Origin: Rhynchopus sp. YZ270_cl-10
Lineage: Eukaryota
Direction of reading: 5' to 3'
NCBI GenBank assembly: GCA_964035575.1
Contig: OZ037836.1
Span: 1,798,001 to 1,862,000 of the forward strand
Length of the DNA: 64,000 bases
Part shown: in pieces, positions 1 to 64,000 of the stretch
Numbering within the stretch: the first letter of the stretch is position 1
How the letters are laid out: every line of letters starts with the position of its first letter
The notes under the pieces: model-generated
Told to the model about the DNA's origin: nothing
Seen by the model: only the letters and a program-made list of their open reading frames with translations
Database searches by the model: none
Made by a program: the position numbers and the translations under genes

Positions 1-3000
1 GAGTGCGTGACGCATGGGGCTGTGTGCACGAACGCTGGACAGAAGTGTGTTGACGCGGACCACAGTGCGATGATGAACTGGCAGTGCGAGTGTGTTGTGG
101 GCCCCCCGAAGACGGGTGCGCAGGGCGTTGCGGTGTGCGAGATTGACGAGTGCATTGAGATCTGCCCGACGTGTGCGACCGACAACGGGACGACTGTGTG
201 CGCAGAGGCGGGGCAGGACTGTGCAGACCCGAACACGGCTGGGACAAGCCTGAGCGACTGGACGTGCACATGCCCGCTGCCGAGCCAGGGCACCGCTGTC
301 GGCGGCCCTGTGGCGAAGTGTCTGCTGGACGAGTGCGCGGAGCCGCCCCCAGGTGTGCCCTGCGCAACGTGTGCGAAGGGGGCGTGTGGGGACCAGACGT
401 GCGAGGACCCGGACCAGTCGCCGACATCGGTGAACGACTGGCGCTGCGTGTGTCTGCCGCCGTCGAACACAGTGGCGATTGGGAACCGTGCGACGTGCGA
501 GATTGACGAGTGCGACGGGAAGGTGTGCGCGCTGGGGCAGCACTGCTACGACCCCGACCTGACTGCGTCGGACACGTGGCAGTGTGAGTGTGTTGCGCCT
601 GCGACCGGGACCCAGCTTATGGGGAACGCGACGTGTGAGGAGGACGAGTGCCAGGAGCACGAGGAGGTGTGCATGCGTGCCGGGCAGTCATGCACGGACC
701 CGAACAAGCAGGTGCACGACAACTGGCTGTGCGAGTGCATTGCGCCGGACCTGGGTTTGCCCGGGGCGCAGAAGCCTGCAGAGTGCAAGCCGTCGGAGGA
801 GTGCAAGGACAACACCCTGTGCAGTGGTGCCGGACAGCACTGTGTGGACCCGAACGCAGCGGTGCTGGACGACTGGCAGTGCCAGTGCATTGCGCCGCTG
901 ACGGGGGCATCTGTGACGAAGGGGGTCGCAGACTGCACGATTGACGAGTGCCTGGAGGTGTGCCCGACGTGCGCAAGGCAGACGGGGGCGGCAACGAAAT
1001 TGTGCGAGCTGCACGGGCAGACGTGTGAGGAGCCGGACACGAAGACGCTGAACGACTGGCGCTGTGTCTGTGTGCTACCTGCGACGGGCACGCCCGGAGT
1101 GACGGCACCCGCAAACTGCCTTTTGGACGAGTGTGTGGCGACCTGCGACAGCTGTGCGATGAACACGTGCTCGGACAAGGGACAGCTGTGCGAGGACCCG
1201 AACACGGACCCGAAGTACAAGCGCGACTGGCTGTGCAAGTGCGCCCCGCCGTCGACGAACACGATGACCGCGGGGGCGGTGGCAACGTGCATGTACGACG
1301 AGTGCAGCGCACCGGGGAACCAGGACGTGTGCGGGACGGGCCAGCTGTGTGTGGACACGAACCAGGGTGAGGAGGGGACCTGGGAGTGCTCGTGCCCGGC
1401 ACCGTACAGTGGGTCGGCGGCACAGGCGGCTGTTGGGAAGTGCTCGCTGAACGAGTGCACAACGAAGTGCAGCGGGTGTGCGGACAAAGACAACGGCCAG
1501 GGGAACGTGTGCACACGCGAGGACCAGACCTGCGTGGACCCGGACATCCACAACGACGGGGACTGGTACTGCGAGTGCAAGGTGGGGACTGGGCTGGCTG
1601 TCGGGAAGCCCGTTGTGCTGTGCGTGCTTGACGAGTGTGCTGTGGCGTGCCCGACGTGTGCGGATACCGGAGGCGGGAACCTGTGCACGAAGGAGGGACA
1701 GACGTGCAAGGACGTGAACACTGCGGCAGACTCGAAGGGGGACTGGGAGTGCCGCTGCCCGCCGCCGTTTGAGGAGAAGTTTGTGAAGGCTGGGCTGGCG
1801 GTGTGCAGTGTCGACGAGTGTGCTGACATGCTGGGCGGGAAGGTGAACGGGGCTGTGTGTGTGGACAACGGGCAGCTGTGCCACGACTCGCACCTCGACA
1901 CGCTGAACGACTTTGACTGCGTGTGCCCGCCGCCGCGCCACGGAACGAAGACGGGGGCACCTGCAGAGTGTGTAAAGGACGAGTGCCTGCTGCACGAGGA
2001 TGTGTGCAAGGGGGCGAACCAGACCTGTCTGGACATCGACACCCAGGTGGACAACAACTGGGAGTGCCTGTGCGCACCGCCGTCGTCGAGCACGCAGCTG
2101 ATGGGGGCCGCTGTGTGCGAGGTGGACGAGTGTGTGGAGAACAGGCGCATCTGCGAGGGTGCGTCGCCGCCGCAGGAGTGTGTCGACGTGGACCGCACCC
2201 GCGACGACGACTGGGAGTGCAGGTGCCAGGTGCCGGCATCGGGCACTGCTGTGGCTGCTGCTGCGGCGTGTGTGCTTGACGAGTGCGTGGCGACGTGCGC
2301 GACGTGTGAGAAGGACCTGTGCACGGGGGCGGGACAGACCTGTGTGGACCCGAACACGGCGTTTGCGAACCAGAACGACTGGGAATGTGTGTGCCCGGTG
2401 CCGTCGTCTGTGACTGCAAAGGTGTCTGTGGCAGAGTGCCCTGTCGACGAGTGTGTGGGACACGGCTACGTGTGCCAGGCCGCACACCAGACGTGTGTGG
2501 ACCCGGACCACGGGGCGACAAGCCTTGGCGACTGGGAGTGCCACTGCCTGGCGCCTGCGACAGGGGTGGCGATTGCAGGCGTGGCGTCGTGCAGTGTTGA
2601 CGAGTGCACGAACCACGGCCACGTGTGCACAGGACACGGGCAGACCTGTGTCGACCCCGACAAAAGTGCGGACGTGCTGCACGACTGGGAGTGCCACTGC
2701 GAGCCCCCGGCGACGCAGACGGCAGTGGCAGCGGCAGCAGAGTGCGTGCACGAGGGGGAGTGCAAGGACCCTGTTAAGGCTGGTGTCTGCGAGAGCCGTG
2801 GGCAGATCTGCGAGGACCCAGACATGACGATCCTGGACGACTGGCGCTGCCTGTGCACGCCGCCGAGCCACGGTCTGCTGAAGGTTGCAGGGCCGGCGTT
2901 CTGCATTCTCGACGAGTGTGTGGACTCGTGTGCGACATGCGCGAAGGACGTGTGCAAGGCAGCGGGACAGACGTGCGTGGACGAGAACAAAGACCCTGTG

Positions 3001-6000
3001 CTTGGACTGAACACATGGGAGTGCAGGTGCATTGCGCCCTCGTCTGGGTCGAAGGTCGCAGGTGCGGCGGTGTGTGTGGAGGACGAGTGCTCGTCGCACG
3101 CGTCGACCTGCACGGGTGCGGGGCAGGACTGCGTCGACCCGTCGACAACGACGAAGGGAGACTGGCGTTGCGAGTGCAGGCAGCCGTCGACTGGGACAGC
3201 AACTGCGGGGGCGGCCAAGTGCTCGACGAACGAGTGCGACTTCCACGAGAAGACGTGTTCCGACGTGGGACAGGTGTGCTACGACCCGGACCTGTCGGCG
3301 CAGTCGCTTGGTGACTGGAACTGCACATGTGTGGCCCCGTACTCTGGGACGCAGGTGGGTGCGGCAGCAAAGTGCCTGGTGGATGAGTGTGAGCTGTACG
3401 GACAGGTGTGCACGGCTGCAGGACAGACCTGTGTTGACGAGGAGAAGGGGATGGCAGGGTTCTGGAAGTGTGTGTGCCCGCCACCGAACGAGAAGTTCAA
3501 GCGTGACATGGGTGTGGCGGACTGCATTGTCGATGAGTGCACGACATGGACGAACACAAGCACCCCGTCTGCGATGCCGTCGAACGACGCGAGGGCGGTG
3601 AACCTGTGCGAGCAGGCTGGGCAAGTGTGCGAGGACCCGAACCACGACGCGTCGTCTGCTGGGGACTGGACGTGCACGTGCCCGCCTCCGGGGAACAGGA
3701 CTGCGCGTGCACACGTGGCGGCGTGCGATATGGACGAGTGCGCGGACCCTGCGAAGGAGGCTGTGTGTGCGGCCAAGGGGCAGCGCTGCGTGGACCCGAA
3801 CTGGGAGCCTGGCCACGAAGGGGACTGGACGTGTGTGTGCGTGCCGCCGTCGGTTGGGACGGGGATGCAGGGGGCGGCCGTGTGCCTGGTCGATGAGTGC
3901 AAGACCGACGGTGGTGTGTGCCAGTCAGGTGGGCAGCTGTGTGTCGACACCGACCATGCGGAGGCTGGGACGTGGGCATGCGAGTGTGTGGCACACGCGG
4001 GTGTGACTGCGTCGGAGCTGGGAGGACTGGCAGACTGCAACCCGCCGTCGAGCGAGTGCAGAATTGACGCCATCCGTGAGGTGTGCACGTCGTCGAACCA
4101 GGGCTGCTACGACCCGGACCTGAAGGCACACAACGACTGGGTGTGCGAGTGCGTGCCGCCTGCGACGGGCCCGCAGAAGCAGGGTGAGGCGACCGTGTGT
4201 GTGCTCGACGAGTGTGCGGAGGAGTGCCCGACGTGCGGGAAGTCGGTGTGCGCGGCCGTGGGGCAGACATGCACAGATGCGAACACGGACGCAGCCTCGC
4301 TGAGCGACTGGACGTGCACATGCCCGACACCCTCGACAGGGTCGAAGAAGGGGGGCGTGGCGGTGTGCCAGCTGGACGAGTGTGCTATGGTGTGCGACGG
4401 CTGCCCGTCGGACATCTGCACTGCGGCACGCACGCAGTGCGAGGACACGAACAAGGACGCGCGTTCGTCCGGTGACTGGGAGTGCGTGTGCCGTGCACCT
4501 GCCCTGGGACGTGTGACACAGGGCGTGCCGGTGTGCCTGATTGACGAGTGCGAGCAGAACGCATACAAGTGCACGAATGGACAGATGTGTGCTGATGCGA
4601 ACAAGCTTGCGGCGTCTGAGGGGGACTGGACGTGCACGTGCCCGCCGCCGACATCTGGGACTGCAGTAGCGAGTGCGGCAGTGTGCTTCGAGAACGAGTG
4701 TCTTGTGGACACGAATGTGGAGACGTGCACTGCAGCGGGGCAGGTGTGCATTGACCCGAAGCCGCAGCCGACGAACAAGGGTGACTGGGAGTGCCACTGC
4801 GCGCAGGGGAAGACCTTTGCTGTGGCGGCGGCAGCAGTCTGTGTGCTGGACGAGTGTGCGGAGCAGTGCACGTCGTGTGCGGACAGCGGGGGCGGGAACG
4901 TGTGTGCGAAAGCCGGGCAGCTCTGCACGGACCCGAACACGTCGCCGGAGAGCACACGTGACTGGAAGTGCCAGTGTGCGGCAGGGTCGAAGGCTGCGCT
5001 TGGTGGCCCTGCGACGTGCGAGGTGGACGAGTGCTGGCAGCCAAGCAACTTTGGTGCACACACGTGCCATGACACACCGCAGACGACAGTCGACGGGTGT
5101 GCGTGCCAGTGTGGCTGGCAGGTGCAGGATGCGGCACAGTACCCAGGGGCACATGGCCCTGGTATTGAGGTGGGCTGTCTGGCAGGGTGCTGCAACCCGA
5201 ACGTTGTGGCGTCGGGGGCGTGGTGCCTGCTGGAGCCTGTGCAGACGACAGCCGTGTGCCAGGACCTTGTGACTGCGGGGGAGATGGTGCAGACGTGCGC
5301 GGTGCTTGCGTCGGGGGTGGCACCGGCGAACCCGGAGAACGTGTGCTCGAGGGCGGGCCAGCTGTGCGTCGACCCGGACACAAGTGCGATGAGCTCGGGT
5401 GACTGGCGGTGCGAGTGCATTGCACCGTCGAGTGGGGACCCGAGTGTCGGGAAGATTGGGTCGTGTGTGGTGGACGAGTGCGAAGCGAACGGGCAGGTGT
5501 GCTCTGTGGCGGGTCAGCTGTGCAAGGACACGGACAAGACGTCGGAGAACACGTGGACGTGTGTGTGCCCGTCGCCTGCGACAGGGTCTGCGACCGGGAA
5601 GGCGGCGATGTGCGTGTACGTGGGTGAGTGCGAGACGGCAAGCATTGCGGAGGTGTGTGCGCAGATGGGGCAGACGTGCTACGACCCGGACGCATCTGTG
5701 ACTGGGAACTGGGTGTGCAAGTGCGTGGAGCCGTCGACGGGTGTGCCTGCGCTCATGACGACGGCGACGTGTGTGCTGGACGAATGCACGGCGCAGTGCC
5801 CGACGTGTGCGGACAAGGGGTTCGGGAACCTGTGCGATGTGGCCGGGCAGCACTGCGTGGAGTCGTCGACGTCGCCTGCAAATGTTGAGGACTGGATGTG
5901 CAAGTGTGTTGGGGACGCAGTTGGGGAGTCTGTGGCGTCTGTGGCCGTGTGCATGCTGGACGAGTGCAAGATGAACAACGGGCGCCTGGCACAGCTGTGC

Positions 6001-9000
6001 GGTGCGGCGGGGCAGACCTGCAACGACCCGAACAAAGCGGTGCTCGGGGGGCTGGACGACTGGGAGTGCGTGTGCCCGCCACCGGGGATCGGGCGTATGA
6101 CGGGGAAGCTTGCGACGTGTCTGCGTGATGAGTGCATGGAGGAGGACGTGGCTGTGGTGTGCACGGCGGCAGGACAGACGTGCCAGGACCCGAACACGGA
6201 CGCACGCAGCACCGGGGACTGGACGTGCGCGTGCTCGGCGAAGCCAGGTGAGACACCGAAGGTGGCGGAGGGGGAGCCCGCAAAGTGCGTGCTGCCACCG
6301 AGCTCGTGGTGCGTGCAGCACGGCGACACGTGCACGTTCGTGGGACAGGCGTGTGTGCCTGCAGCAAGCATTCTGGATGCCGGCTCGTGTGCGTGCATTG
6401 CACCGCAGACAGGGCCGACAAAGGTTGGGGCGGCAACAGTGTGCATCCTGGACGAGTGCACGGCGGTTTGTGCGACGTGTGCTGACCACGGTGCCGGGAA
6501 CATGTGCACAAAGGCGGGACAGACGTGCCAGGAGGGAAGCATGAACCCCGTGACTGGGAAGGGGGACTGGCGCTGCAAGTGTGCCGGCTCGGACATGTCG
6601 GCGGTGGCGGCAGTGGCGGTGTGCACCGTGAACGAGTGTGACACAGACCCAAAGGCAAAGGTGTGCGCAGCTGCGGAGCAGACGTGCACAGACAAGAACA
6701 CAGCTGGGGACTCGCTGAACGACTGGATGTGCGCGTGCCACGAGCCCTGGACGGGGAGCAAGATGCTCGGGGCTGCGGACTGCAAGTTTGACGAGTGCCT
6801 GTTCGCCGGGAGTGAGTGCACGGCGCTTGGGCAGACGTGCTTCGACAAGGACACGTCGGCTCAGGTGCGTGGGGACTGGGAGTGCCGCTGTGTGGCACCT
6901 GCAGAGGGGTTCGCTGTTGCGAAGGCGGCGACGTGTGTGTACACGGGGGAGTGCGAGGTGCAGGCGAACAAGGAGGTGTGCACGTCGGCAGGACAGACCT
7001 GTGTGGACCCGAACCCGGCTGTGGCGGACGACTGGGAGTGCCGCTGCGTGTCGCCGCAGGCAGGATCACACACAAAGGCGGCGGTGGCGGTGTGCACGCT
7101 GGACGAGTGCCGTGCGACGTGCGCCTCGTGTGCGACGAAGCCAGGGTCGCAGACACACACATGCGCGTCTGCGGAGCAGGACTGCGTGGACCCGGACACG
7201 GCGGCGACGAGCATTGCGGACTGGACGTGTGTGTGCCGTGCGCCTGCGTCTGGGGAGATGGTGGGTGCGGCGGCTGTGTGCAGCGTGGACGAGTGCTACA
7301 ACGCAGAGAACCGTGCGTCGTGCTCGCGTGTGAAGGACACAACGGGGGCGGAGGTGCAGCACTGTGTGGACAAGGACTACACAAAGACCGGGGACTGGGT
7401 GTGCGAGTGCATGTACCCGTACCACGGAACGGCGGGACAGCGTGAGGCGGCGGTGTGCCTGGTCGACGAGTGCACGGCACCGGAGGCGTGGAGCAAGAAG
7501 CCGAACGGAAACGCGGTGTGTGGGGCGCAGGGACAGACCTGCCTCGACCCACAGCAGGGTGTGGCGTCGGAGCTTGGGAACTGGGTGTGCCAGTGTGCGG
7601 ACGGGACTGGGGAGCCGAACAGGGGTGCGCCGTCGACGACGTGCAAGCAGGACACACTGTGTGCGCAGTTCGGGTCTGCGTGCGGACCGCTCGAGATGTG
7701 CGTGGAGAAGTCGGAGGTGTGGTCGTGCAGGTGCATTGCGCCCTTCGTGGGTGAGGCTGTTGAGGAGGCGGCGTCCTGTGTGCTGGACGAGTGCGTGGCG
7801 GAGTGCACGACGTGTGCACAGCAGGGGTCGGTGCACATGTGCACGCAGGCCGGGCAGAAGTGCGTGGACCACGACAAGTCACCGGACAGCCGTTCCGACT
7901 GGTCGTGCGTGTGCGAGGTCGGGAAGGGCGAAGCTGCTCTGCACATGGCGGAGTGCATGGTTGACGAGTGCGTGCTGAACGGGGTGACGTGCGAGGGGAA
8001 GGGCCAGGAGTGCGTCGACCCGGACATGCATGCCGAGACAAGCGGAGACTGGGTGTGCCAGTGCATTGCGCCTGCGTCTGGGAAGGCTGTGGCCGGACCT
8101 GCGACGTGTCTGCTGGATGAGTGCAACCTGTACGGCGGGAAGTGCACAGTGGTGGGACAGGTGTGCATTGACCAGAACACGGCCCCGGCAAGTCTGAACG
8201 ACTGGACGTGCAACTGTCCGGCACCTGCGTCGGGGTTCATGTACGCAGGACCTGCGTCGTGCACGTACACGGGGGCGTGCAAGGATGCTGCAAACTTCGA
8301 TGTGTGTGCGGACGCGGGCCAGCGCTGCTTCCCAGGGATTTCGTCGGCAGACGACTTCAGGTGTGGGTGTATACCGCCGTACCGTGGGTCTGCTGGGGTG
8401 CGTGCCCCTGCACAGTGCATGATCGACGAGTGTGAGGACATCTGTGCAACGTGTGCGCGCACGAGCGAGAAGGGTGTGAACGTCTGTGCGGGTGCGGGCC
8501 AGCGTTGCGAGGACCCGAACCTGTCTGTACAGAGCCTGGGTGACTGGGTGTGCATGTGCCAGGCCCCGTCGACAACAGCGGCCGTTGCGCGTGCTGTTGA
8601 CAGCTGCCTTGTGGACGAGTGCCTTGCCATCACCATGACAGGTGCACGCAAGTGTGACAACTTCAAGCGCTACACGAACGACGGCTGCGAGTGTGCGTGC
8701 GGCTGGAAGGTCAGCGGCATCAGCGGCAGCGGTGCCGGCCTGGACGAGCCCTGCAACACAGGCTGCTGCAACCCAGACAAGGCAAAGGAGGGAGACTGGT
8801 GCATTGTTGCCGACAGTGCCTTCAACAAGCAGAGCGCTGTCTGCACTGCCCTTATCAGCAAGCAGAAGACGTGTGCGAACGAGCGTGCACCTGCCCCTGC
8901 AGGCGCACCTGTGAGCGAGTTTGTCGATGTGTGTGCTGCCGCTGGCCAGCGTTGCTACGACCCGAACCACTCCCCAAGTGTGCAGGGTGACTGGGAGTGC

Positions 9001-10851
9001 CACTGCACAACCTCTGAGGAGTACCACATCCTTGCCCCGGCTAAGTGCAGCGTGGACGAGTGCCAGCAGGTCACAGTGTGCTCGGAGGTTGGGCAGAAGT
9101 GCTTTGACAAGAACACCGATGCGGAGTCGAAGGGCGACTGGGAGTGCCAGTGTCTGTCAGGAAGCGGGGCGAAGGACATGGCTGCTGCAGAGTGTGTGTA
9201 CGACGGCCACGACGAGTGCCAGGTTGAGGCAAACCAGAAGATCTGCCTGGAAGCTGGACAGTACTGCTTCGACGAGGACCCTGAGCTGGCGGGTGACTGG
9301 GTGTGCCACTGCACAGACCCTTACGTGCAGGAGGCACCGGGCATCACGGAGCCTGCTGTCTGTGTGATTGACGAGTGCCTGGCGACGTGCCCGACGTGCG
9401 CAAGGAAGGGAGACGGCCACGGCTACGCCTGCGAAGGACAGCAGTGTGTCGACCCGTCAGGAACGGAGCTTGGGGACTGGCGCTGCGGCTGCCTTGCCCC
9501 TGCCCTGGGCGCTGGCCTGCAGGAGCGTGCAGTGTGTGTGCAGGACGAGTGTCTCGACACACAGAACTTGCAGACGTGCACAGACAAGGGACAGGAGTGC
9601 GTGGACCTGCACCCAAGCGACACAAGCCTGAACGACTGGGAGTGCCACTGCGTGCGACCGGCCCTGGGGTCGGCCATTGGCCACGCAGCAGTGTGCCAGA
9701 TCAACGAGTGTTTGACGGAGGCACACATGCAGCTGTGCCACGAGCAGGGGCAGATGTGCTTCGACCCTGACACAACAGCAGAGTCGACAGACGACTGGAT
9801 CTGCAGATGCCCGGCCCCTGCTATTGGAAGTGCTGTCATGAAGCCTGCGGAGTGCGTCTTTGTTGGGGAGTGTGCGAAGCCGGAGATTGCAGCTGTGTGC
9901 ATTGCGGTGGAGCAGACGTGCGTCGACACGGACGTGGCACAGGACGGGACCTGGGTGTGCAGCTGTGTGGCACCGAAGACAGGGACGAACGGGCTCATGG
10001 GCCCTGCGGAGTGTGGGATTGACGAGTGCCAGGCTGAGTGCAAGACGTGTGAGCAGGACGTGTGCAAGGAGGCCGGACAGGACTGCTACGACCCGGACGT
10101 CACGGTTGAGGGTGACTGGATGTGCGCATGCAAGGGCGGCACTGGGGACAAGATCACGGCGGCTCCAGCAGTGTGCACAGGTGTTGTGTGTACGACGCTG
10201 GGTGCTCAGGAGTGCACAGCTGCACCCGAGTGTGTGTACGAGAGCTACTACGGCCTTTGCGACTACGTCAGAGGAGCACCGGAATGGAACACAACTGCAC
10301 CGGCACGTCCGATTGGCGAGGGTGAGGACGACGACGACTGCACCTTCTGGGAGTGCTGGTGGTGGCTGCTTCTGCTCCTCCTCCTGTCCTGCTGCCTCCT
10401 GCTTGCCTTCCTCCTGTTCCGCTTCAGACAGAAGCAGCAGCAGAACGACAGTGACGACAACAAGTGGAACAAGCAGTTCCAGGCTCAGATAGGCGACGAC
10501 GAGAACGACTACGGCCTGGTATGTGCTTCTTTGTTGTTCTCAGTGGTATAAGCGGGTTCAGTTGCTTATTCTCGACATGGCAGTCATATCGCGCAAGTCT
10601 TTGCATGAAGGCGACCACAATCTGTTCTTGTCACATATTGCGTGTGTTTCATGCACATCATTGCAGCATCACAATACCCGAGATCACGCACCACATATCT
10701 TCGGCAAGTATTTTCCACACATTTTGTCAAATTACTGATTTCAAACCACACCACACCACAGTCGGAACGCTCACCCCAGGGCAGTGCAGGGGGCACAGAG
10801 GAGCCGCTTCTGGAGATGTCTGCAAACCCACGTGACAACGACGACATCTAG
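1..10851 (+). CDS. Giant cysteine-rich EGF-like repeat type I membrane protein, 5'-partial; exons <1..10518 and 10762..10851
   Basis: The frame is open from base 1. It contains dozens of ~50-aa repeats (DEC...C..AGQxCxDP....DWxCxC..P..G), a hydrophobic TM segment WWWLLLLLLLSCCLLLAFLLF (~10357-10420) and a basic stop-transfer RFRQK. A GT donor at 10519 and a CAG acceptor at 10759-10761 join in phase 0 to SERSPQ...DNDDI*. Confidence 0.9.
10519..10761 (+). other. GT-AG intron (243 nt) in the Cys-rich protein gene
   Basis: CTG|GTATGT ... CCACAG|TCG. Composition becomes more AT-rich, and splicing gives a GC-rich in-frame terminal exon. Confidence 0.75.
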
Positions 10852-13800
10852 GGTGGTGCAGCAGTGCACAGGCACGACCCCCTCGCAGTACACCAACGCT
10901 GTGCACCCATCTCCTCTCGCCTCCACGTATAGTTGTGCACGTCTTCACAAAAGTGTTTTTTTCTCTGTTTTCATACAATGTGTAAGACGCCCCTCGCCCT
11001 CCCTCCCCATCCCCATCCACTCCCGACCACACCGTTTCATTCTAGCGTAGGCGTCTGAAGCATTCGCAGGCTGGAGAAAAATATTTCATCTTTGACTACA
11101 AACTTTGTGGAAACCCCGCGCAGCTGATGCTGTGCGATACCAAATGTGCTCAAAGGTAGTGACTTAAGCAGCGAGAGGCTAATAGGTCCTTTCGTTACAA
11201 ACTTTTTTTATTCTGTCTGCGTCTGAAGCATTCGCACTGACTTCACTTGGTATGCATTGTGAGCACACTTTGCGATGTGACGAGAAGTGTTCTTCTTACT
11301 GTGAACTGCTTATGTATAAGTGTAAACGCTCCGGGGTTCGATATCCCGCGGAGTGCCAGTTGCCAGCCTATCCATAGAAGTTTGCACTATCAACTCCACG
11401 TTTACTTGATTCCTGCGACTTAGTGTTTTATTTGCTTTTCCCGATCACTCACGTCCCACCCACCCCCTTTGCATGAGCTTGACATGAGATGCAGTTTTAG
11501 CACGCTTCACCTGCTCATTCTGTTAGCAAATAGTGTACTATTTGTGTGACTGAGTGTGGGGGATGCGTTCAAGAATTAATCTCTTCCCCCCAAGCCCCCT
11601 TTCATCTCTAGTTTTTCTTTTATCCAAACGTCGAATGGACGCGTAATAATTTTTTCCACTGCGGATGGCCCCCTTAGTGACTATGCCCTCCCTTTATTCT
11701 TGGGCGGGTTTTGTTCTTGTATTTTCCCCCCCCTCCCGTCGACAGTTTTTATGGGTCTTCCCCTCGCGAAAGACAACCATTATTTGCGTGAACACACCAA
11801 AAAAAAAGACACGGTGGAGTTCATCCTCGGGTGTCTACACTAATACAACCAAGTTTTCAAAAAAAAGACAAAAACAATTGTCGTGTCCTTGAATGGATCG
11901 GTAATCCACGTTTGCGTTTTTTAGTTACTTTTTTTTTTGCTTCTCAAATAGGGAGAGAGTGTGATCTGGGGGTGAGGAAGCGTTCCAACTTTTCAACCTC
12001 TTCCCCAATTTTACCTTTCGCGCTTTTTTTACCCTCCCCCGTTTTTAGAATCAACAGAGAGTGTACGTTAAGATTTTGCTTCTCAAATAGTGAGAGAGTG
12101 ACAGAGTACAACTAACAAACTCTCCCCCTATTTCGTTTCCCGTTTTTCCTGTGTGGGCGAAGATAGTTATTGACACCGTAGTATTTCTTCTCAAATAGTG
12201 AGAGAGAGAGAGAGTACAAAGAAATAGGAAAAGGCTTGTGCTACTCCGTGTCAAACACGTCTCCCAGCGTAACGACCACTTGACGCACCCTGCTTTCGTA
12301 TCTACGCTGCTTTGTTCATTTCATTTTTTTTTTTCCTTCGATAACCCGTGGAGTGTCAAGGTGCCTGCGTCCCAGAAGCGTTTTGCACTATCAACTTCAC
12401 TTTATTGTTTCTATGAGAGGCATCTTCATCGTATCTTAGTTTTTTTTTTTTTGGGAACATTTTTATTGATCCCTCCTATGCTATCAATTTATTGAGAGCA
12501 TATGATGAAATACTGTTTTGTTTGTTTCTCGTATTTTTTTTCTGTTTCTGTTTTTTCTGCATAGCTCAAAAATAGCCTGTAACACAAAACCCACTTCTGT
12601 TTTTGGGCATCGTGCCTGAAATTCTAGAATTTAAGTTTCTATTTATCAAAAAATAAACCCCCCCCTTCCTCACGTCTGTCTTACATCGTCTTGCAGAGCG
12701 GGAGTGGGACAGGTGGGCCTCTGAAGTCCATACGGAACCCTTCGCTTTGTGCTCTCCCCCCTTTTCATTTTTACGTTAGTTTCTGCTAAGGAAACAACGT
12801 CTTTTTAAGTACAAAAATTGTGTTGTAAATTGAAGGTCAACAAAAAACGTAGGGAAAATGCTAGCTGTTTTATGTGTGGGGGAGGATGCAGTGTATTGGG
12901 AGTGGTGCAAAAAAAAGGTTACGCTGTTCACGGATGAAGCATTTGTGAGCTTTTGTAGCGTTTCAGCAGGTCGCACCTCCCCAAACCCCCCCCTATTTTG
13001 TGAGCGGAAAGTGTCACGTCGTTCCGGCAGCAACCCGTCTGTTTTTTGTTGGGTGTGTCTCTCTCAGTCTCAGTCTTCTGTCTTTTTTTATTTTTATTTT
13101 TTTTTGTCCCATCACTCATTTCTTTTTGAACGTATATTCCTCATTTTGAAGTGGGGGGGTCTTCCACCCCCCGCGAACGTTTACCCTCCTCTCCCCTTCT
13201 CCACTCATCCCCAGTAGTGGTGGCTGTATCGTAATAATTTTTTTTTTGCCTATCACAATACATAATACACAAATACAGCTACTACATCCCAGCGCCCTTT
13301 CAGTAAGGCCTCAAGAAGAAATGCTTTGAAAGTTGATTAAGCCCAAGAGGCTTTTGGTTCATCTTATCAAACCTATTTGTTTTCTTCTTCTTCATCTTTT
13401 TGTTTTGTTCACTTTAGGCGTCTTGACGTTTATTCATACTTTACCCCCCTTTTTAGTGTTGTGGAAATTATTTTCAAATGCTTTTTCTGTTCAACAGAAT
13501 AAAACAGCATTTGGCATAATATGTTGGGTATGGAACCCCTGCCTCGTTCTCCTGTTTGAGAATGCCGGCGGGGTTGCGACCACGAACTTTCAAAAAAGGT
13601 TGTGTGTGCACAACAAGGGGCCACACATCTTTTATATTTTTTCTTTCCTCTGTACTTCCTCTTTTGCTTTTCATATTTTTTTTTTTTGTCGCAGAAGCCA
13701 GTCCTTGGCCTTTTCCTCTCCACGCACGCACGTTCGGAGAGGTACTAAGGTCTCGAGAGTGTGACTGACGACAATCCAAGAACAAAAGACCTGTCTGTGT

Positions 13801-14844
13801 CTTTTTATTTTATTTTATTTTGCAGCGGACCCAAGTGTCAGCGCAAAAAAAATAATAAAAACCCCTTTCATCTTTTGTTTAGTTGGTACGCTACCCACGT
13901 CATACACGCTTTTTTTTTTTTTTTTTTTTTTTTCTACCCCCAAAACGTCCAGAAAAGGATGTCAAAAGGGGAAAAAACCCTTAGCCTGAAGTACAGAAAT
14001 GAGGTGAGTGCACAATAATAGGGGAAAGGAATAAACTACAAGTCTCAGATGTTTTAATCATTTCCCACCACAAAGTATTTGTCCTAATAAAAGAAAAAAA
14101 AACACCTTGGAAAGTGGAGCACATCCTCGGGTGTCTACACTAAGCACAACCAAGTTTTCAAAAAAAAAGCAGTGGGTGCCCCTGTCTGTGTCCCCCCCTT
14201 TTCTCACTCCCTCTTCTCTCTAGGGATAGTGGCATTCTGAGGGACATCTGGCAAAGCACTCCAATTAAAGTATACCCCCTTCCCCCTAGGCATACCCCCC
14301 GAAGGTGAATTTGTATTCGCCCTATATTCGGGGCCCTTCTCCCCTCCCCCTTTTTTGGCAGATGACTAAGCAGAAGCTTCGGATCATCTTACAAACTTTT
14401 TTTTCTCCAGCGCCCTGCATCCTCCAGGGTGTACGGGTGTAGGTATTTGTACTTTTTTTTCAAATTTTTCTGTTTTTTTTTGCTTTCCTGTTTCCCCCCC
14501 TCCCTCCTCCTCTCCCCTGATCCCCTCTGTCACACCTATCCGTTCCCCTTCCCACGGCCCTGATATCGTATTCTATAATTTGGCAACATACCGCAGCTCA
14601 TGGCTCGCACGACGGTGAAGTAAAATAGCATTGATTTGCCAGTTTTCCTTTACAATCGTGCGTGCGATAGGTAAATGTTGTTCTGTAGATGACGATTTTT
14701 TTTTTGTGGAAAAAATGGGAAGAAAACCAAAACGGAGGAAGCTTCTGTGAGGCTTTGCTGACATTTGGGTTATAGATCCTTAATGCTGGAAAGGTGTCAA
14801 GTGATCGTCCATACAAAAAAAAAAAGAAAAGGAAAGAAAAGATG

Positions 14845-15000
14845 CACGACGGCGAAGTAACGGGTGTTACAAGTGGAGTTCCAAGTGGAGTTACATGTAC
14901 CTCTTGTTACAAGTAACGTTACAAGTGGTACTTGTACCCATTTTTCACTTGTAACGTTACGAGTAACTTCACTTGTAATGTACCACACTTCACCGTCGTG
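14845..15000. mobile_element. Putative small MITE with CACGACGG(C/T)GAAGT terminal inverted repeats
   Basis: CACGACGGCGAAGT at 14845 pairs with ACTTCACCGTCGTG ending at 15000. The interior is built of TTACAAGT/ACTTGTAA motifs. A second left-end copy lies at 14608. Confidence 0.45.
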
Positions 15001-15994
15001 TGGTGTGGCTGAAAGGGTGCTATTTTTGTGCTACTTTCTGCTATTTTGGGGTCATCAGCCCACACCAAAAGAAAGAAATAAAAAAAAAGGTAAAGTGGAG
15101 CTCATCCTCGGGTGCACTACACTAATACCTAACAATATTTTTCAAAGGAAAAAATAAAAAAATAAAAACACACAAACAAAACAGACGAACCCAAGGTGTG
15201 TCAACTGAGCAGTGCACTTCAGGTCGTATGTTTGTGTGTTATTTTGTTTTGTTTTGATTTTAAAAAACTAGACAATATCATCCGCCAACTGATCTTGATA
15301 ACAATTTAAAAATAGCAGGTGTTTTTTCGTTGAACGCAGCCAAATAGGGTTTTAAAAAAAACTGTTTGTGAAAGGGAATTCAAGGGGGAATACTGTTATC
15401 TAAGATTTGAACGCTGGCTATTTTTTGTCTAGTTTCTTTAATACACTGAGTGTTAGGAAAAAAAATGATGGCTCGGGGTTTGCACACCTATGCCATATTG
15501 TTTTTGATTCTCTTTTTTTTTTGGTGTATTCGGGACCAACTTCCCTGTACTTCTCCCGTACTTTCCCCGTCTGATTTCGACTACATCACTTTTTGCTTTT
15601 TGTTTTTTTTTTTTGTCTTTTTTCTGTGTTCACGCAGACACCACCCAGACTGTACTCCACACGCAAAAAAAGACCTTCCCCTTTTCAAAAAAAAAAAAAA
15701 CCCCCCCTTTCCGCAAAAAAGGAATTTTATCCACTCTGATTTGCTGCAACAGCGCCCAACACACATCCAAAAACTTGGGTCAAAGTCACGGTGGTTAAAG
15801 TAAAACCTAGTGGAGCCCACAAAAAGGGGGATTTTTTTTTTTTTTTTTTGTTTTGTTGTTGTTATTGTTGTTGTTTTTTTCCATTTTGTTTCCCATCCCT
15901 ACCCAAAGAAAGCATCACAAAAAATATAGTGGAGCACACTCTAGGGTGGCTACACTAATACAACTAAGTTTTCAACAAAAAGAAAACTCTGTTC

Positions 15995-16225
15995 TTACTC
16001 TTTCTGGTCAGAATATAATTGGTCCCGAAGGCGGACCAGCTCCTTGTTCTTCTCGCGGATGAACTGCCCCTCCCTCAGCTCGTCGTACATCAGAATGTTG
16101 TTCAAAGAGATCCCAACAAACGACGAGAACGAACAGGCCAGCTCGACGTCCTGTTCACTAAAGACATCACCGTTGCATTTGTTAAATAAACTGGATGACA
16201 CCCATCACTTTGTTTGCGTGGTATA
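15995..16225 (-). pseudogene. Isolated GAF-domain fragment (cyclic-nucleotide phosphodiesterase-like) with a frameshift
   Basis: The minus strand reads KVMGVIQFI/(1-nt shift)NKCNGDVFSEQDVELACSFSSFVGISLNNILMY, matching the GAF NK..F...DE-type motif. No flanking exons are evident. Confidence 0.65.
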
Positions 16226-16684
16226 ACCTACATTCTCGAACTTTTTCTACTGAAGTGATTTTCATTGGACGCATCCCCCAAGGGAACCAATTAAACGAAG
16301 AGACAGTATTTATTTCCGAACACACACATACACTATTCCAATCAATTCAATCCGAAAGAGCCCAATCATTTCGGTTTTTGTATTACTTCCTTACAAACCG
16401 TACGCGTACTGCTTCGTATGTTTGTATACAAAAACAAAAATTTCGTTTCAGGGTCCTAAGGTATCGAGGAAGCTCTTCTGTTCCAACCTGTTTCAGGAGT
16501 CACTCCCGTCTCCCCATTCACCACGCTTCTCTTTACCTCCAAACACAGACATCATATAATTCTTCACGGACACACACGAACACCCCCCTAAAAAGGCAGT
16601 GTTGGAGAGCGAATCACCTGGAGATTTATTGCAAAAAGGTGACTAAGCACAGGCTTAGGATCATCTTATAACCTTTTCATTAAT

Positions 16685-18059
16685 ATGGCGCCGAAGAGCG
16701 TGCACCAGCCCCCTACTTACAATACGTTTGTTCCGGTTTCTTCTGCGCTTGGGAAAAGGCGGCAGCACAGTGCTAGCGGGCTTGATGTGCTCCACCACGA
16801 GCTGAGCAGTGACGACGACGGCCATGAGTCACCACGACGACCCATGCGACAGCAGGGTGCGTTGCGCCCTCAGAAGTTCCAGGATGTCATGGTGTCCCCA
16901 GCGCTCCCGAGAAGCACATCAGGAGCGCTCTCGAGAGGAAGCACCCCGTGTAGACAGGTCGACCCGCAGACTGGGGAGTACACGTTCAGTGTGTCCGGAC
17001 GGTCCTACTCGCTGACAGCGCTCTCGATCCCTTTCTTCGCGTTGGCGCAGCTGCGGTGGTATAAGCTGCTGTGTGTCGCGTGCACTGCGTATCTGGGGGT
17101 GAACGCACTGTTCGCGTGTCTATTCTACCTGCCGTGCATGCTGCCGAGCAATGCATACCTTTCATACACCGAAGCTATGAAGATGCATAAATGCTCATAC
17201 TGGTCTGCGTTTGAGTTCAGTGTAGAAACGATAAGTACCATAGGTATGAAAAGGGGGGAGAGGGTCGGAAGCTGGCGGTTGTGTTCGCTTCGTGATGTTT
17301 TCTAAGTTTTCAAAAAAAAAAAATATAAAGGGGGTCGAAGAATGTTTTGTCTTTTTTAACAAATGTTAACCCAACATAGGATATGGGGAGCTCAAGCCTG
17401 CAGGGCAGTACTCACGTGGTGTTGTTGTGACGGAGGCGTTCTTGTCGATGTTGGTGCTGCCCGCCATCACCGCTGTCGTGCTCAACAAGCTGCTTGCCTC
17501 GCGCCGCTTACGCCACACTGTTGTCTTCTCGCAAAGCGCTGTTGTCAACGACGAGACCGCACCGAACGCTGCAGGCACCTCTGGCCTCTACTTTCGCGTC
17601 GCCAGCCTTGTCAAGCACCCGCCCACAGACGTGCGCGTCAACCTTTTCCTCATGCGTGATCTGTCGCCCGACCCAGACCTTCCGCAGATCGAGGTGATGG
17701 AGCTGGCGTGGCGCCCAACCTTCTCTACTGCCCCGCCTGCTGTTGGGGTGGCCGCGCTTCCGGTGCCTTATTTAGCGTTGCCGGCAACGATCCACCATGA
17801 CATAGATGCACAGAGTCCACTGCACGGCTGCTCGCATTTAGACCTACTGCGAGACCGTGTCGAGGTGGTGGTGGTCCTCACCGCCACCGATGGTACCAGC
17901 GGCGTGACGCTTTCAGCAAAGCACGGCTACGGCCCGGCACACATCTGTTACGACGCGTACTTCGACCCAGCCATGCTCCGCCGTGATCCTGTAGCAGGCA
18001 ACTACGCAGTGGACCTCTCGGCCTTTGACTCAACACTCCCCTGTCGAGGGGTGGTCTGA
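16685..18059 (+). CDS. Inward-rectifier potassium channel (Kir/KirBac-like); exons 16685..17243 and 17380..18059
   Basis: M1 helix (YLGVNALFACLFY) and pore helix AFEFSVETIST. Splicing intron 17244-17379 (G|GTATG...TAG|GA) rebuilds the filter TIGYG. M2 (EAFLSMLVLPAITAVVLNKL) is followed by VVFSQSAVV, IHHDIDAQSPL and EVVVVLTATD, typical of the Kir cytoplasmic domain. Confidence 0.9.
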
Positions 18060-19068
18060 GGACAATGATACCCTTTTTTTTTCTGCGCATTCCGTGGATT
18101 CCAAGGGTTCTCGCTGTACACATGGCGCATCCTCAAGCGGTCAACTCATCAGGTGGAGTCTGAGTGGAAATATTTGGTGGTATTGGCAAATGGAGTTACC
18201 ATGGAGTTATCCTACTGGACGCCGTAAGGCACCTTTCCCGCTTGGATTGTAGCTGATTTAATGAGTCGTCTGCAGATCGACTGTTAATCAGAGTCAAGGT
18301 GCATGCACTGCACCCGCCTACACCGAAAAGGATCGTAAAGACCGTCTCCACGCGACGGGCCACCAAGCTTTGGTATGTGTCTGTAAGGACAGCCTTGGTT
18401 GATGCTTTCTGTATTGACACGATCGCCTTTTAAAGGAAGGAAGCTGCCTGTACAAAGATAGCCAAGACTGTCTGGGGTAGACTCGACTACACGTAAATGC
18501 ACATCTGCTTCGTTCTTCTATTGCAGCTAACAGCAAACAAAAAGATATGCCAGCAAGCATAAAACCAAGAGCAAAACAGAGAGAACCAATCAATTTCCCC
18601 CTTCTTACCTACTTTCAGACTTTTCCCCCAAGATTCGGAGCTACTTGTCTCACATGGGTAGCAACAAAAACTACGCAAAAGCTATTAACACCCTATGGAA
18701 GAGGCAGGTCCACGTACTCGCTGCCTCTGGTGCAGCATGGCTAGCTGTTTTCTGATGATCCGCACCCTTCCGTATTCTTGGCCAAGCTCCTCGCATTGGG
18801 GTGCATACACAGCACAGTCCTTGCAGCAATGTTTATTTCGTTCTCCCAGATCAGCGGTGCAGGGATTAGCTCCACATAGCCTCACCCACGGGGAAGAGGA
18901 CCCCAGCCAGAACCACCGTACGAACGGAGGAACTGCAGAAAACGCCAATACCAACGTTTTCGAGCATTTGTTCAGGGTTGACACCCTGCAAAATGGGGTA
19001 TTTCTTGTCTTGTCCTCCACACCACACCACCACACACAGAGATCAGAACACAAAACCAGAACAAACAA

Positions 19069-20205
19069 ATGGACGTGCACTTCGAGGATTTCAGAGCGAA
19101 TCAGCACACAGTCGAGGTGGGTGTGGATGACACAGTGGAGGGCTTGCGGCGGAAGGTGGCGTCTGCAATGGGGTTGCCTGAAGACGGCTTTTGCATGAGT
19201 TTCGGAGACGAAGCGATGGGAGAAGGAGCGGACATGACGCAGCTGAGTGCTGGTGACACAATCATCCTCACGAAGACGAAGACGAAGAAGTACGAAGCCA
19301 TTGCAGAGCTTCATGCGTTGGGTGTGACCGACATCACAGCCGAGAGGCTGGAGAGTGTGGAGGATCCCGAGGTGGCGTGTTTGCTTCTGCAGGCGGAGGT
19401 TGCGACTGTCATTCCTGATGAGTTCTTGAGGGAGTCATTGTTGACGCACCTTGATCTCAGTGCTGTGTCCTTTGTGACACAGATTGGACACAACTTCCTC
19501 CAGTCGTGCACCTCGTTGACAAGTGTCGACCTCTCTGGGTTGAGCAATGTGACGCAGATTGGCAGTTACTTTCTTTACAAATGCAACTCGTTAACCACCC
19601 TGGATCTGACACCACTCAACAACGTTACGAGGATTGATAATTACTTTCTTTCCTGCTGCGAAAATTTTACCAACCTGGATCTCACACCACTCAACAACGT
19701 GACGGTGATTGGCGCTGGCTTTCTTGAAGGCTGCAACTCTTTAACCAACCTGGATCTGACACCACTCAACAACGTGACGGTGATTGGCGAGGGCTTTCTT
19801 GAAGGCTGCAACTCTTTAACCAGCCTGGATCTTACACCACTCAGCAACGTTACGGTGATTGGCAGTTACTTTCTTGAAGGCTGCAACTCTTTAACCAGCC
19901 TGGATCTGACACCATTCCACAACGTGACGTCGATTGACGCTAGATTTCTTTACAGGTGCAACTCTTTGACCAACCTGGATCTGGCACCACTCAACAACGT
20001 GACGGTGATTGGCGTTGGCTTTCTTCAGCGCTGCTACTCTTTAACCACCCTGGATCTGACACCACTTAACAAGGTTAGGTACGTGGGTTTTGATTTTGCT
20101 GAGGACTGCACTTCGTTGACAAGTATTTACCTTTCCGGCTGCAGCAGTGCTGTGTCCAACAAAGTAAGGACGAGTGAGCATCTGAAACATCTTGTGGTTG
20201 AGTAA
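19069..20205 (+). CDS. UBL-LRR protein class A, basic C-terminal tail lost
   Basis: N-terminal ubiquitin-like domain (VEVGVDDTVEGLRRKV...LSAGDTIIL) followed by 25-aa LRRs (LTTLDLTPLNNVTxIGxxFLxxCNS). Relative to paralogs, a 36-nt deletion plus CAA>TAA removes the tail. Confidence 0.85.
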   Translation: MDVHFEDFRANQHTVEVGVDDTVEGLRRKVASAMGLPEDGFCMSFGDEAMGEGADMTQLSAGDTIILTKTKTKKYEAIAELHALGVTDITAERLESVEDPEVACLLLQAEVATVIPDEFLRESLLTHLDLSAVSFVTQIGHNFLQSCTSLTSVDLSGLSNVTQIGSYFLYKCNSLTTLDLTPLNNVTRIDNYFLSCCENFTNLDLTPLNNVTVIGAGFLEGCNSLTNLDLTPLNNVTVIGEGFLEGCNSLTSLDLTPLSNVTVIGSYFLEGCNSLTSLDLTPFHNVTSIDARFLYRCNSLTNLDLAPLNNVTVIGVGFLQRCYSLTTLDLTPLNKVRYVGFDFAEDCTSLTSIYLSGCSSAVSNKVRTSEHLKHLVVE

Positions 20206-20658
20206 AGCCAGAAGCGACAGAGAAACACACAATGACGACGTGGTGTGCTGGTGGGAGGGGATAAAGGGAAGGACTGGAAGAAGGGTACGAAGGGAGGTGG
20301 GGATGGGGCCGGTAGGTACTGCCTACTCTACTCGTCTGCACAAACATTACAAAACAAAGAAAGACACAAAAACATAGGAGACATAAAGCAGGGAAAGGGG
20401 TTGAGGGACAGGAGGATAGGGATAAAGTCTGCCTAGATCAGAAGCGGACCTGTGTTCACATGATCTTCCCTTGAAGGGAGACTGGGAAGAATGAAAGCTG
20501 GGGGACAGGAGGCTGGGGATACATGCAAAGTTAATTGGGAGAACCGCTATTATTTGGGGATGAACTTATTTGGGGGCCCTTTACCAAAAACAAAATGGAA
20601 ATGATAAAAAAGAGAAAGTGGAGATTTCACCACTGTGGCAACACAACCGAGGCAACTA

Positions 20659-20767
20659 CAGTGCGGCGCGATATTACGGTGGCGCGATATTACGGGTGCG
20701 CAATATTACGGGGCGCATAATTATGGGTAAAAATTGGATTTACCCATAATTATGCGCCCCCGTAACA

Positions 20768-20798
<31 letters not shown>

Positions 20799-21370
20799 GA
20801 AAAATTGTTGGAATAGTGTAGCCACCTGTGCAAGCTCCACTGTGCTCGTGAAAACCTCAAAAGAAGTATTGCGCGCCGTGGCGGACATTTCAACAATTGT
20901 GACATAAAAAGCAGGAGGCAACACGATTGGGTGAAGTTATCAATGTTACATCGACGAGGAAAGCTCCCCAGTTGCACTTTATGGCAGTGTGGCAGATCTC
21001 TTGCCCCAGCACCGGGAATCCTTCATGTGCCATCCGCCTTCACTATCAGGACGTCTGCTGAGAAGGAAGAGAAGGCGAACCGGAAGCTTCTACGGGAGGA
21101 AATTGCCAGTTTGCTGTCCTTGGAGGGTGCCGGGCAAGCCACGAAGAGGAGTTGCGGTGGCAGAGGAGACAAGGTGGCAGAGTGTCAGGATGACGACCTG
21201 TGCGCCTGGGAGGAGTGACATGTGTGAAGTCATCCACAATGGATTATGAGAAAAAAAATCAAAAAAAAAAAAAGTTTTATTACGGGTGCGCAATATTACG
21301 GGGCGCATAATTATGGGTAAATATTGGAGTTACCCATAATTATGCGCCCCCGTAATATAGCGCCGCACTG
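20659..21370. mobile_element. Non-autonomous Tc1/mariner-like element (MITE), TA target duplication
   Basis: TA|CAGTGCGGCGCGATATTACGG ... CCGTAATATAGCGCCGCACTG|TA. Paralogous empty sites lie at ~28140 and ~30775 (GGCAACGACACTATTCC). Confidence 0.85.
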
Positions 21371-22382
21371 TACACTAATCCAAAAAGTTTTTAACAAAAA
21401 AACACAAAAAGACAAACAAGAAAGAAGTCACCCCTCTGAGTGACCTCTCCCCTCTTTTTACTTTTGCATTATGAAACACATTTCTCGCTCTACGCACACA
21501 CTATGTCTGATACACCCCAACCACCCATTTGTCCCGACACGATCCTTGTATTGGGTACACTACACCACACTCTCGCACTCTGAGGATGCGCGTCAACTGT
21601 TATTCGATTTCCCGTGTTTCTACCGGTTTACCCCCCCAGTATACGCTGCCACACCAGCGCGGTTTCAATTTTGAGAGAAATGTGCAAGGTTGGACCCCTG
21701 TAGTCATGATAAAAGCGATGACGCCATTGAGCGACTCATAGGCGCATGAGTGATAGACGTTGTCGCTGTGGTATCCCGCCTCGCAGAGGAAGGTGTTTTT
21801 TGACACAGCAACTTCGTGAGTCAGTATCGGTCTGCGTATCAAATTGAAAACGGCGTGTTTGCGCGTCATATCGCAGAGGATAGAAACTGAAAAGTTATGA
21901 AAATACAAAACTGATGTGAAGCCAACGAAAACGATGGTGGCCAAGTTGAAAATAAGAACACATAGTGGAGCACATCCTCGGGTGTCCACACTAATACAAC
22001 GAAGCTTTCAAAAACAAATCAAAACAAAAGACCTCTCTCCCCTTTGTAACTTGTTTCAAGACCTCTCACTGTGGGTCTTGTGTGGTCACGAAGGTTGTTC
22101 GCCCCTACGTGGGTGCACTTCACGCAGTGCCTTTGTACCCTTAGCTTCCAAACACTCTTCTGCACACTTGCAAGTTGTCCTCTTCCTCTTTTGGTTGCTT
22201 TGTCTTGCCCCACTATGCATGGCTTGCGGAGTATCTTTGTAGGGGTTGTGGAGTTTATGGCGTTTCACCACATCTGGATGATCATTTTATTAGCAAAAGA
22301 CCTCTCCCTAACTGTTTGTTGTCTCTTGCGTACTCTTACCCCCAATTGAAAACACCTGCACAAAACAGAGAGACACAAAACC

Positions 22383-23390
22383 ATGGAAATATGTGTGAAG
22401 AGCTTTGACGGAGAGAAGTACACAGTCGAGGTGGGTGTGGATGATACAACTGCGGACATACGGCGGAAGGTGGCGTCTGCAGCAGAGTTGTGCGAAGACG
22501 GCTTTGACATGAGCTTCGGAGAGAAGCTGCTGGCGGAAGGAGACGACACGACGCAGCTGAGTGCTGGGGACACAGTTGTGCTGACGAAGACGCAGTCGCA
22601 GAAGGACGACGCCATTGCAGCTCTTCGTGACTTGGGTGAGACAGCGCTGACGTCAGACAGGTTTGAAGGTCTGAGAGATCCCAAGCTGGTTCATTTGTTT
22701 CTGCAGGCGGAGGTTGTTACTGAGCTACCCAATCAATTCTTGGAAGGTGGCACGTTCGAAGAACTTGATCTCAGTGGTGTGCCAGGTGTGCTTGTAGTCC
22801 GGAAATTTGTCCTCGCCGACTGCAGGTCTTTGCACACAGCTGATTTGTCTGGGTGGAGCAATGTCACGCATATTGAGTCCTTCTTCCTCAACCATATGAG
22901 CGCCTTGCGAACACTTGACTTATCTGGGTGGAACAATGTGACGCGGGTTGGTGAGTGCTTCCTCTACAACTGCACCTCATTAACCACACTGGATATTTCT
23001 GGGTGGAACAATGTGACGCACATTAAGTACTCGTTTCTCTCCTCCTGCACCGCATTACGAAGCCTTGACTTGTCTGGGTGGAACAATGTGACCCGGGTTG
23101 ACAACAACTTTCTCTGCAACTGCACCTCATTGACCACACTGGATATTTCTGGGTGGAACAATGTGACGCAACTGGGAGACTGCTTTCTCTACTACTGCAC
23201 CGCATTGAAAACACTTGACTTATCTGGGTTGACGAATACCGAGGAGATTGGGAGAAACTTCCTGTATGGATGCAACATACCCACAAGCAGCATCAACGTC
23301 ACCGGATCGAGCAGCGTTGTTTCAGAATGTGTGCATGACTATGGCGGTAGCCTCGTGGACGATACCAAGTGCAAATGTGTGTGCATGTGA
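22383..23390 (+). CDS. UBL-LRR protein class B (CaaX)
   Basis: MEICVKSFDGEKYTVEV UBL, LxTLDLSGWNNVTxxxxxFLxxC repeats, ends KCKCVCM*. Confidence 0.88.
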   Translation: MEICVKSFDGEKYTVEVGVDDTTADIRRKVASAAELCEDGFDMSFGEKLLAEGDDTTQLSAGDTVVLTKTQSQKDDAIAALRDLGETALTSDRFEGLRDPKLVHLFLQAEVVTELPNQFLEGGTFEELDLSGVPGVLVVRKFVLADCRSLHTADLSGWSNVTHIESFFLNHMSALRTLDLSGWNNVTRVGECFLYNCTSLTTLDISGWNNVTHIKYSFLSSCTALRSLDLSGWNNVTRVDNNFLCNCTSLTTLDISGWNNVTQLGDCFLYYCTALKTLDLSGLTNTEEIGRNFLYGCNIPTSSINVTGSSSVVSECVHDYGGSLVDDTKCKCVCM

Positions 23391-24021
23391 GGCACCCGGG
23401 ACATGGCAGTTGTGACATATCTTAGGACATCCCCCATTTTTTCCATGCACGATTTTTCTACCTCCGTTATTTGAATCAACAGAGTGTGTACGTTATGATT
23501 GTTCTATTTTCTTTGTTTTTTTGCAGACAACAACGCAGTGTAACGCAGCGTAACGCAGTGCAACGGAGTGGTTGTTAGGAAATAATACAAACCGTAAGGA
23601 TCGGTCCTTTTTGGAATCGAAGGATGAAAATTGTGTGTATTAATTCGATAGTCCCGTATTTGTTTCTCTCTCCCTTTCTCCCCAACCTGTGCTCCCCGAC
23701 TCCAATTCAACCAACACTCACAGACGGGGCCAAAACGAACTCTGCGTTCAGTAAATATTTGTAGGAAAAAAAAGAGGATACGTTCAATGAAATCATTTGT
23801 GTAGAAAAGTATCGAGGATGTAGGTTTTATTATTTTCTTCACATTTGTGCAACAAAAACACTGACGTTTGAATGCATCTATTGACGTCCTTGAGCTTTCT
23901 CTTCTTTGATGTGAAAGTTATTGAAACAAATTTACCACCCTCCACCTTTATTGTGCACTCACCTCATTTCTGTACTTCAGGCAAAGTAGTTGTTACCCCA
24001 TCAGAAAACCAGAACAAACAA

Positions 24022-24993
24022 ATGGACGTGCACTTCGAGGATTTCAGAGCGAATCAGCACACAGTCGAGGTGGGTGTGGATGACACAGTGGAGGGCTTGC
24101 GGCGGAAGGTGGCGTCTGCAATGGGGTTGCCTGAAGACGGCTTTTGCATGAGTTTCGGAGACGAAGCGATGGGAGAAGGATACGACATGACGCAGCTGAG
24201 TGCTGGTGACACAATCATCCTCACGAAGTCGCAGAAACAAGAAGCCATTGCGGAGCTTCATGCGTTGGGTGAGACCGACCTGACGCCAGAGAGGTTGGAG
24301 GAGGTGGAAGATCCTGAGGTGGCGTGTTTGCTTCTGCAGGCGGAGGTTGCGACTGTCATTCCTGATGGGTTCTTGAGGAGGGTATCGGTAACGCACCTTG
24401 ATCTCAGTGCTGTGTCCTTTGTGACACAGATTGGAGACAGCTTCCTCGAGCAGTGCACCTCGTTAACAAGTATCGACCTCTCTGGGTTGAGCAATGTGAC
24501 GCGGATTGGCATTTGTTTTCTTTACGGCTGCAACTCTTTAACCACCCTGGATCTGACACCACTCCACAACGTGACGGTGATTGGCGATAACTTTCTTCAC
24601 GACTGCAACTCTTTCACCACCCTGGATCTGACCCCTCTCAACCACGTGACAGTGATTAGGAATTACTTTCTTTGCTGCTGCAAATCGTTAACCACCCTTG
24701 ATCTGACACCACTTAACAACGTGACGGTGATTGGCTTTGGGTTTCTTGGCGGCTGCACGTCTTTAGCCACCCTGGATCTTACACCACTTAACAAGGTTAC
24801 GTACATAGGTTCGGAATTTGCTGGGAACTGCACTTCGTTGACAAGTATTTACCTTTCCGGTTGCAGCAGTGCTGTGTCCAACAAAGTAAGGACGAGTGAG
24901 CATCTGAGGCAGCTTGTGGTTGAAGCACGTCCGAAACGCAGCAGAGACGAATCCCCCGAGCAAGCACACAAACGACAGAGACACGCACAATGA
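24022..24993 (+). CDS. UBL-LRR protein class A (NLS-like tail)
   Basis: Start assigned by paralogy (MDVHFEDF). Ends RPKRSRDESPEQAHKRQRHAQ. Confidence 0.88.
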   Translation: MDVHFEDFRANQHTVEVGVDDTVEGLRRKVASAMGLPEDGFCMSFGDEAMGEGYDMTQLSAGDTIILTKSQKQEAIAELHALGETDLTPERLEEVEDPEVACLLLQAEVATVIPDGFLRRVSVTHLDLSAVSFVTQIGDSFLEQCTSLTSIDLSGLSNVTRIGICFLYGCNSLTTLDLTPLHNVTVIGDNFLHDCNSFTTLDLTPLNHVTVIRNYFLCCCKSLTTLDLTPLNNVTVIGFGFLGGCTSLATLDLTPLNKVTYIGSEFAGNCTSLTSIYLSGCSSAVSNKVRTSEHLRQLVVEARPKRSRDESPEQAHKRQRHAQ

Positions 24994-26184
24994 CGACGTG
25001 GTGTGCTGGTGGGAGGGGATAAAGGGAAGGACTGGAAGAAGGGTACGAAGGGAGGTGGGGATGGGGCCGGTAGGTACTGCCTACTCTACTCGTCTGCACA
25101 AACATTACAAAACACAGAAAGACACAAAAACATAGGAGGCATAAAGCAGGGAAAGGGGTTGAGGGACAGGAGGATGGGGATAAAGTCTGCCTAGATCAGA
25201 AGCGGACCTGTGTTCACATGATCTTCCCTTGAAGGGAGACTGGGGAGACTGAAGGGAAAAGCCTGCGTTTTGTGGGTAGTCGACCGTAACGGTCGACAGA
25301 GGGAGGACGGTGTATAAAATCATCAGCAAAGCTGAGGTGGCCAAGATACTGATCTTGTTTTTGGGTGTGCGTTTCACCACAACCTCTCCCTTTTGTCTTT
25401 ATTGTTTTCATTGCTTTATTGTTTGCGGTGGTGGGGGAAAAACATAAAAAGGAAAAGTAGGGGTGCGGTTTCAATTCCGGTATCACATATGATACTTCCA
25501 ACAACAACCGAAACAGAAGAAAGTACAAAAGAAGAGAATAAGAACTGCAGGGAAAAATAGACAAAAAGAGAAAAAAGATATTTACAAAAAAGGGACAATA
25601 AAATTTGTTCGCCCAATTTGCTCTCCCGTGTGGATGGTATTGCGTTAGGGCTGCGGCCGTTTTAGTTTTTGTTAGTGTGGCATAAAAAAGAGGTGAAATA
25701 ATATTTCAAAATATATCCGTTTCGCTTGATCAGATCTCGACCGTTTGTTGCATTATACGCTTCCACTTTTGAAAAAAATGATTGTTTCCAGCACACGCGG
25801 ACTGTGTCAGTGTGTGATGGTTTATGATTATTGCCCGAAGTACAGAAAATGGGAGTGTCGGTGGCGGAGCACAAAAGGGTAAAATGAAAAACATATCGGG
25901 TGGGGTCTCTGATCTATCTGTGCGACGGATATATTTCCCCTAACTCTCCATGTTTGGCCAGGGCCTCTCCAGTGTGTCAGTTGCAAAAAAACAAAAACAA
26001 AAACAAAATGCCTCTCCCCTTGTAACTGTTTGTAGTCTCTTGCACACCACACACACACACCCTACCACTCCCCTTACATACGAAGCTATCCTTGATTGGA
26101 TTTGGCTGTCTTGTGGGGAAAACTGCAACTGTTAATTTGTAGGGGCCTACCCAAAACACCTGAAACAGAGAGAGAGGCAAAACC

Positions 26185-27318
26185 ATGGAAATATGTGTGA
26201 AGAGCTTTGACGGAGAGAAGTACACAGTCGAGGTGGGTGTGGATGATACAACTGCGGACATACGGCGGAAGGTGGCGTCTGCAGCAGAGTTGTGCGAAGA
26301 CGGCTTTGACATGAGCTTCGGAGGGAAGCTGCTGGCCGAAGGAGACGACACGACGCAGCTGAGTGCTGGGGACACAGTTGTGCTGACGAAGACGAAGTCG
26401 CAGAAGGACGACGCCATTGCAGCTCTTCGTGACTTGGGTGAGACAAGGCTGACGTCAGAGAGGTTCGAAGGTCTGGAAGATGGCACGCTGATTCATTTGT
26501 TTCTGCAGGCGGAGGTTGTTACTCAGGTACCCAATGAATTCTTGGCTGGTGCTTTTCTGGTGGAACTTGATCTCAGTGGTGTGCCAGGTGTGACTAAAAT
26601 AATGCCTAACTTCCTCGAGTGCAGCTCATTGCACACTGCTGATTTATCTGGGTGGAGCAATGTCACCCAGATCGAGAGCTACTTCCTCGCCAACTGCAGG
26701 AAGCTGACCACACTGGACATTTCTGGGTGGAACAATGTGACGCAAATTGGGCACGGCTTTCTCTACACCTGCAATTCGTTGACCACACTTGACTTGTCTG
26801 GGTGGAACAACGTGACGCACATAGGTAGCTTCTTCCTATACACTTGCGACGCATTGAGAACCCTTGACTTGTCTGGGTGGAGTAATGTGAGACAGGTTGA
26901 AGATCGCTTCGTTCAGAGCTGCCGCGCATTGACAACACTTGACGTATCTGGGTGGAGCCATGTGACGCAGGTAGGCTGTTCATTCGTCAGCCACTGCACC
27001 TCATTGACCACACTTGACATTTCTGGGTGGAAGAACGTGACATACATCGGTAGCTCCTTTTTCTCCAACTGCAGCTCGTTGACCACACTGGACTTATCTG
27101 GGTGGAACAATGTTACCCACATTGCAGACAACTTCATCACCAGCTGCAGCTCGTTAAGAACACTGGACTTATCTGGGTGGGCGAGTGTGATGTATATTGG
27201 GCGAGGTGCACTGAAACACTGTAACTTACGTAAATGCAGCATCAACGTCACCGGATCGAGCAGTGTTGTGTCAGAATATGTGCAGAAGCGTACCAAGCGC
27301 GAATGTGTGTGCATGTGA
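26185..27318 (+). CDS. UBL-LRR protein class B (CaaX)
   Basis: Paralog, ends KRTKRECVCM*. Confidence 0.88.
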   Translation: MEICVKSFDGEKYTVEVGVDDTTADIRRKVASAAELCEDGFDMSFGGKLLAEGDDTTQLSAGDTVVLTKTKSQKDDAIAALRDLGETRLTSERFEGLEDGTLIHLFLQAEVVTQVPNEFLAGAFLVELDLSGVPGVTKIMPNFLECSSLHTADLSGWSNVTQIESYFLANCRKLTTLDISGWNNVTQIGHGFLYTCNSLTTLDLSGWNNVTHIGSFFLYTCDALRTLDLSGWSNVRQVEDRFVQSCRALTTLDVSGWSHVTQVGCSFVSHCTSLTTLDISGWKNVTYIGSSFFSNCSSLTTLDLSGWNNVTHIADNFITSCSSLRTLDLSGWASVMYIGRGALKHCNLRKCSINVTGSSSVVSEYVQKRTKRECVCM

Positions 27319-27713
27319 GACACATGCATCTTTCGAGAGGCTAGCTGCTCATTACCCTGTTCAAGCAACAACCTTTTTTGATTTTTAAAGTGAAACACAA
27401 AAATCACTGAAGATGTCGACCCCTTCGGACCTTCCGAATACAACTGTATGATGCTTAGAATCGAGAGGCGAGCTGCTCATTGTAGGTTGCCATTAGGGAG
27501 GGCGTTCTGAGATACACACGCCTCACAAAGACCGCAACCCGAAGGAGTGATACTTAATGAGGACATGAGCAACAACAAACAACGAATAAGGGGGGGCATT
27601 TCATTTTCACATTATTTCACTTTGCGCCACATCAGGATTTCACTCTGCGTTCAACGAAAATACGTATTCCTTCCTTTTTATCAAGTTATCAAGGACGATC
27701 GGTTGGCGGGTAT

Positions 27714-27943
27714 ACTTGTCTTGTTTTTGCCACTTACTCAGGTAAGGTTGGAAAGGGGAATTGAGAACACTAACACCAAGCACCAACATCAAGCAGAAGT
27801 TCCACATTTTTTTTATGAAATAATTTTTTGGTTTTTTGCGCCCGATCTCGCTCCCCTCGTCTTTCTTTCTCTCTCTCTCTCTTTTCCAATGATTTTCACT
27901 TCTCGTGAGACTTGGGTGACGAACTGCCCGAGTGGTCAGGCGA
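27714..27943 (+). pseudogene. Truncated duplicate of the 5' flank and first codons of the 31170 membrane-protein gene
   Basis: Matches ~30991-31224 (ATGATTTTCACTTCTCG...GGTCAGGCGA), then joins the class-A downstream repeat (TTCACATGATCTTCCC). Confidence 0.65.
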
Positions 27944-29236
27944 TTCACATGATCTTCCCTTGAAGGGAGACTGGGAAGAATGAAAGATGGGGGACAGGAG
28001 GCTGGGGATACATGCAAAGTTAATTGAGAGAGCCGCTATTATTTGTGGATGAACTTATTTGGGGGTACTTTACCAAAAACAAAATGGAAATGATAAAAAA
28101 GTGAAAGTGGAGATGTCACCACTGCGACAACACAACCGCGGCAACGACACTATTCCAACAAGTCTTTAAATCTAATCCAATCAAATGTTCAACAAAAAAA
28201 AAACACAAAAACACAAACAACAAATAAGTCATCCCTCTGAGTGACCTCTCCCCTCTTTTTACTTGCATGATGAAACACATTTCTCGCTCTACGCACACAC
28301 TATGTCTGATACACCCCAACCACCCATTTGTCCCGACACGGTCTTTGTATTGGATACACTACACCACACTCTCGCACTCTGAGGATGCGCGTCAACTGTT
28401 ATTACACCATTCGGGAGCTCAGCAACCACGCAGCAGAGCTGCACGCACTGAAGGCGTTGGATGGGCGATCCTGCTTGACGGATGGCCTTACGTGGTCCAC
28501 AGCAGGGGTACTGCCATGACTGGACTGCCATAGGGGGTTGCGTACCTTGACGAGCATGTACGCGAGCAGTATGTTGCGGTGTTGGAACGGAGAAGGGTGC
28601 AACTGGGGTGGCGATGAAAAGTATTGGTTGAAATATCTGCCTTCATCTACGGTGTCCCGGCAGATCGTTTGGGGGATGCTGGGGTGGACGGGGACTATGG
28701 GGGAATGGTTTGTGGGGTGGCACAGAGTAATTCTGTGTCAGCTGGTGGTCTGTGGGGGATGTGGGATGAAAATGTGGCATTGGAAGCGCGGCGATGGTGG
28801 GGTTTTGGGATGACGTGGCCCTGCAAGGCGTGACCCTGGTAGGTGCAGACCCGGAGGTGAAGCTGACCTCATTCGTGCACTGTGCAGGCCACGCGGTTGT
28901 TGCGGTTTGGTTCGTGGTCCTCGGACACAGCCTCCGTGACGCTGCACTTCAACAGCGACATCCTTAGGGGTGTTCCTCATACACAGTACAGTCCTTGCAG
29001 CAATATTCATTTCGTTCTCGCAGATCAGCGGCGCAGGGATTAGCTCCACATAGCCTCACCCACGGGGAAGAAGACCCCAGCCAGAACCACCGTACGAATG
29101 GAGGAACTGCAGAAAACGCCAATACCAACGTTTTCGAGCATTTGTTCAGGGTTGAAACCCTGCAAAATGGGGTATTTCTTGTCTTGTCCTCCACACCCAC
29201 CACACAGAGATCAGAACACAAAACCACAACAAACAA

Positions 29237-30361
29237 ATGGACGTGCACTTCGAGGATTTCAGAGCGAATCAGCACACAGTCGAGGTGGGTGAAGATGACA
29301 CAGTGGAGGGCTTGCGGCGGAAGGTGGCGTCTGCAATGGGGTTGCCTGAAGACAGCTTTTGCATGAGTTTCGATGGCGAAGCGATGGGAGAAGGATACGA
29401 CATGACGCAGCTGAGTGCTGGTGAGACAATCATCCTGACGAAGACGAAGACGAAGAAGTACGAAGCCATTGCAGAGCTTCATGCGTTGGGTGAGACCAAC
29501 ATCACAGCCGAGAGGCTGGAGAGTGTGAGGGATCCTGAGGTGGCGTGTTTGCTTCTGCAGGCGGAGGTTGCGACTGTCATTCCTTATCATTTCTTGAGGG
29601 AGACATCGTTAACGCACCTTGATCTCGGTGCTGTGTCCTTTGTGACACAGATTGAAGAGAGCTTCCTCGAGGAGTGCACCTCGTTAACAAGTATCGACCT
29701 CTCTGGGTTGAGCAATGTGACGGTGATTGGCAGGAACTTTCTTTACAAATGCAACTCGTTAACCACCCTGGATCTGACACCACTTGGCAACGTTACGAGG
29801 ATAGATAATTACTTTCTTTCCGGCTGCAACTCTTTAACCAGCCTGGATCTCACACCACTCCACAACGTTACGAGGATTGGCACTTTCTTTATTTCCTACT
29901 GCAACTCGTTAACCACCCTTGATCTGACACCACTTGGCAACGTGACGGAGTTTGGCTTTTTCTTTCTTGCCGGCTGCAGCTCTTTAACCACCGTGGATCT
30001 TACACCACTCCACAACGTGACGAAGATTAGCGACAGCTTTCTTCAGCGCTGCACCTCTTTAACCACCCTGGATCTGACACCACTCCACAACGTTACGAGT
30101 ATTTGCAGTAACTTTCTTCTGTGCTGCTCTTTAACCACCCTGGATCTCTCACCACTTAACAAGGTTAAGTACGTTGGTTCCGGTTTTGCTGGGAACTGCA
30201 CGTCGTTGACGAGTATTTACCTTTCCGGCTGCAGCAGTGCTGTGTCCAACAAAGTAAGGAAGAGTGAGCATCTGAGGCAGTTTGTGGTTGAAGCACGTCC
30301 GAAACGCAGCAGAGACGAATCCCCCGAGCAAAGCCAGAAGCGACAGAGACACGCACAATGA
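29237..30361 (+). CDS. UBL-LRR protein class A (NLS-like tail)
   Basis: Paralog, ends RPKRSRDESPEQSQKRQRHAQ. Confidence 0.88.
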   Translation: MDVHFEDFRANQHTVEVGEDDTVEGLRRKVASAMGLPEDSFCMSFDGEAMGEGYDMTQLSAGETIILTKTKTKKYEAIAELHALGETNITAERLESVRDPEVACLLLQAEVATVIPYHFLRETSLTHLDLGAVSFVTQIEESFLEECTSLTSIDLSGLSNVTVIGRNFLYKCNSLTTLDLTPLGNVTRIDNYFLSGCNSLTSLDLTPLHNVTRIGTFFISYCNSLTTLDLTPLGNVTEFGFFFLAGCSSLTTVDLTPLHNVTKISDSFLQRCTSLTTLDLTPLHNVTSICSNFLLCCSLTTLDLSPLNKVKYVGSGFAGNCTSLTSIYLSGCSSAVSNKVRKSEHLRQFVVEARPKRSRDESPEQSQKRQRHAQ

Positions 30362-31169
30362 CGACGTGGTGTGCTGGTGGGAGGGGATAAAGGGAAGGAA
30401 TGGAAGAAGGGTACGAAGGGAGGTGGGAAGGGGGCCGGTAGGTACTGCCTACTCTACTCGTCTGCACAAACATTACAAAACAAAGAAAGACACAAAAACA
30501 TAGGAGGCATAAAGCAGGGAAAGGGGTTGAGGGACAGGAGGATAGGGATAAAGTCTGCCTAGATCAGAAGCGGACCTGTGTTCACATGATCTTCCCTTGA
30601 AGGGAGACTGGGAAGAATGAAAGCTGGGGGACAGGAGGCTGGGGAGACATATAAAGTTAATTGGGAGAACCGCTATTATTTGGGGATGAACTTATTTGGG
30701 GGTACTTTACCAGAAACAAAATGGAAATGATAGAAAAGAGAAAGTGGAGATGCCACAACTGGGCAACACAACCGCGGCAACGACACTATTCCAACAAGTC
30801 TTTAAATCTAATCCAATCAAATTTTCAACAAAAAAAACACAAAAAGACAAACAAAAAAGAAGTCATCCCTCTGAGTGACCTCTCCCCTCTTTTTACTTTT
30901 GCATTATGAAACACATTTCTCGCTCTACGCACACACTATGTCTGATACACCCCAACCACCCATTTGTCCCGACACGGTCTTTGTATTGGAGTTGTCTTGT
31001 TTTTGCCACTTACTCAGGTAAGGTTGGAAGGGGGAATTGAGCACACTACCACGACAACATCAAACAAAGCAGAAGTTCCACATTTTATTACGCGAATTTT
31101 TTTTTTTTTTTGGCTTTTGCGCCCGATCTCGCTCCCCTCGTCTCTTTTTCTCTCTCTCTCTCTTTTCCA

Positions 31170-31946
31170 ATGATTTTCACTTCTCGCGAGACTTGGGTGA
31201 CAACCTGCCCGAGTGGTCAGGCGACAGTGAGGGAGACGTTAGAGTTGCTTGAGTACTTGGTGCTGTTGTGCCCGGTAGGTTACTTGATGGCCCGTGTGTT
31301 GGACTTGCAGGAGTGGATCAAGCCTGAGTTTTGGTGCTGCCTGCAGCTGTTCTTTGTTGTGCTGTTGGCGGTGCGGGAGCGCCTGCGTCGCGTAGGCGAC
31401 AAGGAGAAGCTTCTCGCCGCCGCCGCTGCAGCGAAGGAGCCGACACCTCCCCACACCGCCACCCTCTCCACCCGCATCAAGCACTTCCTCACAAGCACAC
31501 AGTGCGGGACGGACCGCCATAAGCCTGCGAAAACCTTCGTCAAAGGCCTCAGCTGCTTTCTCTTCGCCCTCCCCGCTCTCGAAATCTGCTTTTTTGCCGA
31601 GCCGCACTACAGCCTCGACCGGCACGAAGTGTACATGCTCCTCTCGCAGTGTGTCTTCTCCTTCATGGCGGACTACGCAATGGTGCCGTTCAACTCCATC
31701 TGGCACCCTGCGGATCGGATCTCGGCGCTACTGCTGACATTGTACGGGCTGGTGAAGCCCTTCGTCATGGGGTACAACATGGAGGATACCTTCTGCGCGT
31801 ACGTCGCGGTGGCGGCGGTGTGTGTGTACTTCTCGCAAGTTGCGCGCAGGCACCACGGCCTACAGACGCACCATGTGCACCACGCGTTGTTCCACGTCGT
31901 CGTAGCCTCGGGGTGGAGTTACACCTCGCTCTGTGTCTTTTATTGA
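31170..31946 (+). CDS. Multi-pass membrane protein, possibly CREST-superfamily-like (ceramidase/PAQR-type)
   Basis: GC-rich ORF with ~7 hydrophobic segments, motifs SFMAD and HPADR, and a C-terminal HALFH (HxxxH). The start is the first ATG after a pyrimidine tract. Confidence 0.65.
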   Translation: MIFTSRETWVTTCPSGQATVRETLELLEYLVLLCPVGYLMARVLDLQEWIKPEFWCCLQLFFVVLLAVRERLRRVGDKEKLLAAAAAAKEPTPPHTATLSTRIKHFLTSTQCGTDRHKPAKTFVKGLSCFLFALPALEICFFAEPHYSLDRHEVYMLLSQCVFSFMADYAMVPFNSIWHPADRISALLLTLYGLVKPFVMGYNMEDTFCAYVAVAAVCVYFSQVARRHHGLQTHHVHHALFHVVVASGWSYTSLCVFY

Positions 31947-32819
31947 ATGAACAGGGCGTGCTAAAAAGTTCTTTTTTTTTTTTTTTGGAAAAAAATGTGG
32001 GGGGTGGAAATGTTTTTTTTTTGGGGGGGGAAGGGGACTCGGGGAGGGAGGGGGCTTTACGCACACTACTTTGTGAGCGGAAAGTGTCAACGTCGTTCAC
32101 TCACCCAACCATGCTCCGCCACCACCCAACAGGTGATTTTTAGTGTGTGTGGAAGCGTCAACGCATCAAACAACTACAAGAAGGGGGGTGAGGGAACGAC
32201 AAGTGACACCTTTTAATCAAAATGCCAGACGACCACCTTATGTCATGCAAAATGACATGTCACTTTCTTCGCATGTAATGGGGTGATTTGGAGTCTTTTT
32301 TCCCCCGAAAATTCACTAGGGATACGTATAAAATCCACAAAACACTCAATGCAGAGTTATCCCTGTACTTCTTGTTGTTGTTGTTCGTCTCAATCTTTGT
32401 CTCTGTTTGACCTCTTGCGTTTGCTATCCTCTATTCGTGTGGTGCTTTTTGGGGTGCCTAAGGGCTTTCAATACAATGCAATGTGCCCTAGTTTCGACAG
32501 CGAAACGTTTCCCCATGTATTTCACGAAAAAAAAACAATAATTATGAGAAACAGGTGCAGGGTGGTTCCGTGCATATCATAGAACCCGGCACCTTTTGTG
32601 TGTCTCCCAAAAAACCAAAAAAAAAGCGTTGTGTGTGAAGTTTCTGAAGGAATGAAGGAAAAATAAAATTGTTTTGTCTCAATCTTTGTCCCTGTTGGAC
32701 CGCGGATACGGTAAAGAATTAGTTACTTCACTAAATAAATCGGGGGGGAAATATGGAAATCAGCGGAGGCCGGTTTAAGTGCCAAAACGCAATTTTTTTT
32801 TTCTTCTTTTGATGCATTG

Positions 32820-32958
32820 TCCACCTGAATTTTACCCCGCGTATAGGCGTGTACAGGCGTGTATAGGGCCGTATAGGACCGTACAGGCATATACGGACCG
32901 TCCGTACACGCCTTTACGCGCTTGTACGCGCCTATACGCGGGGTAAAAATCGGGTGGA
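32820..32958. mobile_element. 139-bp palindromic MITE-like element
   Basis: TCCACCTGAATTTTACCCCGCGTATAGGCG ... CGCCTATACGCGGGGTAAAAATCGGGTGGA, with TTG on both sides and internal ~10-bp GTA(T/C)AGG repeats. Confidence 0.6.
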
Positions 32959-33308
32959 TTGTGTGCACGCACGCAAAGAGATTCATTTTTTTTAACTTTT
33001 TTTTGGGTGTAGCGTTGGTCAGCAACCTATTTCCACGTGGTTCTCGGCTCGCATGGTCCTCCCGGGTAGAGGAGGTGTCATTTTTCGGGAAAACACTTTC
33101 CCCCCGTTTCGTGAAGCTTTGAGAGGCTTTGGCGTGGGTAGCGTACCAGCTAAACAACAAAATGAACAAAGGTTTTTAAATTATTTTTACGTTCTTCCCA
33201 CATCGCACTTCACCACAACCTCTCCCATGGGGTGTATTGTGTCATGGGTGTTTAGTTTCTATTTTTGCGCCATCGAAAAACCCTCACAAAACAGAGAGAC
33301 ACAAAACC

Positions 33309-34049
33309 ATGGAAATATGTGTGGAGAGCTTTGACGGAGAGAAGTACACAGTCGAGGTGGGTGTGGATGATACAACTGCGGACATACGGCGGAAGGTGGC
33401 GTCTGCAGCAGAGTTGTGCGAAGACGGCTTTGACATGAGCTTCGGAGGGAAGCTGCTGGCCGAAGGAGACGACACGACGCAGCTGAGTGCTGGGGACACA
33501 GTTGTGCTGACGAAGACGAAGTCACAGAAGGACGACGCCATTGCAGCTCTTCATGACTTGGGTGAGACAGCGCTGACGTCAGAGAGGTTCAAACGTCTGA
33601 CAGAGCCCAAGCTGATTCGTTTGTTTCTGCAGGCGGAGGTTGTTACTGAGATACCCAATTACTTCTTGTGGAACAATGTGACGCACAGCCGACCCTATTT
33701 CGTCTCCCACTGCAGCGCATTGCAAACCCTTGACTTATCTGGGTGGAACAATGTAACGACTGTCGGATCTTGCTTCCTCTCCAACTGCAGCGCATTGACG
33801 ACACTGGACTTATCTGGGTGGAACAATGTTACGCAGGTTGGGAGGCACTTCCTCTTCAACTGTACCTCATTGACCACCCTTGACTTGTCTGGGTGGAATA
33901 ATGTTACGCAGATTCATCCACACTTCCTGGAAGGATGCAACATACGGACAAGCAGCATCAATGTCACCGGATCGAGCAGTGTTGTGACGAAATATGTGCA
34001 CAGCCGTAAGGTAAAGCACAAAACCAAACACAAATGTGTGTGCATGTGA
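33309..34049 (+). CDS. UBL-LRR protein class B (CaaX), internally deleted
   Basis: 336 nt shorter, in frame, than the closest paralog at 38344. Ends KHKCVCM*. Confidence 0.82.
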   Translation: MEICVESFDGEKYTVEVGVDDTTADIRRKVASAAELCEDGFDMSFGGKLLAEGDDTTQLSAGDTVVLTKTKSQKDDAIAALHDLGETALTSERFKRLTEPKLIRLFLQAEVVTEIPNYFLWNNVTHSRPYFVSHCSALQTLDLSGWNNVTTVGSCFLSNCSALTTLDLSGWNNVTQVGRHFLFNCTSLTTLDLSGWNNVTQIHPHFLEGCNIRTSSINVTGSSSVVTKYVHSRKVKHKTKHKCVCM

Positions 34050-34206
34050 GGCACTGTTTGCTCATGCAAGACAACACCAAACCTCTTCTTCTTTTCAACG
34101 CACACTCTGCAGTGGGAAATGATCCAAACTACTGTGCACTGATTTTCCGAATGAGGAAGCAGACTCCCTGAGTTACACTGTGTGTCACCTACACAACATA
34201 GCCAGT

Positions 34207-34245
34207 ACCAACGATTTCTAAAGCTACAGTTTCTGTACTTCATTG
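34207..34245 (+). ncRNA. Spliced-leader (SL) exon sequence, euglenozoan/diplonemid type (orphan copy)
   Basis: ACCAACGATTTCTAAAGCTACAGTTTCTGTACTTCATTG, 39 nt. It carries the conserved ACAGTTTCTGTACTxxATTG 3' half of kinetoplastid/diplonemid SL exons as I recall them, and is followed by GT. Confidence 0.85.
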
Positions 34246-34298
34246 GTCGAGGTGTGTGCGTTTCACCACAAATCTTACACAACCTCTACAAAAATAAA

Positions 34299-35288
34299 AT
34301 GTCCCGGGCAGACATGCGTTTGGACGATGTCAAGTGGGAGGAGGTAAAGGTAGTGTCGGAGGTCCCCAAGGGAGCTTTGGAGCCGACGCAAATTCCGGAC
34401 TGTGTGTTTCCCCAGTGCGGTGAAACACACCGTGACGGAGAATCGGGCACGTGCCGTATGTGCGGTAGGCGGACGACGGCCGCATGACTCGACGCCAACC
34501 TGCGGGCGTATGGGGATGCACTCGACACCTTCTCGGTAGGGTTCAAGGACGCGACGTGGGTTTGTCTCGTGTGTGCAGTACGGGTGCACCAGGGGGTACA
34601 ACAGTGGGATATGCGTGACAAGAGCGAAGGTAAGGAGGCGGAACCAGACCAGCAAGGAGGGCTTCTACAACAGGTAAAGGACCCCGCATCCCAGCAACTT
34701 TTCGAAGCTCTTTTGGCGGAGCGGGAGGCACATCGGCAGGAGCGCGAAGAAATGAGATTGGAGAGAGATGAGGTGGCGCGGGGACTGACGGGAACCCTCA
34801 TCCAGAGGGTGTCGTCATGGTACGGCCGAATGCGCTTCCCGGCGATGCAGCAGATGGCGCGCCATGCCCTTTACGAGAGGTATGGCCGCGGCGCGGAGGA
34901 CGCAGGTACCGCCGCTTCGGGGGCGGAGCACGAGATCCGCACGCTGTATGGCGTCATTCTTCCCTTGCTCCCTTTGGTGGTGGCCCATCCGGAGGCAAGG
35001 GAGGCGGTGCACAGGGGTGTGTTGAGGATGGAGTCCGTGCGTCTCCGTACGTATTACGGACACGATGCAGCGGTCTTGTGGGAGACCAAGATGCAGCACA
35101 CCCTGTGTGCGGACCTGACGGATCAGCTGCTTCGGGCAGTTACGTCGCAGGCCCAGACCGCGGGGGAAAAGGAGGCCGAGCAGAGGAAGAGGAGGAGAAT
35201 TGAACTGGACTCAAATTTTGCGCAGGGAGACGTTAGGTTCGGACAGAAGGGGGGAAAAGGGGGGAAGGGGGGGAAGGGGAAGAAGTGA
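34299..35288 (+). CDS. gag-like ORF1 of the YR element (in-frame TGA at 34485-34487)
   Basis: ATG 34299 is in frame with ORF 34569-35288. Cys pairs CVFPQC, CRMC and CLVC, a coiled-coil stretch and a GGK-repeat basic tail. Confidence 0.6.
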
Positions 35289-35342
35289 CAGTCCCACCCA
35301 CCCACCCATCACGAGGAACTGCTACGGGTAGAGGGGGAGAAG

Positions 35343-36522
35343 GTGTTGTGTGCGCAGCAGCCGCAGCTAAACATACTAAACTACGTAACTACGACACCAA
35401 ATCACACCACGAAGCAAAATCCGAAGAAAGCATATGGCAGCGCACTGCAAAACATACTAAACTACGAAGCTACGACACCAACTCACAACACGAAACAAAA
35501 TCCGAAGAAAGCATGTGCCAGCGCACTGCAAAACATACTACGGGGAGAGGGGGAGAGGATGCAGGGACGGACGGCGGACAGGGTGGAGACGGGGCTGCAG
35601 CGGAGGCTACGGCAGGAACCGTGCACTCTGGGGAGACCGCGCAGATACGAAGGGGGTCACCTCACGCTAGAGGAGAGGGGCAAGATCACCACGAATGCAA
35701 ACCTTATCCTCGACCAGGCTTTGGCGAAGAGTACGTGGGGGAACATAGCGTCGTGCTACCGCCGTTTCGCGGAGCTTCGCAAAGCATGGGAGGAAGCCGA
35801 AGGCGTGCTGGACGTTCCGACTGCGATCATCTTGTGGGTATCCAAGAAGATAGAGATGGACGGCATAGCTCACAGCTCTGCGCTGGCATACACGTACGCG
35901 ATCTCTTCTGCGCGCAAACACCTCTTGGAGAAGCCGGTCGAAAGCACGAAGCTGGACGCTTTCCGGAGGGGTTTACGGCGAATGGGAGCCGAGGTTCCGA
36001 GGGTGCAAGCGATACCGGCGACAAGGGAGGAAGCGGAGCAAGCCATGCGAGAGGAAAGCGACCCCGAAGTGCGTCTAGCGATAGGTTTGATGTGGTACGG
36101 AGCTGCAAGACACTCAGACGTGATGAGCATCGCCGCGAGGGAGGTAACGACTCAAGGGGATACATCGGCGATCACCTGGAGAGGAACCAAGAACGATCCT
36201 TTTGGGAAAGGACAGACGACGGGACTGACGCTGGACAAGGGCATGACGCAGCTACTACACAGGGCGAAACGAGGGAACCAGGGGCAACTTCTGCAACACG
36301 CATCCTACTTCAAAGTAGCGAAGGCACTGAAGAAGGTCAACAAGAAGCTGACTCCACAGCCTACGGCGGGGGGCAATACACAGGCTTGTCACAAGGGACC
36401 TGGAGTTGGAAGACGTGTGCAAGGTGACGCGACACAAGACCGTGGAGGGGCTTCTGCAGTACGCGCCGCTGGCAGCAACGACACTGGTAAAGAAGACGGC
36501 CGCGATCTCTCAGCTCCTATGA
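35343..36522 (+). pseudogene. Tyrosine recombinase with a frameshift at ~36354
   Basis: GAARHSD (catalytic R) and TKNDPFGKG (K) are in the main frame. The shifted frame from 36355 gives HSLRRGA...VTRHKTVEGLLQY* (HxxR, H, Y). Restoring 2 nt gives LTPHSLRRG. Confidence 0.85.
35369..35540 (+). repeat. 81-bp tandem repeat (~2.1 copies) in the YR N-terminal region
   Basis: NILNYVTTTPNHTTKQNPKKAYGSALQ / NILNYEATTPTHNTKQNPKKACASALQ / NIL. Confidence 0.85.
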
Positions 36523-38213
36523 GAAAGTTGCTTGGGGTGCAGCGTTTCCCACAGCAAACACAGTCCACCATACGGTGAGTGTCATTCAGCGAGATCCTGA
36601 CTCCGTCTGTACAAGCATACGATACATCAAATGAGGAACCAGACTCTTACTCAGCGGGCTTCGAGGCGTGGTACGACAACGATTTCTCGGTGGAAGTGGA
36701 AGGGGAACACGTACGGCCGGATTCCAGGAGGGAACCCAGGGGACAGATGGCACGGATTTCGACGAACCGAATGGACCTGGACGCGATCCGGAGGATGGAT
36801 GCCGAGGGGGAGACAGATCAGGTACTGGATGTGATCACCAACTTTGAAAGATTCATGTCGCTGTTCACGGAAAAGCCCCCGAACAAGCTATCACGTGGTA
36901 CGTCCCGACACATGGCGCAGTACGCGAGTGCACTACGCGAATGGGGAGTTGTCGAGGCTGCTGAAGGAGGTGACGGGGTGGTGCTGCCCGCTTTCACAGT
37001 GGCGAAGAAGTCGGGGGAACTGAGATTGGTGGTGGACGCCCGACGTCTAAACCGGATAATGGTTAGGCCTCCTGAGATGCGGCTGCCGCTTATCCGAGAT
37101 GTAGTGCGCGACATCGTGGACTCGGAGGCCGTGTGCGTTGCAGACGGAGTCTCGTACTTTTACCAGATCCCTCTGGCTCACGAGCTCCGTAAGTACTTCT
37201 CGCTGAGACTGGCGGGCGCACGGGGAAGTACGGAGGATGTGCAGCTGGCAGTGCTGTGCATGGGGTGGTCATGGAGTCCCGCAATAGCACAGCGTATCTC
37301 GAGGGTTTTGGTGGGACGACAGAACATTGCGTGGGTGGACAACTTTCTACTTCTGGGAAAAAGCAGCGCACTCGCAGCAGAGGAGTACAGGAAGTTCAAA
37401 GGGAGGTGCGACACGGCTCAAGTGGAGCTACACGAAGAAGAAGGGGGAAGACCGCAACAGCGTTTCGAAGCACTCGGGCTGGAATTCGATCTTACTGTGA
37501 AAGGCTTCAGATCTACAGAAAAATGGGTGGCAAAGCTCGCTGAGTCGGCGGAGGTGAAGGCAGCTATCGAAGGAGGAACTTCGCCGCGGGTTTTCTTCAA
37601 GGTGGTAGGATCCATTGTGTGGTGGATGTACACCCGTGATAGACGTTTGTGCTTCTTCCCGAGTATGATTGGAGCGGTGCGGAGCGTAGCTAAACACGCC
37701 ACTACTGAACAGAGTTGGGATCACAGTGTAATGATACAGCAAGGCGCAGTGCGGGAAATAAAAGGGTGCATAGAGGAAATCTGCGAGAACGTGTGGGTTC
37801 CTCAGAAGGGACTTGGGACGGCGACACTGGTGGTGTGGACGGATGCATCTAGCACCGCCTGGGCGGCGGTCACCGACTGGCGACAGGGGGCACAGGGAGC
37901 CTTCCAGAGCACAGAGAAAGAACATCACATATTTTTGAAAGAAATGTGGGCGGCATTCATGGGAATTAGGCTGGCGAGCAGTCTAGGGTTTACCGGAGGC
38001 TCCCTCACCCTGCGCATCGACAACTTACCGGTGGTGCGATGTCTTGAGAAGGGCCACTCGGGGAACTACCTCGCAAACCTGATGATGCAGGAAATGTTCC
38101 TACTCGCGGACCGTAAGGGGATGGCGGTGCGGCCACTGTGGGTATGCACGGCGGAACAAGTGGCTGACGAGTTCACGCGAGGATCACAGATTGAGCAGAT
38201 AGTGGGGATTTAA
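36519..38213 (+). CDS. DIRS-class reverse transcriptase + RNase H (in-frame TGA at 36576-36578 if started at ATG 36519)
   Basis: RT motifs FTVAKKSGELRLVVDARRLN, DGVSYFYQI, LCMGWSWSP and WVDNF. RNase H motifs WTDAS, HIFLKE, IDN and ADEFTR. Confidence 0.88.
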
Positions 38214-38343
38214 TTGAGGGTTTACGTTCTTCCCACATCGCACTTCACCACAACCTCTCCCATGGGGTGTATTGTGTCATGGGTGTTTAGTTTCTATTTT
38301 TGCGCCATCCAAAAACCCTCACAAAACAGAGAGACACAAAACC

Positions 38344-39420
38344 ATGGAAATATGTGTGGAGAGCTTTGACGGAGAGAAGTACACAGTCGATGTGGGTGTG
38401 GATGATACAACTGCGGACATACGGCGGAAGGTGGCGTCTGCAGCAGAGTTGTGCGAAGACGGCTTTGACATGAGCTTCGGAGAGAAGCTGCTGGCCGAAG
38501 GAGACGACACGACACAGCTGAGTGCTGGGGACACAGTTGTGCTGACGAAGACGAAGTCGCAGAAGGACTACGCCATTGCAGCTCTTCGTGACTTGGGTGA
38601 GACAGCGCTGACGTCAGAGAGGTTCAAAGGCCTTTCCGATACCAAGCTGATTCATTTGTTTCTGCAGGCGGAGGTCGTTACTGGGATCCCCTCTAGATTC
38701 TTGTCGGGTGGGAGGTTCTCCGAACTTAATCTCAGTGGTGTGCCAGGTGTGACTGCAATATGTGACAACTTCGTGGCAGATTCCCCCTGGTTGCGCACAG
38801 CTGATTTGTCTGGGTGGAGCAATGTGATGGTCCTCGGGGCCTGCTTCCTCTCCAACTGCAGCGCGTTGAGGACCCTTGACTTGTCTGGGTGGGGCAATGT
38901 AACGGAGGCTGGTCCCTACTTCCTCTCCAACTGCAGCTCATTGACGACACTTGATTTATCTGGGTGGGGCAGCACTGCGACGGTTGGAAATTGCTTCCTC
39001 CGCAACTGCAGATCGCTGAGGGGCCTTAACTTGTCTGGGTGGAACAATGTGACGCACATCCGGCCCTATTTCGTCTCCCACTGCAGCGCATTGCAAACCC
39101 TTGACTTATCTGGGTGGAACAATGTAACGACTGTCGGATCTTGCTTCCTCTCCAACTGCAGCGCGTTGACGACACTTGACTTATCTGGGTGGAACAATGT
39201 GACGCAGATTGGGAGGTACTTCCTCTTCAACTGCAGCTCATTGAGCACACTTGACATGTCTGGGTGGACGAGTGTTACGCAGATTCATCCACACTTCCTG
39301 GAAGGATGCAACATACGGACAAGCAGCATCAACGTCACCGGATCGAGCAGTGTTGTGACGAAATATGTGCACAGCCGTAAGGTAAAGCACAAAACCAAAC
39401 ACAAATGTGTGTGCATGTGA
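38344..39420 (+). CDS. UBL-LRR protein class B (CaaX)
   Basis: Start assigned by paralogy. Ends KHKCVCM*. Confidence 0.88.
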   Translation: MEICVESFDGEKYTVDVGVDDTTADIRRKVASAAELCEDGFDMSFGEKLLAEGDDTTQLSAGDTVVLTKTKSQKDYAIAALRDLGETALTSERFKGLSDTKLIHLFLQAEVVTGIPSRFLSGGRFSELNLSGVPGVTAICDNFVADSPWLRTADLSGWSNVMVLGACFLSNCSALRTLDLSGWGNVTEAGPYFLSNCSSLTTLDLSGWGSTATVGNCFLRNCRSLRGLNLSGWNNVTHIRPYFVSHCSALQTLDLSGWNNVTTVGSCFLSNCSALTTLDLSGWNNVTQIGRYFLFNCSSLSTLDMSGWTSVTQIHPHFLEGCNIRTSSINVTGSSSVVTKYVHSRKVKHKTKHKCVCM

Positions 39421-40410
39421 GGCACTGTTTGCTCATGCAAGACAACACCAAACCTCTTCTTCTTTTCAACGCACACTCTGCAGTGGGAAATGATACAAAC
39501 TACTGTGCACTGATTTTCCGAATGAGTAAGCAGACTCCCTGAGTTACACTGTGTGTCACCTACACAACACAGTCAGTATTTGTGTACTTTTTTTGCACTA
39601 TTTTCGAACAAGATATAACAAAAAGCTTGCGTTTCTTTTATCGAACCGATTTTCCGCCCCCGCACTCAAAACGTAAACACTATCATTCAGAAAAATACAT
39701 TTTTTCCTCTCCTGTTTTCTTAAGTTAAGTAAGAGAAAACCGAATGGAGTGGAAACGTAGTGAGAGCGCAGCGGAAACGATAGTGGGAGATGCAACGAGA
39801 TTTTTTTCGTAATGTTTTATTCTCCCCCCACAAAATATTTCACCACAACCTCTCCCTTTTGTCTTTATTGTTTTTATTGCTTTATTGTTTGCGGGGGTGG
39901 GGGGAAAACATACAAGGGAAAAGTAGGAGTTTCAATTTTTAAAGGAAGGTGTTTTTTTGACTCATATCGAGGAGGATAGAGAAACTAAAAAGTCATGAAA
40001 ATACAAAACTGATGATGCCTCAGCAGGGCAAGTGAACTAAATAATGGTGCCAAGTTCAAAAGGAACACATAGTGGAGCGCATCCTCGGGTGTCCACACTA
40101 AGTCAACGAAGCTTTCAAAAACAAAAACAAAAGACCTCTCCCCTTGTCACTGTTTGTTGTCTCTTGCACACCACACACACACTCCACCACTTCCCTTTGG
40201 GCACATGCCTACCCACAGAGAGAGAGACATCCCTCGCGTCCCATCACAGCCTTGCAGCATACAGTTCTGCACACAGAGGTGTCCCCTTTGTCTTACACCT
40301 CTATCGTCTCAGTGGCAACATGTCTGCCTTCTTCTTGTCTCCTTCCCGTTCTGCGAGTTGTGTTTCTTCTTGCCCCACCCAAAACACCTGAAACAGAGAG
40401 ACACAAAACC

Positions 40411-41412
40411 ATGGAAATATGTGTGAAGAGCTTTGACGGAGAGAAGTACACAGTCGATGTGGGTGTGGATGATACAACTGCGGACATACGGCGGAAGGTG
40501 GCGTCTGCAGCAGAGTTGTGCGAAGACGGCTTTGACATGAGCTTCGGTGGGAAGCTGCTGGCCGAAGGAGACGACACGACGCAGCTGAGTGCTGGGGACA
40601 CAGTTGTGCTGACGAAGACGAAGTCGCAGAAGGACGACGCCATTGCAGCTCTTCGTGACTTGGGTGAGACAAGGCTGACGTCGGAGAGGTTCAAAGGTCT
40701 GACAGATCCCAAGCTGGTTCATTTGTTTCTGCAGGCGGAGGTTGTTACTAAGATCCCCGATGAATTCTTGCAAGTTGGCACATTCTCAGAACTTGATCTC
40801 AGTGGTGTGCCAGGTGTGACTGCAGTAGGCCACTCCTTTCTCTACCGCTGCACCTCATTGCACACTGCTGACTTATCTGGGTGGAGCAATGTGTCACCCC
40901 TAGAGGGTTTCTTTCTCTACAGCTGCAGCGCATTGACCACCCTTGACTTGTCTGGGTGGAACAATGTGACGCGGGTTGATGACTACTTTCTCTTCAAGTG
41001 CACCTCATTGACCACACTGGATATTTCTGGGTGGAACAATGTGACGCAACTTAGGAACTCTTTTCTCCGCGAGTGCAGCGCATTGCAAACACTTGACTTA
41101 TCTGGGTGGAACAATGTAACGACTGTCGGATCCTGCTTCCTCTCCAACTGCACCTCATTGACCACACTGGACTTATCTGGGTGGGGCAATGCGACGTGCA
41201 TTGGGAGCTACTTCCTCTCCAACTGCACCTCATTGAGCACACTTGACATGTCTGGGTGGAATAATGTGACGCAGATTCATCCACACTTCCTGGAAGGATG
41301 CAACATACGGACAAGCAGCATCAATGTCACCGGATCGAGCAGTGTTGTGACGAAATATGTGCACAGCCGTAAGGTAAAGCACAAAATCAAACACAAATGT
41401 GTGTGCATGTGA
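40411..41412 (+). CDS. UBL-LRR protein class B (CaaX)
   Basis: Start assigned by paralogy. Ends KHKCVCM*. Confidence 0.88.
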   Translation: MEICVKSFDGEKYTVDVGVDDTTADIRRKVASAAELCEDGFDMSFGGKLLAEGDDTTQLSAGDTVVLTKTKSQKDDAIAALRDLGETRLTSERFKGLTDPKLVHLFLQAEVVTKIPDEFLQVGTFSELDLSGVPGVTAVGHSFLYRCTSLHTADLSGWSNVSPLEGFFLYSCSALTTLDLSGWNNVTRVDDYFLFKCTSLTTLDISGWNNVTQLRNSFLRECSALQTLDLSGWNNVTTVGSCFLSNCTSLTTLDLSGWGNATCIGSYFLSNCTSLSTLDMSGWNNVTQIHPHFLEGCNIRTSSINVTGSSSVVTKYVHSRKVKHKIKHKCVCM

Positions 41413-43260
41413 GGCATGTGCATCTTTCGAGAGGCTGGGCGCTCATTGCGATGTTCAGAGAACGAATTTTACATTGCACGTTGCACTTTGCCCCTACCAA
41501 AACTAACGTCGCTTTTTGACCATTATTTTTTATGCTTTCCCAACCCTCAACGTTAAAAAGACGAGAGGAAAAAGAGATATTGGTGATATTATACTCAGTT
41601 CTTTGCATCCTCGCATGCGTACAGTGATACAATCAAGCATGTTGTCGCAGCCAATATTTTTGTGCACTTTTTGCACTATTTTAACCAACGTATTTTTGTG
41701 CTTTTTTTTGCACGGCCATTCTGTGCTAAGACATGATCCTGCTCGGTGCCCCCCGCACAACTTGCTGTTTGTGTCCATTCATCGCTCAAGGTTTCGTTCT
41801 TTGGTTCCAAAGTGGAAGCAAAACAGCATCATTTCCCCCTTCATTTTGTGTAGTCATATTTTTGTGTTGTGAGAGAAATGTGCAAGGTTGGATCCCTGTA
41901 GTCATGATAAAAGCGATGCCGCCATTGAGCGACTCATAGGCGCATGAGTGATAGACGTTGTCGCTGTGGTATCCCGCCTCGCAGAGGAAGGTGTTTTTGA
42001 CACAGCAACTTCGTGAGTCAGTATCGGTCTGCGAATCAAATTGAAAACGGCGTGTTTTGCGCGTCATATCGCAGAGGATAGAGAAACTGAAAAGTCATGA
42101 AAATGAAATACCCCCCCTTAGCGTGTGCTCCACTAATTTGTTGATCGCATCCATTCAAAAACAAAACAAAAGACCTCTCCCCAAACTGTTTGTCTCTTGC
42201 ACACCACACACACACCTAAACACGAAGTTGCTTCCTTTCTCTGCAGACAAACACACATGTCTTGTGGGAAACCTTTTGAGTGTACCTCCTCCAACAACGT
42301 GTCTTTGCAACATAAGGCTGTCTACCTCCACCATCTTTTCTCACCCCTGTCACCCTGTCACCCTTTTTTCTCCTTGTCGCATACGCGAATCTTCCTGGAA
42401 CCGCAGGGAAAAGAGTGGGGAGTGTTGGTGGCTCCGTGGATGAACCTATGTCATTTGAAAGCATATTCGGGGATGGTACATGGGGACAGGAAGGGTAACA
42501 AACAAGGTGGTCGCCCTTCTTTATTAGCACGCCATATGTTACGTCTTTGACACCTTTTGAAACATGGTTCTAAGTTTCACCAAGTCCCTCTAAACACCCC
42601 GAAACAGCCTGGGTACCCCTCGGGATAGGTTCTGGGGTGGCAACCCCTGCCCCACCCAAAACACCTGAAACAGAGACACAAAACCATGGAAATATGTGTG
42701 AAAAGCTTTGACGGAGAGAAGTACACAGTCGAGGTGGGTGTGGATGATACAACTGCGGACATACGGCGGAAGGTGGCGTCTGCAGCAGAGTTGTGCGAAG
42801 ACGGCTTTGACATGAGCTTCGGAGAGAAGGTGATGGCCGAAGGAGACGACATCACGCAGCTGAGTGCTGGGGACACAGTTGTGCTGACGAAGACGAAGTC
42901 GCAGAAGGACGACGCCATTGCAGCTCTTCGTGCCTTGGGTGAGACAAGGCTGACGTCAGAGAGGTTCAGAGGTCTGACAGATCCCAAGCTGATTCATTTG
43001 TTTCTGCAGGCGGAGGTTGTTACTGAGATCCCCGATGAATTCTTGCACATTGGCACGTTCGAAGAACTTGATCTCAGTGGTGTGCCAGGTGTGACTGCAA
43101 TAGAACGAAGTTTCCTCCAATGCTGCACCTTATTGCACACTCTTGACTTATCTGGGTGGAGCAATGTGACGCGGGTTGATAATTTCTTTCTCTGCTACTG
43201 CACCTCATTGACCACACTGGGGGATACACACAACGTACACAAAAAGAAAGAATATAAACA

Positions 43261-46125
43261 ATGTTTTCGTACATGGTGTCGAAGTCACGTCCAGCCTCCA
43301 CGCGGAGTATCCCGGGCAACGATCCGTCACACGGATCGGCCAAGTGGACGCCACACCCGCCGGCGCCTGTGTGCTGCAGGTCGTGGAACTGCTATTGCAG
43401 TGACGAGGTGACGGCGGCGGCGGAGCAGGCGCACTGGACTGAGGGGCTACGGCAGCCCGCCTACCCGGGGGCAGGCGGCATGAAGCGCAGTGCAGGGGAG
43501 GAGAGGAAGGATCCCGATGTCTTCATCGGAGTAGTGACGGGCGAGAAGGTGCGGGACACGACGGGGCTGTGTGCGCTGGCGCGTGATGCGACGGAGGAGG
43601 AACCAGGAACGCACTGGGAAGTAACCCGCCGCCTGGCAAACATCACCAAGGCAGAAGCCGCGTACGAGGGCATCCTGCTCGGGCTTCAAGGGGTGGCCGA
43701 CGGGTCGTACCCGAAGGGCACCCACGCGCGCGTGTGGGTCACGCACTTGGTGGTCTGGAGGCAGGTGGCTGAGGGGCACGCCTGCGACTCGTCGTTGCTG
43801 AAGCCGAGGCTGGAGAAGGTGAAGGCGCTGCTGGGCGAGTTGAAGAAGAGGGGGATAAGGGTATCGCTGCAGCACTGCGCGAAGGCGGGGAAGGGGATGA
43901 AGGAGGCAGAGAGCAACGCCCAGCTGGTTGCAGGAGGGGTGTACGCCGCAAGGGGATGCAGGACGGAGACGCTGGCAGCTGCCGTGCAGCCAGGTGTCAA
44001 GGGACACCTGGAAAGATGGGGGTTGCGATGGGAGGAATGTGGGGGCAAGGGGGACTGTCTGTTCCGGTCGGTGGCGTGGTCTGTGGAGCGGTCCCCGAAT
44101 GGTCACGCAGGCTTCCGCAGGCTCGCAGTTGAGGTGATGAAGGAGCAGAAGGCACACTACAGCCCATTTGTGGACGAGGGGTGCATTGATGCATACCTGG
44201 CAGGCATGGCGCAGCTGGGGACATGGGGGGACCATTTGTGTCTCCATGCGATCGCCAAGGTGATGAAGGTCCGCATTGTTGTGCTTGACGTTGGACCGGA
44301 GAACGCGCTACGGGCTACGCTGATCGACGGGCAGTCCGACGGGCAGCTGGCAGAAGGAACTCCGGAGAAGGCTAACCTCACCTTCACGGAGTCTGACGTA
44401 GTCCTGGGGTTCGAGGGGGTACACTACGGTGCTGTGGAATCGGCAGGGTTGAAGGTGGGGGAGGAACTTCTGTGCGCAGTGGGACAACCGCAACTGCACG
44501 TACCGGCTACAGCTGTGAAGGGGAAGAAGAAGGCGACGGCGGTGACCCAGAGCGCAGCGGAGGATGCACTGAACCTGGCGCCCCAGGGATGGAAAATACC
44601 GGTGTGGGATGCAGTGCCCAGCAATGTGGAAGGGGTGACGCAGGTGGCGGCAGTTGCGTGGAAGGCGAGCGAACTTCTGCAGGGGTTACAGTTGCTGCAC
44701 CAACTTCCGCAGATGGTGATTGTGTCCCGTTCGAAGTGTACGGGTGCAGCGCGCACGAAGAAGGCGAAGGTGGCGGTGAAGACGGAGCGGGGAGCAAAGG
44801 TGGAAGAAGTGTGGCTGTCGTCCATGACAACTAACTTGGACGACGTGGTGAAGCCGGTGGAGAGCACGTTCTCGAGCAAGCTGATTACGCTGATGGGCAG
44901 AACGATGTTGCTCCAGGGGGAGGGGCGCACAAAGGGAGAGCAACGCATGCGTCGGTGGTACGGGTTGCAGGGGGTGCGGTGTGGACGCGGCTTGGAGAGA
45001 GGAGGATGGATGGAGATGTCTGTGGACGTGACGGAGGACATGGTGTGCGCCATGCTGAGGAGAAGCGGACGGGAAGGGGTGTTTGTGCGGCACCTCTTCC
45101 AGGCAAAGGAGTACGGGGACTGTGGGTTGTTGTGGAAGGCGGAACCGCTGGAGTCTGCTCTGGCACGGCTGGACCTTGTTGAGGAGAACATGGAGGATAG
45201 CGTGCGCGGACTCGCCGTAGGGGAAGGGGGCTACGCGGTGCGGGTGATGAAGGGGGACTTGGAGGCTGCGAAGAGGCTTCTTGTGCAGGAGGACGTCGTC
45301 GTGCAGGGACACAGGTACGAGATTGGGGGAATTCCGGCGAACACGTCGGTCCAGCTGTTGTGTGAGGGGCTGGTGAGGGAGGCGAGCTGGACGGTGAAGG
45401 TGCTGTCGCGAGGGCACAAGTGGACGGTTACGTCGGATGTGCCGTGCCCGAGCACAGAAGGGGTGCTGGAGGTGGGTGGATTGGTGTTGACGGTGTGTGC
45501 GGTGAAGGAAGGGCGTCGTGTGCAGAAGGTGGGTGCGAATCCGTGGGGTTTCCCTCTGGCGCAGTTCCCAGTACCGAGGCAAGGAGCAGCAGAGAGCGGC
45601 GCTGGCACGTGGGCGGCTAAGGCGAGGGGATACGCACCACCTGCAGCTCGACCCCACCCTGCAACAGGGGCACCGGCGGCTCCGGCACCTCCCGCAGCTT
45701 CATCAGCAGCGCAGGACGAGATAGAGATGATGAAGAAGGAGATGAAGGAATTGCGGGAGATGATGAAGGGCGTCATGGAGCAGCAGAAGGAGATGTTGGA
45801 GGCACAGAAGCGGATGATGGGACAGCCGCAGCAGTCGGCACCAGTCGCGCAACCGCCGCAGCCTCTCGACATGGAACAGCTCAGAGCAGAATGTGCTGAG
45901 ATGAAGGAGACGGTGCAGCAGTGCAAGGACCAGAACGTGCAGCTGGCAGCGGAGAGCAAGCGGCTCACGGAGGAGAACGAGGCGCTGAAGAAGGCAGCTC
46001 GCGAGGCCAAGGACAAGGCCAGGGATGCTCAAGATCGTGGCGGTGAGGAGAAGAAGAAAGATACGACGACGGACGAGAACAGCCGCCCCCGCGACACGGA
46101 CAATAACCGAGAAAGGTCGTATTAA
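43261..46125 (+). CDS. LINE ORF1: degenerate RNase H-like domain + OTU cysteine protease + coiled-coil C-terminus
   Basis: ITKAEAAYEGILLGL...WVTHLVVWRQV resembles the RNase HI motifs TNNxAEYxAL..GL and DSxLVVxQV. OTU motifs GKGDCLFRSV, WGDHLCLHAIA and VHY. Confidence 0.8.
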   Translation: MFSYMVSKSRPASTRSIPGNDPSHGSAKWTPHPPAPVCCRSWNCYCSDEVTAAAEQAHWTEGLRQPAYPGAGGMKRSAGEERKDPDVFIGVVTGEKVRDTTGLCALARDATEEEPGTHWEVTRRLANITKAEAAYEGILLGLQGVADGSYPKGTHARVWVTHLVVWRQVAEGHACDSSLLKPRLEKVKALLGELKKRGIRVSLQHCAKAGKGMKEAESNAQLVAGGVYAARGCRTETLAAAVQPGVKGHLERWGLRWEECGGKGDCLFRSVAWSVERSPNGHAGFRRLAVEVMKEQKAHYSPFVDEGCIDAYLAGMAQLGTWGDHLCLHAIAKVMKVRIVVLDVGPENALRATLIDGQSDGQLAEGTPEKANLTFTESDVVLGFEGVHYGAVESAGLKVGEELLCAVGQPQLHVPATAVKGKKKATAVTQSAAEDALNLAPQGWKIPVWDAVPSNVEGVTQVAAVAWKASELLQGLQLLHQLPQMVIVSRSKCTGAARTKKAKVAVKTERGAKVEEVWLSSMTTNLDDVVKPVESTFSSKLITLMGRTMLLQGEGRTKGEQRMRRWYGLQGVRCGRGLERGGWMEMSVDVTEDMVCAMLRRSGREGVFVRHLFQAKEYGDCGLLWKAEPLESALARLDLVEENMEDSVRGLAVGEGGYAVRVMKGDLEAAKRLLVQEDVVVQGHRYEIGGIPANTSVQLLCEGLVREASWTVKVLSRGHKWTVTSDVPCPSTEGVLEVGGLVLTVCAVKEGRRVQKVGANPWGFPLAQFPVPRQGAAESGAGTWAAKARGYAPPAARPHPATGAPAAPAPPAASSAAQDEIEMMKKEMKELREMMKGVMEQQKEMLEAQKRMMGQPQQSAPVAQPPQPLDMEQLRAECAEMKETVQQCKDQNVQLAAESKRLTEENEALKKAAREAKDKARDAQDRGGEEKKKDTTTDENSRPRDTDNNRERSY

Positions 46126-46133
46126 TCACGACC

Positions 46134-49100
46134 GTGGGCCTTGCCCCACTAAAGATAGTGTGCAGCAATGTGACGGCGCTGCAGACAGGCGGGAGCTCTC
46201 TGCTGAAGGTTGCGGAGGATGCTCACGTTGTTCTGGTACAAGAGACAAAGTGCACCGTGACGACGCAGAAGCGCCTCTCCATCGAGTACCGCGAGCAGGG
46301 TTGGCAGGTGGTGTGGGGTAAGGAGTTGCCGGAATGGAGGTCGGCCGAAGAAGCGAAATCTGGTGGTGTTGCGATTCTGGTGAAAGAGGGAATACCTGTG
46401 CTCACGAGCCCGCCCTCCTCAACCTTGGAAAAGAACCTCTGGGACTCAACGCGATGGGTGAAGGCGAAGGTGGCGTACGGCAAAGGCAACGAGTGGATCG
46501 ACGTGACCTCCGTCTACGCGCCGTCGGCGGACCCGGAGGCTAGGGAGAAAATACTTGGCGAGGTGATGGAGGCTGCTGCAGAGCTTGGTGATATTCCTGG
46601 GGTGATTGGTGGGGATTTCAACGCAGGTCCAGGGAAATCAGGTGTGCTGGCTGCTACACTGGACACAGGATGGTGGAAGGACACTGCCGAAGAGCACGCA
46701 AGGGTGCTTGGGACGACCCCGGACAACACCTACTTCTCGGTGAAAGACGGCAAGGAGATCCGCAAGAGGCTCGATTACGTTCTGCTGAACCGAGCTGCGT
46801 GCACAGGGCTGTCGTCTGTGAAGGTTGTCCACGACTCTGGGCTCCCGCAGCACAGACCGGTAGAGATAGCGCTGGATGTAGGTGCGTACAGGCAGATCGT
46901 GCTCGCGTACACTCTGCCGAAGCAGTTCCCTTTGGACAAGTGTGGACAAGGCGTGAAGAATGCACAAAAGGCGTTTGCGAGCAAGGAGCTGCAGTGGGGG
47001 GCGCTTCAACACCCTCAGGATAGGTGGATACAGTGGAACAAGTGGGCAGAGGACTTCTTGCTGCAGGCGTGCGAAGGCGAGATTGAGGGCCCGACGAAGG
47101 CGTATTGCGGAAGAGGCAAAACGTTTGACCCGAAGCCGAAGCACCGGACTGCGAAGCAGAGCAAGGAAGGGGACGCTCTGACAGTGAGCCAGAGAAGGCT
47201 GACGAAGAACGTGGGCAGGCTGGAAGAATGTCGGCTGTGGTACGTGAGGAGCAACGGTGGTGTGCCGCCACATGACGTGTGCAATTGTTGGAGCAAGGCG
47301 CGGAAGGAACTGCGTGTTCTGCTGGACGACGACTCACTGCAACAGGATATGCCTAGCGAGGAGGCTTTGGTGGATCTGTGCAGAGCCGTGCGAGTGAAGG
47401 TGTCAACGCTTGCGGACCGAGTGAAGCGGAAGCGACTGGAGGACTGGCGGCAGCGCCTACGGGATGCATGGCACAATGCTCCCAAGGCGATCTTCAAATA
47501 CTGCAAGGACGAACAGTACAGGAAGATGACTGCCCTGAAGAACGAGGATGGGAAGTTCACCGCCAACGCTGAGGAGATGGACACCCTCCTGCATGAGGCG
47601 TGGATGCCGATTCTTCGCCGATATGCGGAAAAGCCAGAGCCCGACTGGGGTGCGTTTAGGGAGAAGTTTACAGAAGACATCGCAGGCAAGGGGCAAGCGA
47701 TGCAGATGGACAGGCTGACGGGGAAGGAGTTGCAGCAAACTCTGGGGAGGATGAAGACACAAACTTCTGCTGGGGTGGAGGGTTGGCGCATGGCAGAGCT
47801 GAAGGCGCTTCCTCTGGTGCTGCTCGACAGGCTGGCAGATGTGTTTGATGCGATTGAGTGTACGGGGGAGTGGCCGCCTTCTTTGATGAGAGCACTCATT
47901 GCGCTCATCCCCAAAGGGGAAGACGACACCCCGCTGAAGCAGCGACCTATCACGATCACTTCGTGTATCTACAGACTGTGGGCGGCAGCGAGGTTGCGAA
48001 GGCTGATAAAGTGGCAGGAAAGCTGGATTGGTGAGCAACAGCACGGCTTCAGAGCAGGACACAGCACTGCACACCTGTACTGGCATCTGTCGCTCAAGCT
48101 GGAGAAGGCGGTACTGTCGGGTGACGACACAGACCAGGTATGGGGCTTCACGATCGACTACGCCAAATGTTTCGATCGTGTACCTCATGAGATTGTGCTA
48201 TCGCTGGCGGAGGAGTGGGGCGCGCACTGGCGTATTCTTGGACCACTGAGGGCTGCGTACACTGCCATGGAACGCCGCTTCAAGTTGGGAGACGTAGGTG
48301 TGGGAGGCACCTTTCGTACGACAAATGGTATCCTGCAAGGATGCCCACTTTCTGTCGTGCTGTTGAACGCGCTGATGGCGGTGTGGGGATCTGCAGTGAC
48401 GAGAAGGACCGGAGCAATCGCCATGGGGTACGCTGACGACGTGTATGCTGTGGCGAACACGGAAGCGGAGGTGCATGGTGCTGCGAGGGTGACGAAGGAG
48501 TTTATCACTGCTGCGGACATGGAGGTCAAGGCAGAGAAGTGCGTAGGGTTTACCTCGAAGGAGGGAACAAAGACGAAGTTTGGACTTGGCGACGGGCTCT
48601 TCCCCGACAAGAAGCAGTTCGGGGCGGTTGGAGCAGACATTTTGGCAGGAAAGGGGAACTTCGGGCCCATCGCGCGTGAGCGTGCGGTTACTGCGCACCG
48701 TGTGTTTACGAGGGTTTCGAGTGTGCCTTTATCCTTCACTGAGAAGGCACTTATTGGCGCAAGGGGACCAATGATGGCAGCGTTGCATGGGTGCGAAGTG
48801 ACAGACTTCTCAAAGCAGACCATAGAGACGCTGAGGCAAGGGGCAGCACTGGCAGTCTGGGGGCAGGGCAGGAAGCAGCGCACGCTGAACATTGTGTGGC
48901 ATGTGTTATCTCCGGTTGGGATTGATGCGCCAGCGGAGATTGTGCAGAGGAGGATGGCGGCCTTTCTCCGACTGACAGAAGATGACGGCATGCGGAGAGA
49001 AGCAGAAGAAGTGTGGAGGCTGGCACATGACCGAAGAGCGGAGCGGGAGGTGAGGCGGCGTGACAGGGCTTCAGATCTGGCACGTCTCCGGCGCGAGAAC

Positions 49101-50900
49101 CCTGGGGTTGCCAACCCAAGGGTTACTGAAGTGCACAAGAAGGGTGTGATAGAGTTGTTGTGGGACGACCTGGAGCGATACGGATGGCGGTGGAGCAGCT
49201 TCGACTTCTGGACCACACACATCGGGTTGAGGGTGCACGTTCGTCTGTGGGACAAGGGCAAATGGCTGCATGAGCTGAGAGAGGGCATCCGTGCACACGC
49301 GTACCGCCTGACAGTGACGACGAGGCCGTCGATGCAGGGCATTGAGGGAGGTGTGGATCGCCAGGCGACGAACGCAGTGTGGAAGGACCGCACGACCGAC
49401 AGATACCTGGCGGGCGCGATACGCGGAGCCTTGTCGGGCTCTCAGTTGGTGGGGGTGCAGCTGCTGAGGAACAAGGAGGTGGAGACTTCGTTGTGCCGAT
49501 ACTGTGGTGAGGCGATAGAGGACCGGAGACACGCTTGGTGGTGGTGCCCGCAGTGGGACGAAATTCGTGGAGAGGACATCGGAAAACTCCGGGTTTTGCT
49601 CAAAGACGCACCCCCGTGCTTCTTGGACTTTGGCCTGGTGCCGACGATATTCTTGCAGGAGCTGAGTGTTGCGGAGAGAGAGCAGACGGTGCGTCGTGTG
49701 CAACTGATGCTGGTCAGCATCGCGCTGGCAAGGCAGAAGTACGACGTGGAACATGGGTTTTCGCAGAAGAAGAAGAAGCAAGCGGTGGTGGGCCAATCCC
49801 TTTTTCCTTGGGGCTGGAATCCTCAGGAGGGTGCAGTGCTTGAGAGCTACAACCCGCTGGAGAACGTACTGTGGGGGAGCAAGTACATGAAGAAGAGTCC
49901 ACGCTGGACGGAAGACCACTTCTGGGCGCTGAAGGCATGGCTCGCTGCATTGCGTTGGCCTGATGGCACAACGCCCCCCATCACGCAGCTCGAGCTCATG
50001 CTGGACTTTGAGATCTTCTCGGGGTTGGACGTACCGGGTGAGACGGTGTTGAAGAGGGCCGAATCTTTTGGTGCCATGATGCGGACGGCGAAAACTATGG
50101 CGCATGGAAGGGACGTATGGAAAGGAGTGGAGAAGAGGGAGGTGCACCACTTACAGGAACTGGGTGCGGGGATCATGACGGGGTATTCTGTGCGACCTGT
50201 GCTGACGCATGCGGCGGGGGTTGAAGGATACCTGAAGGAGTTGCAGGAGAAGGCGACGTCGCGGAGAGCACTCTCCCGACAAAAGGAAAAGACGAAGGCG
50301 AGGTGGGGTGACGACGCGGATGTGGCTCATACTTCCACTCCGGAAGAACGCTCAGCAAAGAACGAACGCTGGAAGGAAGCGAAGGAAGAGCAGAAGCAGG
50401 CAGAGGAGGTGCGTAGTAGAGCTGCGATAGCTGCAGTTGCGGCAGAGCAGATTCGACGGCAGGAGGCACGCAGGCGGCAGACACCGGCTGTGCGTGTGGA
50501 CGTAAGGAGGAAGGTGGGGGCCATGCGGGTGTGTGACATACACACCAAGATGCGATGCGGGGACTGCGAGCACAACAACATCTCCATCACGGCGTGTTGT
50601 GCGACGCACCATTGTGATGAGCTTATTTTGGGTGACTGTGTGGAGGCGCGTGAGGCGTGTGAGGTGCATAACTTCTCGATGTGCGGACAGTGTGCGGGTG
50701 CGGGGAACGTGTCGATGAAGCAGTGCTGTCAGAAGCACCACAACTGTGTGGCCCACGGGAGGGGTGCTTGCGGTGCATGTGTGCAGGCGGGACGGAAGAG
50801 GAAGAAGGACGGATTGCCGATGCTGGCGTCTCCTCAGGCCTGTTGCGGGAAAGGGCACCACGACACGTCCCAGGGGCGTCTCGGGTTTGCCCCGCGATAA
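46134..50900 (+). CDS. LINE ORF2: AP endonuclease, reverse transcriptase, Zn-binding and Cys/His-rich tail
   Basis: APE motifs SNV, LVQET, SVYAP, GGDFN, RLDYVL and QHRPV. RT motifs LIPKG, RPITI, QHGFR, DYAKCFDRV, GILQGCPLS and YADD. Also CRYC..H..WWC and a C-terminal C..H...C..C...CC..HH repeat. Confidence 0.95.
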   Translation: MGLAPLKIVCSNVTALQTGGSSLLKVAEDAHVVLVQETKCTVTTQKRLSIEYREQGWQVVWGKELPEWRSAEEAKSGGVAILVKEGIPVLTSPPSSTLEKNLWDSTRWVKAKVAYGKGNEWIDVTSVYAPSADPEAREKILGEVMEAAAELGDIPGVIGGDFNAGPGKSGVLAATLDTGWWKDTAEEHARVLGTTPDNTYFSVKDGKEIRKRLDYVLLNRAACTGLSSVKVVHDSGLPQHRPVEIALDVGAYRQIVLAYTLPKQFPLDKCGQGVKNAQKAFASKELQWGALQHPQDRWIQWNKWAEDFLLQACEGEIEGPTKAYCGRGKTFDPKPKHRTAKQSKEGDALTVSQRRLTKNVGRLEECRLWYVRSNGGVPPHDVCNCWSKARKELRVLLDDDSLQQDMPSEEALVDLCRAVRVKVSTLADRVKRKRLEDWRQRLRDAWHNAPKAIFKYCKDEQYRKMTALKNEDGKFTANAEEMDTLLHEAWMPILRRYAEKPEPDWGAFREKFTEDIAGKGQAMQMDRLTGKELQQTLGRMKTQTSAGVEGWRMAELKALPLVLLDRLADVFDAIECTGEWPPSLMRALIALIPKGEDDTPLKQRPITITSCIYRLWAAARLRRLIKWQESWIGEQQHGFRAGHSTAHLYWHLSLKLEKAVLSGDDTDQVWGFTIDYAKCFDRVPHEIVLSLAEEWGAHWRILGPLRAAYTAMERRFKLGDVGVGGTFRTTNGILQGCPLSVVLLNALMAVWGSAVTRRTGAIAMGYADDVYAVANTEAEVHGAARVTKEFITAADMEVKAEKCVGFTSKEGTKTKFGLGDGLFPDKKQFGAVGADILAGKGNFGPIARERAVTAHRVFTRVSSVPLSFTEKALIGARGPMMAALHGCEVTDFSKQTIETLRQGAALAVWGQGRKQRTLNIVWHVLSPVGIDAPAEIVQRRMAAFLRLTEDDGMRREAEEVWRLAHDRRAEREVRRRDRASDLARLRRENPGVANPRVTEVHKKGVIELLWDDLERYGWRWSSFDFWTTHIGLRVHVRLWDKGKWLHELREGIRAHAYRLTVTTRPSMQGIEGGVDRQATNAVWKDRTTDRYLAGAIRGALSGSQLVGVQLLRNKEVETSLCRYCGEAIEDRRHAWWWCPQWDEIRGEDIGKLRVLLKDAPPCFLDFGLVPTIFLQELSVAEREQTVRRVQLMLVSIALARQKYDVEHGFSQKKKKQAVVGQSLFPWGWNPQEGAVLESYNPLENVLWGSKYMKKSPRWTEDHFWALKAWLAALRWPDGTTPPITQLELMLDFEIFSGLDVPGETVLKRAESFGAMMRTAKTMAHGRDVWKGVEKREVHHLQELGAGIMTGYSVRPVLTHAAGVEGYLKELQEKATSRRALSRQKEKTKARWGDDADVAHTSTPEERSAKNERWKEAKEEQKQAEEVRSRAAIAAVAAEQIRRQEARRRQTPAVRVDVRRKVGAMRVCDIHTKMRCGDCEHNNISITACCATHHCDELILGDCVEAREACEVHNFSMCGQCAGAGNVSMKQCCQKHHNCVAHGRGACGACVQAGRKRKKDGLPMLASPQACCGKGHHDTSQGRLGFAPR

Positions 50901-52254
50901 CGAAGGTGGTCACGTGGCGCCTTTCTCACCTCTCAGTTCATCTGAGAAGGTGGGGATGGGTCACGTCAACAAGTTTAATCTCATTGACCACACTGGATAT
51001 GTCAGGGTGGAACAATGTAAGGCACATAGGAGACGACTTTCTCTCCTACTGCAGCGCATTGCGAACCCTTGACTTGTCTGGGTGGAACAATGTGACGCGG
51101 GTTGATGAGCGCTTTCTCTTCAGCTGCACCTCATTGACCACACTGGATATTTCTGGGTGGAACAATGTGACGCAGCTTGGGTTTCGTTTTCTCTCCTGCT
51201 GCAGCGCATTGCAAACCCTTGACTTGTCTGGGTGGAACAATGTAACGCGGGTTGATGAGTCCTTTCTCTCCTCCTGCACCTCATTGACCACACTGGATAT
51301 TTCTGGGTGGCACAATGTAAGGCAAATAGGGAGGCACTTCCTCAAGAACTGCAGCGCATTGCGAACACTTGACTTATCTGGGTTGACGACTGTTCAGCAC
51401 ATTGAGGCAGACTTCCTAAAAGGATGCAACATACCCACAAGCAGCATCAACGTCACCGGATCGAGCAGTGTTGTGTCAGAATATGTGCAGATCCATAGCG
51501 GTAGCCTCTGCAAATGTGTGTGCATGTGAGGCATGTGCATCTTTCGAGAGGCTTGGCGCTCATTGCGATGTTCAGGGAACGAATTTTACATTGCACGTGA
51601 CACTTTGCCCCTACCAAAAATATGAAACTAGTGATATCTTTTTTTATGCCCGGTTCTTTGCATCCTTGCGTGCGTACACTGATACAACCAAGCATGTTGT
51701 TTTATACTAAGTTACGACAAATGCTTTGTCACAACACAGTTTTGTGGTGGGAAATGACTCTTTCATGAGCCAATTGTCTTTTTCTATGCAACATGTTAGA
51801 CCGTTTGGTCTGGGAGGGTTTAGGGTTCTTCTCTGTCTCAGTGATATGTTGAGCAATTACGAGAGGTGTTTGCCGTATTTTATTAGGACAAATACTTTGT
51901 GGTGGGAAATGATTAAAACATCTGAGACTTGTAGTTTATTCCTTTCCCCTATTATTGTGCACTCACCTCATTTCTGTACTTCAAGCAAAAGGGGTTTTTC
52001 CTTGTTGACATTAATTTCTGGGCGTGTTGCAGAGAACTATATAAAATGGAAGAAGCCTGTTCATTCAAGTTCAAGGTGGTTTTCCTCGCAACCGCGTGTG
52101 GTGACGTTTCTGCGTTCGTACGACCTCCACCAATGCTTTCCTCCACGCACTCCGTGCCTTCTTCCCACCATGATTGCCTCCTTCAGTGTTCTGATGTCCT
52201 CTCCTCCTCCCACAACCCCACCACACAACAGAGCAACACAAAAAAGAAGACAAA

Positions 52255-53993
52255 ATGGACGTAACCATCAAGGGGTACGACGACAACTCGTTCATGATCG
52301 AGGTGGGTGTGGATGACACAACGGAGACGATGCGGCAGAAGGTGGCGTCTGCAGTGGGGTTGGCTGAGGACAGCTTCCACATGGGCTTCGGAGGGAAGGA
52401 CGAAGGAGACGACATCACGCAGCTGAGTGCTGGAGACACAATCATCCTCACGAAAGCTACGAACCACCTTTGGGCATATGTTGGCTTCACTCAGAACCTT
52501 TTCGGAGAGCTCTCTCCATCCGGGGAAGGTGAAGATAACGCATGTTCTCGCTTCGTTTGGGGCGAACGCCATCACAGGCATCGACCGCCGTCCTATCTTT
52601 GCCGGCGGAGAAGAAACGTTGAAGGCATTGCGTGCGCTATACGATGCTGGTGTGGCGTACCGGCTGCAACGCAGCTCCGAAGGCATGTCTGAGGTGGAGC
52701 TCCGTGGTGGCGATAGAGCGAGAGGTACATGGATGGGGGAGTATTCTGCTGAGACGGCGTACCCCTCCACAGAAGTTAGGGGCAGGAGGGCACTACCATT
52801 CATCCAGCGGGCAGAACAGGAGACATCTGCGCATGCTCGCTACCGGCACCATGAGCACGTGCGTCCAGGGGACGCACCCGTGAAGGCACCTGAAGGAGCG
52901 GTTCCGATCTTCCAGTTTGCGATATGTGTGCTGCACCGGAAGACGAAGTGTGATGCCTGCTCGAAGAACGCCCAGGCAGACCTGATGCATTGCTGCTTTG
53001 CGCACCACTCCAACGACGACGGGTTACCGATCCGACACGAAGCGTGCACTAAGCATAGACTCTCGAGGTGCGGGAACTGTGTGCAAGAGAAGAGTACGCT
53101 GGATCACTGCTGCCGCCGCCACCACGACACCTCGAAGGGGCGACAGACGACGCTGGGAGGCTTCTTCAGGAAGAAGCAGACGAAGCAGAAGGATGGGCAC
53201 AGCAGGGGCGGTGATGGACTTATGTAACATCATCTCCACGATGTATTGTATCACCTATCTCGGATAGGGGTGCATGCATCGAAAACGGGCCCCCACCCTC
53301 ACGAAAGCTACGAAGTACGCAGCCCGAGCAGAGCTTCACGCGTTGGGTGAGACGGACATCACGTCAGAGCGGTTGGAGGAGGTGGAGGATCCTGAGGTGG
53401 CGTGTTTGCTTCTGCAGGCGGAGGTTGCGACTGTCATTCCGGATGACTTCTTGTCGGGTTCATCGTTAACGAGACTTGATCTGAGTGCTGTGTCATGTGT
53501 GACGGAGGTTGGTGACAGGTTTCTGTACAGTTGTACAACGTTGACAAGCATCGACCTGTCAGGGTTGAGCAATGTGACGCGCATCGGTAACTTCTTTCTC
53601 TACTACTGCAAAGGTTTAACCACTCTGGATCTTTCGCCACTCAGCAACTTGACGCACATCGGTGTCGACTTTCTCTACGACTGCGAAGGTTTAACCACTC
53701 TGGATCTTTCACCACTCAGCAACTTGACAGAAGTCGGTGGAGGCTTTCTCTCCTACTGCAAAGGTTTAACCACTCTGGATCTTTCACCACTCAGCAGGGT
53801 TAAGGTTGTTGGTTCGCACTTTCTTACGAACTGCACTTCGTTGAAGAGTATTCACCTTACCGGCTGCAGCAGTGCTGTGTCCGACGCAGTAGTGAAGTGC
53901 AAGCTGAGCAAACTTGTGGTTGAAGCACGTCCGAAACGCAGCAGAGACGAATCCCCCCAACAAGCACACAAACGGCAGAGACACGCACAATGA
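52255..53993 (+). pseudogene. Divergent UBL-LRR class A gene split by a truncated LINE (52255..52463 + 53315..53993)
   Basis: MDVTIKGYDDNSF UBL. Excision restores ILTKATKYAARAELHALG. Ends RPKRSRDESPQQAHKRQRHAQ. Confidence 0.85.
52464..53296 (+). mobile_element. 5'-truncated LINE (833 bp) related to the 43221 element, 18-bp TSD
   Basis: TSD CCTCACGAAAGCTACGAA at 52446-52463 and 53297-53314. It encodes the same Cys/His tail (CCRRHHDTSKGR versus CCGKGHHDTSQGR). Confidence 0.9.
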
Positions 53994-54882
53994 CGATGAG
54001 GTGTGCTGCATAATGGGCTTCCTCAAGTCGCTCTTCCAACGAAAGCAGACATGGTGGCAGTTTAGTGAGGACACATCAGTTAGCAAATGTTTGTTTAATG
54101 TTGATGAGGGTAGCATCGGTTTGTAATGTGGTCCACGTTTTTGTGGGAATTGTCAAGATCTTGATCACAAAGATGAAGATTTGGGCTGTGTAAAGTGTTT
54201 GTCTTGTTTGCCTTGTCGGGTGTGTGCACTGTATGTGAAACAACTGTGGATCTGCAGGCACGTGCTCTGATGTTTATTCAGTGTGGTGTGTTGTGGTTTT
54301 GTTATGTCTTTACGCTTTTTTACGTTTGTAGAAGAAGGGACCTTGCGAACATTCTTTCGCAGGTGGGTACAAGCTGTCACCGTGGCACTCAGCTACGGTG
54401 CAGAAGAGGCAGTAGGGCAGACCAACTACCAAAGGTGGGGTCTGCTAGAGGGAAGGGGTTACGTTTTCAGGGTGTGTGCACTGTACGTGAGACAACTGAC
54501 GTGCTCTGTTGTTTATCCAGGATCACGAACCCATGTCATTTGAAAGCATATTCGGGGATGGTACATGGGGACAGGAAGGGTAACAAACAAGGTGGTCGCC
54601 CTTCTTTATTAGCACGCCATATGTTAGGGTTTTGTGCATTGCTTCTTTCATTTGTTTTGCAGTCAGACGAAGAAGGAGGCCGTGCCTGCTGCTCTTCCTC
54701 TGACATGAAATACAAATGTAGTGTTTCTTTTGTTTCTGTTTTCACTTCTAAATACTGTTCTCGCAAGTATTCGGGCAAATGTAACATATCAAAAGACCTC
54801 TCCCCTTGTAACTGTTTGTTGTCTCTTGCGTACTCTTACCCCCAATTGAAAACACCATCACAAAACAGAGAGACACAAAACC

Positions 54883-55884
54883 ATGGAAATATGTGTGAGG
54901 AGCTTTGACGGAGAGAAGTACACAGTCGAGGTGGGTGTGGATGATACAACTGCGGACATACGGCGGAAGGTGGCGTCTGCAGCAGAGTTGTGCGAAGACG
55001 GCTTTGACATGAGCTTCGGTGGGAAGCTGCTGGCCGAAGGAGACGACACGACGCAGCTGAGTGCTGGGGACACAGTTGTGCTGACGAAGACGAAGTCGCA
55101 GAAGGACGACGCCATTGCAGCTCTTCGTGACTTGGGTGAGACAGCGCTGACGACACAGAGGTTCAAAGGTCTGACAGATCCCAAGCTGGTTCATTTGTTT
55201 CTGCAGGCGGAAGTTGTTACTGAGATCCCCTCCAACTGCTTGAGAGATGGCACGTTCGAAGAACTTGATCTCAGTGGTGTGCCAGGTGTGACTGCAGTAG
55301 GCCACTCCTTTCTCTACTGCTGCACCTCATTGCACACTGCTGACTTATCTGGGTGGAGCAATGTGTCACCCCTAGAGGGTTTCTTTCTCTACAGCTGCAG
55401 CGCATTGACTACCCTTGACTTGTCTGGGTGGAACAATGTGACGCGGGTTGGTGACTACTTTCTTTACAAGTGCACCTCATTGACCACACTGGATATTTCT
55501 GGGTGGAACAATGTGACGCAACTTGGGAACTCTTTTCTCCGCGAGTGCAGCGCATTGCAAACACTTGACTTATCTGGGTGGAACAATGTAACGACTGTCG
55601 GATCCTGCTTCCTCTACAACTGCACCTCATTGACCACACTGGACTTATCTGGGTGGAACAATGTAACGCAGATTAGGAGCTACTTCCTCTCCAACTGCAC
55701 CTCATTGAGCACACTGGACTTGTCTGGGTGGAATAATGTTACGCAGATTCATCCATACTTCCTGTATCGATGCAACATACGGACAAGCAGCATCAATGTC
55801 ACCGGATCGAGCAGTGTTGTGACGAAAGATGTGCACAGCCGTAAGGTAAAGCACAAAATCAAACACAAATGTGTGTGCATGTGA
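54883..55884 (+). CDS. UBL-LRR protein class B (CaaX)
   Basis: Paralog, ends KHKCVCM*. Confidence 0.88.
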   Translation: MEICVRSFDGEKYTVEVGVDDTTADIRRKVASAAELCEDGFDMSFGGKLLAEGDDTTQLSAGDTVVLTKTKSQKDDAIAALRDLGETALTTQRFKGLTDPKLVHLFLQAEVVTEIPSNCLRDGTFEELDLSGVPGVTAVGHSFLYCCTSLHTADLSGWSNVSPLEGFFLYSCSALTTLDLSGWNNVTRVGDYFLYKCTSLTTLDISGWNNVTQLGNSFLRECSALQTLDLSGWNNVTTVGSCFLYNCTSLTTLDLSGWNNVTQIRSYFLSNCTSLSTLDLSGWNNVTQIHPYFLYRCNIRTSSINVTGSSSVVTKDVHSRKVKHKIKHKCVCM

Positions 55885-56787
55885 GGCACTGTCTGCTCTT
55901 GAGCGGCGTGTTCTTCTTCTTATCAACAAACACTCTGCAGTGGGATATGATCCACTACCACCGATCCAAACTACTGTGCACTGATTTTCCGAAAGTCAAA
56001 ATCTCTGACTTTCTGCCAGACTGCAGCAAGATCTAGATACGCGGCGCCTGCCGAGTTGACATCGATCTGTGCGAGCTGGGCTCACCAAGATATCTTGCCC
56101 GTGGCCAACAGCTCTACAACCTGGGTGCTTATGACCCACCCCTGCACCTACGGACAACACTGATCCACTCTAACGTGCAGGTGTCCTGCGGGACGTCTTG
56201 CACTGGGAGCTGAGCTGCGCCTGCACCCGCAGAACAACGACTTCGAATGTGTAAACAACAAATACAAGCTACTTTGGTGTGGCTGAAGGGGGGTGGTGCT
56301 ATTTTCTGCTATTTTGGGGTCGTCGGGCACACCATACTTTCCAGGGTTGAGGACAACGTGCGTCTATATCTTTTTTAGTACAATAGCCAGAGAAAACAGA
56401 TCCTGCACTAGCAGGTGATTGTCGACACAGCAAGTGTGGATGCATCAACGCACAGCAAAAACGATCAAAGAAAGAGACACAAGCATACTTTCAACGGAAA
56501 AAAGAAATCTGCTTTTATTCGTGTCGCCCCCTACCTCACCTGCTTATTCTTTACACTACCTTGAAGATAGTAAGTCTGGCGACTCACAAAATTCATTAAA
56601 GCATTCTGGCAAGGTTGTCTTCTTGCAGCCAACTTACTCGTGAATAACAATGATTTTGGGCATCGTTACGTTGGGAAACTGCTTTATGCTTGTTCATGCA
56701 TCACACCTGTGCTTTGTCAAGGCAACATAGAAGGTCTGAACGAACATCCCCTGCCCCAAAACACCTGAAACAGAGAGACACAAAACC
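55885..56787 (+). repeat. ~900-bp intergenic unit duplicated at 61220-62121 and partly at ~62974-63415
   Basis: Near-identical sequence, with the same short ORFs repeated in the ORF track (MPDDPKIAEN..., MSTQQVWMHQ...). Confidence 0.85.
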
Positions 56788-57699
56788 ATGGAAATATGTG
56801 TGAAGAGCTTTGACGGAGAGAAGTACACAGTCGAGGTGGGTGTGGATGATACAACTGCGGACATACGGCGGAAGGTGGCGTCTGCAGCAGAGTTGTGCGA
56901 AGACGGCTTTGACATGAGCTTCGGAGAGAAGCTGCTGCCCGAAGGAGACGACACGACGCAGCTGAGTGCTGGGGACACAGTTGTGCTGACGAAGACGAAG
57001 TCGCAGAAGGGCGAAGCATACTATGCTCTTCGTGACTTGGGTGAGACAGCACTGACGACACAGAGGTTCAAAGGTCTGGAAGATCCCAAGCTGATTCATT
57101 TGTTTCTGCGGGCGGAGGTTGTTACTGAGGTACCCAATGAATTCTTGTCAGGTGCCCCGTTCTCAGAACTTGATCTCAGTGGTGTGCCAGGTGTGACTGC
57201 AGTAGGCCACTCCTTTCTCCACTACTGCAGGGCGTTGCACACTGCTGATTTATCTGGGTGGAGCAGGGTGAGGCAAATCGGGGTAGCGTTCCTCGGCAGC
57301 TGCTACGCATTGAGCACCCTTGACTTGTCTGGGTGGAGGAATGTGACGCAGGTGGACGACCGCTTCCTCGCAAGCCTAACCTCGTTGACAACAGCCAACT
57401 TGTCTGGGTGGAGCAGGGTGGCGCAAGTAGGGATCTTCTTCCTCGCTGACTGCAGCTCGTTGACCATGCTTGACTTATCTGGGTGGAACAGTGTTACCCA
57501 CATTGCAGACGACTTCGTCATCCAGTGCAGCTCGTTGAGAACGCTAGACTTATCTGGGTGGGCGAGTGTGACGCATGTTGGGCGAGGTGCACTGAAACAC
57601 TGTAACGTACGTAAATGCAGCATCAACGTCACCGGATCGAGCAGTGTTGTGTCAGAATATGTGCAGAGGCGTACCAAGCGCGAATGTGTGTGCATGTGA
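56788..57699 (+). CDS. UBL-LRR protein class B (CaaX)
   Basis: Paralog, ends RRTKRECVCM*. Confidence 0.88.
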   Translation: MEICVKSFDGEKYTVEVGVDDTTADIRRKVASAAELCEDGFDMSFGEKLLPEGDDTTQLSAGDTVVLTKTKSQKGEAYYALRDLGETALTTQRFKGLEDPKLIHLFLRAEVVTEVPNEFLSGAPFSELDLSGVPGVTAVGHSFLHYCRALHTADLSGWSRVRQIGVAFLGSCYALSTLDLSGWRNVTQVDDRFLASLTSLTTANLSGWSRVAQVGIFFLADCSSLTMLDLSGWNSVTHIADDFVIQCSSLRTLDLSGWASVTHVGRGALKHCNVRKCSINVTGSSSVVSEYVQRRTKRECVCM

Positions 57700-58544
57700 G
57701 GCATGTGCATCTTTCGAGAGGCTGGGCGCTCATTGCGATGTTCAGAGAATGAATTTTACATTGCACGTGGCACTTTTCCCACGTTGTATTTTTTAGTTTT
57801 CATTTTTGATTTTTTTTCATTTTCCCACAAAAGATATCAAAGTACGATACCCACCCTATTCAAACCCAAACCGTTGTATTTTAGTGTGATCTTCTGTGGT
57901 GAGGAAGTGTTTCAAATTTTTCAGTATTTTCTCCTATTCTTCTGTGTTTGTGATTACCCCCGTGTTTAGCATGAGCAGAGTGTGCATGTTAAGATTTCAC
58001 TGCATCTTTGTGACATGCCTTGCGGAAGGGTTCGAAAGGGGGGGGGGGGAGGAAAGGCGGTTTCAAAAAAAAAGGTCCTGCTAAAATTTTCCTCAAAATC
58101 TGGTTTTGTAATATTGACCCTTTGCTCCCCCCCCCCAGGGCCCCCCCCCTACATTGATTTCAATACTATACCTTACTTCACCTACGGTTGCCCTTACAGG
58201 GGGGGTGAAGGAAGGTTGTTGAAGCTTTTGCTGATGATCAACAGAACTTTGTTGTTAGGTGTCGGACCCCCTGAGTTACACTGTGTGTCACCTACACAAC
58301 ACAGTCAGTCTTTGTGTACTTTTTTTGCACTATTTTCGAACAAGATATAACAAAAAGCTTGCGTTTCTTTTATCGAACCGATTTTCCGCCCCCGCACTCA
58401 AAACGTAATCACTTTCATTCAGAAAAATACATTTTTTCCTCTCCTGTTTTCTTAAGTTAAGTAAGAGAAAACCGAATGGAGTGGAAACGTAGTGAGAGCG
58501 CAGCGGAAACGATAGTGGGAGATGCAACGAGCTTTTTTTCGTAA

Positions 58545-59567
58545 GGGTAGTGTAACTTTTTCAGCCTGTTACCGTTACCGCCCGCCGGATTTTTTGAAAA
58601 CCACAAAAAAAAAAGTTATGTAGAAAGTACCTAGGGAAAAAAGTTATGGAGAGGTTCTATAGGAAAGATGTGGGTGGCGCTGTACAGGGCCCACACCTAT
58701 AGCACCTCACGATCACTTGGTGAGTCAGCAATGTTTCTCGAGAGAAACCTCCGTCGTTTGCCTTCACGAGTGTTTTCTTGAACACTGTACACTGTACACT
58801 GTACACTGTACACTGTACACTGTACACTGTACACTGTACACTGTACACTGTACACTGTACACTGTACACTGTACACTGTACACTGTACACTGTACACTGT
58901 ACACTGTACACTGTACACTGTACACTGTACACTGTACACTGTACACTGTACACTGTACACTGTACACTGTACACTGTACACTGTACACTGTACACTGTAC
59001 ACTGTACACTGTACACTGTACACTGTACACTGTACACTGTACACTGTACACTGTACACTGTACACTGTACACTGTACACTGTACACTGTACACTGTACAC
59101 TGTACACTGTACACTGTACACTGTACACTGTACACTGTACACTGTACACTGTACACTGTACACTGTACACTGTACACTGTACACTGTACACTGTACACTG
59201 TACACTGTACACTGTACACTGTACACTGTACACTGTACACTGTACACTGTACACTGTACACTGTACACAGTACACACTGTAGTACCTATAACTTTCTGGT
59301 ACCTAGACACCCGGTGTCCAGGAACCTAGGTACCCAGGCAACATGATAATGAGACACAAAATGCTACACGTAACAGAAAACAAGCTACACGTCACGAAAA
59401 TAAGGATTTTACTGTGAAGGAAACTCTGGAAAAATGTAAGAAAATCTCTTCATAACTTTTTTTCCCCTGGTAAAACTTTTTTTTCTTCATAACTTTTTTT
59501 CTCCGCCGCCCGCCGGATTTTTCGAACACCAAAATAACGGTAACAGACCGAAAAAGTTACACTACCC
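58545..59567. mobile_element. Non-autonomous PIF/Harbinger-like element, TAA TSD
   Basis: TAA|GGGTAGTGTAACTTTTTC...GAAAAAGTTACACTACCC|TAA. The empty paralogous site TTTCGTAATGTTTTATTC lies at ~39805-39822. Confidence 0.9.
58782..59268. repeat. (ACACTGT)n 7-bp satellite, ~69 near-perfect copies
   Basis: Directly visible tandem array. Confidence 0.98.
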
Positions 59568-60217
59568 TAATGTTTTATTCTCCCCCTCAAAATATTTCAC
59601 CACAACCTCTCCCTTTTGTCTTTATTGTTTTTATTGCTTTATTGTTTGCGGGGGTGGGGGAAAAACATACAAGGGAAAAGTAGGGGTTTCAATTTTTAAA
59701 GGAAGGTGTTTTTTTGACTCATATCGAGGAGGATAGAGAAACTAAAAAGTCATGAAAATACAAAACTGATGATGCCTCAGCAGGGTTAGTGAACGAAAGA
59801 ATGGTGCCAAGTTCAACAGGCACACATAGTGGAGCGCATCCTCGGGTGTCCACACTAAGTCAACGAGGTTTTCAAAAACAAACCTGGTCTGTGTCAAGCC
59901 AAAACCAGACAAAAAAAGCACAAAACAAAAGCACAAAAGCAGCCTGGTACAGATCCCAAACAGTTTCCTTGTGACAGTGGCTTTCAAATTTTATTTGAAA
60001 GTATATGAATTTGCTTTTGACATTTGCCTAGAGACATCCCTCGCGTCCTATCACAGCCTTGCAGCATACAGTTCTGCACACAGAGGTGTCCCCTTTGTCT
60101 TACACCTCTATCGTCTCAGTGGCAACATGTCTGCCTTCTTCTTGTCTCCTTCCCGTTCTGCGAGTTGTGTTTCTTCTTGCCCCACCCAAAACACCTGAAA
60201 CAGAGAGACACAAAACC

Positions 60218-61219
60218 ATGGAAATATGTGTGAAGAGCTTTGACGGAGAGAAGTACACAGTCGAGGTGGGTGTGGATGATACAACTGCGGACATACGGCG
60301 GAAGGTGGCGTCTGCAGCAGAGTTGTGCGAAGACGGCTTTGACATGAGCTTCGGTGGGAAGCTGCTGGCCGAAGGAGACGACACGACGCAGCTGAGTGCT
60401 GGGGACACAGTTGTGCTGACGAAGACGACGTCGCAGAAGGACGACGCCATTGCAGCTCTTCGTGACTTGGGTGAGACAGCGCTGACGTCAGAGAGGTTCG
60501 AAGGCCTTTCCGATACCAAGCTGGTTCATTTGTTTCTGCGGGCGGAGGTTGTTACTGAGATCCCCTCCAACTGCTTGAGAGATGGCACATTCTCAGAACT
60601 TGATCTCAGTGGTGTGCCAGGTGTGACTGCAGTAGGCCACTCCTTCCTCTTCCGCTGCACCTCATTGCACACTGCTGACTTATCTGGGTGGAGCAATGTG
60701 TCACCCCTAGAGGGTTTCTTTCTCTACAGCTGCAGCGCATTGACCACCCTTGACTTGTCTGGGTGGAACAATGTGACGCGGGTTGATGACTACTTTCTCT
60801 ACAAGTGCACCTCATTGACCACATTTGATATTTCTGGGTGGAACAATGTGACGCAACTTGGGAACTCTTTTCTCTGCGAGTGCAGCGCATTGCAAACACT
60901 TGACTTATCTGGGTGGAATAATGTAATGACTGTCGGATCCTGCTTCCTCGTCAACTGCACCTCATTGACCACACTTGACTTATCTGGGTGGAACAATGTT
61001 ACGCAGATTGGGAGCTACTTCCTCTCCAACTGCACCTCATTGACCACCCTTGACTTGTCTGGGTGGAATAATGTTACGCAGATTCATCCACACTTCCTGT
61101 ATCGATGCAACATACGGACAAGCAGCATCAACGTCACCGGATCGAGCAGTGTTGTGACGAAAGATGTGCACAGCCGTAAGGTAAAGCACAAAATCAAACA
61201 CAAATGTGTGTGCATGTGA
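60218..61219 (+). CDS. UBL-LRR protein class B (CaaX)
   Basis: Start assigned by paralogy. Ends KHKCVCM*. Confidence 0.88.
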   Translation: MEICVKSFDGEKYTVEVGVDDTTADIRRKVASAAELCEDGFDMSFGGKLLAEGDDTTQLSAGDTVVLTKTTSQKDDAIAALRDLGETALTSERFEGLSDTKLVHLFLRAEVVTEIPSNCLRDGTFSELDLSGVPGVTAVGHSFLFRCTSLHTADLSGWSNVSPLEGFFLYSCSALTTLDLSGWNNVTRVDDYFLYKCTSLTTFDISGWNNVTQLGNSFLCECSALQTLDLSGWNNVMTVGSCFLVNCTSLTTLDLSGWNNVTQIGSYFLSNCTSLTTLDLSGWNNVTQIHPHFLYRCNIRTSSINVTGSSSVVTKDVHSRKVKHKIKHKCVCM

Positions 61220-62121
61220 GGCACTGTCTGCTCTTGAGCGGCGTGTTCTTCTTCTTATCAACAAACACTCTGCAGTGGGATATGATCCACTACCACCGAT
61301 CCAAACTACTGTGCACTGATTTTCCGAAAGTCAGAATCTCTGACTTTCTGCCAGACTGCAGCAAGAGCTAGATACGCGGCGCCTGCCGAGTTGACATCGA
61401 TCTGTGCGAGCTGGGCTCACCAAGATATCTTGCCCGTGGCCAACAGCTCTACAGCCTGGGTGCTAATGACCCACCCCTGCACACCTACGGACAACACTGA
61501 TCCACTCTAACCTGCAGGTGTCCTGCGGGACGTCTTGCACTGGGAGCTGAGCTGCGCCTGCACCCGCAGAACAACGACTTCGAATGTGTAAACAACAAAT
61601 ACAAGCTACTTTGGTGTGGCTGAAGGGGGGTGGTGCTATTTTCTGCTATTTTGGGGTCGTCGGGCACACCATACTTTCCAGGGTTGAGGACAACGTGCGT
61701 CTATATCTTTTTTAGTACAATAGCCAGAGAAAACAGATCCTGCACTAGCAGGTGATTGTCGACACAGCAAGTGTGGATGCATCAACGCACAGCAAAAACG
61801 ATCAAAGAAAGAGACACAAGCATACTTTCAACGGAAAAAAGAAATCTGCTTTTATTCGTGTCGCCCCCTACCTCACCTGCTTATTCTTTACACTACCTTG
61901 AAGATAGTAAGTCTGGCGACTCACAAAAGTCATTAAAGCAATCTGGCAAGGTTATCTTCTTGCAGCCAACTTACTCGTGAACAACAATGATTTTGGGCAT
62001 CGTTACGTTGGGAAACTGCTTTATGCTTGTTCATGCATCACACCTGTGCTTTGTCAAGGCAACATAGAAGGTCTGAACGAACATCCCCTGCCTCAAAACA
62101 CCTGAAACAGAGAGACACAAA

Positions 62122-62973
62122 ATGGAAATATGTGTGAAGAGCTTTGACGGAGAGAAGTACACAGTCGATGTGGGTGTGGATGATACAACTGCGGACATAC
62201 GGCGGAAGGTGGCGTCTGCAGCAGAGTTGTGCGAAGACGGCTTTGACATGAGCTTCGGAGGGAAGCTGCTGGCCGAAGGAGACGACACGACACAGCTGAG
62301 TGCTGGGGACACAGTTGTGCTGACGAAGACGAAGTCGCAGAAGGACGACGCCATTGCAGCTCTTCGTGACTTGGGTGAGACAGCGCTGACGACACAGAAG
62401 TTCAAAGGTCTGGAAGATCCCAAGCTGATTCATTTGTTTCTGCAGGCGGAGGTTGTTACTGAGATCCCCCACTACTTCTTGGAAGGTACCACATTCTCAG
62501 AACTTGATCTCAGTGGTGTGCCAGGTGTGACTGCAGTAGGTTACTCCGTCCTCTACAACTGCACCTCATTGCACACTCTTGATTTATCTGGGTGGAACAA
62601 TGTGACGCACATCCGGCCCTATTTCGTCTCCAACTGCAGCGCATTGAAAACCCTTGACTTATCTGGGTGGAACAATGTAACGACTGTCGGATCCGGATTC
62701 CTCTCCAACTGCAGTGCGTTGACGACACTGGACTTATCTGGGTGGAACAATGTGACGCAGATTGGGAGCTACTTCTTCTTCAACTGCACTTCGTTGGACA
62801 CACTTGACTTGTCTGGGTGGACGAGTGTTACGCAGATTTATCCACACTTCCTGGAAGGATGCAACATACGGACAAGCAGCATCAATGTCACCGGATCGAG
62901 CAGTGTTGTGACGAAATATGTGCACAGCCGTAAGGTAGAGGACGATACCAAACACAAATGTGTGTGCATGTGA
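62122..62973 (+). CDS. UBL-LRR protein class B (CaaX)
   Basis: Paralog with fewer LRRs, ends KHKCVCM*. Confidence 0.88.
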   Translation: MEICVKSFDGEKYTVDVGVDDTTADIRRKVASAAELCEDGFDMSFGGKLLAEGDDTTQLSAGDTVVLTKTKSQKDDAIAALRDLGETALTTQKFKGLEDPKLIHLFLQAEVVTEIPHYFLEGTTFSELDLSGVPGVTAVGYSVLYNCTSLHTLDLSGWNNVTHIRPYFVSNCSALKTLDLSGWNNVTTVGSGFLSNCSALTTLDLSGWNNVTQIGSYFFFNCTSLDTLDLSGWTSVTQIYPHFLEGCNIRTSSINVTGSSSVVTKYVHSRKVEDDTKHKCVCM

Positions 62974-64000
62974 GGCACTGTCTGCTCATGCAAGACAACA
63001 CCAAACCTCTTCTTCTTTTCAGCGCACACTCTGCAGTGGGAAATGATCCGAACTACTGTGCACTGATTTTCCGAAAGTCGGAATCTCTGACAAAACGTCG
63101 TCATACCGTCATGAACACAGGCTTGGCAATATCTGATACATCAACCGTGCAGCTTTCTTCCGGACCTCAACCACAGCTAGATACGCGGCGCCTGCCGAGT
63201 TAACATCGATCTGAGCGAGCTGGGCTCACTAAGATATCTTGCCCGTGGCCAACAGCTCTACAACCTGGGTGCTAATGACCCACCCCTGCACCTACGGACA
63301 ACACTGATCCACTCTAACCTGCAGGTGTCCTGCGGGACGTCTTATACTGGAGCTGAGCTGCGCCTGCACCCGCAGAACAACGACTTCGAATGTGTAAACA
63401 ACAAATACAAGCTACTCCACAGAGTTGAGGACAACGCGTTGTCAAGTACAAATAGCATTCGGGTGACATTGAGTACATATCCTGCAGCAGCAGGTGCTTT
63501 TTGACACAGCAACAAAAATAGTGGAGTTCATCCTCGGGTGTCTACACTAAAACAAACCAAGTTTTCAAAAATGCTCGAGAGACTCGTTCCTCTTTGCTTG
63601 TTGCTCAAAAGACTATAAACGGGGGGGAAAAAAGTAAAAGTTGTTTGTTGTTCGCTTCCACCACTTTTTTTTTTTTTCTTCTTCTTCGACTTGATTTACG
63701 ATATGGTTGTGTTTGCCTGAAGTACAGAAAGTGTCGTGGAGCACAGGGGGGGAAAGAGGGGGAAACAAGCGGGGAGCGGGATACGCAGACGCGCGAATTT
63801 TCACGAGGGTCTCGAGCATTTTGTCAAATACTACGTGTTTACTAAAAATAATAAAACCTACATTCTCGAACTTTTCTACTTACGTGATTTTCATTGGACG
63901 CATCCCCGGGGAGCACAAGCAAAGGGTAATGAAAGGGAACAATGAAGATTAAACAAGCTAGAAAAGAGACAGTATATATTTCCGAACACACACATACACA

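Follow-up and report, generated by a model that had tools for sequence, protein, structure and literature searches.

What does a tandem array of genes that join a UBL head to a run of LRR repeats do in this genome, and why do retrotransposons lie inside some of its copies? The window, that is, the whole stretch of 64,000 nucleotides that was analysed, contains 14 intronless loci matching the N-terminal domain, all on the plus strand, of which four belong to class A and ten to class B. The initial annotation had listed 14 genes; the 14 loci stand, but only 11 of them are intact. Between 19 and 34 kb the loci follow one another as A1 (19069-20205, 378 aa), B1 (22383-23390, 335 aa), A2 (24022-24993, 323 aa), B2 (26185-27318, 377 aa), A3 (29237-30361, 374 aa) and B3 (33309-34049, 246 aa), with one unrelated ORF in between (31170-31946), and the alternation of classes that had been described there was thus found as stated. 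A1 carries a 36-nt deletion relative to A3, followed by a stop, and has lost its tail. B3 is a near-duplicate of B4 (38344-39420, 358 aa), shorter by 336 nt in frame. The remaining intact genes are B5 (40411-41412, 333 aa), B7 (54883-55884, 333 aa), B8 (56788-57699, 303 aa), B9 (60218-61219, 333 aa) and B10 (62122-62973, 283 aa), and the two other damaged loci, B6 and A4, start at 42686 and 52255 and are split by LINEs. The cassettes are recent duplicates with spacers that are 94% identical; since these spacers are shared, the alternation is put down to the copying of an A-B cassette, and it was not adopted as a sign that the two classes are paired.

Between B3 and B4 lies a degenerate retroelement of about 4 kb on the plus strand (34246-38221), with gag-like, tyrosine-recombinase-like and RT-RNaseH parts, an internal stop and a frameshift. 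It is headed by a 39-nt stretch that resembles a spliced-leader exon (34207-34245, plus strand), 39 bp being the exon length in the D. papillatum genome paper, and this stretch identifies the host as a euglenozoan. No terminal repeat was seen. The recombinase motif was recognised by eye and has no Pfam match.

The structure of B5 was modelled with AlphaFold (pLDDT 90.8) and consists of a UBL (residues 1-70), a three-helix cap (73-108), an LRR solenoid (113-300), a capping helix and the CaaX end. In a structure search with this model, residues 1-70 matched ubiquitin with a Z of about 12 and an rmsd of 1.3-1.5, and the Pfam ubiquitin profile was matched at 29.4 and 27.7 bits (cut-off 25.4). The head is nearest to ubiquitin itself by sequence and by fold; a single-sequence model of a class A protein had a pLDDT below 50 in the UBL part. 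The di-Gly that marks a conjugated modifier occurs at the UBL end in none of 182 sequences, and an N-terminal UBL without di-Gly, as first proposed, is what the data contain. Among 308 proteins, the position of ubiquitin Ile44 is occupied by Ser in 237, Gly in 35, Arg in 12 and Ile in at most 3, and the Val70 position by Thr in 268; the Leu8/Ile44/Val70 hydrophobic patch of UBL-UBA shuttles is therefore absent. The domain has a net charge of about -8.6, and the earlier suggestion that the proteins deliver targets to the proteasome is weakened because the patch is missing and the domain is acidic. Pfam families for UBA, F-box and RING found no match in the window and family proteins searched. 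At least three relatives carry two B-boxes and a coiled coil ahead of the UBL-LRR part, an order like that of TRIM proteins; a B-box match was obtained in P0321 and P0288, and a RING in none of the predicted ORFs. Mean variability of the UBL in class B is 0.48 bits. Recent duplication may account for part of this constancy, since the very few changes seen within the window give a pN/pS of 0.56 for B and 0.93 for A.

The body is built of a 25-aa (75-nt) unit present in about four to nine copies per gene, which agrees with the BspA/TpLRR-like repeats of variable number that had been reported. The LRR_5 profile was matched at 65-99 bits (cut-off 27.7) in all four window proteins searched, and the best structural matches of the model were TpLRR (6mlx, Z 20.5, rmsd 3.6, 200 residues aligned) and 4h09 (Z 20.0). 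Repeat positions 14, 17, 18, 21, 22 and 24 are hypervariable, at 2.6-3.75 bits, in each class taken separately (323 and 350 units). Placed by repeat register rather than by model coordinates, these residues would stack as one ligand-binding stripe on the side opposite the LxxLxL strand. Purifying selection acts on the repeat framework, with an omega of 0.3-0.4 in both classes and a value of 1.0 rejected by 9 to 36 log-likelihood units. At the variable codons, likelihood models gave an omega of about 2 in class A and 0.5-1.0 in class B; the counting-based dN/dS values of 2.39 (A) and 1.51 (B) are overstated relative to these. Positive selection is modest, confined to class A and model-dependent, with a likelihood gain of 1.4 to 3.3 units that recombination can inflate. 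Mosaic paralogues were detected among the ten B genes (p = 0.018), and gains and losses of repeats preserve the reading frame.

The two classes differ in their tails. Classical bipartite NLSs follow the pattern KR, 10-12 residues, K(K/R)x(K/R), which in its strict form is present in 78 of 115 proteins with the A cap, the other 37 not carrying the full pattern. In the window, three A loci (A2, A3 and A4) end in RPKRSR-x8-KRQR, and all ten B loci end in CVCM, as had been noted; the basic residues said to precede CVCM are, however, weak in B1 and B6. Across the family, a terminal C-x-x-x is present in 78 of 79 B-cap proteins, with Met (70), Thr (4), Ala (3) or Ile (1) as last residue, at a distance of 14-45 aa from the cap. 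No hydrophobic segment above 1.57, and hence no leader or membrane helix, was found in any of the four proteins tested. From these motifs, class A is predicted to enter the nucleus and class B to be attached to membranes by prenylation. A conserved AG stands some 17-20 nt ahead of the ATG. The one sequencing run guessed to be RNA gave shallow contigs over genes and spacers alike.

The N-terminal domain is common to 383 proteins. By a hand tally of the 231 listed among these 383, at least 103 are encoded on the 2.16-Mb contig that holds the window and the others on about 40 contigs; many members are truncated. The division into two classes is a simplification, as the rest of the genome contains many smaller, divergent subfamilies. 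The family seems restricted to one euglenozoan, probably diplonemid, genome. Metagenome contigs gave three matches (31 aa at 42%), which were taken as chance, none of 27 candidate viral contigs was related, and viral structures gave only generic LRR or ubiquitin matches. A PADLOC search was negative (0/2), and an Rfam search returned no match. The main text of the D. papillatum genome paper uses neither 'leucine-rich' nor 'ubiquitin', and no such family turned up in the supplement text searched, which may lack the repeat sections of Additional file 1.

Retrotransposon hot spots in the family had been overlooked in the initial annotation. B6 consists of a 5' half (42686-43220), whose final 17 bp (43204-43220) are a target duplication, and a 3' half (50980-51529), which opens with the second copy. 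Between them, at position 4/5 of an LRR unit, lies a full-length element of the LINE-1 family (43221-50979, plus strand, 7.76 kb). Its ORF1 (43261-46125) includes an OTU protease domain with Cys, Trp-Gly and His motifs present, and its ORF2 frame (46128-50900), open over 1590 codons, specifies an APE endonuclease and an RT. A4 is split at the UBL end into a 5' half with the UBL (52255-52463), whose final 18 bp (52446-52463) are the target duplication, and a 3' half with the tail (53297-53993), by a 5'-truncated 0.83-kb 3' end of the LINE-2 family (52464-53296, plus strand). This piece is 70% identical in amino acids to P0386, the ORF2 of which is 30% identical to that of LINE-1. An ORF2 with APE and RT together with a target-site duplication, two of the features of target-specific APE-type non-LTR elements, is present.

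In protein searches centred on the family rather than on the whole genome, the 5' end of LINE-1 was joined to LRR position 4/5 in 13 of 13 family carriers among 323 proteins, and LINE-2 to the UBL end in 5 of 5 cases (four proteins and A4), with a different truncation point in each. Fifteen further tails of unassigned identity start at the UBL-end codon, and other foreign tails recur around residue 95, a third site. On the tree, the carriers required 12 changes for 12 rows, with both classes affected; LINE insertions at fixed codons are recurrent independent events. Five of the six proteins that read through into LINE-1 belong to the family, P0235 lying outside it; in P0119, a 3' end resembling that of LINE-1 lies upstream of a gene. 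Read contigs crossing the ends of LINE-1 numbered 7, 0, 4 and 5 in four runs, and at least one loose end (10 letters, at 50978) among the 24 of 252 listed resembles LRR codons. The possibility that a canonical intron lies at the end of the UBL was rejected: residues beyond the junction are mixed, five cases match LINE-2, and the case in the window has a target duplication.

The closest kinds already known are the Entamoeba BspA-CaaX proteins, the trypanosome RHS family and the Tetrahymena LRR genes with their REP elements, and the array is a variant of these. The N-terminal domain of Entamoeba BspA proteins is probably F-box-like. The BspA-like LRR family of Entamoeba has 116 proteins, several with a C-terminal CaaX (PMC5349171, PMC2843621), and resembles the present one as a large protist BspA/TpLRR expansion with a CaaX end in a subset; the TvBspA family of Trichomonas is likewise a large expansion. 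Unlike here, 'ubiquitin' does not occur in the main texts of those two papers, TvBspA is without CaaX, and their available text describes no NLS class. RHS proteins, hosts of ingi/RIME and L1Tc, likewise form a euglenozoan multigene family with a constant N-terminus, a variable C-terminus and nuclear members, in which retroelements enter the coding region at a fixed site and create pseudogenes (PMC7563717). Recurrent, independent insertion at one coding position is common to both; in RHS, however, the single site lies near an ATP/GTP motif, whereas at least two sites are used here, each by its own LINE and one of them recurring in every LRR unit, and the RHS domain with this motif had no Pfam match in the proteins searched. 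In Tetrahymena, where 76% of Tt.REP copies adjoin LRR repeat units (PMC6564038), the LRR genes with 90-bp exons are also a young, species-specific protist expansion, but REP goes into introns, and the somatic genome loses most of it, whereas the LINEs here cut coding sequence at a fixed codon; the Tetrahymena repeats are of another class, and neither a UBL nor addressing tails are described in the available text of PMC6564038. The view that no family with this architecture had been described must be qualified, since two ESM Atlas clusters (50 and 55 members, with ubiquitin in 100% and 89%) have the same domain order. They carry DUF285/BspA-type repeats instead of LRR_5, and with scores of 0.76-0.85, below 0.9, these unstudied proteins are leads only; as no member of them was recognised among the 150 best matches to the profile, a parallel origin is likely.

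The reading we favour, at a probability of about 0.58, is that the array belongs to a tandem family of target-binding adaptors with a UBL head, a BspA-LRR body and two addresses, in which two LINE families use fixed codons, likely as a safe harbour. The family comprises several hundred proteins that have the ubiquitin-fold head in common, differ in their LRR bodies and carry either of the two conserved tails, and it probably serves as an intracellular repertoire, predicted to act in the nucleus (A) or at membranes (B). The constant acidic UBL may recruit a single ubiquitin-system partner common to the members, likely by a surface other than the Ile44 patch of ubiquitin. Repeat number and specificity would change through unequal crossing-over and gene conversion, and LINE insertion would kill single copies, giving birth and death, while the many gene copies would offer the LINEs their safe harbour. 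Foreign proteins (from viruses, symbionts or mobile elements) would be the most likely class of ligands. The diversified intracellular repertoire proposed at the outset agrees with the large family, the two conserved tails, the hypervariable repeat positions and the lack of a strong hydrophobic segment.

That the proteins are one-piece degradation receptors, holding the substrate with their repeats while the UBL attaches to the proteasome or, like that of Ddi1, to ubiquitin, we consider improbable. FBXL2-type F-box-LRR-CaaX adaptors, like Rad23, Dsk2 and Ddi1, join an N-terminal ubiquitin-system module to a substrate-binding part, but number one to three copies instead of hundreds. The likeness of the head to ubiquitin and the TRIM-like relatives suit a role in degradation. 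The UBL of Ddi1 is acidic too, and according to PMC11012796 it still binds Rpn1 weakly, and ubiquitin. Here, however, Ile44 and Val70 are replaced, no UBA, F-box (the mark of SCF adaptors) or RING was matched, and a prenyl anchor would pin a shuttle to membranes. A role as surface adhesins or receptors, as for the bacterial and Trichomonas BspA proteins, is very improbable: surface proteins have repeats of this class, and one Entamoeba BspA protein with a CaaX was reported at the cell surface (PMC2843621), but prenylation anchors proteins on the cytosolic side (PMC5349171), the UBL stands at the very start with no leader or membrane helix, and class A has an NLS-like tail.

Three damaged copies of 14, the many truncated members, near-neutral variable codons in class B and the recent duplicate cassettes would fit a largely functionless array, a family, small at first, that recombination multiplied in repeat-rich surroundings and that the retroelements retain as a landing ground. 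Against this stand the constrained framework, the near-universal terminal CaaX despite tails of variable length, and the frame kept through repeat gains and losses, and we hold it to be quite improbable. Only slightly better is the chance of a conflict in which the family recognises the proteins of retroelements and the LINEs, in turn, disable it through targeted insertion and a putative ORF1 deubiquitinase. At least two LINE families with little identity strike the same genes at different fixed sites, foreign tails recur at a third, the OTU motifs are present, and one class looks nuclear; yet the two commonest foreign tails occur in only 16 of 233 family proteins, and the insertions are explicable without conflict because elements are known to limit harm by targeting multicopy sequence of any kind (PMC4640811). 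A broader form, in which an intracellular immune repertoire hundreds strong in a free-living protist is opposed by several LINEs, one with a deubiquitinase, and codon-precise targeting is counter-defence, is hardly less improbable.

As a probable set of target-binding adaptors with two addresses, the array bears on the recognition repertoires of free-living protists, which are barely known, and screens for ligands would be direct because the anatomy is simple: a constant head, six variable positions per repeat and two address tags. PMC4640811 names as sites hit by site-specific LINEs the genes for rRNA, spliced leader, tRNA and snRNA, besides other transposons, microsatellites and telomeres. 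Insertion by different LINEs into a protein-coding family, each at its own fixed codon, goes beyond the RHS case and is a source of APE endonucleases with new sequence preferences. The array itself illustrates one route by which a repertoire of repeat proteins turns over.

A translated search of the window returned 14 loci matching the N-terminal 120 residues of the family, all on the + strand, and gave the same four class A genes (A1-A4, the class with bipartite NLS-like tails) and ten class B genes (B1-B10, the class with CaaX tails) as the initial annotation; the alternation of the two classes that it had described was present from 19 to 34 kb. Complete genes numbered 11 of 14. The tail of A1 was absent owing to a 36-nt deletion and a stop, B6 was interrupted by a 7.76-kb LINE (of the LINE-1 family) with a target duplication of 17 bp, and A4 was interrupted by a 0.83-kb piece of a different LINE (LINE-2) with a target duplication of 18 bp. 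Elsewhere in the window were an open frame of 3493 aa (70-10551) with cysteine-rich EGF-like repeats and a hydrophobic segment at its end, for which a Pfam search gave no family above cut-off; a gene for an inward-rectifier potassium channel (16685-18059), the two pieces of which are probably separated by an intron; a 258-aa ORF without a Pfam match in the A3-B3 interval (31170-31946), the start of which overlapped a spacer repeat also located at 27716-27943; a 7-bp unit repeated in tandem, near-perfectly, over 70.6 copies in the B8-B9 interval (58782-59275); and a dispersed intergenic repeat of ~55 bp in seven copies (11814, 14114, 15928, 21964, 40071, 59828, and 63520).

An AlphaFold model of B5, built from a 69-row alignment (pLDDT 90.8), opened with a beta-grasp (residues 1-70) and three helices (73-108); the 25-residue repeats after them formed a solenoid, which was closed by a capping helix, and the tail was loose. 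Residues 1-70 matched ubiquitin structurally with an rmsd of 1.3-1.5 and N-domains taken alone exceeded the Pfam ubiquitin cut-off, which bears out the N-terminal ubiquitin-like domain (UBL) proposed earlier, as does the absence of a di-Gly (0 of 182) its proposed lack of that motif. Structurally, the model was closest to TpLRR (Z 20.5), followed by a BspA-type protein of a gut bacterium (Z 20.0), in agreement with the BspA/TpLRR-like repeats originally assigned. Among the 323 distinct family proteins retrieved, 110 had NLS-like, 90 CaaX, and 123 other tails. A terminal Cys-x-x-x was present in 78 of 79 class B-cap proteins, with a cap-to-end distance of 14-45 residues, and a second Cys preceded that of the terminal motif by two places in 28 of the 79. 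Class A tails were scored against the classical bipartite NLS pattern, which was fitted by 78 of 115 class A-cap proteins and not fully by the other 37. From these tail motifs, prenylation is predicted for class B and nuclear import for class A.

Protein matches numbered 274 for B5 and 383 for the A3 N-domain; among the best 120 of each, 103 of 231 distinct proteins were on the 2.16-Mb contig of the window and the others on ~40 contigs (hand tally), and every record came from ENA, with one contig per record; this distribution would fit a single assembly. When 1.84 billion representatives were searched with a profile, ~88 of the best 150 matches were family-like and the remainder were polyubiquitin-like repeats; the matches included a protein from the diplonemid Rhynchopus euleeides that comprised a UBL only (E 2.6e-17). 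Scans of metagenome and viral contigs yielded no credible relative. Besides the two large classes there were many divergent subfamilies, some with terminal Cys motifs of their own. An A-side head was joined to a B-type body in P0032 and P0086, and two B-boxes and a coiled coil stood ahead of the UBL-LRR part, in a TRIM-like arrangement, in P0321, P0388, P0389, P0288, and P0298. The B genes were mosaic: over the first 121 codons of all ten, incompatibility affected 251 of 406 site pairs (p = 0.018).

Thirteen family proteins entered the first bases of LINE-1, in every case directly after Leu4 of an LRR unit; the junctions occurred in both gene classes, with 1-6 counted units upstream and in two junction frames. 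For the 12 carriers that could be placed on a UBL tree (310 rows), 12 changes were needed, which makes these insertions separate events, with the reservation that such a tree can be scrambled by conversion. Approximately 10 further proteins had different foreign tails starting at the same LRR position. LINE-2, whose ORF2 was 30% identical to that of LINE-1, was located at the last UBL codon in P0168, P0302, P0306, P0334, and A4, with a different 5' truncation in each; this codon also started 15 unassigned foreign tails, and carriers at the UBL end needed 18 changes for 19 rows. Eight foreign tails began at a third site near residue 95. P0363 looks to have been hit at both hot spots, and in P0168 the frame was kept across a short LINE-2 3' end and the target duplication. 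With the read-through peptide of LINE-1 as query, six proteins were returned, five within the family and one outside; the latter, together with a LINE-1-like 3' end upstream of the gene of P0119, argues against exclusivity of LINE-1 for the family. The two commonest foreign tails were present in 16 of 233 proteins of the less biased 90% set, and LINE insertions in 2 of the 14 window genes.

LINE-1 looks young, since its ORF2 frame was open over 1590 codons and 980 of 1370 contigs from one sequencing run (X1) matched it at >=99%. Its ORF1 (43261-46125) encoded an OTU cysteine-protease domain with the motifs present, and in P0314 a related OTU-bearing ORF1 was joined in frame to a family UBL. 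Full LINE-2 ORF2 proteins (P0386, P0387) had a 2A-like peptide motif ahead of the endonuclease, a feature of L1Tc/ingi; the other members of their cluster were, in 6 of 6 cases, on contigs equal in length to contigs with family genes. The B3-B4 interval held a degenerate gag/tyrosine-recombinase/RT element (34207-38221), in which no terminal repeat was found and the gene order of which resembles that of VIPER/TATE. It was headed by a spliced-leader-like 39-mer, and may derive from a trans-spliced RNA by retro-copying. This head had 16 of 17 letters in common with the spliced-leader motif as quoted for prokinetoplastids (PMC7859406), and the leader exon of D. papillatum is also 39 bp long (PMC10161547); together with the R. 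euleeides match, this points to a euglenozoan host, probably a diplonemid. Contigs from three runs connected a dispersed repeat at 21993 to 34211, from which leader-headed copies seem to exist elsewhere.

The LxxLxL strand was conserved in the LRR units (323 class A and 350 class B), and positions 14, 17, 18, 21, 22, and 24 were hypervariable, as found independently in both classes. The LxxLxL strand is where most LRR receptors carry their variable residues; because the hypervariable positions lay off it here, we infer a ligand stripe on the side away from this strand. Codon models of the window DNA (24 class A and 51 class B units) gave an omega of 0.3-0.4 for framework codons, ~2 for class A variable codons (the gain relative to omega = 1 being 1.4 units under GY and 3.3 under MG), and 0.5-1.0 for class B variable codons. 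These values indicate proteins under constraint, with positive selection modestly supported, and for the variable codons of class A only.

The reading preferred for these folds, constraint, variation, and insertion sites, at a probability of about 0.58, is that the proteins form a repertoire of binding adaptors inside the cell, sent to two addresses and turning over by birth and death, and that the genes would also be a safe harbour for site-preferring LINEs. The adaptors would bind putative ligands inside the cell, the tails would send class A and class B to their separate addresses, the UBL would have a partner, and an immune role may be involved; gene copies would arise and die, and their large number would provide the harbour. 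A degradation receptor, in line with the proteasome docking first suggested for the UBL, has become unlikely, because the canonical patch to which ubiquitin receptors bind was absent: the position aligned with ubiquitin 44 was Ser in 237 of 308 family proteins and Ile in at most three, and the Val70 position was Thr in 268 of 308. The mean net charge of the UBL was -8.6. The UBL of yeast Ddi1 is acidic, yet is described as binding Rpn1 weakly and binding ubiquitin (PMC11012796), so the family UBL may, by analogy, still be linked to the ubiquitin system. A conflict in which the family acts against retroelements is considered improbable, and amplification without function, set beside the omega of the framework codons, marginally more so. 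Surface adhesins are the least credible alternative, at very long odds; a hydrophobic segment was present in none of the four family proteins checked.

Each part of the system has precedent. Entamoeba has BspA expansions with CaaX (PMC5349171, PMC2843621), the trypanosome RHS genes have a LINE hot spot in the coding region (PMC7563717), and in Tetrahymena LINEs prefer young LRR genes (PMC6564038); the domain combination recalls unstudied clusters of ubiquitin and DUF285, the latter called enigmatic in PMC11992049. A literature search covering few subscription papers returned no family joining a UBL to BspA repeats and no LINE targeting an LRR codon. The system, known here from sequence and predicted structure, is unusual and testable.

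Follow-up and report, generated by a model that had tools for sequence, protein, structure and literature searches.

The window (the whole 64-kb stretch of DNA analysed here) carries on its forward strand a tyrosine recombinase (YR) retroelement, probably of diplonemid origin, headed by a copy of a spliced leader (SL) exon. The exon copy (34207..34245) is of diplonemid type and is probably one A short at its start relative to a 40-nt exon; an A precedes this position in contigs. It is followed directly by GT at 34246, the start of the left arm of a short repeat unit (34246..34261), which in most other listed copies has no SL exon ahead of it, and then by a 10-bp core (34262..34271). The core recurs at 38244..38253, ahead of the right part of the short unit (38254..38310, right boundary approximate) with its second hairpin and T-rich tract. 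Between the two cores lies a cassette of 3,972 bp, which comprises a copy of the unit's right hairpin arm within the 5' UTR (34278..34287), a gag-like ORF assigned from position only (34299..35288), the YR (35289..36522), which continues the gag frame after one stop, and an RT/RNase H (RT/RH) reading frame (35237..38213, domain part 36747-38213) that overlaps the YR gene. The exon, the GT, the 10-bp direct repeat and the gag ATG, 53 nt past the exon end at 34299, all lie where a preliminary description of this DNA had placed them, and the gag-YR-RT order that it had likened to VIPER and TATE was borne out as gag–YR–RT/RH. A 10-mer common to both junction zones arose in only 2 of 2000 shuffles. 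The sole repeats common to the ends of this copy are two of 10 nt, with no split direct repeats of the form A1...B1-A2-B2; considered in light of the lack of target-site duplication in VIPER-like elements, the 10-bp repeat at both ends can be read as a duplicated recombination core or as element-internal sequence. Poly(A) is absent from the element's 3' end, and neither a target-site duplication nor a poly(A) that would mark this copy as a retrocopy was seen.

The RT/RNase H frame matches RVT_1 (E 3e-5) and RVT_3 (E 0.002), both under their respective cut-offs. In the YR, the catalytic R, H-x-x-R, H and Y align with conserved columns and the profile matches a XerC-like structure (E 6e-12); PF00589 is matched by 9 of 16 aligned YRs, the window's two YR pieces not being among the nine. 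The gag-like ORF has no Pfam match, and its Atlas matches are low-recognition only. RT/RNase H combined with a YR and no integrase is the arrangement of order DIRS, while the non-LTR RT, RLE endonuclease and poly(A) of the CRE/SLACS group do not fit an element with a YR and no 3' poly(A). The top Atlas clusters of the RT are rich in Euglenozoa, which we take as a lead only. The closest likeness is to unannotated YR elements of Diplonema papillatum, D. ambulator and prokinetoplastids, labelled 'Gag-Pol' or hypothetical, whose RT is related (34-44% identity to the named D. papillatum proteins). In a quick version of an RT tree, with rows that do not include VIPER, TATE, Ngaro or DIRS, the window row falls within a 23-row group (support 83) that includes every one of the 10 named Diplonema rows. 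Named matches to VIPER, TATE, Trypanosoma, Leishmania or Bodo are absent from the 40, 8 and 78 matches listed, most of which are unnamed, and a search of viral contigs found neither RT relatives nor the left-arm pattern. Judged by these sequence comparisons, the family has its relatives among Diplonema and prokinetoplastid elements, and it seems to be common in diplonemids as well as prokinetoplastids. In the library searched it looks undescribed, combining the gene order of VIPER-like elements with short cores in place of long split repeats.

This copy is broken, with in-frame stops at 34485 (gag-like ORF) and 36576 (RT/RNase H frame) and a frameshift near 36354 in the YR. The letter at the 34485 stop differs in most contigs of the public runs, and contigs from all four runs (X1-X4) read differently at the frameshift site. 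The element lies between two host ubiquitin-like/LRR genes on the same strand, one upstream (33309..34049) and one downstream (38344..39420), the latter perhaps copied together with the element. Homology to the 3' region of the paralogous gene (39421-39578) stops at 34207, exactly where the SL exon starts. The last 23 nt of the element, the core and the right flank are duplicated at 33186-33315 (129/130 identical, forward strand), ahead of the upstream paralogous gene and adjoining another repeat. A tandem duplication proven by the sister genes was considered and dropped because the two flanking genes (97.8%) are no closer than other paralogs (93.0-99.3%). The window's own left junction (34190-34201) is uncovered in X1 and X3 contigs; contigs drop rare links, and this missing cover is therefore no finding.

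The sequence that results from rejoining the two halves of the short unit occurs on its own. Its core is present in the window at 25365-25390, within an empty unit (25365..25464, forward strand; partial left arm, core and sister right part) that has no SL exon, and in 20, 22, 20 and 35 contigs of runs X1-X4. The core and sister right part also stand behind a different upstream sequence at 39839..39930 (forward strand), with a paralogous copy at 59596-59687; the right part at 38254..38310 is 73% like the sister type at 39839-39890. At face value the rejoined empty unit is present in hundreds of copies in the public runs, although summed contig depth is not copy number. Logan contig depth values may be capped. 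Exact copy numbers from depth bins were attempted and dropped, as the bins scale unevenly. Contig depth is flat across 34250-34267 and drops 67- and 94-fold after 34271, and on a rough reading of depth empty units exceed filled ones by ~25-70 fold. Empty units have variable upstream DNA (agreement 0.58-0.65), with a consensus ending in CAG in three of four runs and shifted by one letter in X2. The other filled copies share a 17-nt left flank with this copy; for the letters ahead of 34245 in them, which are unprinted, we infer an AG from the empty copies. Site specificity, as first proposed, is upheld in that the ORF cassette sits at one fixed position of one repeated sequence. Among the joints listed (15 of 206) in public-run contigs, none is a circle or tandem junction. 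The idea that the unit ends on the right in a 3-bp AGG core for integration was rejected because homology runs past that supposed end.

The first hairpin of the unit had been thought to form only across the rejoined junction. This proved incorrect: the filled left junction re-forms the same stem by means of a second right arm that the element carries at 34278-34287, and it folds the stem better (z -3.6, 0/300 shuffles) than does the rejoined core (z -2.1, 11/300). One relative (L031) has the same design. Rfam gave no match at gathering scores in the window, with one chance-level match at the junction, and no match in the 20 of 80 related loci checked; no tRNA was found in the 48 of 80 checked.

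The 80 related loci bear on how the leader came to be there. In 14 of them, chosen by eye and not independent of one another, the left end carries a pyrimidine-rich tract (62-83% versus a locus average of 45-50%) followed by AG (12) or AGG (2). In the 13 of these with an ATG on the contig, the gag ATG lies 16-55 nt past the AG (55 nt in L031, compared with 53 nt past the exon in the window). This acceptor-like AG is at the same place where the SL joins in the window copy, which speaks against the earlier idea that the element gains its leader without trans-splicing. Relatives keep the same YR–RT/RH overlap, the three kinds of junction recur in them around conserved cores of their own, and L019 and L023 have a split direct-repeat layout or an equivalent tandem, two arrangements that assembly overlap blurs. 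The left repeat of relatives reaches at least 100 nt upstream of the AG, whereas in the window family upstream DNA varies; homology of the termini is therefore imperfect.

The cassette lies between 10-bp cores within a short unit. With modest confidence, we propose that the SL exon was left behind by trans-splicing to an AG acceptor on the left edge of this unit and preserved through reverse transcription, rather than being part of an SL RNA gene. Read-through host transcription would cross the element, and the SL would be trans-spliced at the AG just ahead of the left arm, so that the resulting RNA is capped and has a hairpin at its 5' end as well as a leader of 53 nt. The element's RT would copy this RNA, and the YR would normally circularise and integrate the cDNA, recombination between the cores leaving an empty unit as the element's own SIRE-like terminus. 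This copy would have gone into the genome without trimming, its leader still attached and fused to a host gene's 3' region, and would have decayed later; the downstream host gene was perhaps on the same cDNA. A precedent is found in dinoflagellates (PMC6050394, PMC12014239), where a genomic SL copy marks a reverse-transcribed trans-spliced RNA; those tagged RNAs are retrogenes, whereas here the tagged RNA is a retroelement and the host a euglenozoan. Counting against this explanation, the rejoined unit has two hairpins and an A-T5-G stretch ~75 nt from the GT, like the 75-nt SL intron of D. papillatum (PMC10161547). A fuller version is more tentative, and we think it has less than an even chance of being correct: a YR lineage lacking long terminal or split repeats would have its 5' end set to the base by trans-splicing, its YR would move the cassette between 10-bp cores of hundreds of its own empty docking units, these would provide the splice acceptor together with a 5' hairpin, rebuilt by the cassette, and this copy would be a replication intermediate fixed with its leader.

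That the ~100-nt unit is the element's own SIRE-like terminus is likely, and its chief competitor, which we consider possible but rather doubtful, is that the unit is a repeat belonging to the host (SINE- or MITE-like) and independent of the element, into which the YR inserts its cassette at the 10-bp core, as a phage integrase does at attB, restoring the hairpin, with the SL acquired through trans-splicing and retrocopying, possibly of an empty unit before filling. The excess of empty units, the element's copy of the right hairpin arm, the different sequence that meets this core at an identical point at 39839 and 59596, and the filled-filled and filled-empty neighbours at 323-bp spacing in L017 and L019 all speak for a host repeat. 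However, the spacer unit of relatives varies with the element family, the RT frame extends into the unit in L019, and the core resembles those of relatives in other hosts. These features fit an element-owned unit, as SIRE is for VIPER (PMC6681497).

The preliminary description had instead read the rejoined sequence as an SL RNA gene, main or variant, with the element targeting its intron and obtaining a capped leader without trans-splicing. This we regard as improbable, and targeting of SL RNA genes by a YR element is probably wrong. In its favour are the exon itself (94.9% over 39 columns to SL exons of an independent contig; 36/39 letters, by eye, to 'Euglenozoa 14' of PMC3795323), the GT, the two hairpins, the intron-like length and a second SL-headed copy, X1 record 1. 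There is also the A-T5-G match, found at 38296-38302 in a search for the Sm site AT4-6G: the statement that no clear Sm site exists had overlooked this Sm-like stretch. It is located within the T-rich tract, and the sister right part lacks it. Against it, full exons run on into GTATGG in 14 and 17 contigs with a common upstream flank, their pieces ending alignment at 34247, while the exon here adjoins a host 3' region rather than that flank. The donor at the rejoined site is G|GTC instead of G|GTA, a conserved motif of SL genes (PMC3795323). None of the pieces listed (16 of 285) is an abundant exon-to-GTCGAGG piece, and the sole SL-headed junction piece among them, X1 record 1, has a depth of 99, a single-copy level. 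Five of the six left-junction pieces listed lack the exon, alignment beginning at 34245 and 1-3 letters being left unaligned. Piece lengths and depth among the listed pieces lead us to deduce that there are not many copies of exon plus rejoined intron behind a common upstream flank: if SL-headed empty units were abundant, a piece of 52 nt or more would have to exist, and listed pieces go down to 41-42 nt. Two assumptions enter this deduction, namely that the longest pieces are kept among those listed (12 of 26 loose-end rows, 16 of 285 pieces) and that contigs are 31-mer paths. Taken whole, the rejoined exon and intron-like sequence has no folding advantage over shuffles (z -0.5, 91/300), and an SL-like match occurs in 0 of 80 related loci, most of which carry little flank. 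Of the two observations that the preliminary description had named as fatal to its reading, an SL intron unrelated to the rejoined sequence was thus found, while heterogeneous flanks right at the 10-bp repeats were not.

Least probable of all, the whole unit, left arm included, might integrate at AG|G-like sites and occasionally hit the SL exon/intron border (TG|GT), the SL promoter then driving a capped exon-element RNA that was retrocopied here; the fusion point is the exact exon end and the SL intron and unit both start with GT, but trans-splicing yields the same junction without a rare event, and no listed piece joins the SL upstream flank to exon and GTCGAGG.

If the trans-splicing explanation is true, a genomic copy that keeps its spliced leader would locate, to the exact base, where the RNA intermediate has its 5' end and would show adaptation of a retroelement to hosts in which every mRNA needs trans-splicing. 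End regeneration in YR retrotransposons is mostly inferred from repeat layouts, and a compact YR with a 10-bp core is a directly testable recombination system. In Trypanosoma cruzi, SIRE supplies trans-splice acceptors. SIRE is likewise a short abundant unit and corresponds to the terminal repeats of a YR element joined together (PMC6681497), although it is ~430 bp with a ~30-bp unique middle, whereas the window unit is ~100 nt with halves overlapping by the 10-bp core. VIPER and TATE (VIPER-like, order DIRS, euglenozoan hosts; PMC6681497, PMC12278014) share with the window element a gag-like ORF followed by overlapping YR and RT/RH, and TATE resembles it further in a fixed insertion position, in telomeric repeats. 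Unlike them, the window copy has no long split direct repeats, only the 10-bp core and the 10-bp arm copy, and is ~4 kb with an RT/RH domain part of ~490 aa. Retroelements of the CRE clade (SLACS, CZAR, CRE1/2) likewise stand beside SL exon sequence, but these are non-LTR elements with an RLE endonuclease, poly(A) and target-site duplications, inside true SL genes (PMC12278014), whereas the window element has a YR and belongs to a family that is mostly not SL-headed.

In the window, a 39-nt SL-type exon (34207-34245) is followed by GT at 34246 and by a 10-bp direct repeat whose two copies start at 34262 and 38244, with 3,972 bp between them; the gag ATG of this copy lies 53 nt past the exon end, as the preliminary description had stated. 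The plus strand of the window has six copies of the 10-mer, and a 10-mer common to both junction zones arose by chance in 2 of 2000 shuffles. Between the repeats lie a gag-like ORF, a tyrosine recombinase (YR) gene in frame with it beyond one stop, and an RT/RNase H frame that overlaps the YR gene. This layout, with gag assigned by position only, and the YR residues R, H-x-x-R, H and Y, which match conserved columns in an alignment with 14 relatives, bear out the earlier reading as a YR retroelement of gag-YR-RT order. PF00589 was matched in nine of the 16 aligned YR rows, the window's two YR pieces not among them, and the YR profile matches XerC- and Cre-type structures. The window copy is damaged (stops at 34485 and 36576, frameshift near 36354); contigs from four public sequencing runs (X1-X4) mostly carry different letters at all three lesions, so intact copies probably exist elsewhere.

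The same gene layout was found in the 29 loci inspected among 80 related loci, most of which were fetched with little flank. The core motif is present in 14 of the 80, one occurrence being spurious, and sits at left, right and empty junctions alike. L019 and L023 have every one of these three types, the units between junctions measuring 237-323 bp, although assembly overlap makes split repeats and tandem arrays indistinguishable in the relatives. At 14 left ends, chosen by eye for visibility and not independent of one another, a pyrimidine-rich stretch terminates in AG (12) or AGG (2), and the gag ATG follows 16-55 nt past the AG in 13, the fourteenth contig ending earlier. The SL junction of the window occupies the same place as this AG; an SL-like match was found in none of the 80 loci, with their mostly short flanks. 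The best RT match is an unnamed protein (54%), and the RT is 34-44% identical to named Diplonema papillatum proteins; D. ambulator and Apiculatamorpha supply further matches. In a quick 52-row tree the window joins protein P0001 (100) inside a 23-row group (support 83), where every one of the 10 named Diplonema rows also falls. A diplonemid is the likely host. Among 40, 8 and 78 matches, none carries the name of a VIPER, TATE, Trypanosoma, Leishmania or Bodo protein; the matches are mostly unnamed and the searches word-seeded, so this bears only weakly on the distance from VIPER/TATE. Two family members (L080 and P0019) come from contigs filed under bacterial MAGs (Verrucomicrobiaceae, Nitrospira), which binning contamination likely explains.

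The rejoined core, for which a search had been proposed, is present in X1-X4 contigs and, with no exon in front, at 25365-25390 of the window. The left arm stands ahead of a sister version of the right part in 20, 22, 20 and 35 contigs (X1-X4), and ahead of the window copy's own right part in 10 X4 contigs. Summed depth, which is not a copy number, is level across 34250-34267 (152,000 and 159,000) and drops to ~2,000 past 34271; read roughly, this corresponds to 240-430 empty units versus 6-13 filled. DNA upstream of the empty units is variable, its consensus ending in CAG in three of four runs. Filled copies have a common 17-nt left flank, indicating that the cassette position is fixed. The hairpin had been thought to form only across the rejoined junction; instead, the element carries a second copy of its right arm at 34278-34287, and folding of the filled left junction gives z -3.6, versus -2.1 for the rejoined core, so the stem is kept in both states, which would fit a cis signal on RNA or a recombination dyad. 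Relative L031 has an identical hairpin-arm design.

From the observed anatomy, empty units, common left flank and acceptor-like signals of relatives we infer, with moderate confidence, that trans-splicing would occur at the AG preceding the left arm and give a capped RNA with a 53-nt leader, that RT would copy this SL-spliced RNA, that YR would circularise and integrate the cDNA, and that core-by-core recombination would leave SIRE-like empty units. That the short unit is instead an independent host repeat targeted by YR is possible, if rather unlikely.

The preliminary description suggested that the element sits in an SL RNA intron, which would make the rejoined sequence an SL gene. Still favouring this are the two hairpins of that sequence, its A-T5-G stretch (38296-38302) and an intron-like length resembling the 75-nt SL intron given for D. 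papillatum in the available part of PMC10161547; excerpts of PMC4708014, PMC11771631, PMC8061765 and PMC7859406 contain no diplonemid SL intron. However, exon pieces in contigs run to 34247 and continue with GTATGG (14 contigs in X1, 17 in X3; agreement 0.89 and 0.93), behind a common upstream flank in 5 and 6 contigs, respectively, and G|GTA is a motif conserved in SL genes (PMC3795323, in part). The empty units have the variable upstream DNA described above. Junction evidence comes from 12 of 26 loose-end rows and 16 of 285 pieces. Five of six listed left-junction pieces align from 34245 only, with 1-3 unlisted, unaligned letters ahead. Were SL-headed empty units abundant, there would have to be an unbroken piece of 52 nt or longer, because no piece ends within the flat-depth stretch; the sole SL-headed junction piece among the 16 listed is X1 record 1 (depth 99), in a table that keeps the longest pieces yet lists some of 41-42 nt. 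The rejoined site is thus probably not the SL gene, an identity we consider improbable, and SL-gene targeting by the element is unlikely. That the unit struck the exon border of an SL gene is more improbable still.

Trans-splicing before reverse transcription would also suit the surroundings of the window copy. Its homology with the 3' region of a paralogous gene (154/158) stops at the first exon base, the host continuation of that region sits after the downstream gene instead, and the element's last 23 nt plus right part are duplicated ahead of the upstream gene (129/130 identical), as would follow if cDNA made from an SL-spliced RNA that perhaps also contained the downstream gene had joined the host 3' region in one step. 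Neither a duplication nor a poly(A) proving cDNA joining was found at this copy, which probably records the element's trans-spliced RNA intermediate. Retrocopies tagged with an SL are already known from dinoflagellates (PMC6050394, PMC12014239, both in part).

The element is not a CRE/SLACS element. It is like VIPER/TATE in gene order and ORF overlap, as described in portions of PMC6681497 and PMC12278014, and is not classed as a member, since split direct repeats are absent from the window copy. The portion of PMC10161547 covered mentions only >60 D. papillatum ORFs similar to TATE, MULE and Helitron proteins. Among literature titles and abstract openings, Repbase and subscription journals being outside this scope, no description of this YR family or of an SL-targeting YR element was found; the euglenozoan YR retroelement variant is real and apparently undescribed.

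SL sequence also occurs in other settings. In a few contigs the SL exon is joined directly to unrelated sequences behind 34244, 34245 and 34249, which suggests other SL-headed retrocopies in the genome. Matches of 13 nt to the 3' part of the exon (23967, 51971 and, on the minus strand, 13987 and 63718), three of the four followed by G to make an acceptor-like CAG, may be SL relics or ordinary acceptors. A dispersed repeat end (40058-40132; copies at 11800, 14113, 15081, 15921, 20783-20844 on the minus strand, 21836-22032, 59857 and 63518) carries a hairpin and an A-rich tail, and its final ~20 nt look like the beginning of the SL exon. In X2-X4 it is joined to the exon from 34211 (depths 1222, 2254 and 7367); it could represent the 3' terminus of a CRE-like element. 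Nine distinct 39-nt diplonemid-type SL exons are encoded in the DNA of the viral-collection contig IMGVR_UViG_3300046534_001516 (L081-L089; 237,777 bp, 34-37% GC). By eye, each exon follows an AAAA(T)TGAA motif, which resembles the giant-virus early promoter, at a distance of ~15-20 nt and precedes an ATG by 35-65 nt; none has GT directly after it, and two neighbouring genes are Bro-N. The contig is a candidate giant virus, one that may carry hard-wired spliced leaders; in the parts of the literature covered, no report of a virus with DNA-encoded spliced leaders was found.

Elsewhere in the window, ~13 ubiquitin-like/LRR genes of two subfamilies are arrayed at 19049-62400; the array has repeat units of 75 nt, and its intergenic DNA is mosaic. 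A ~1-kb insert at 58544-59568 is absent from the paralogous stretch 39560-40125; it has terminal inverted repeats of 34 bp and, inside, a 14-bp tandem array. Positions 1-10000 are GC-rich with many cysteine-rich repeat units and are probably one very large surface-protein gene.
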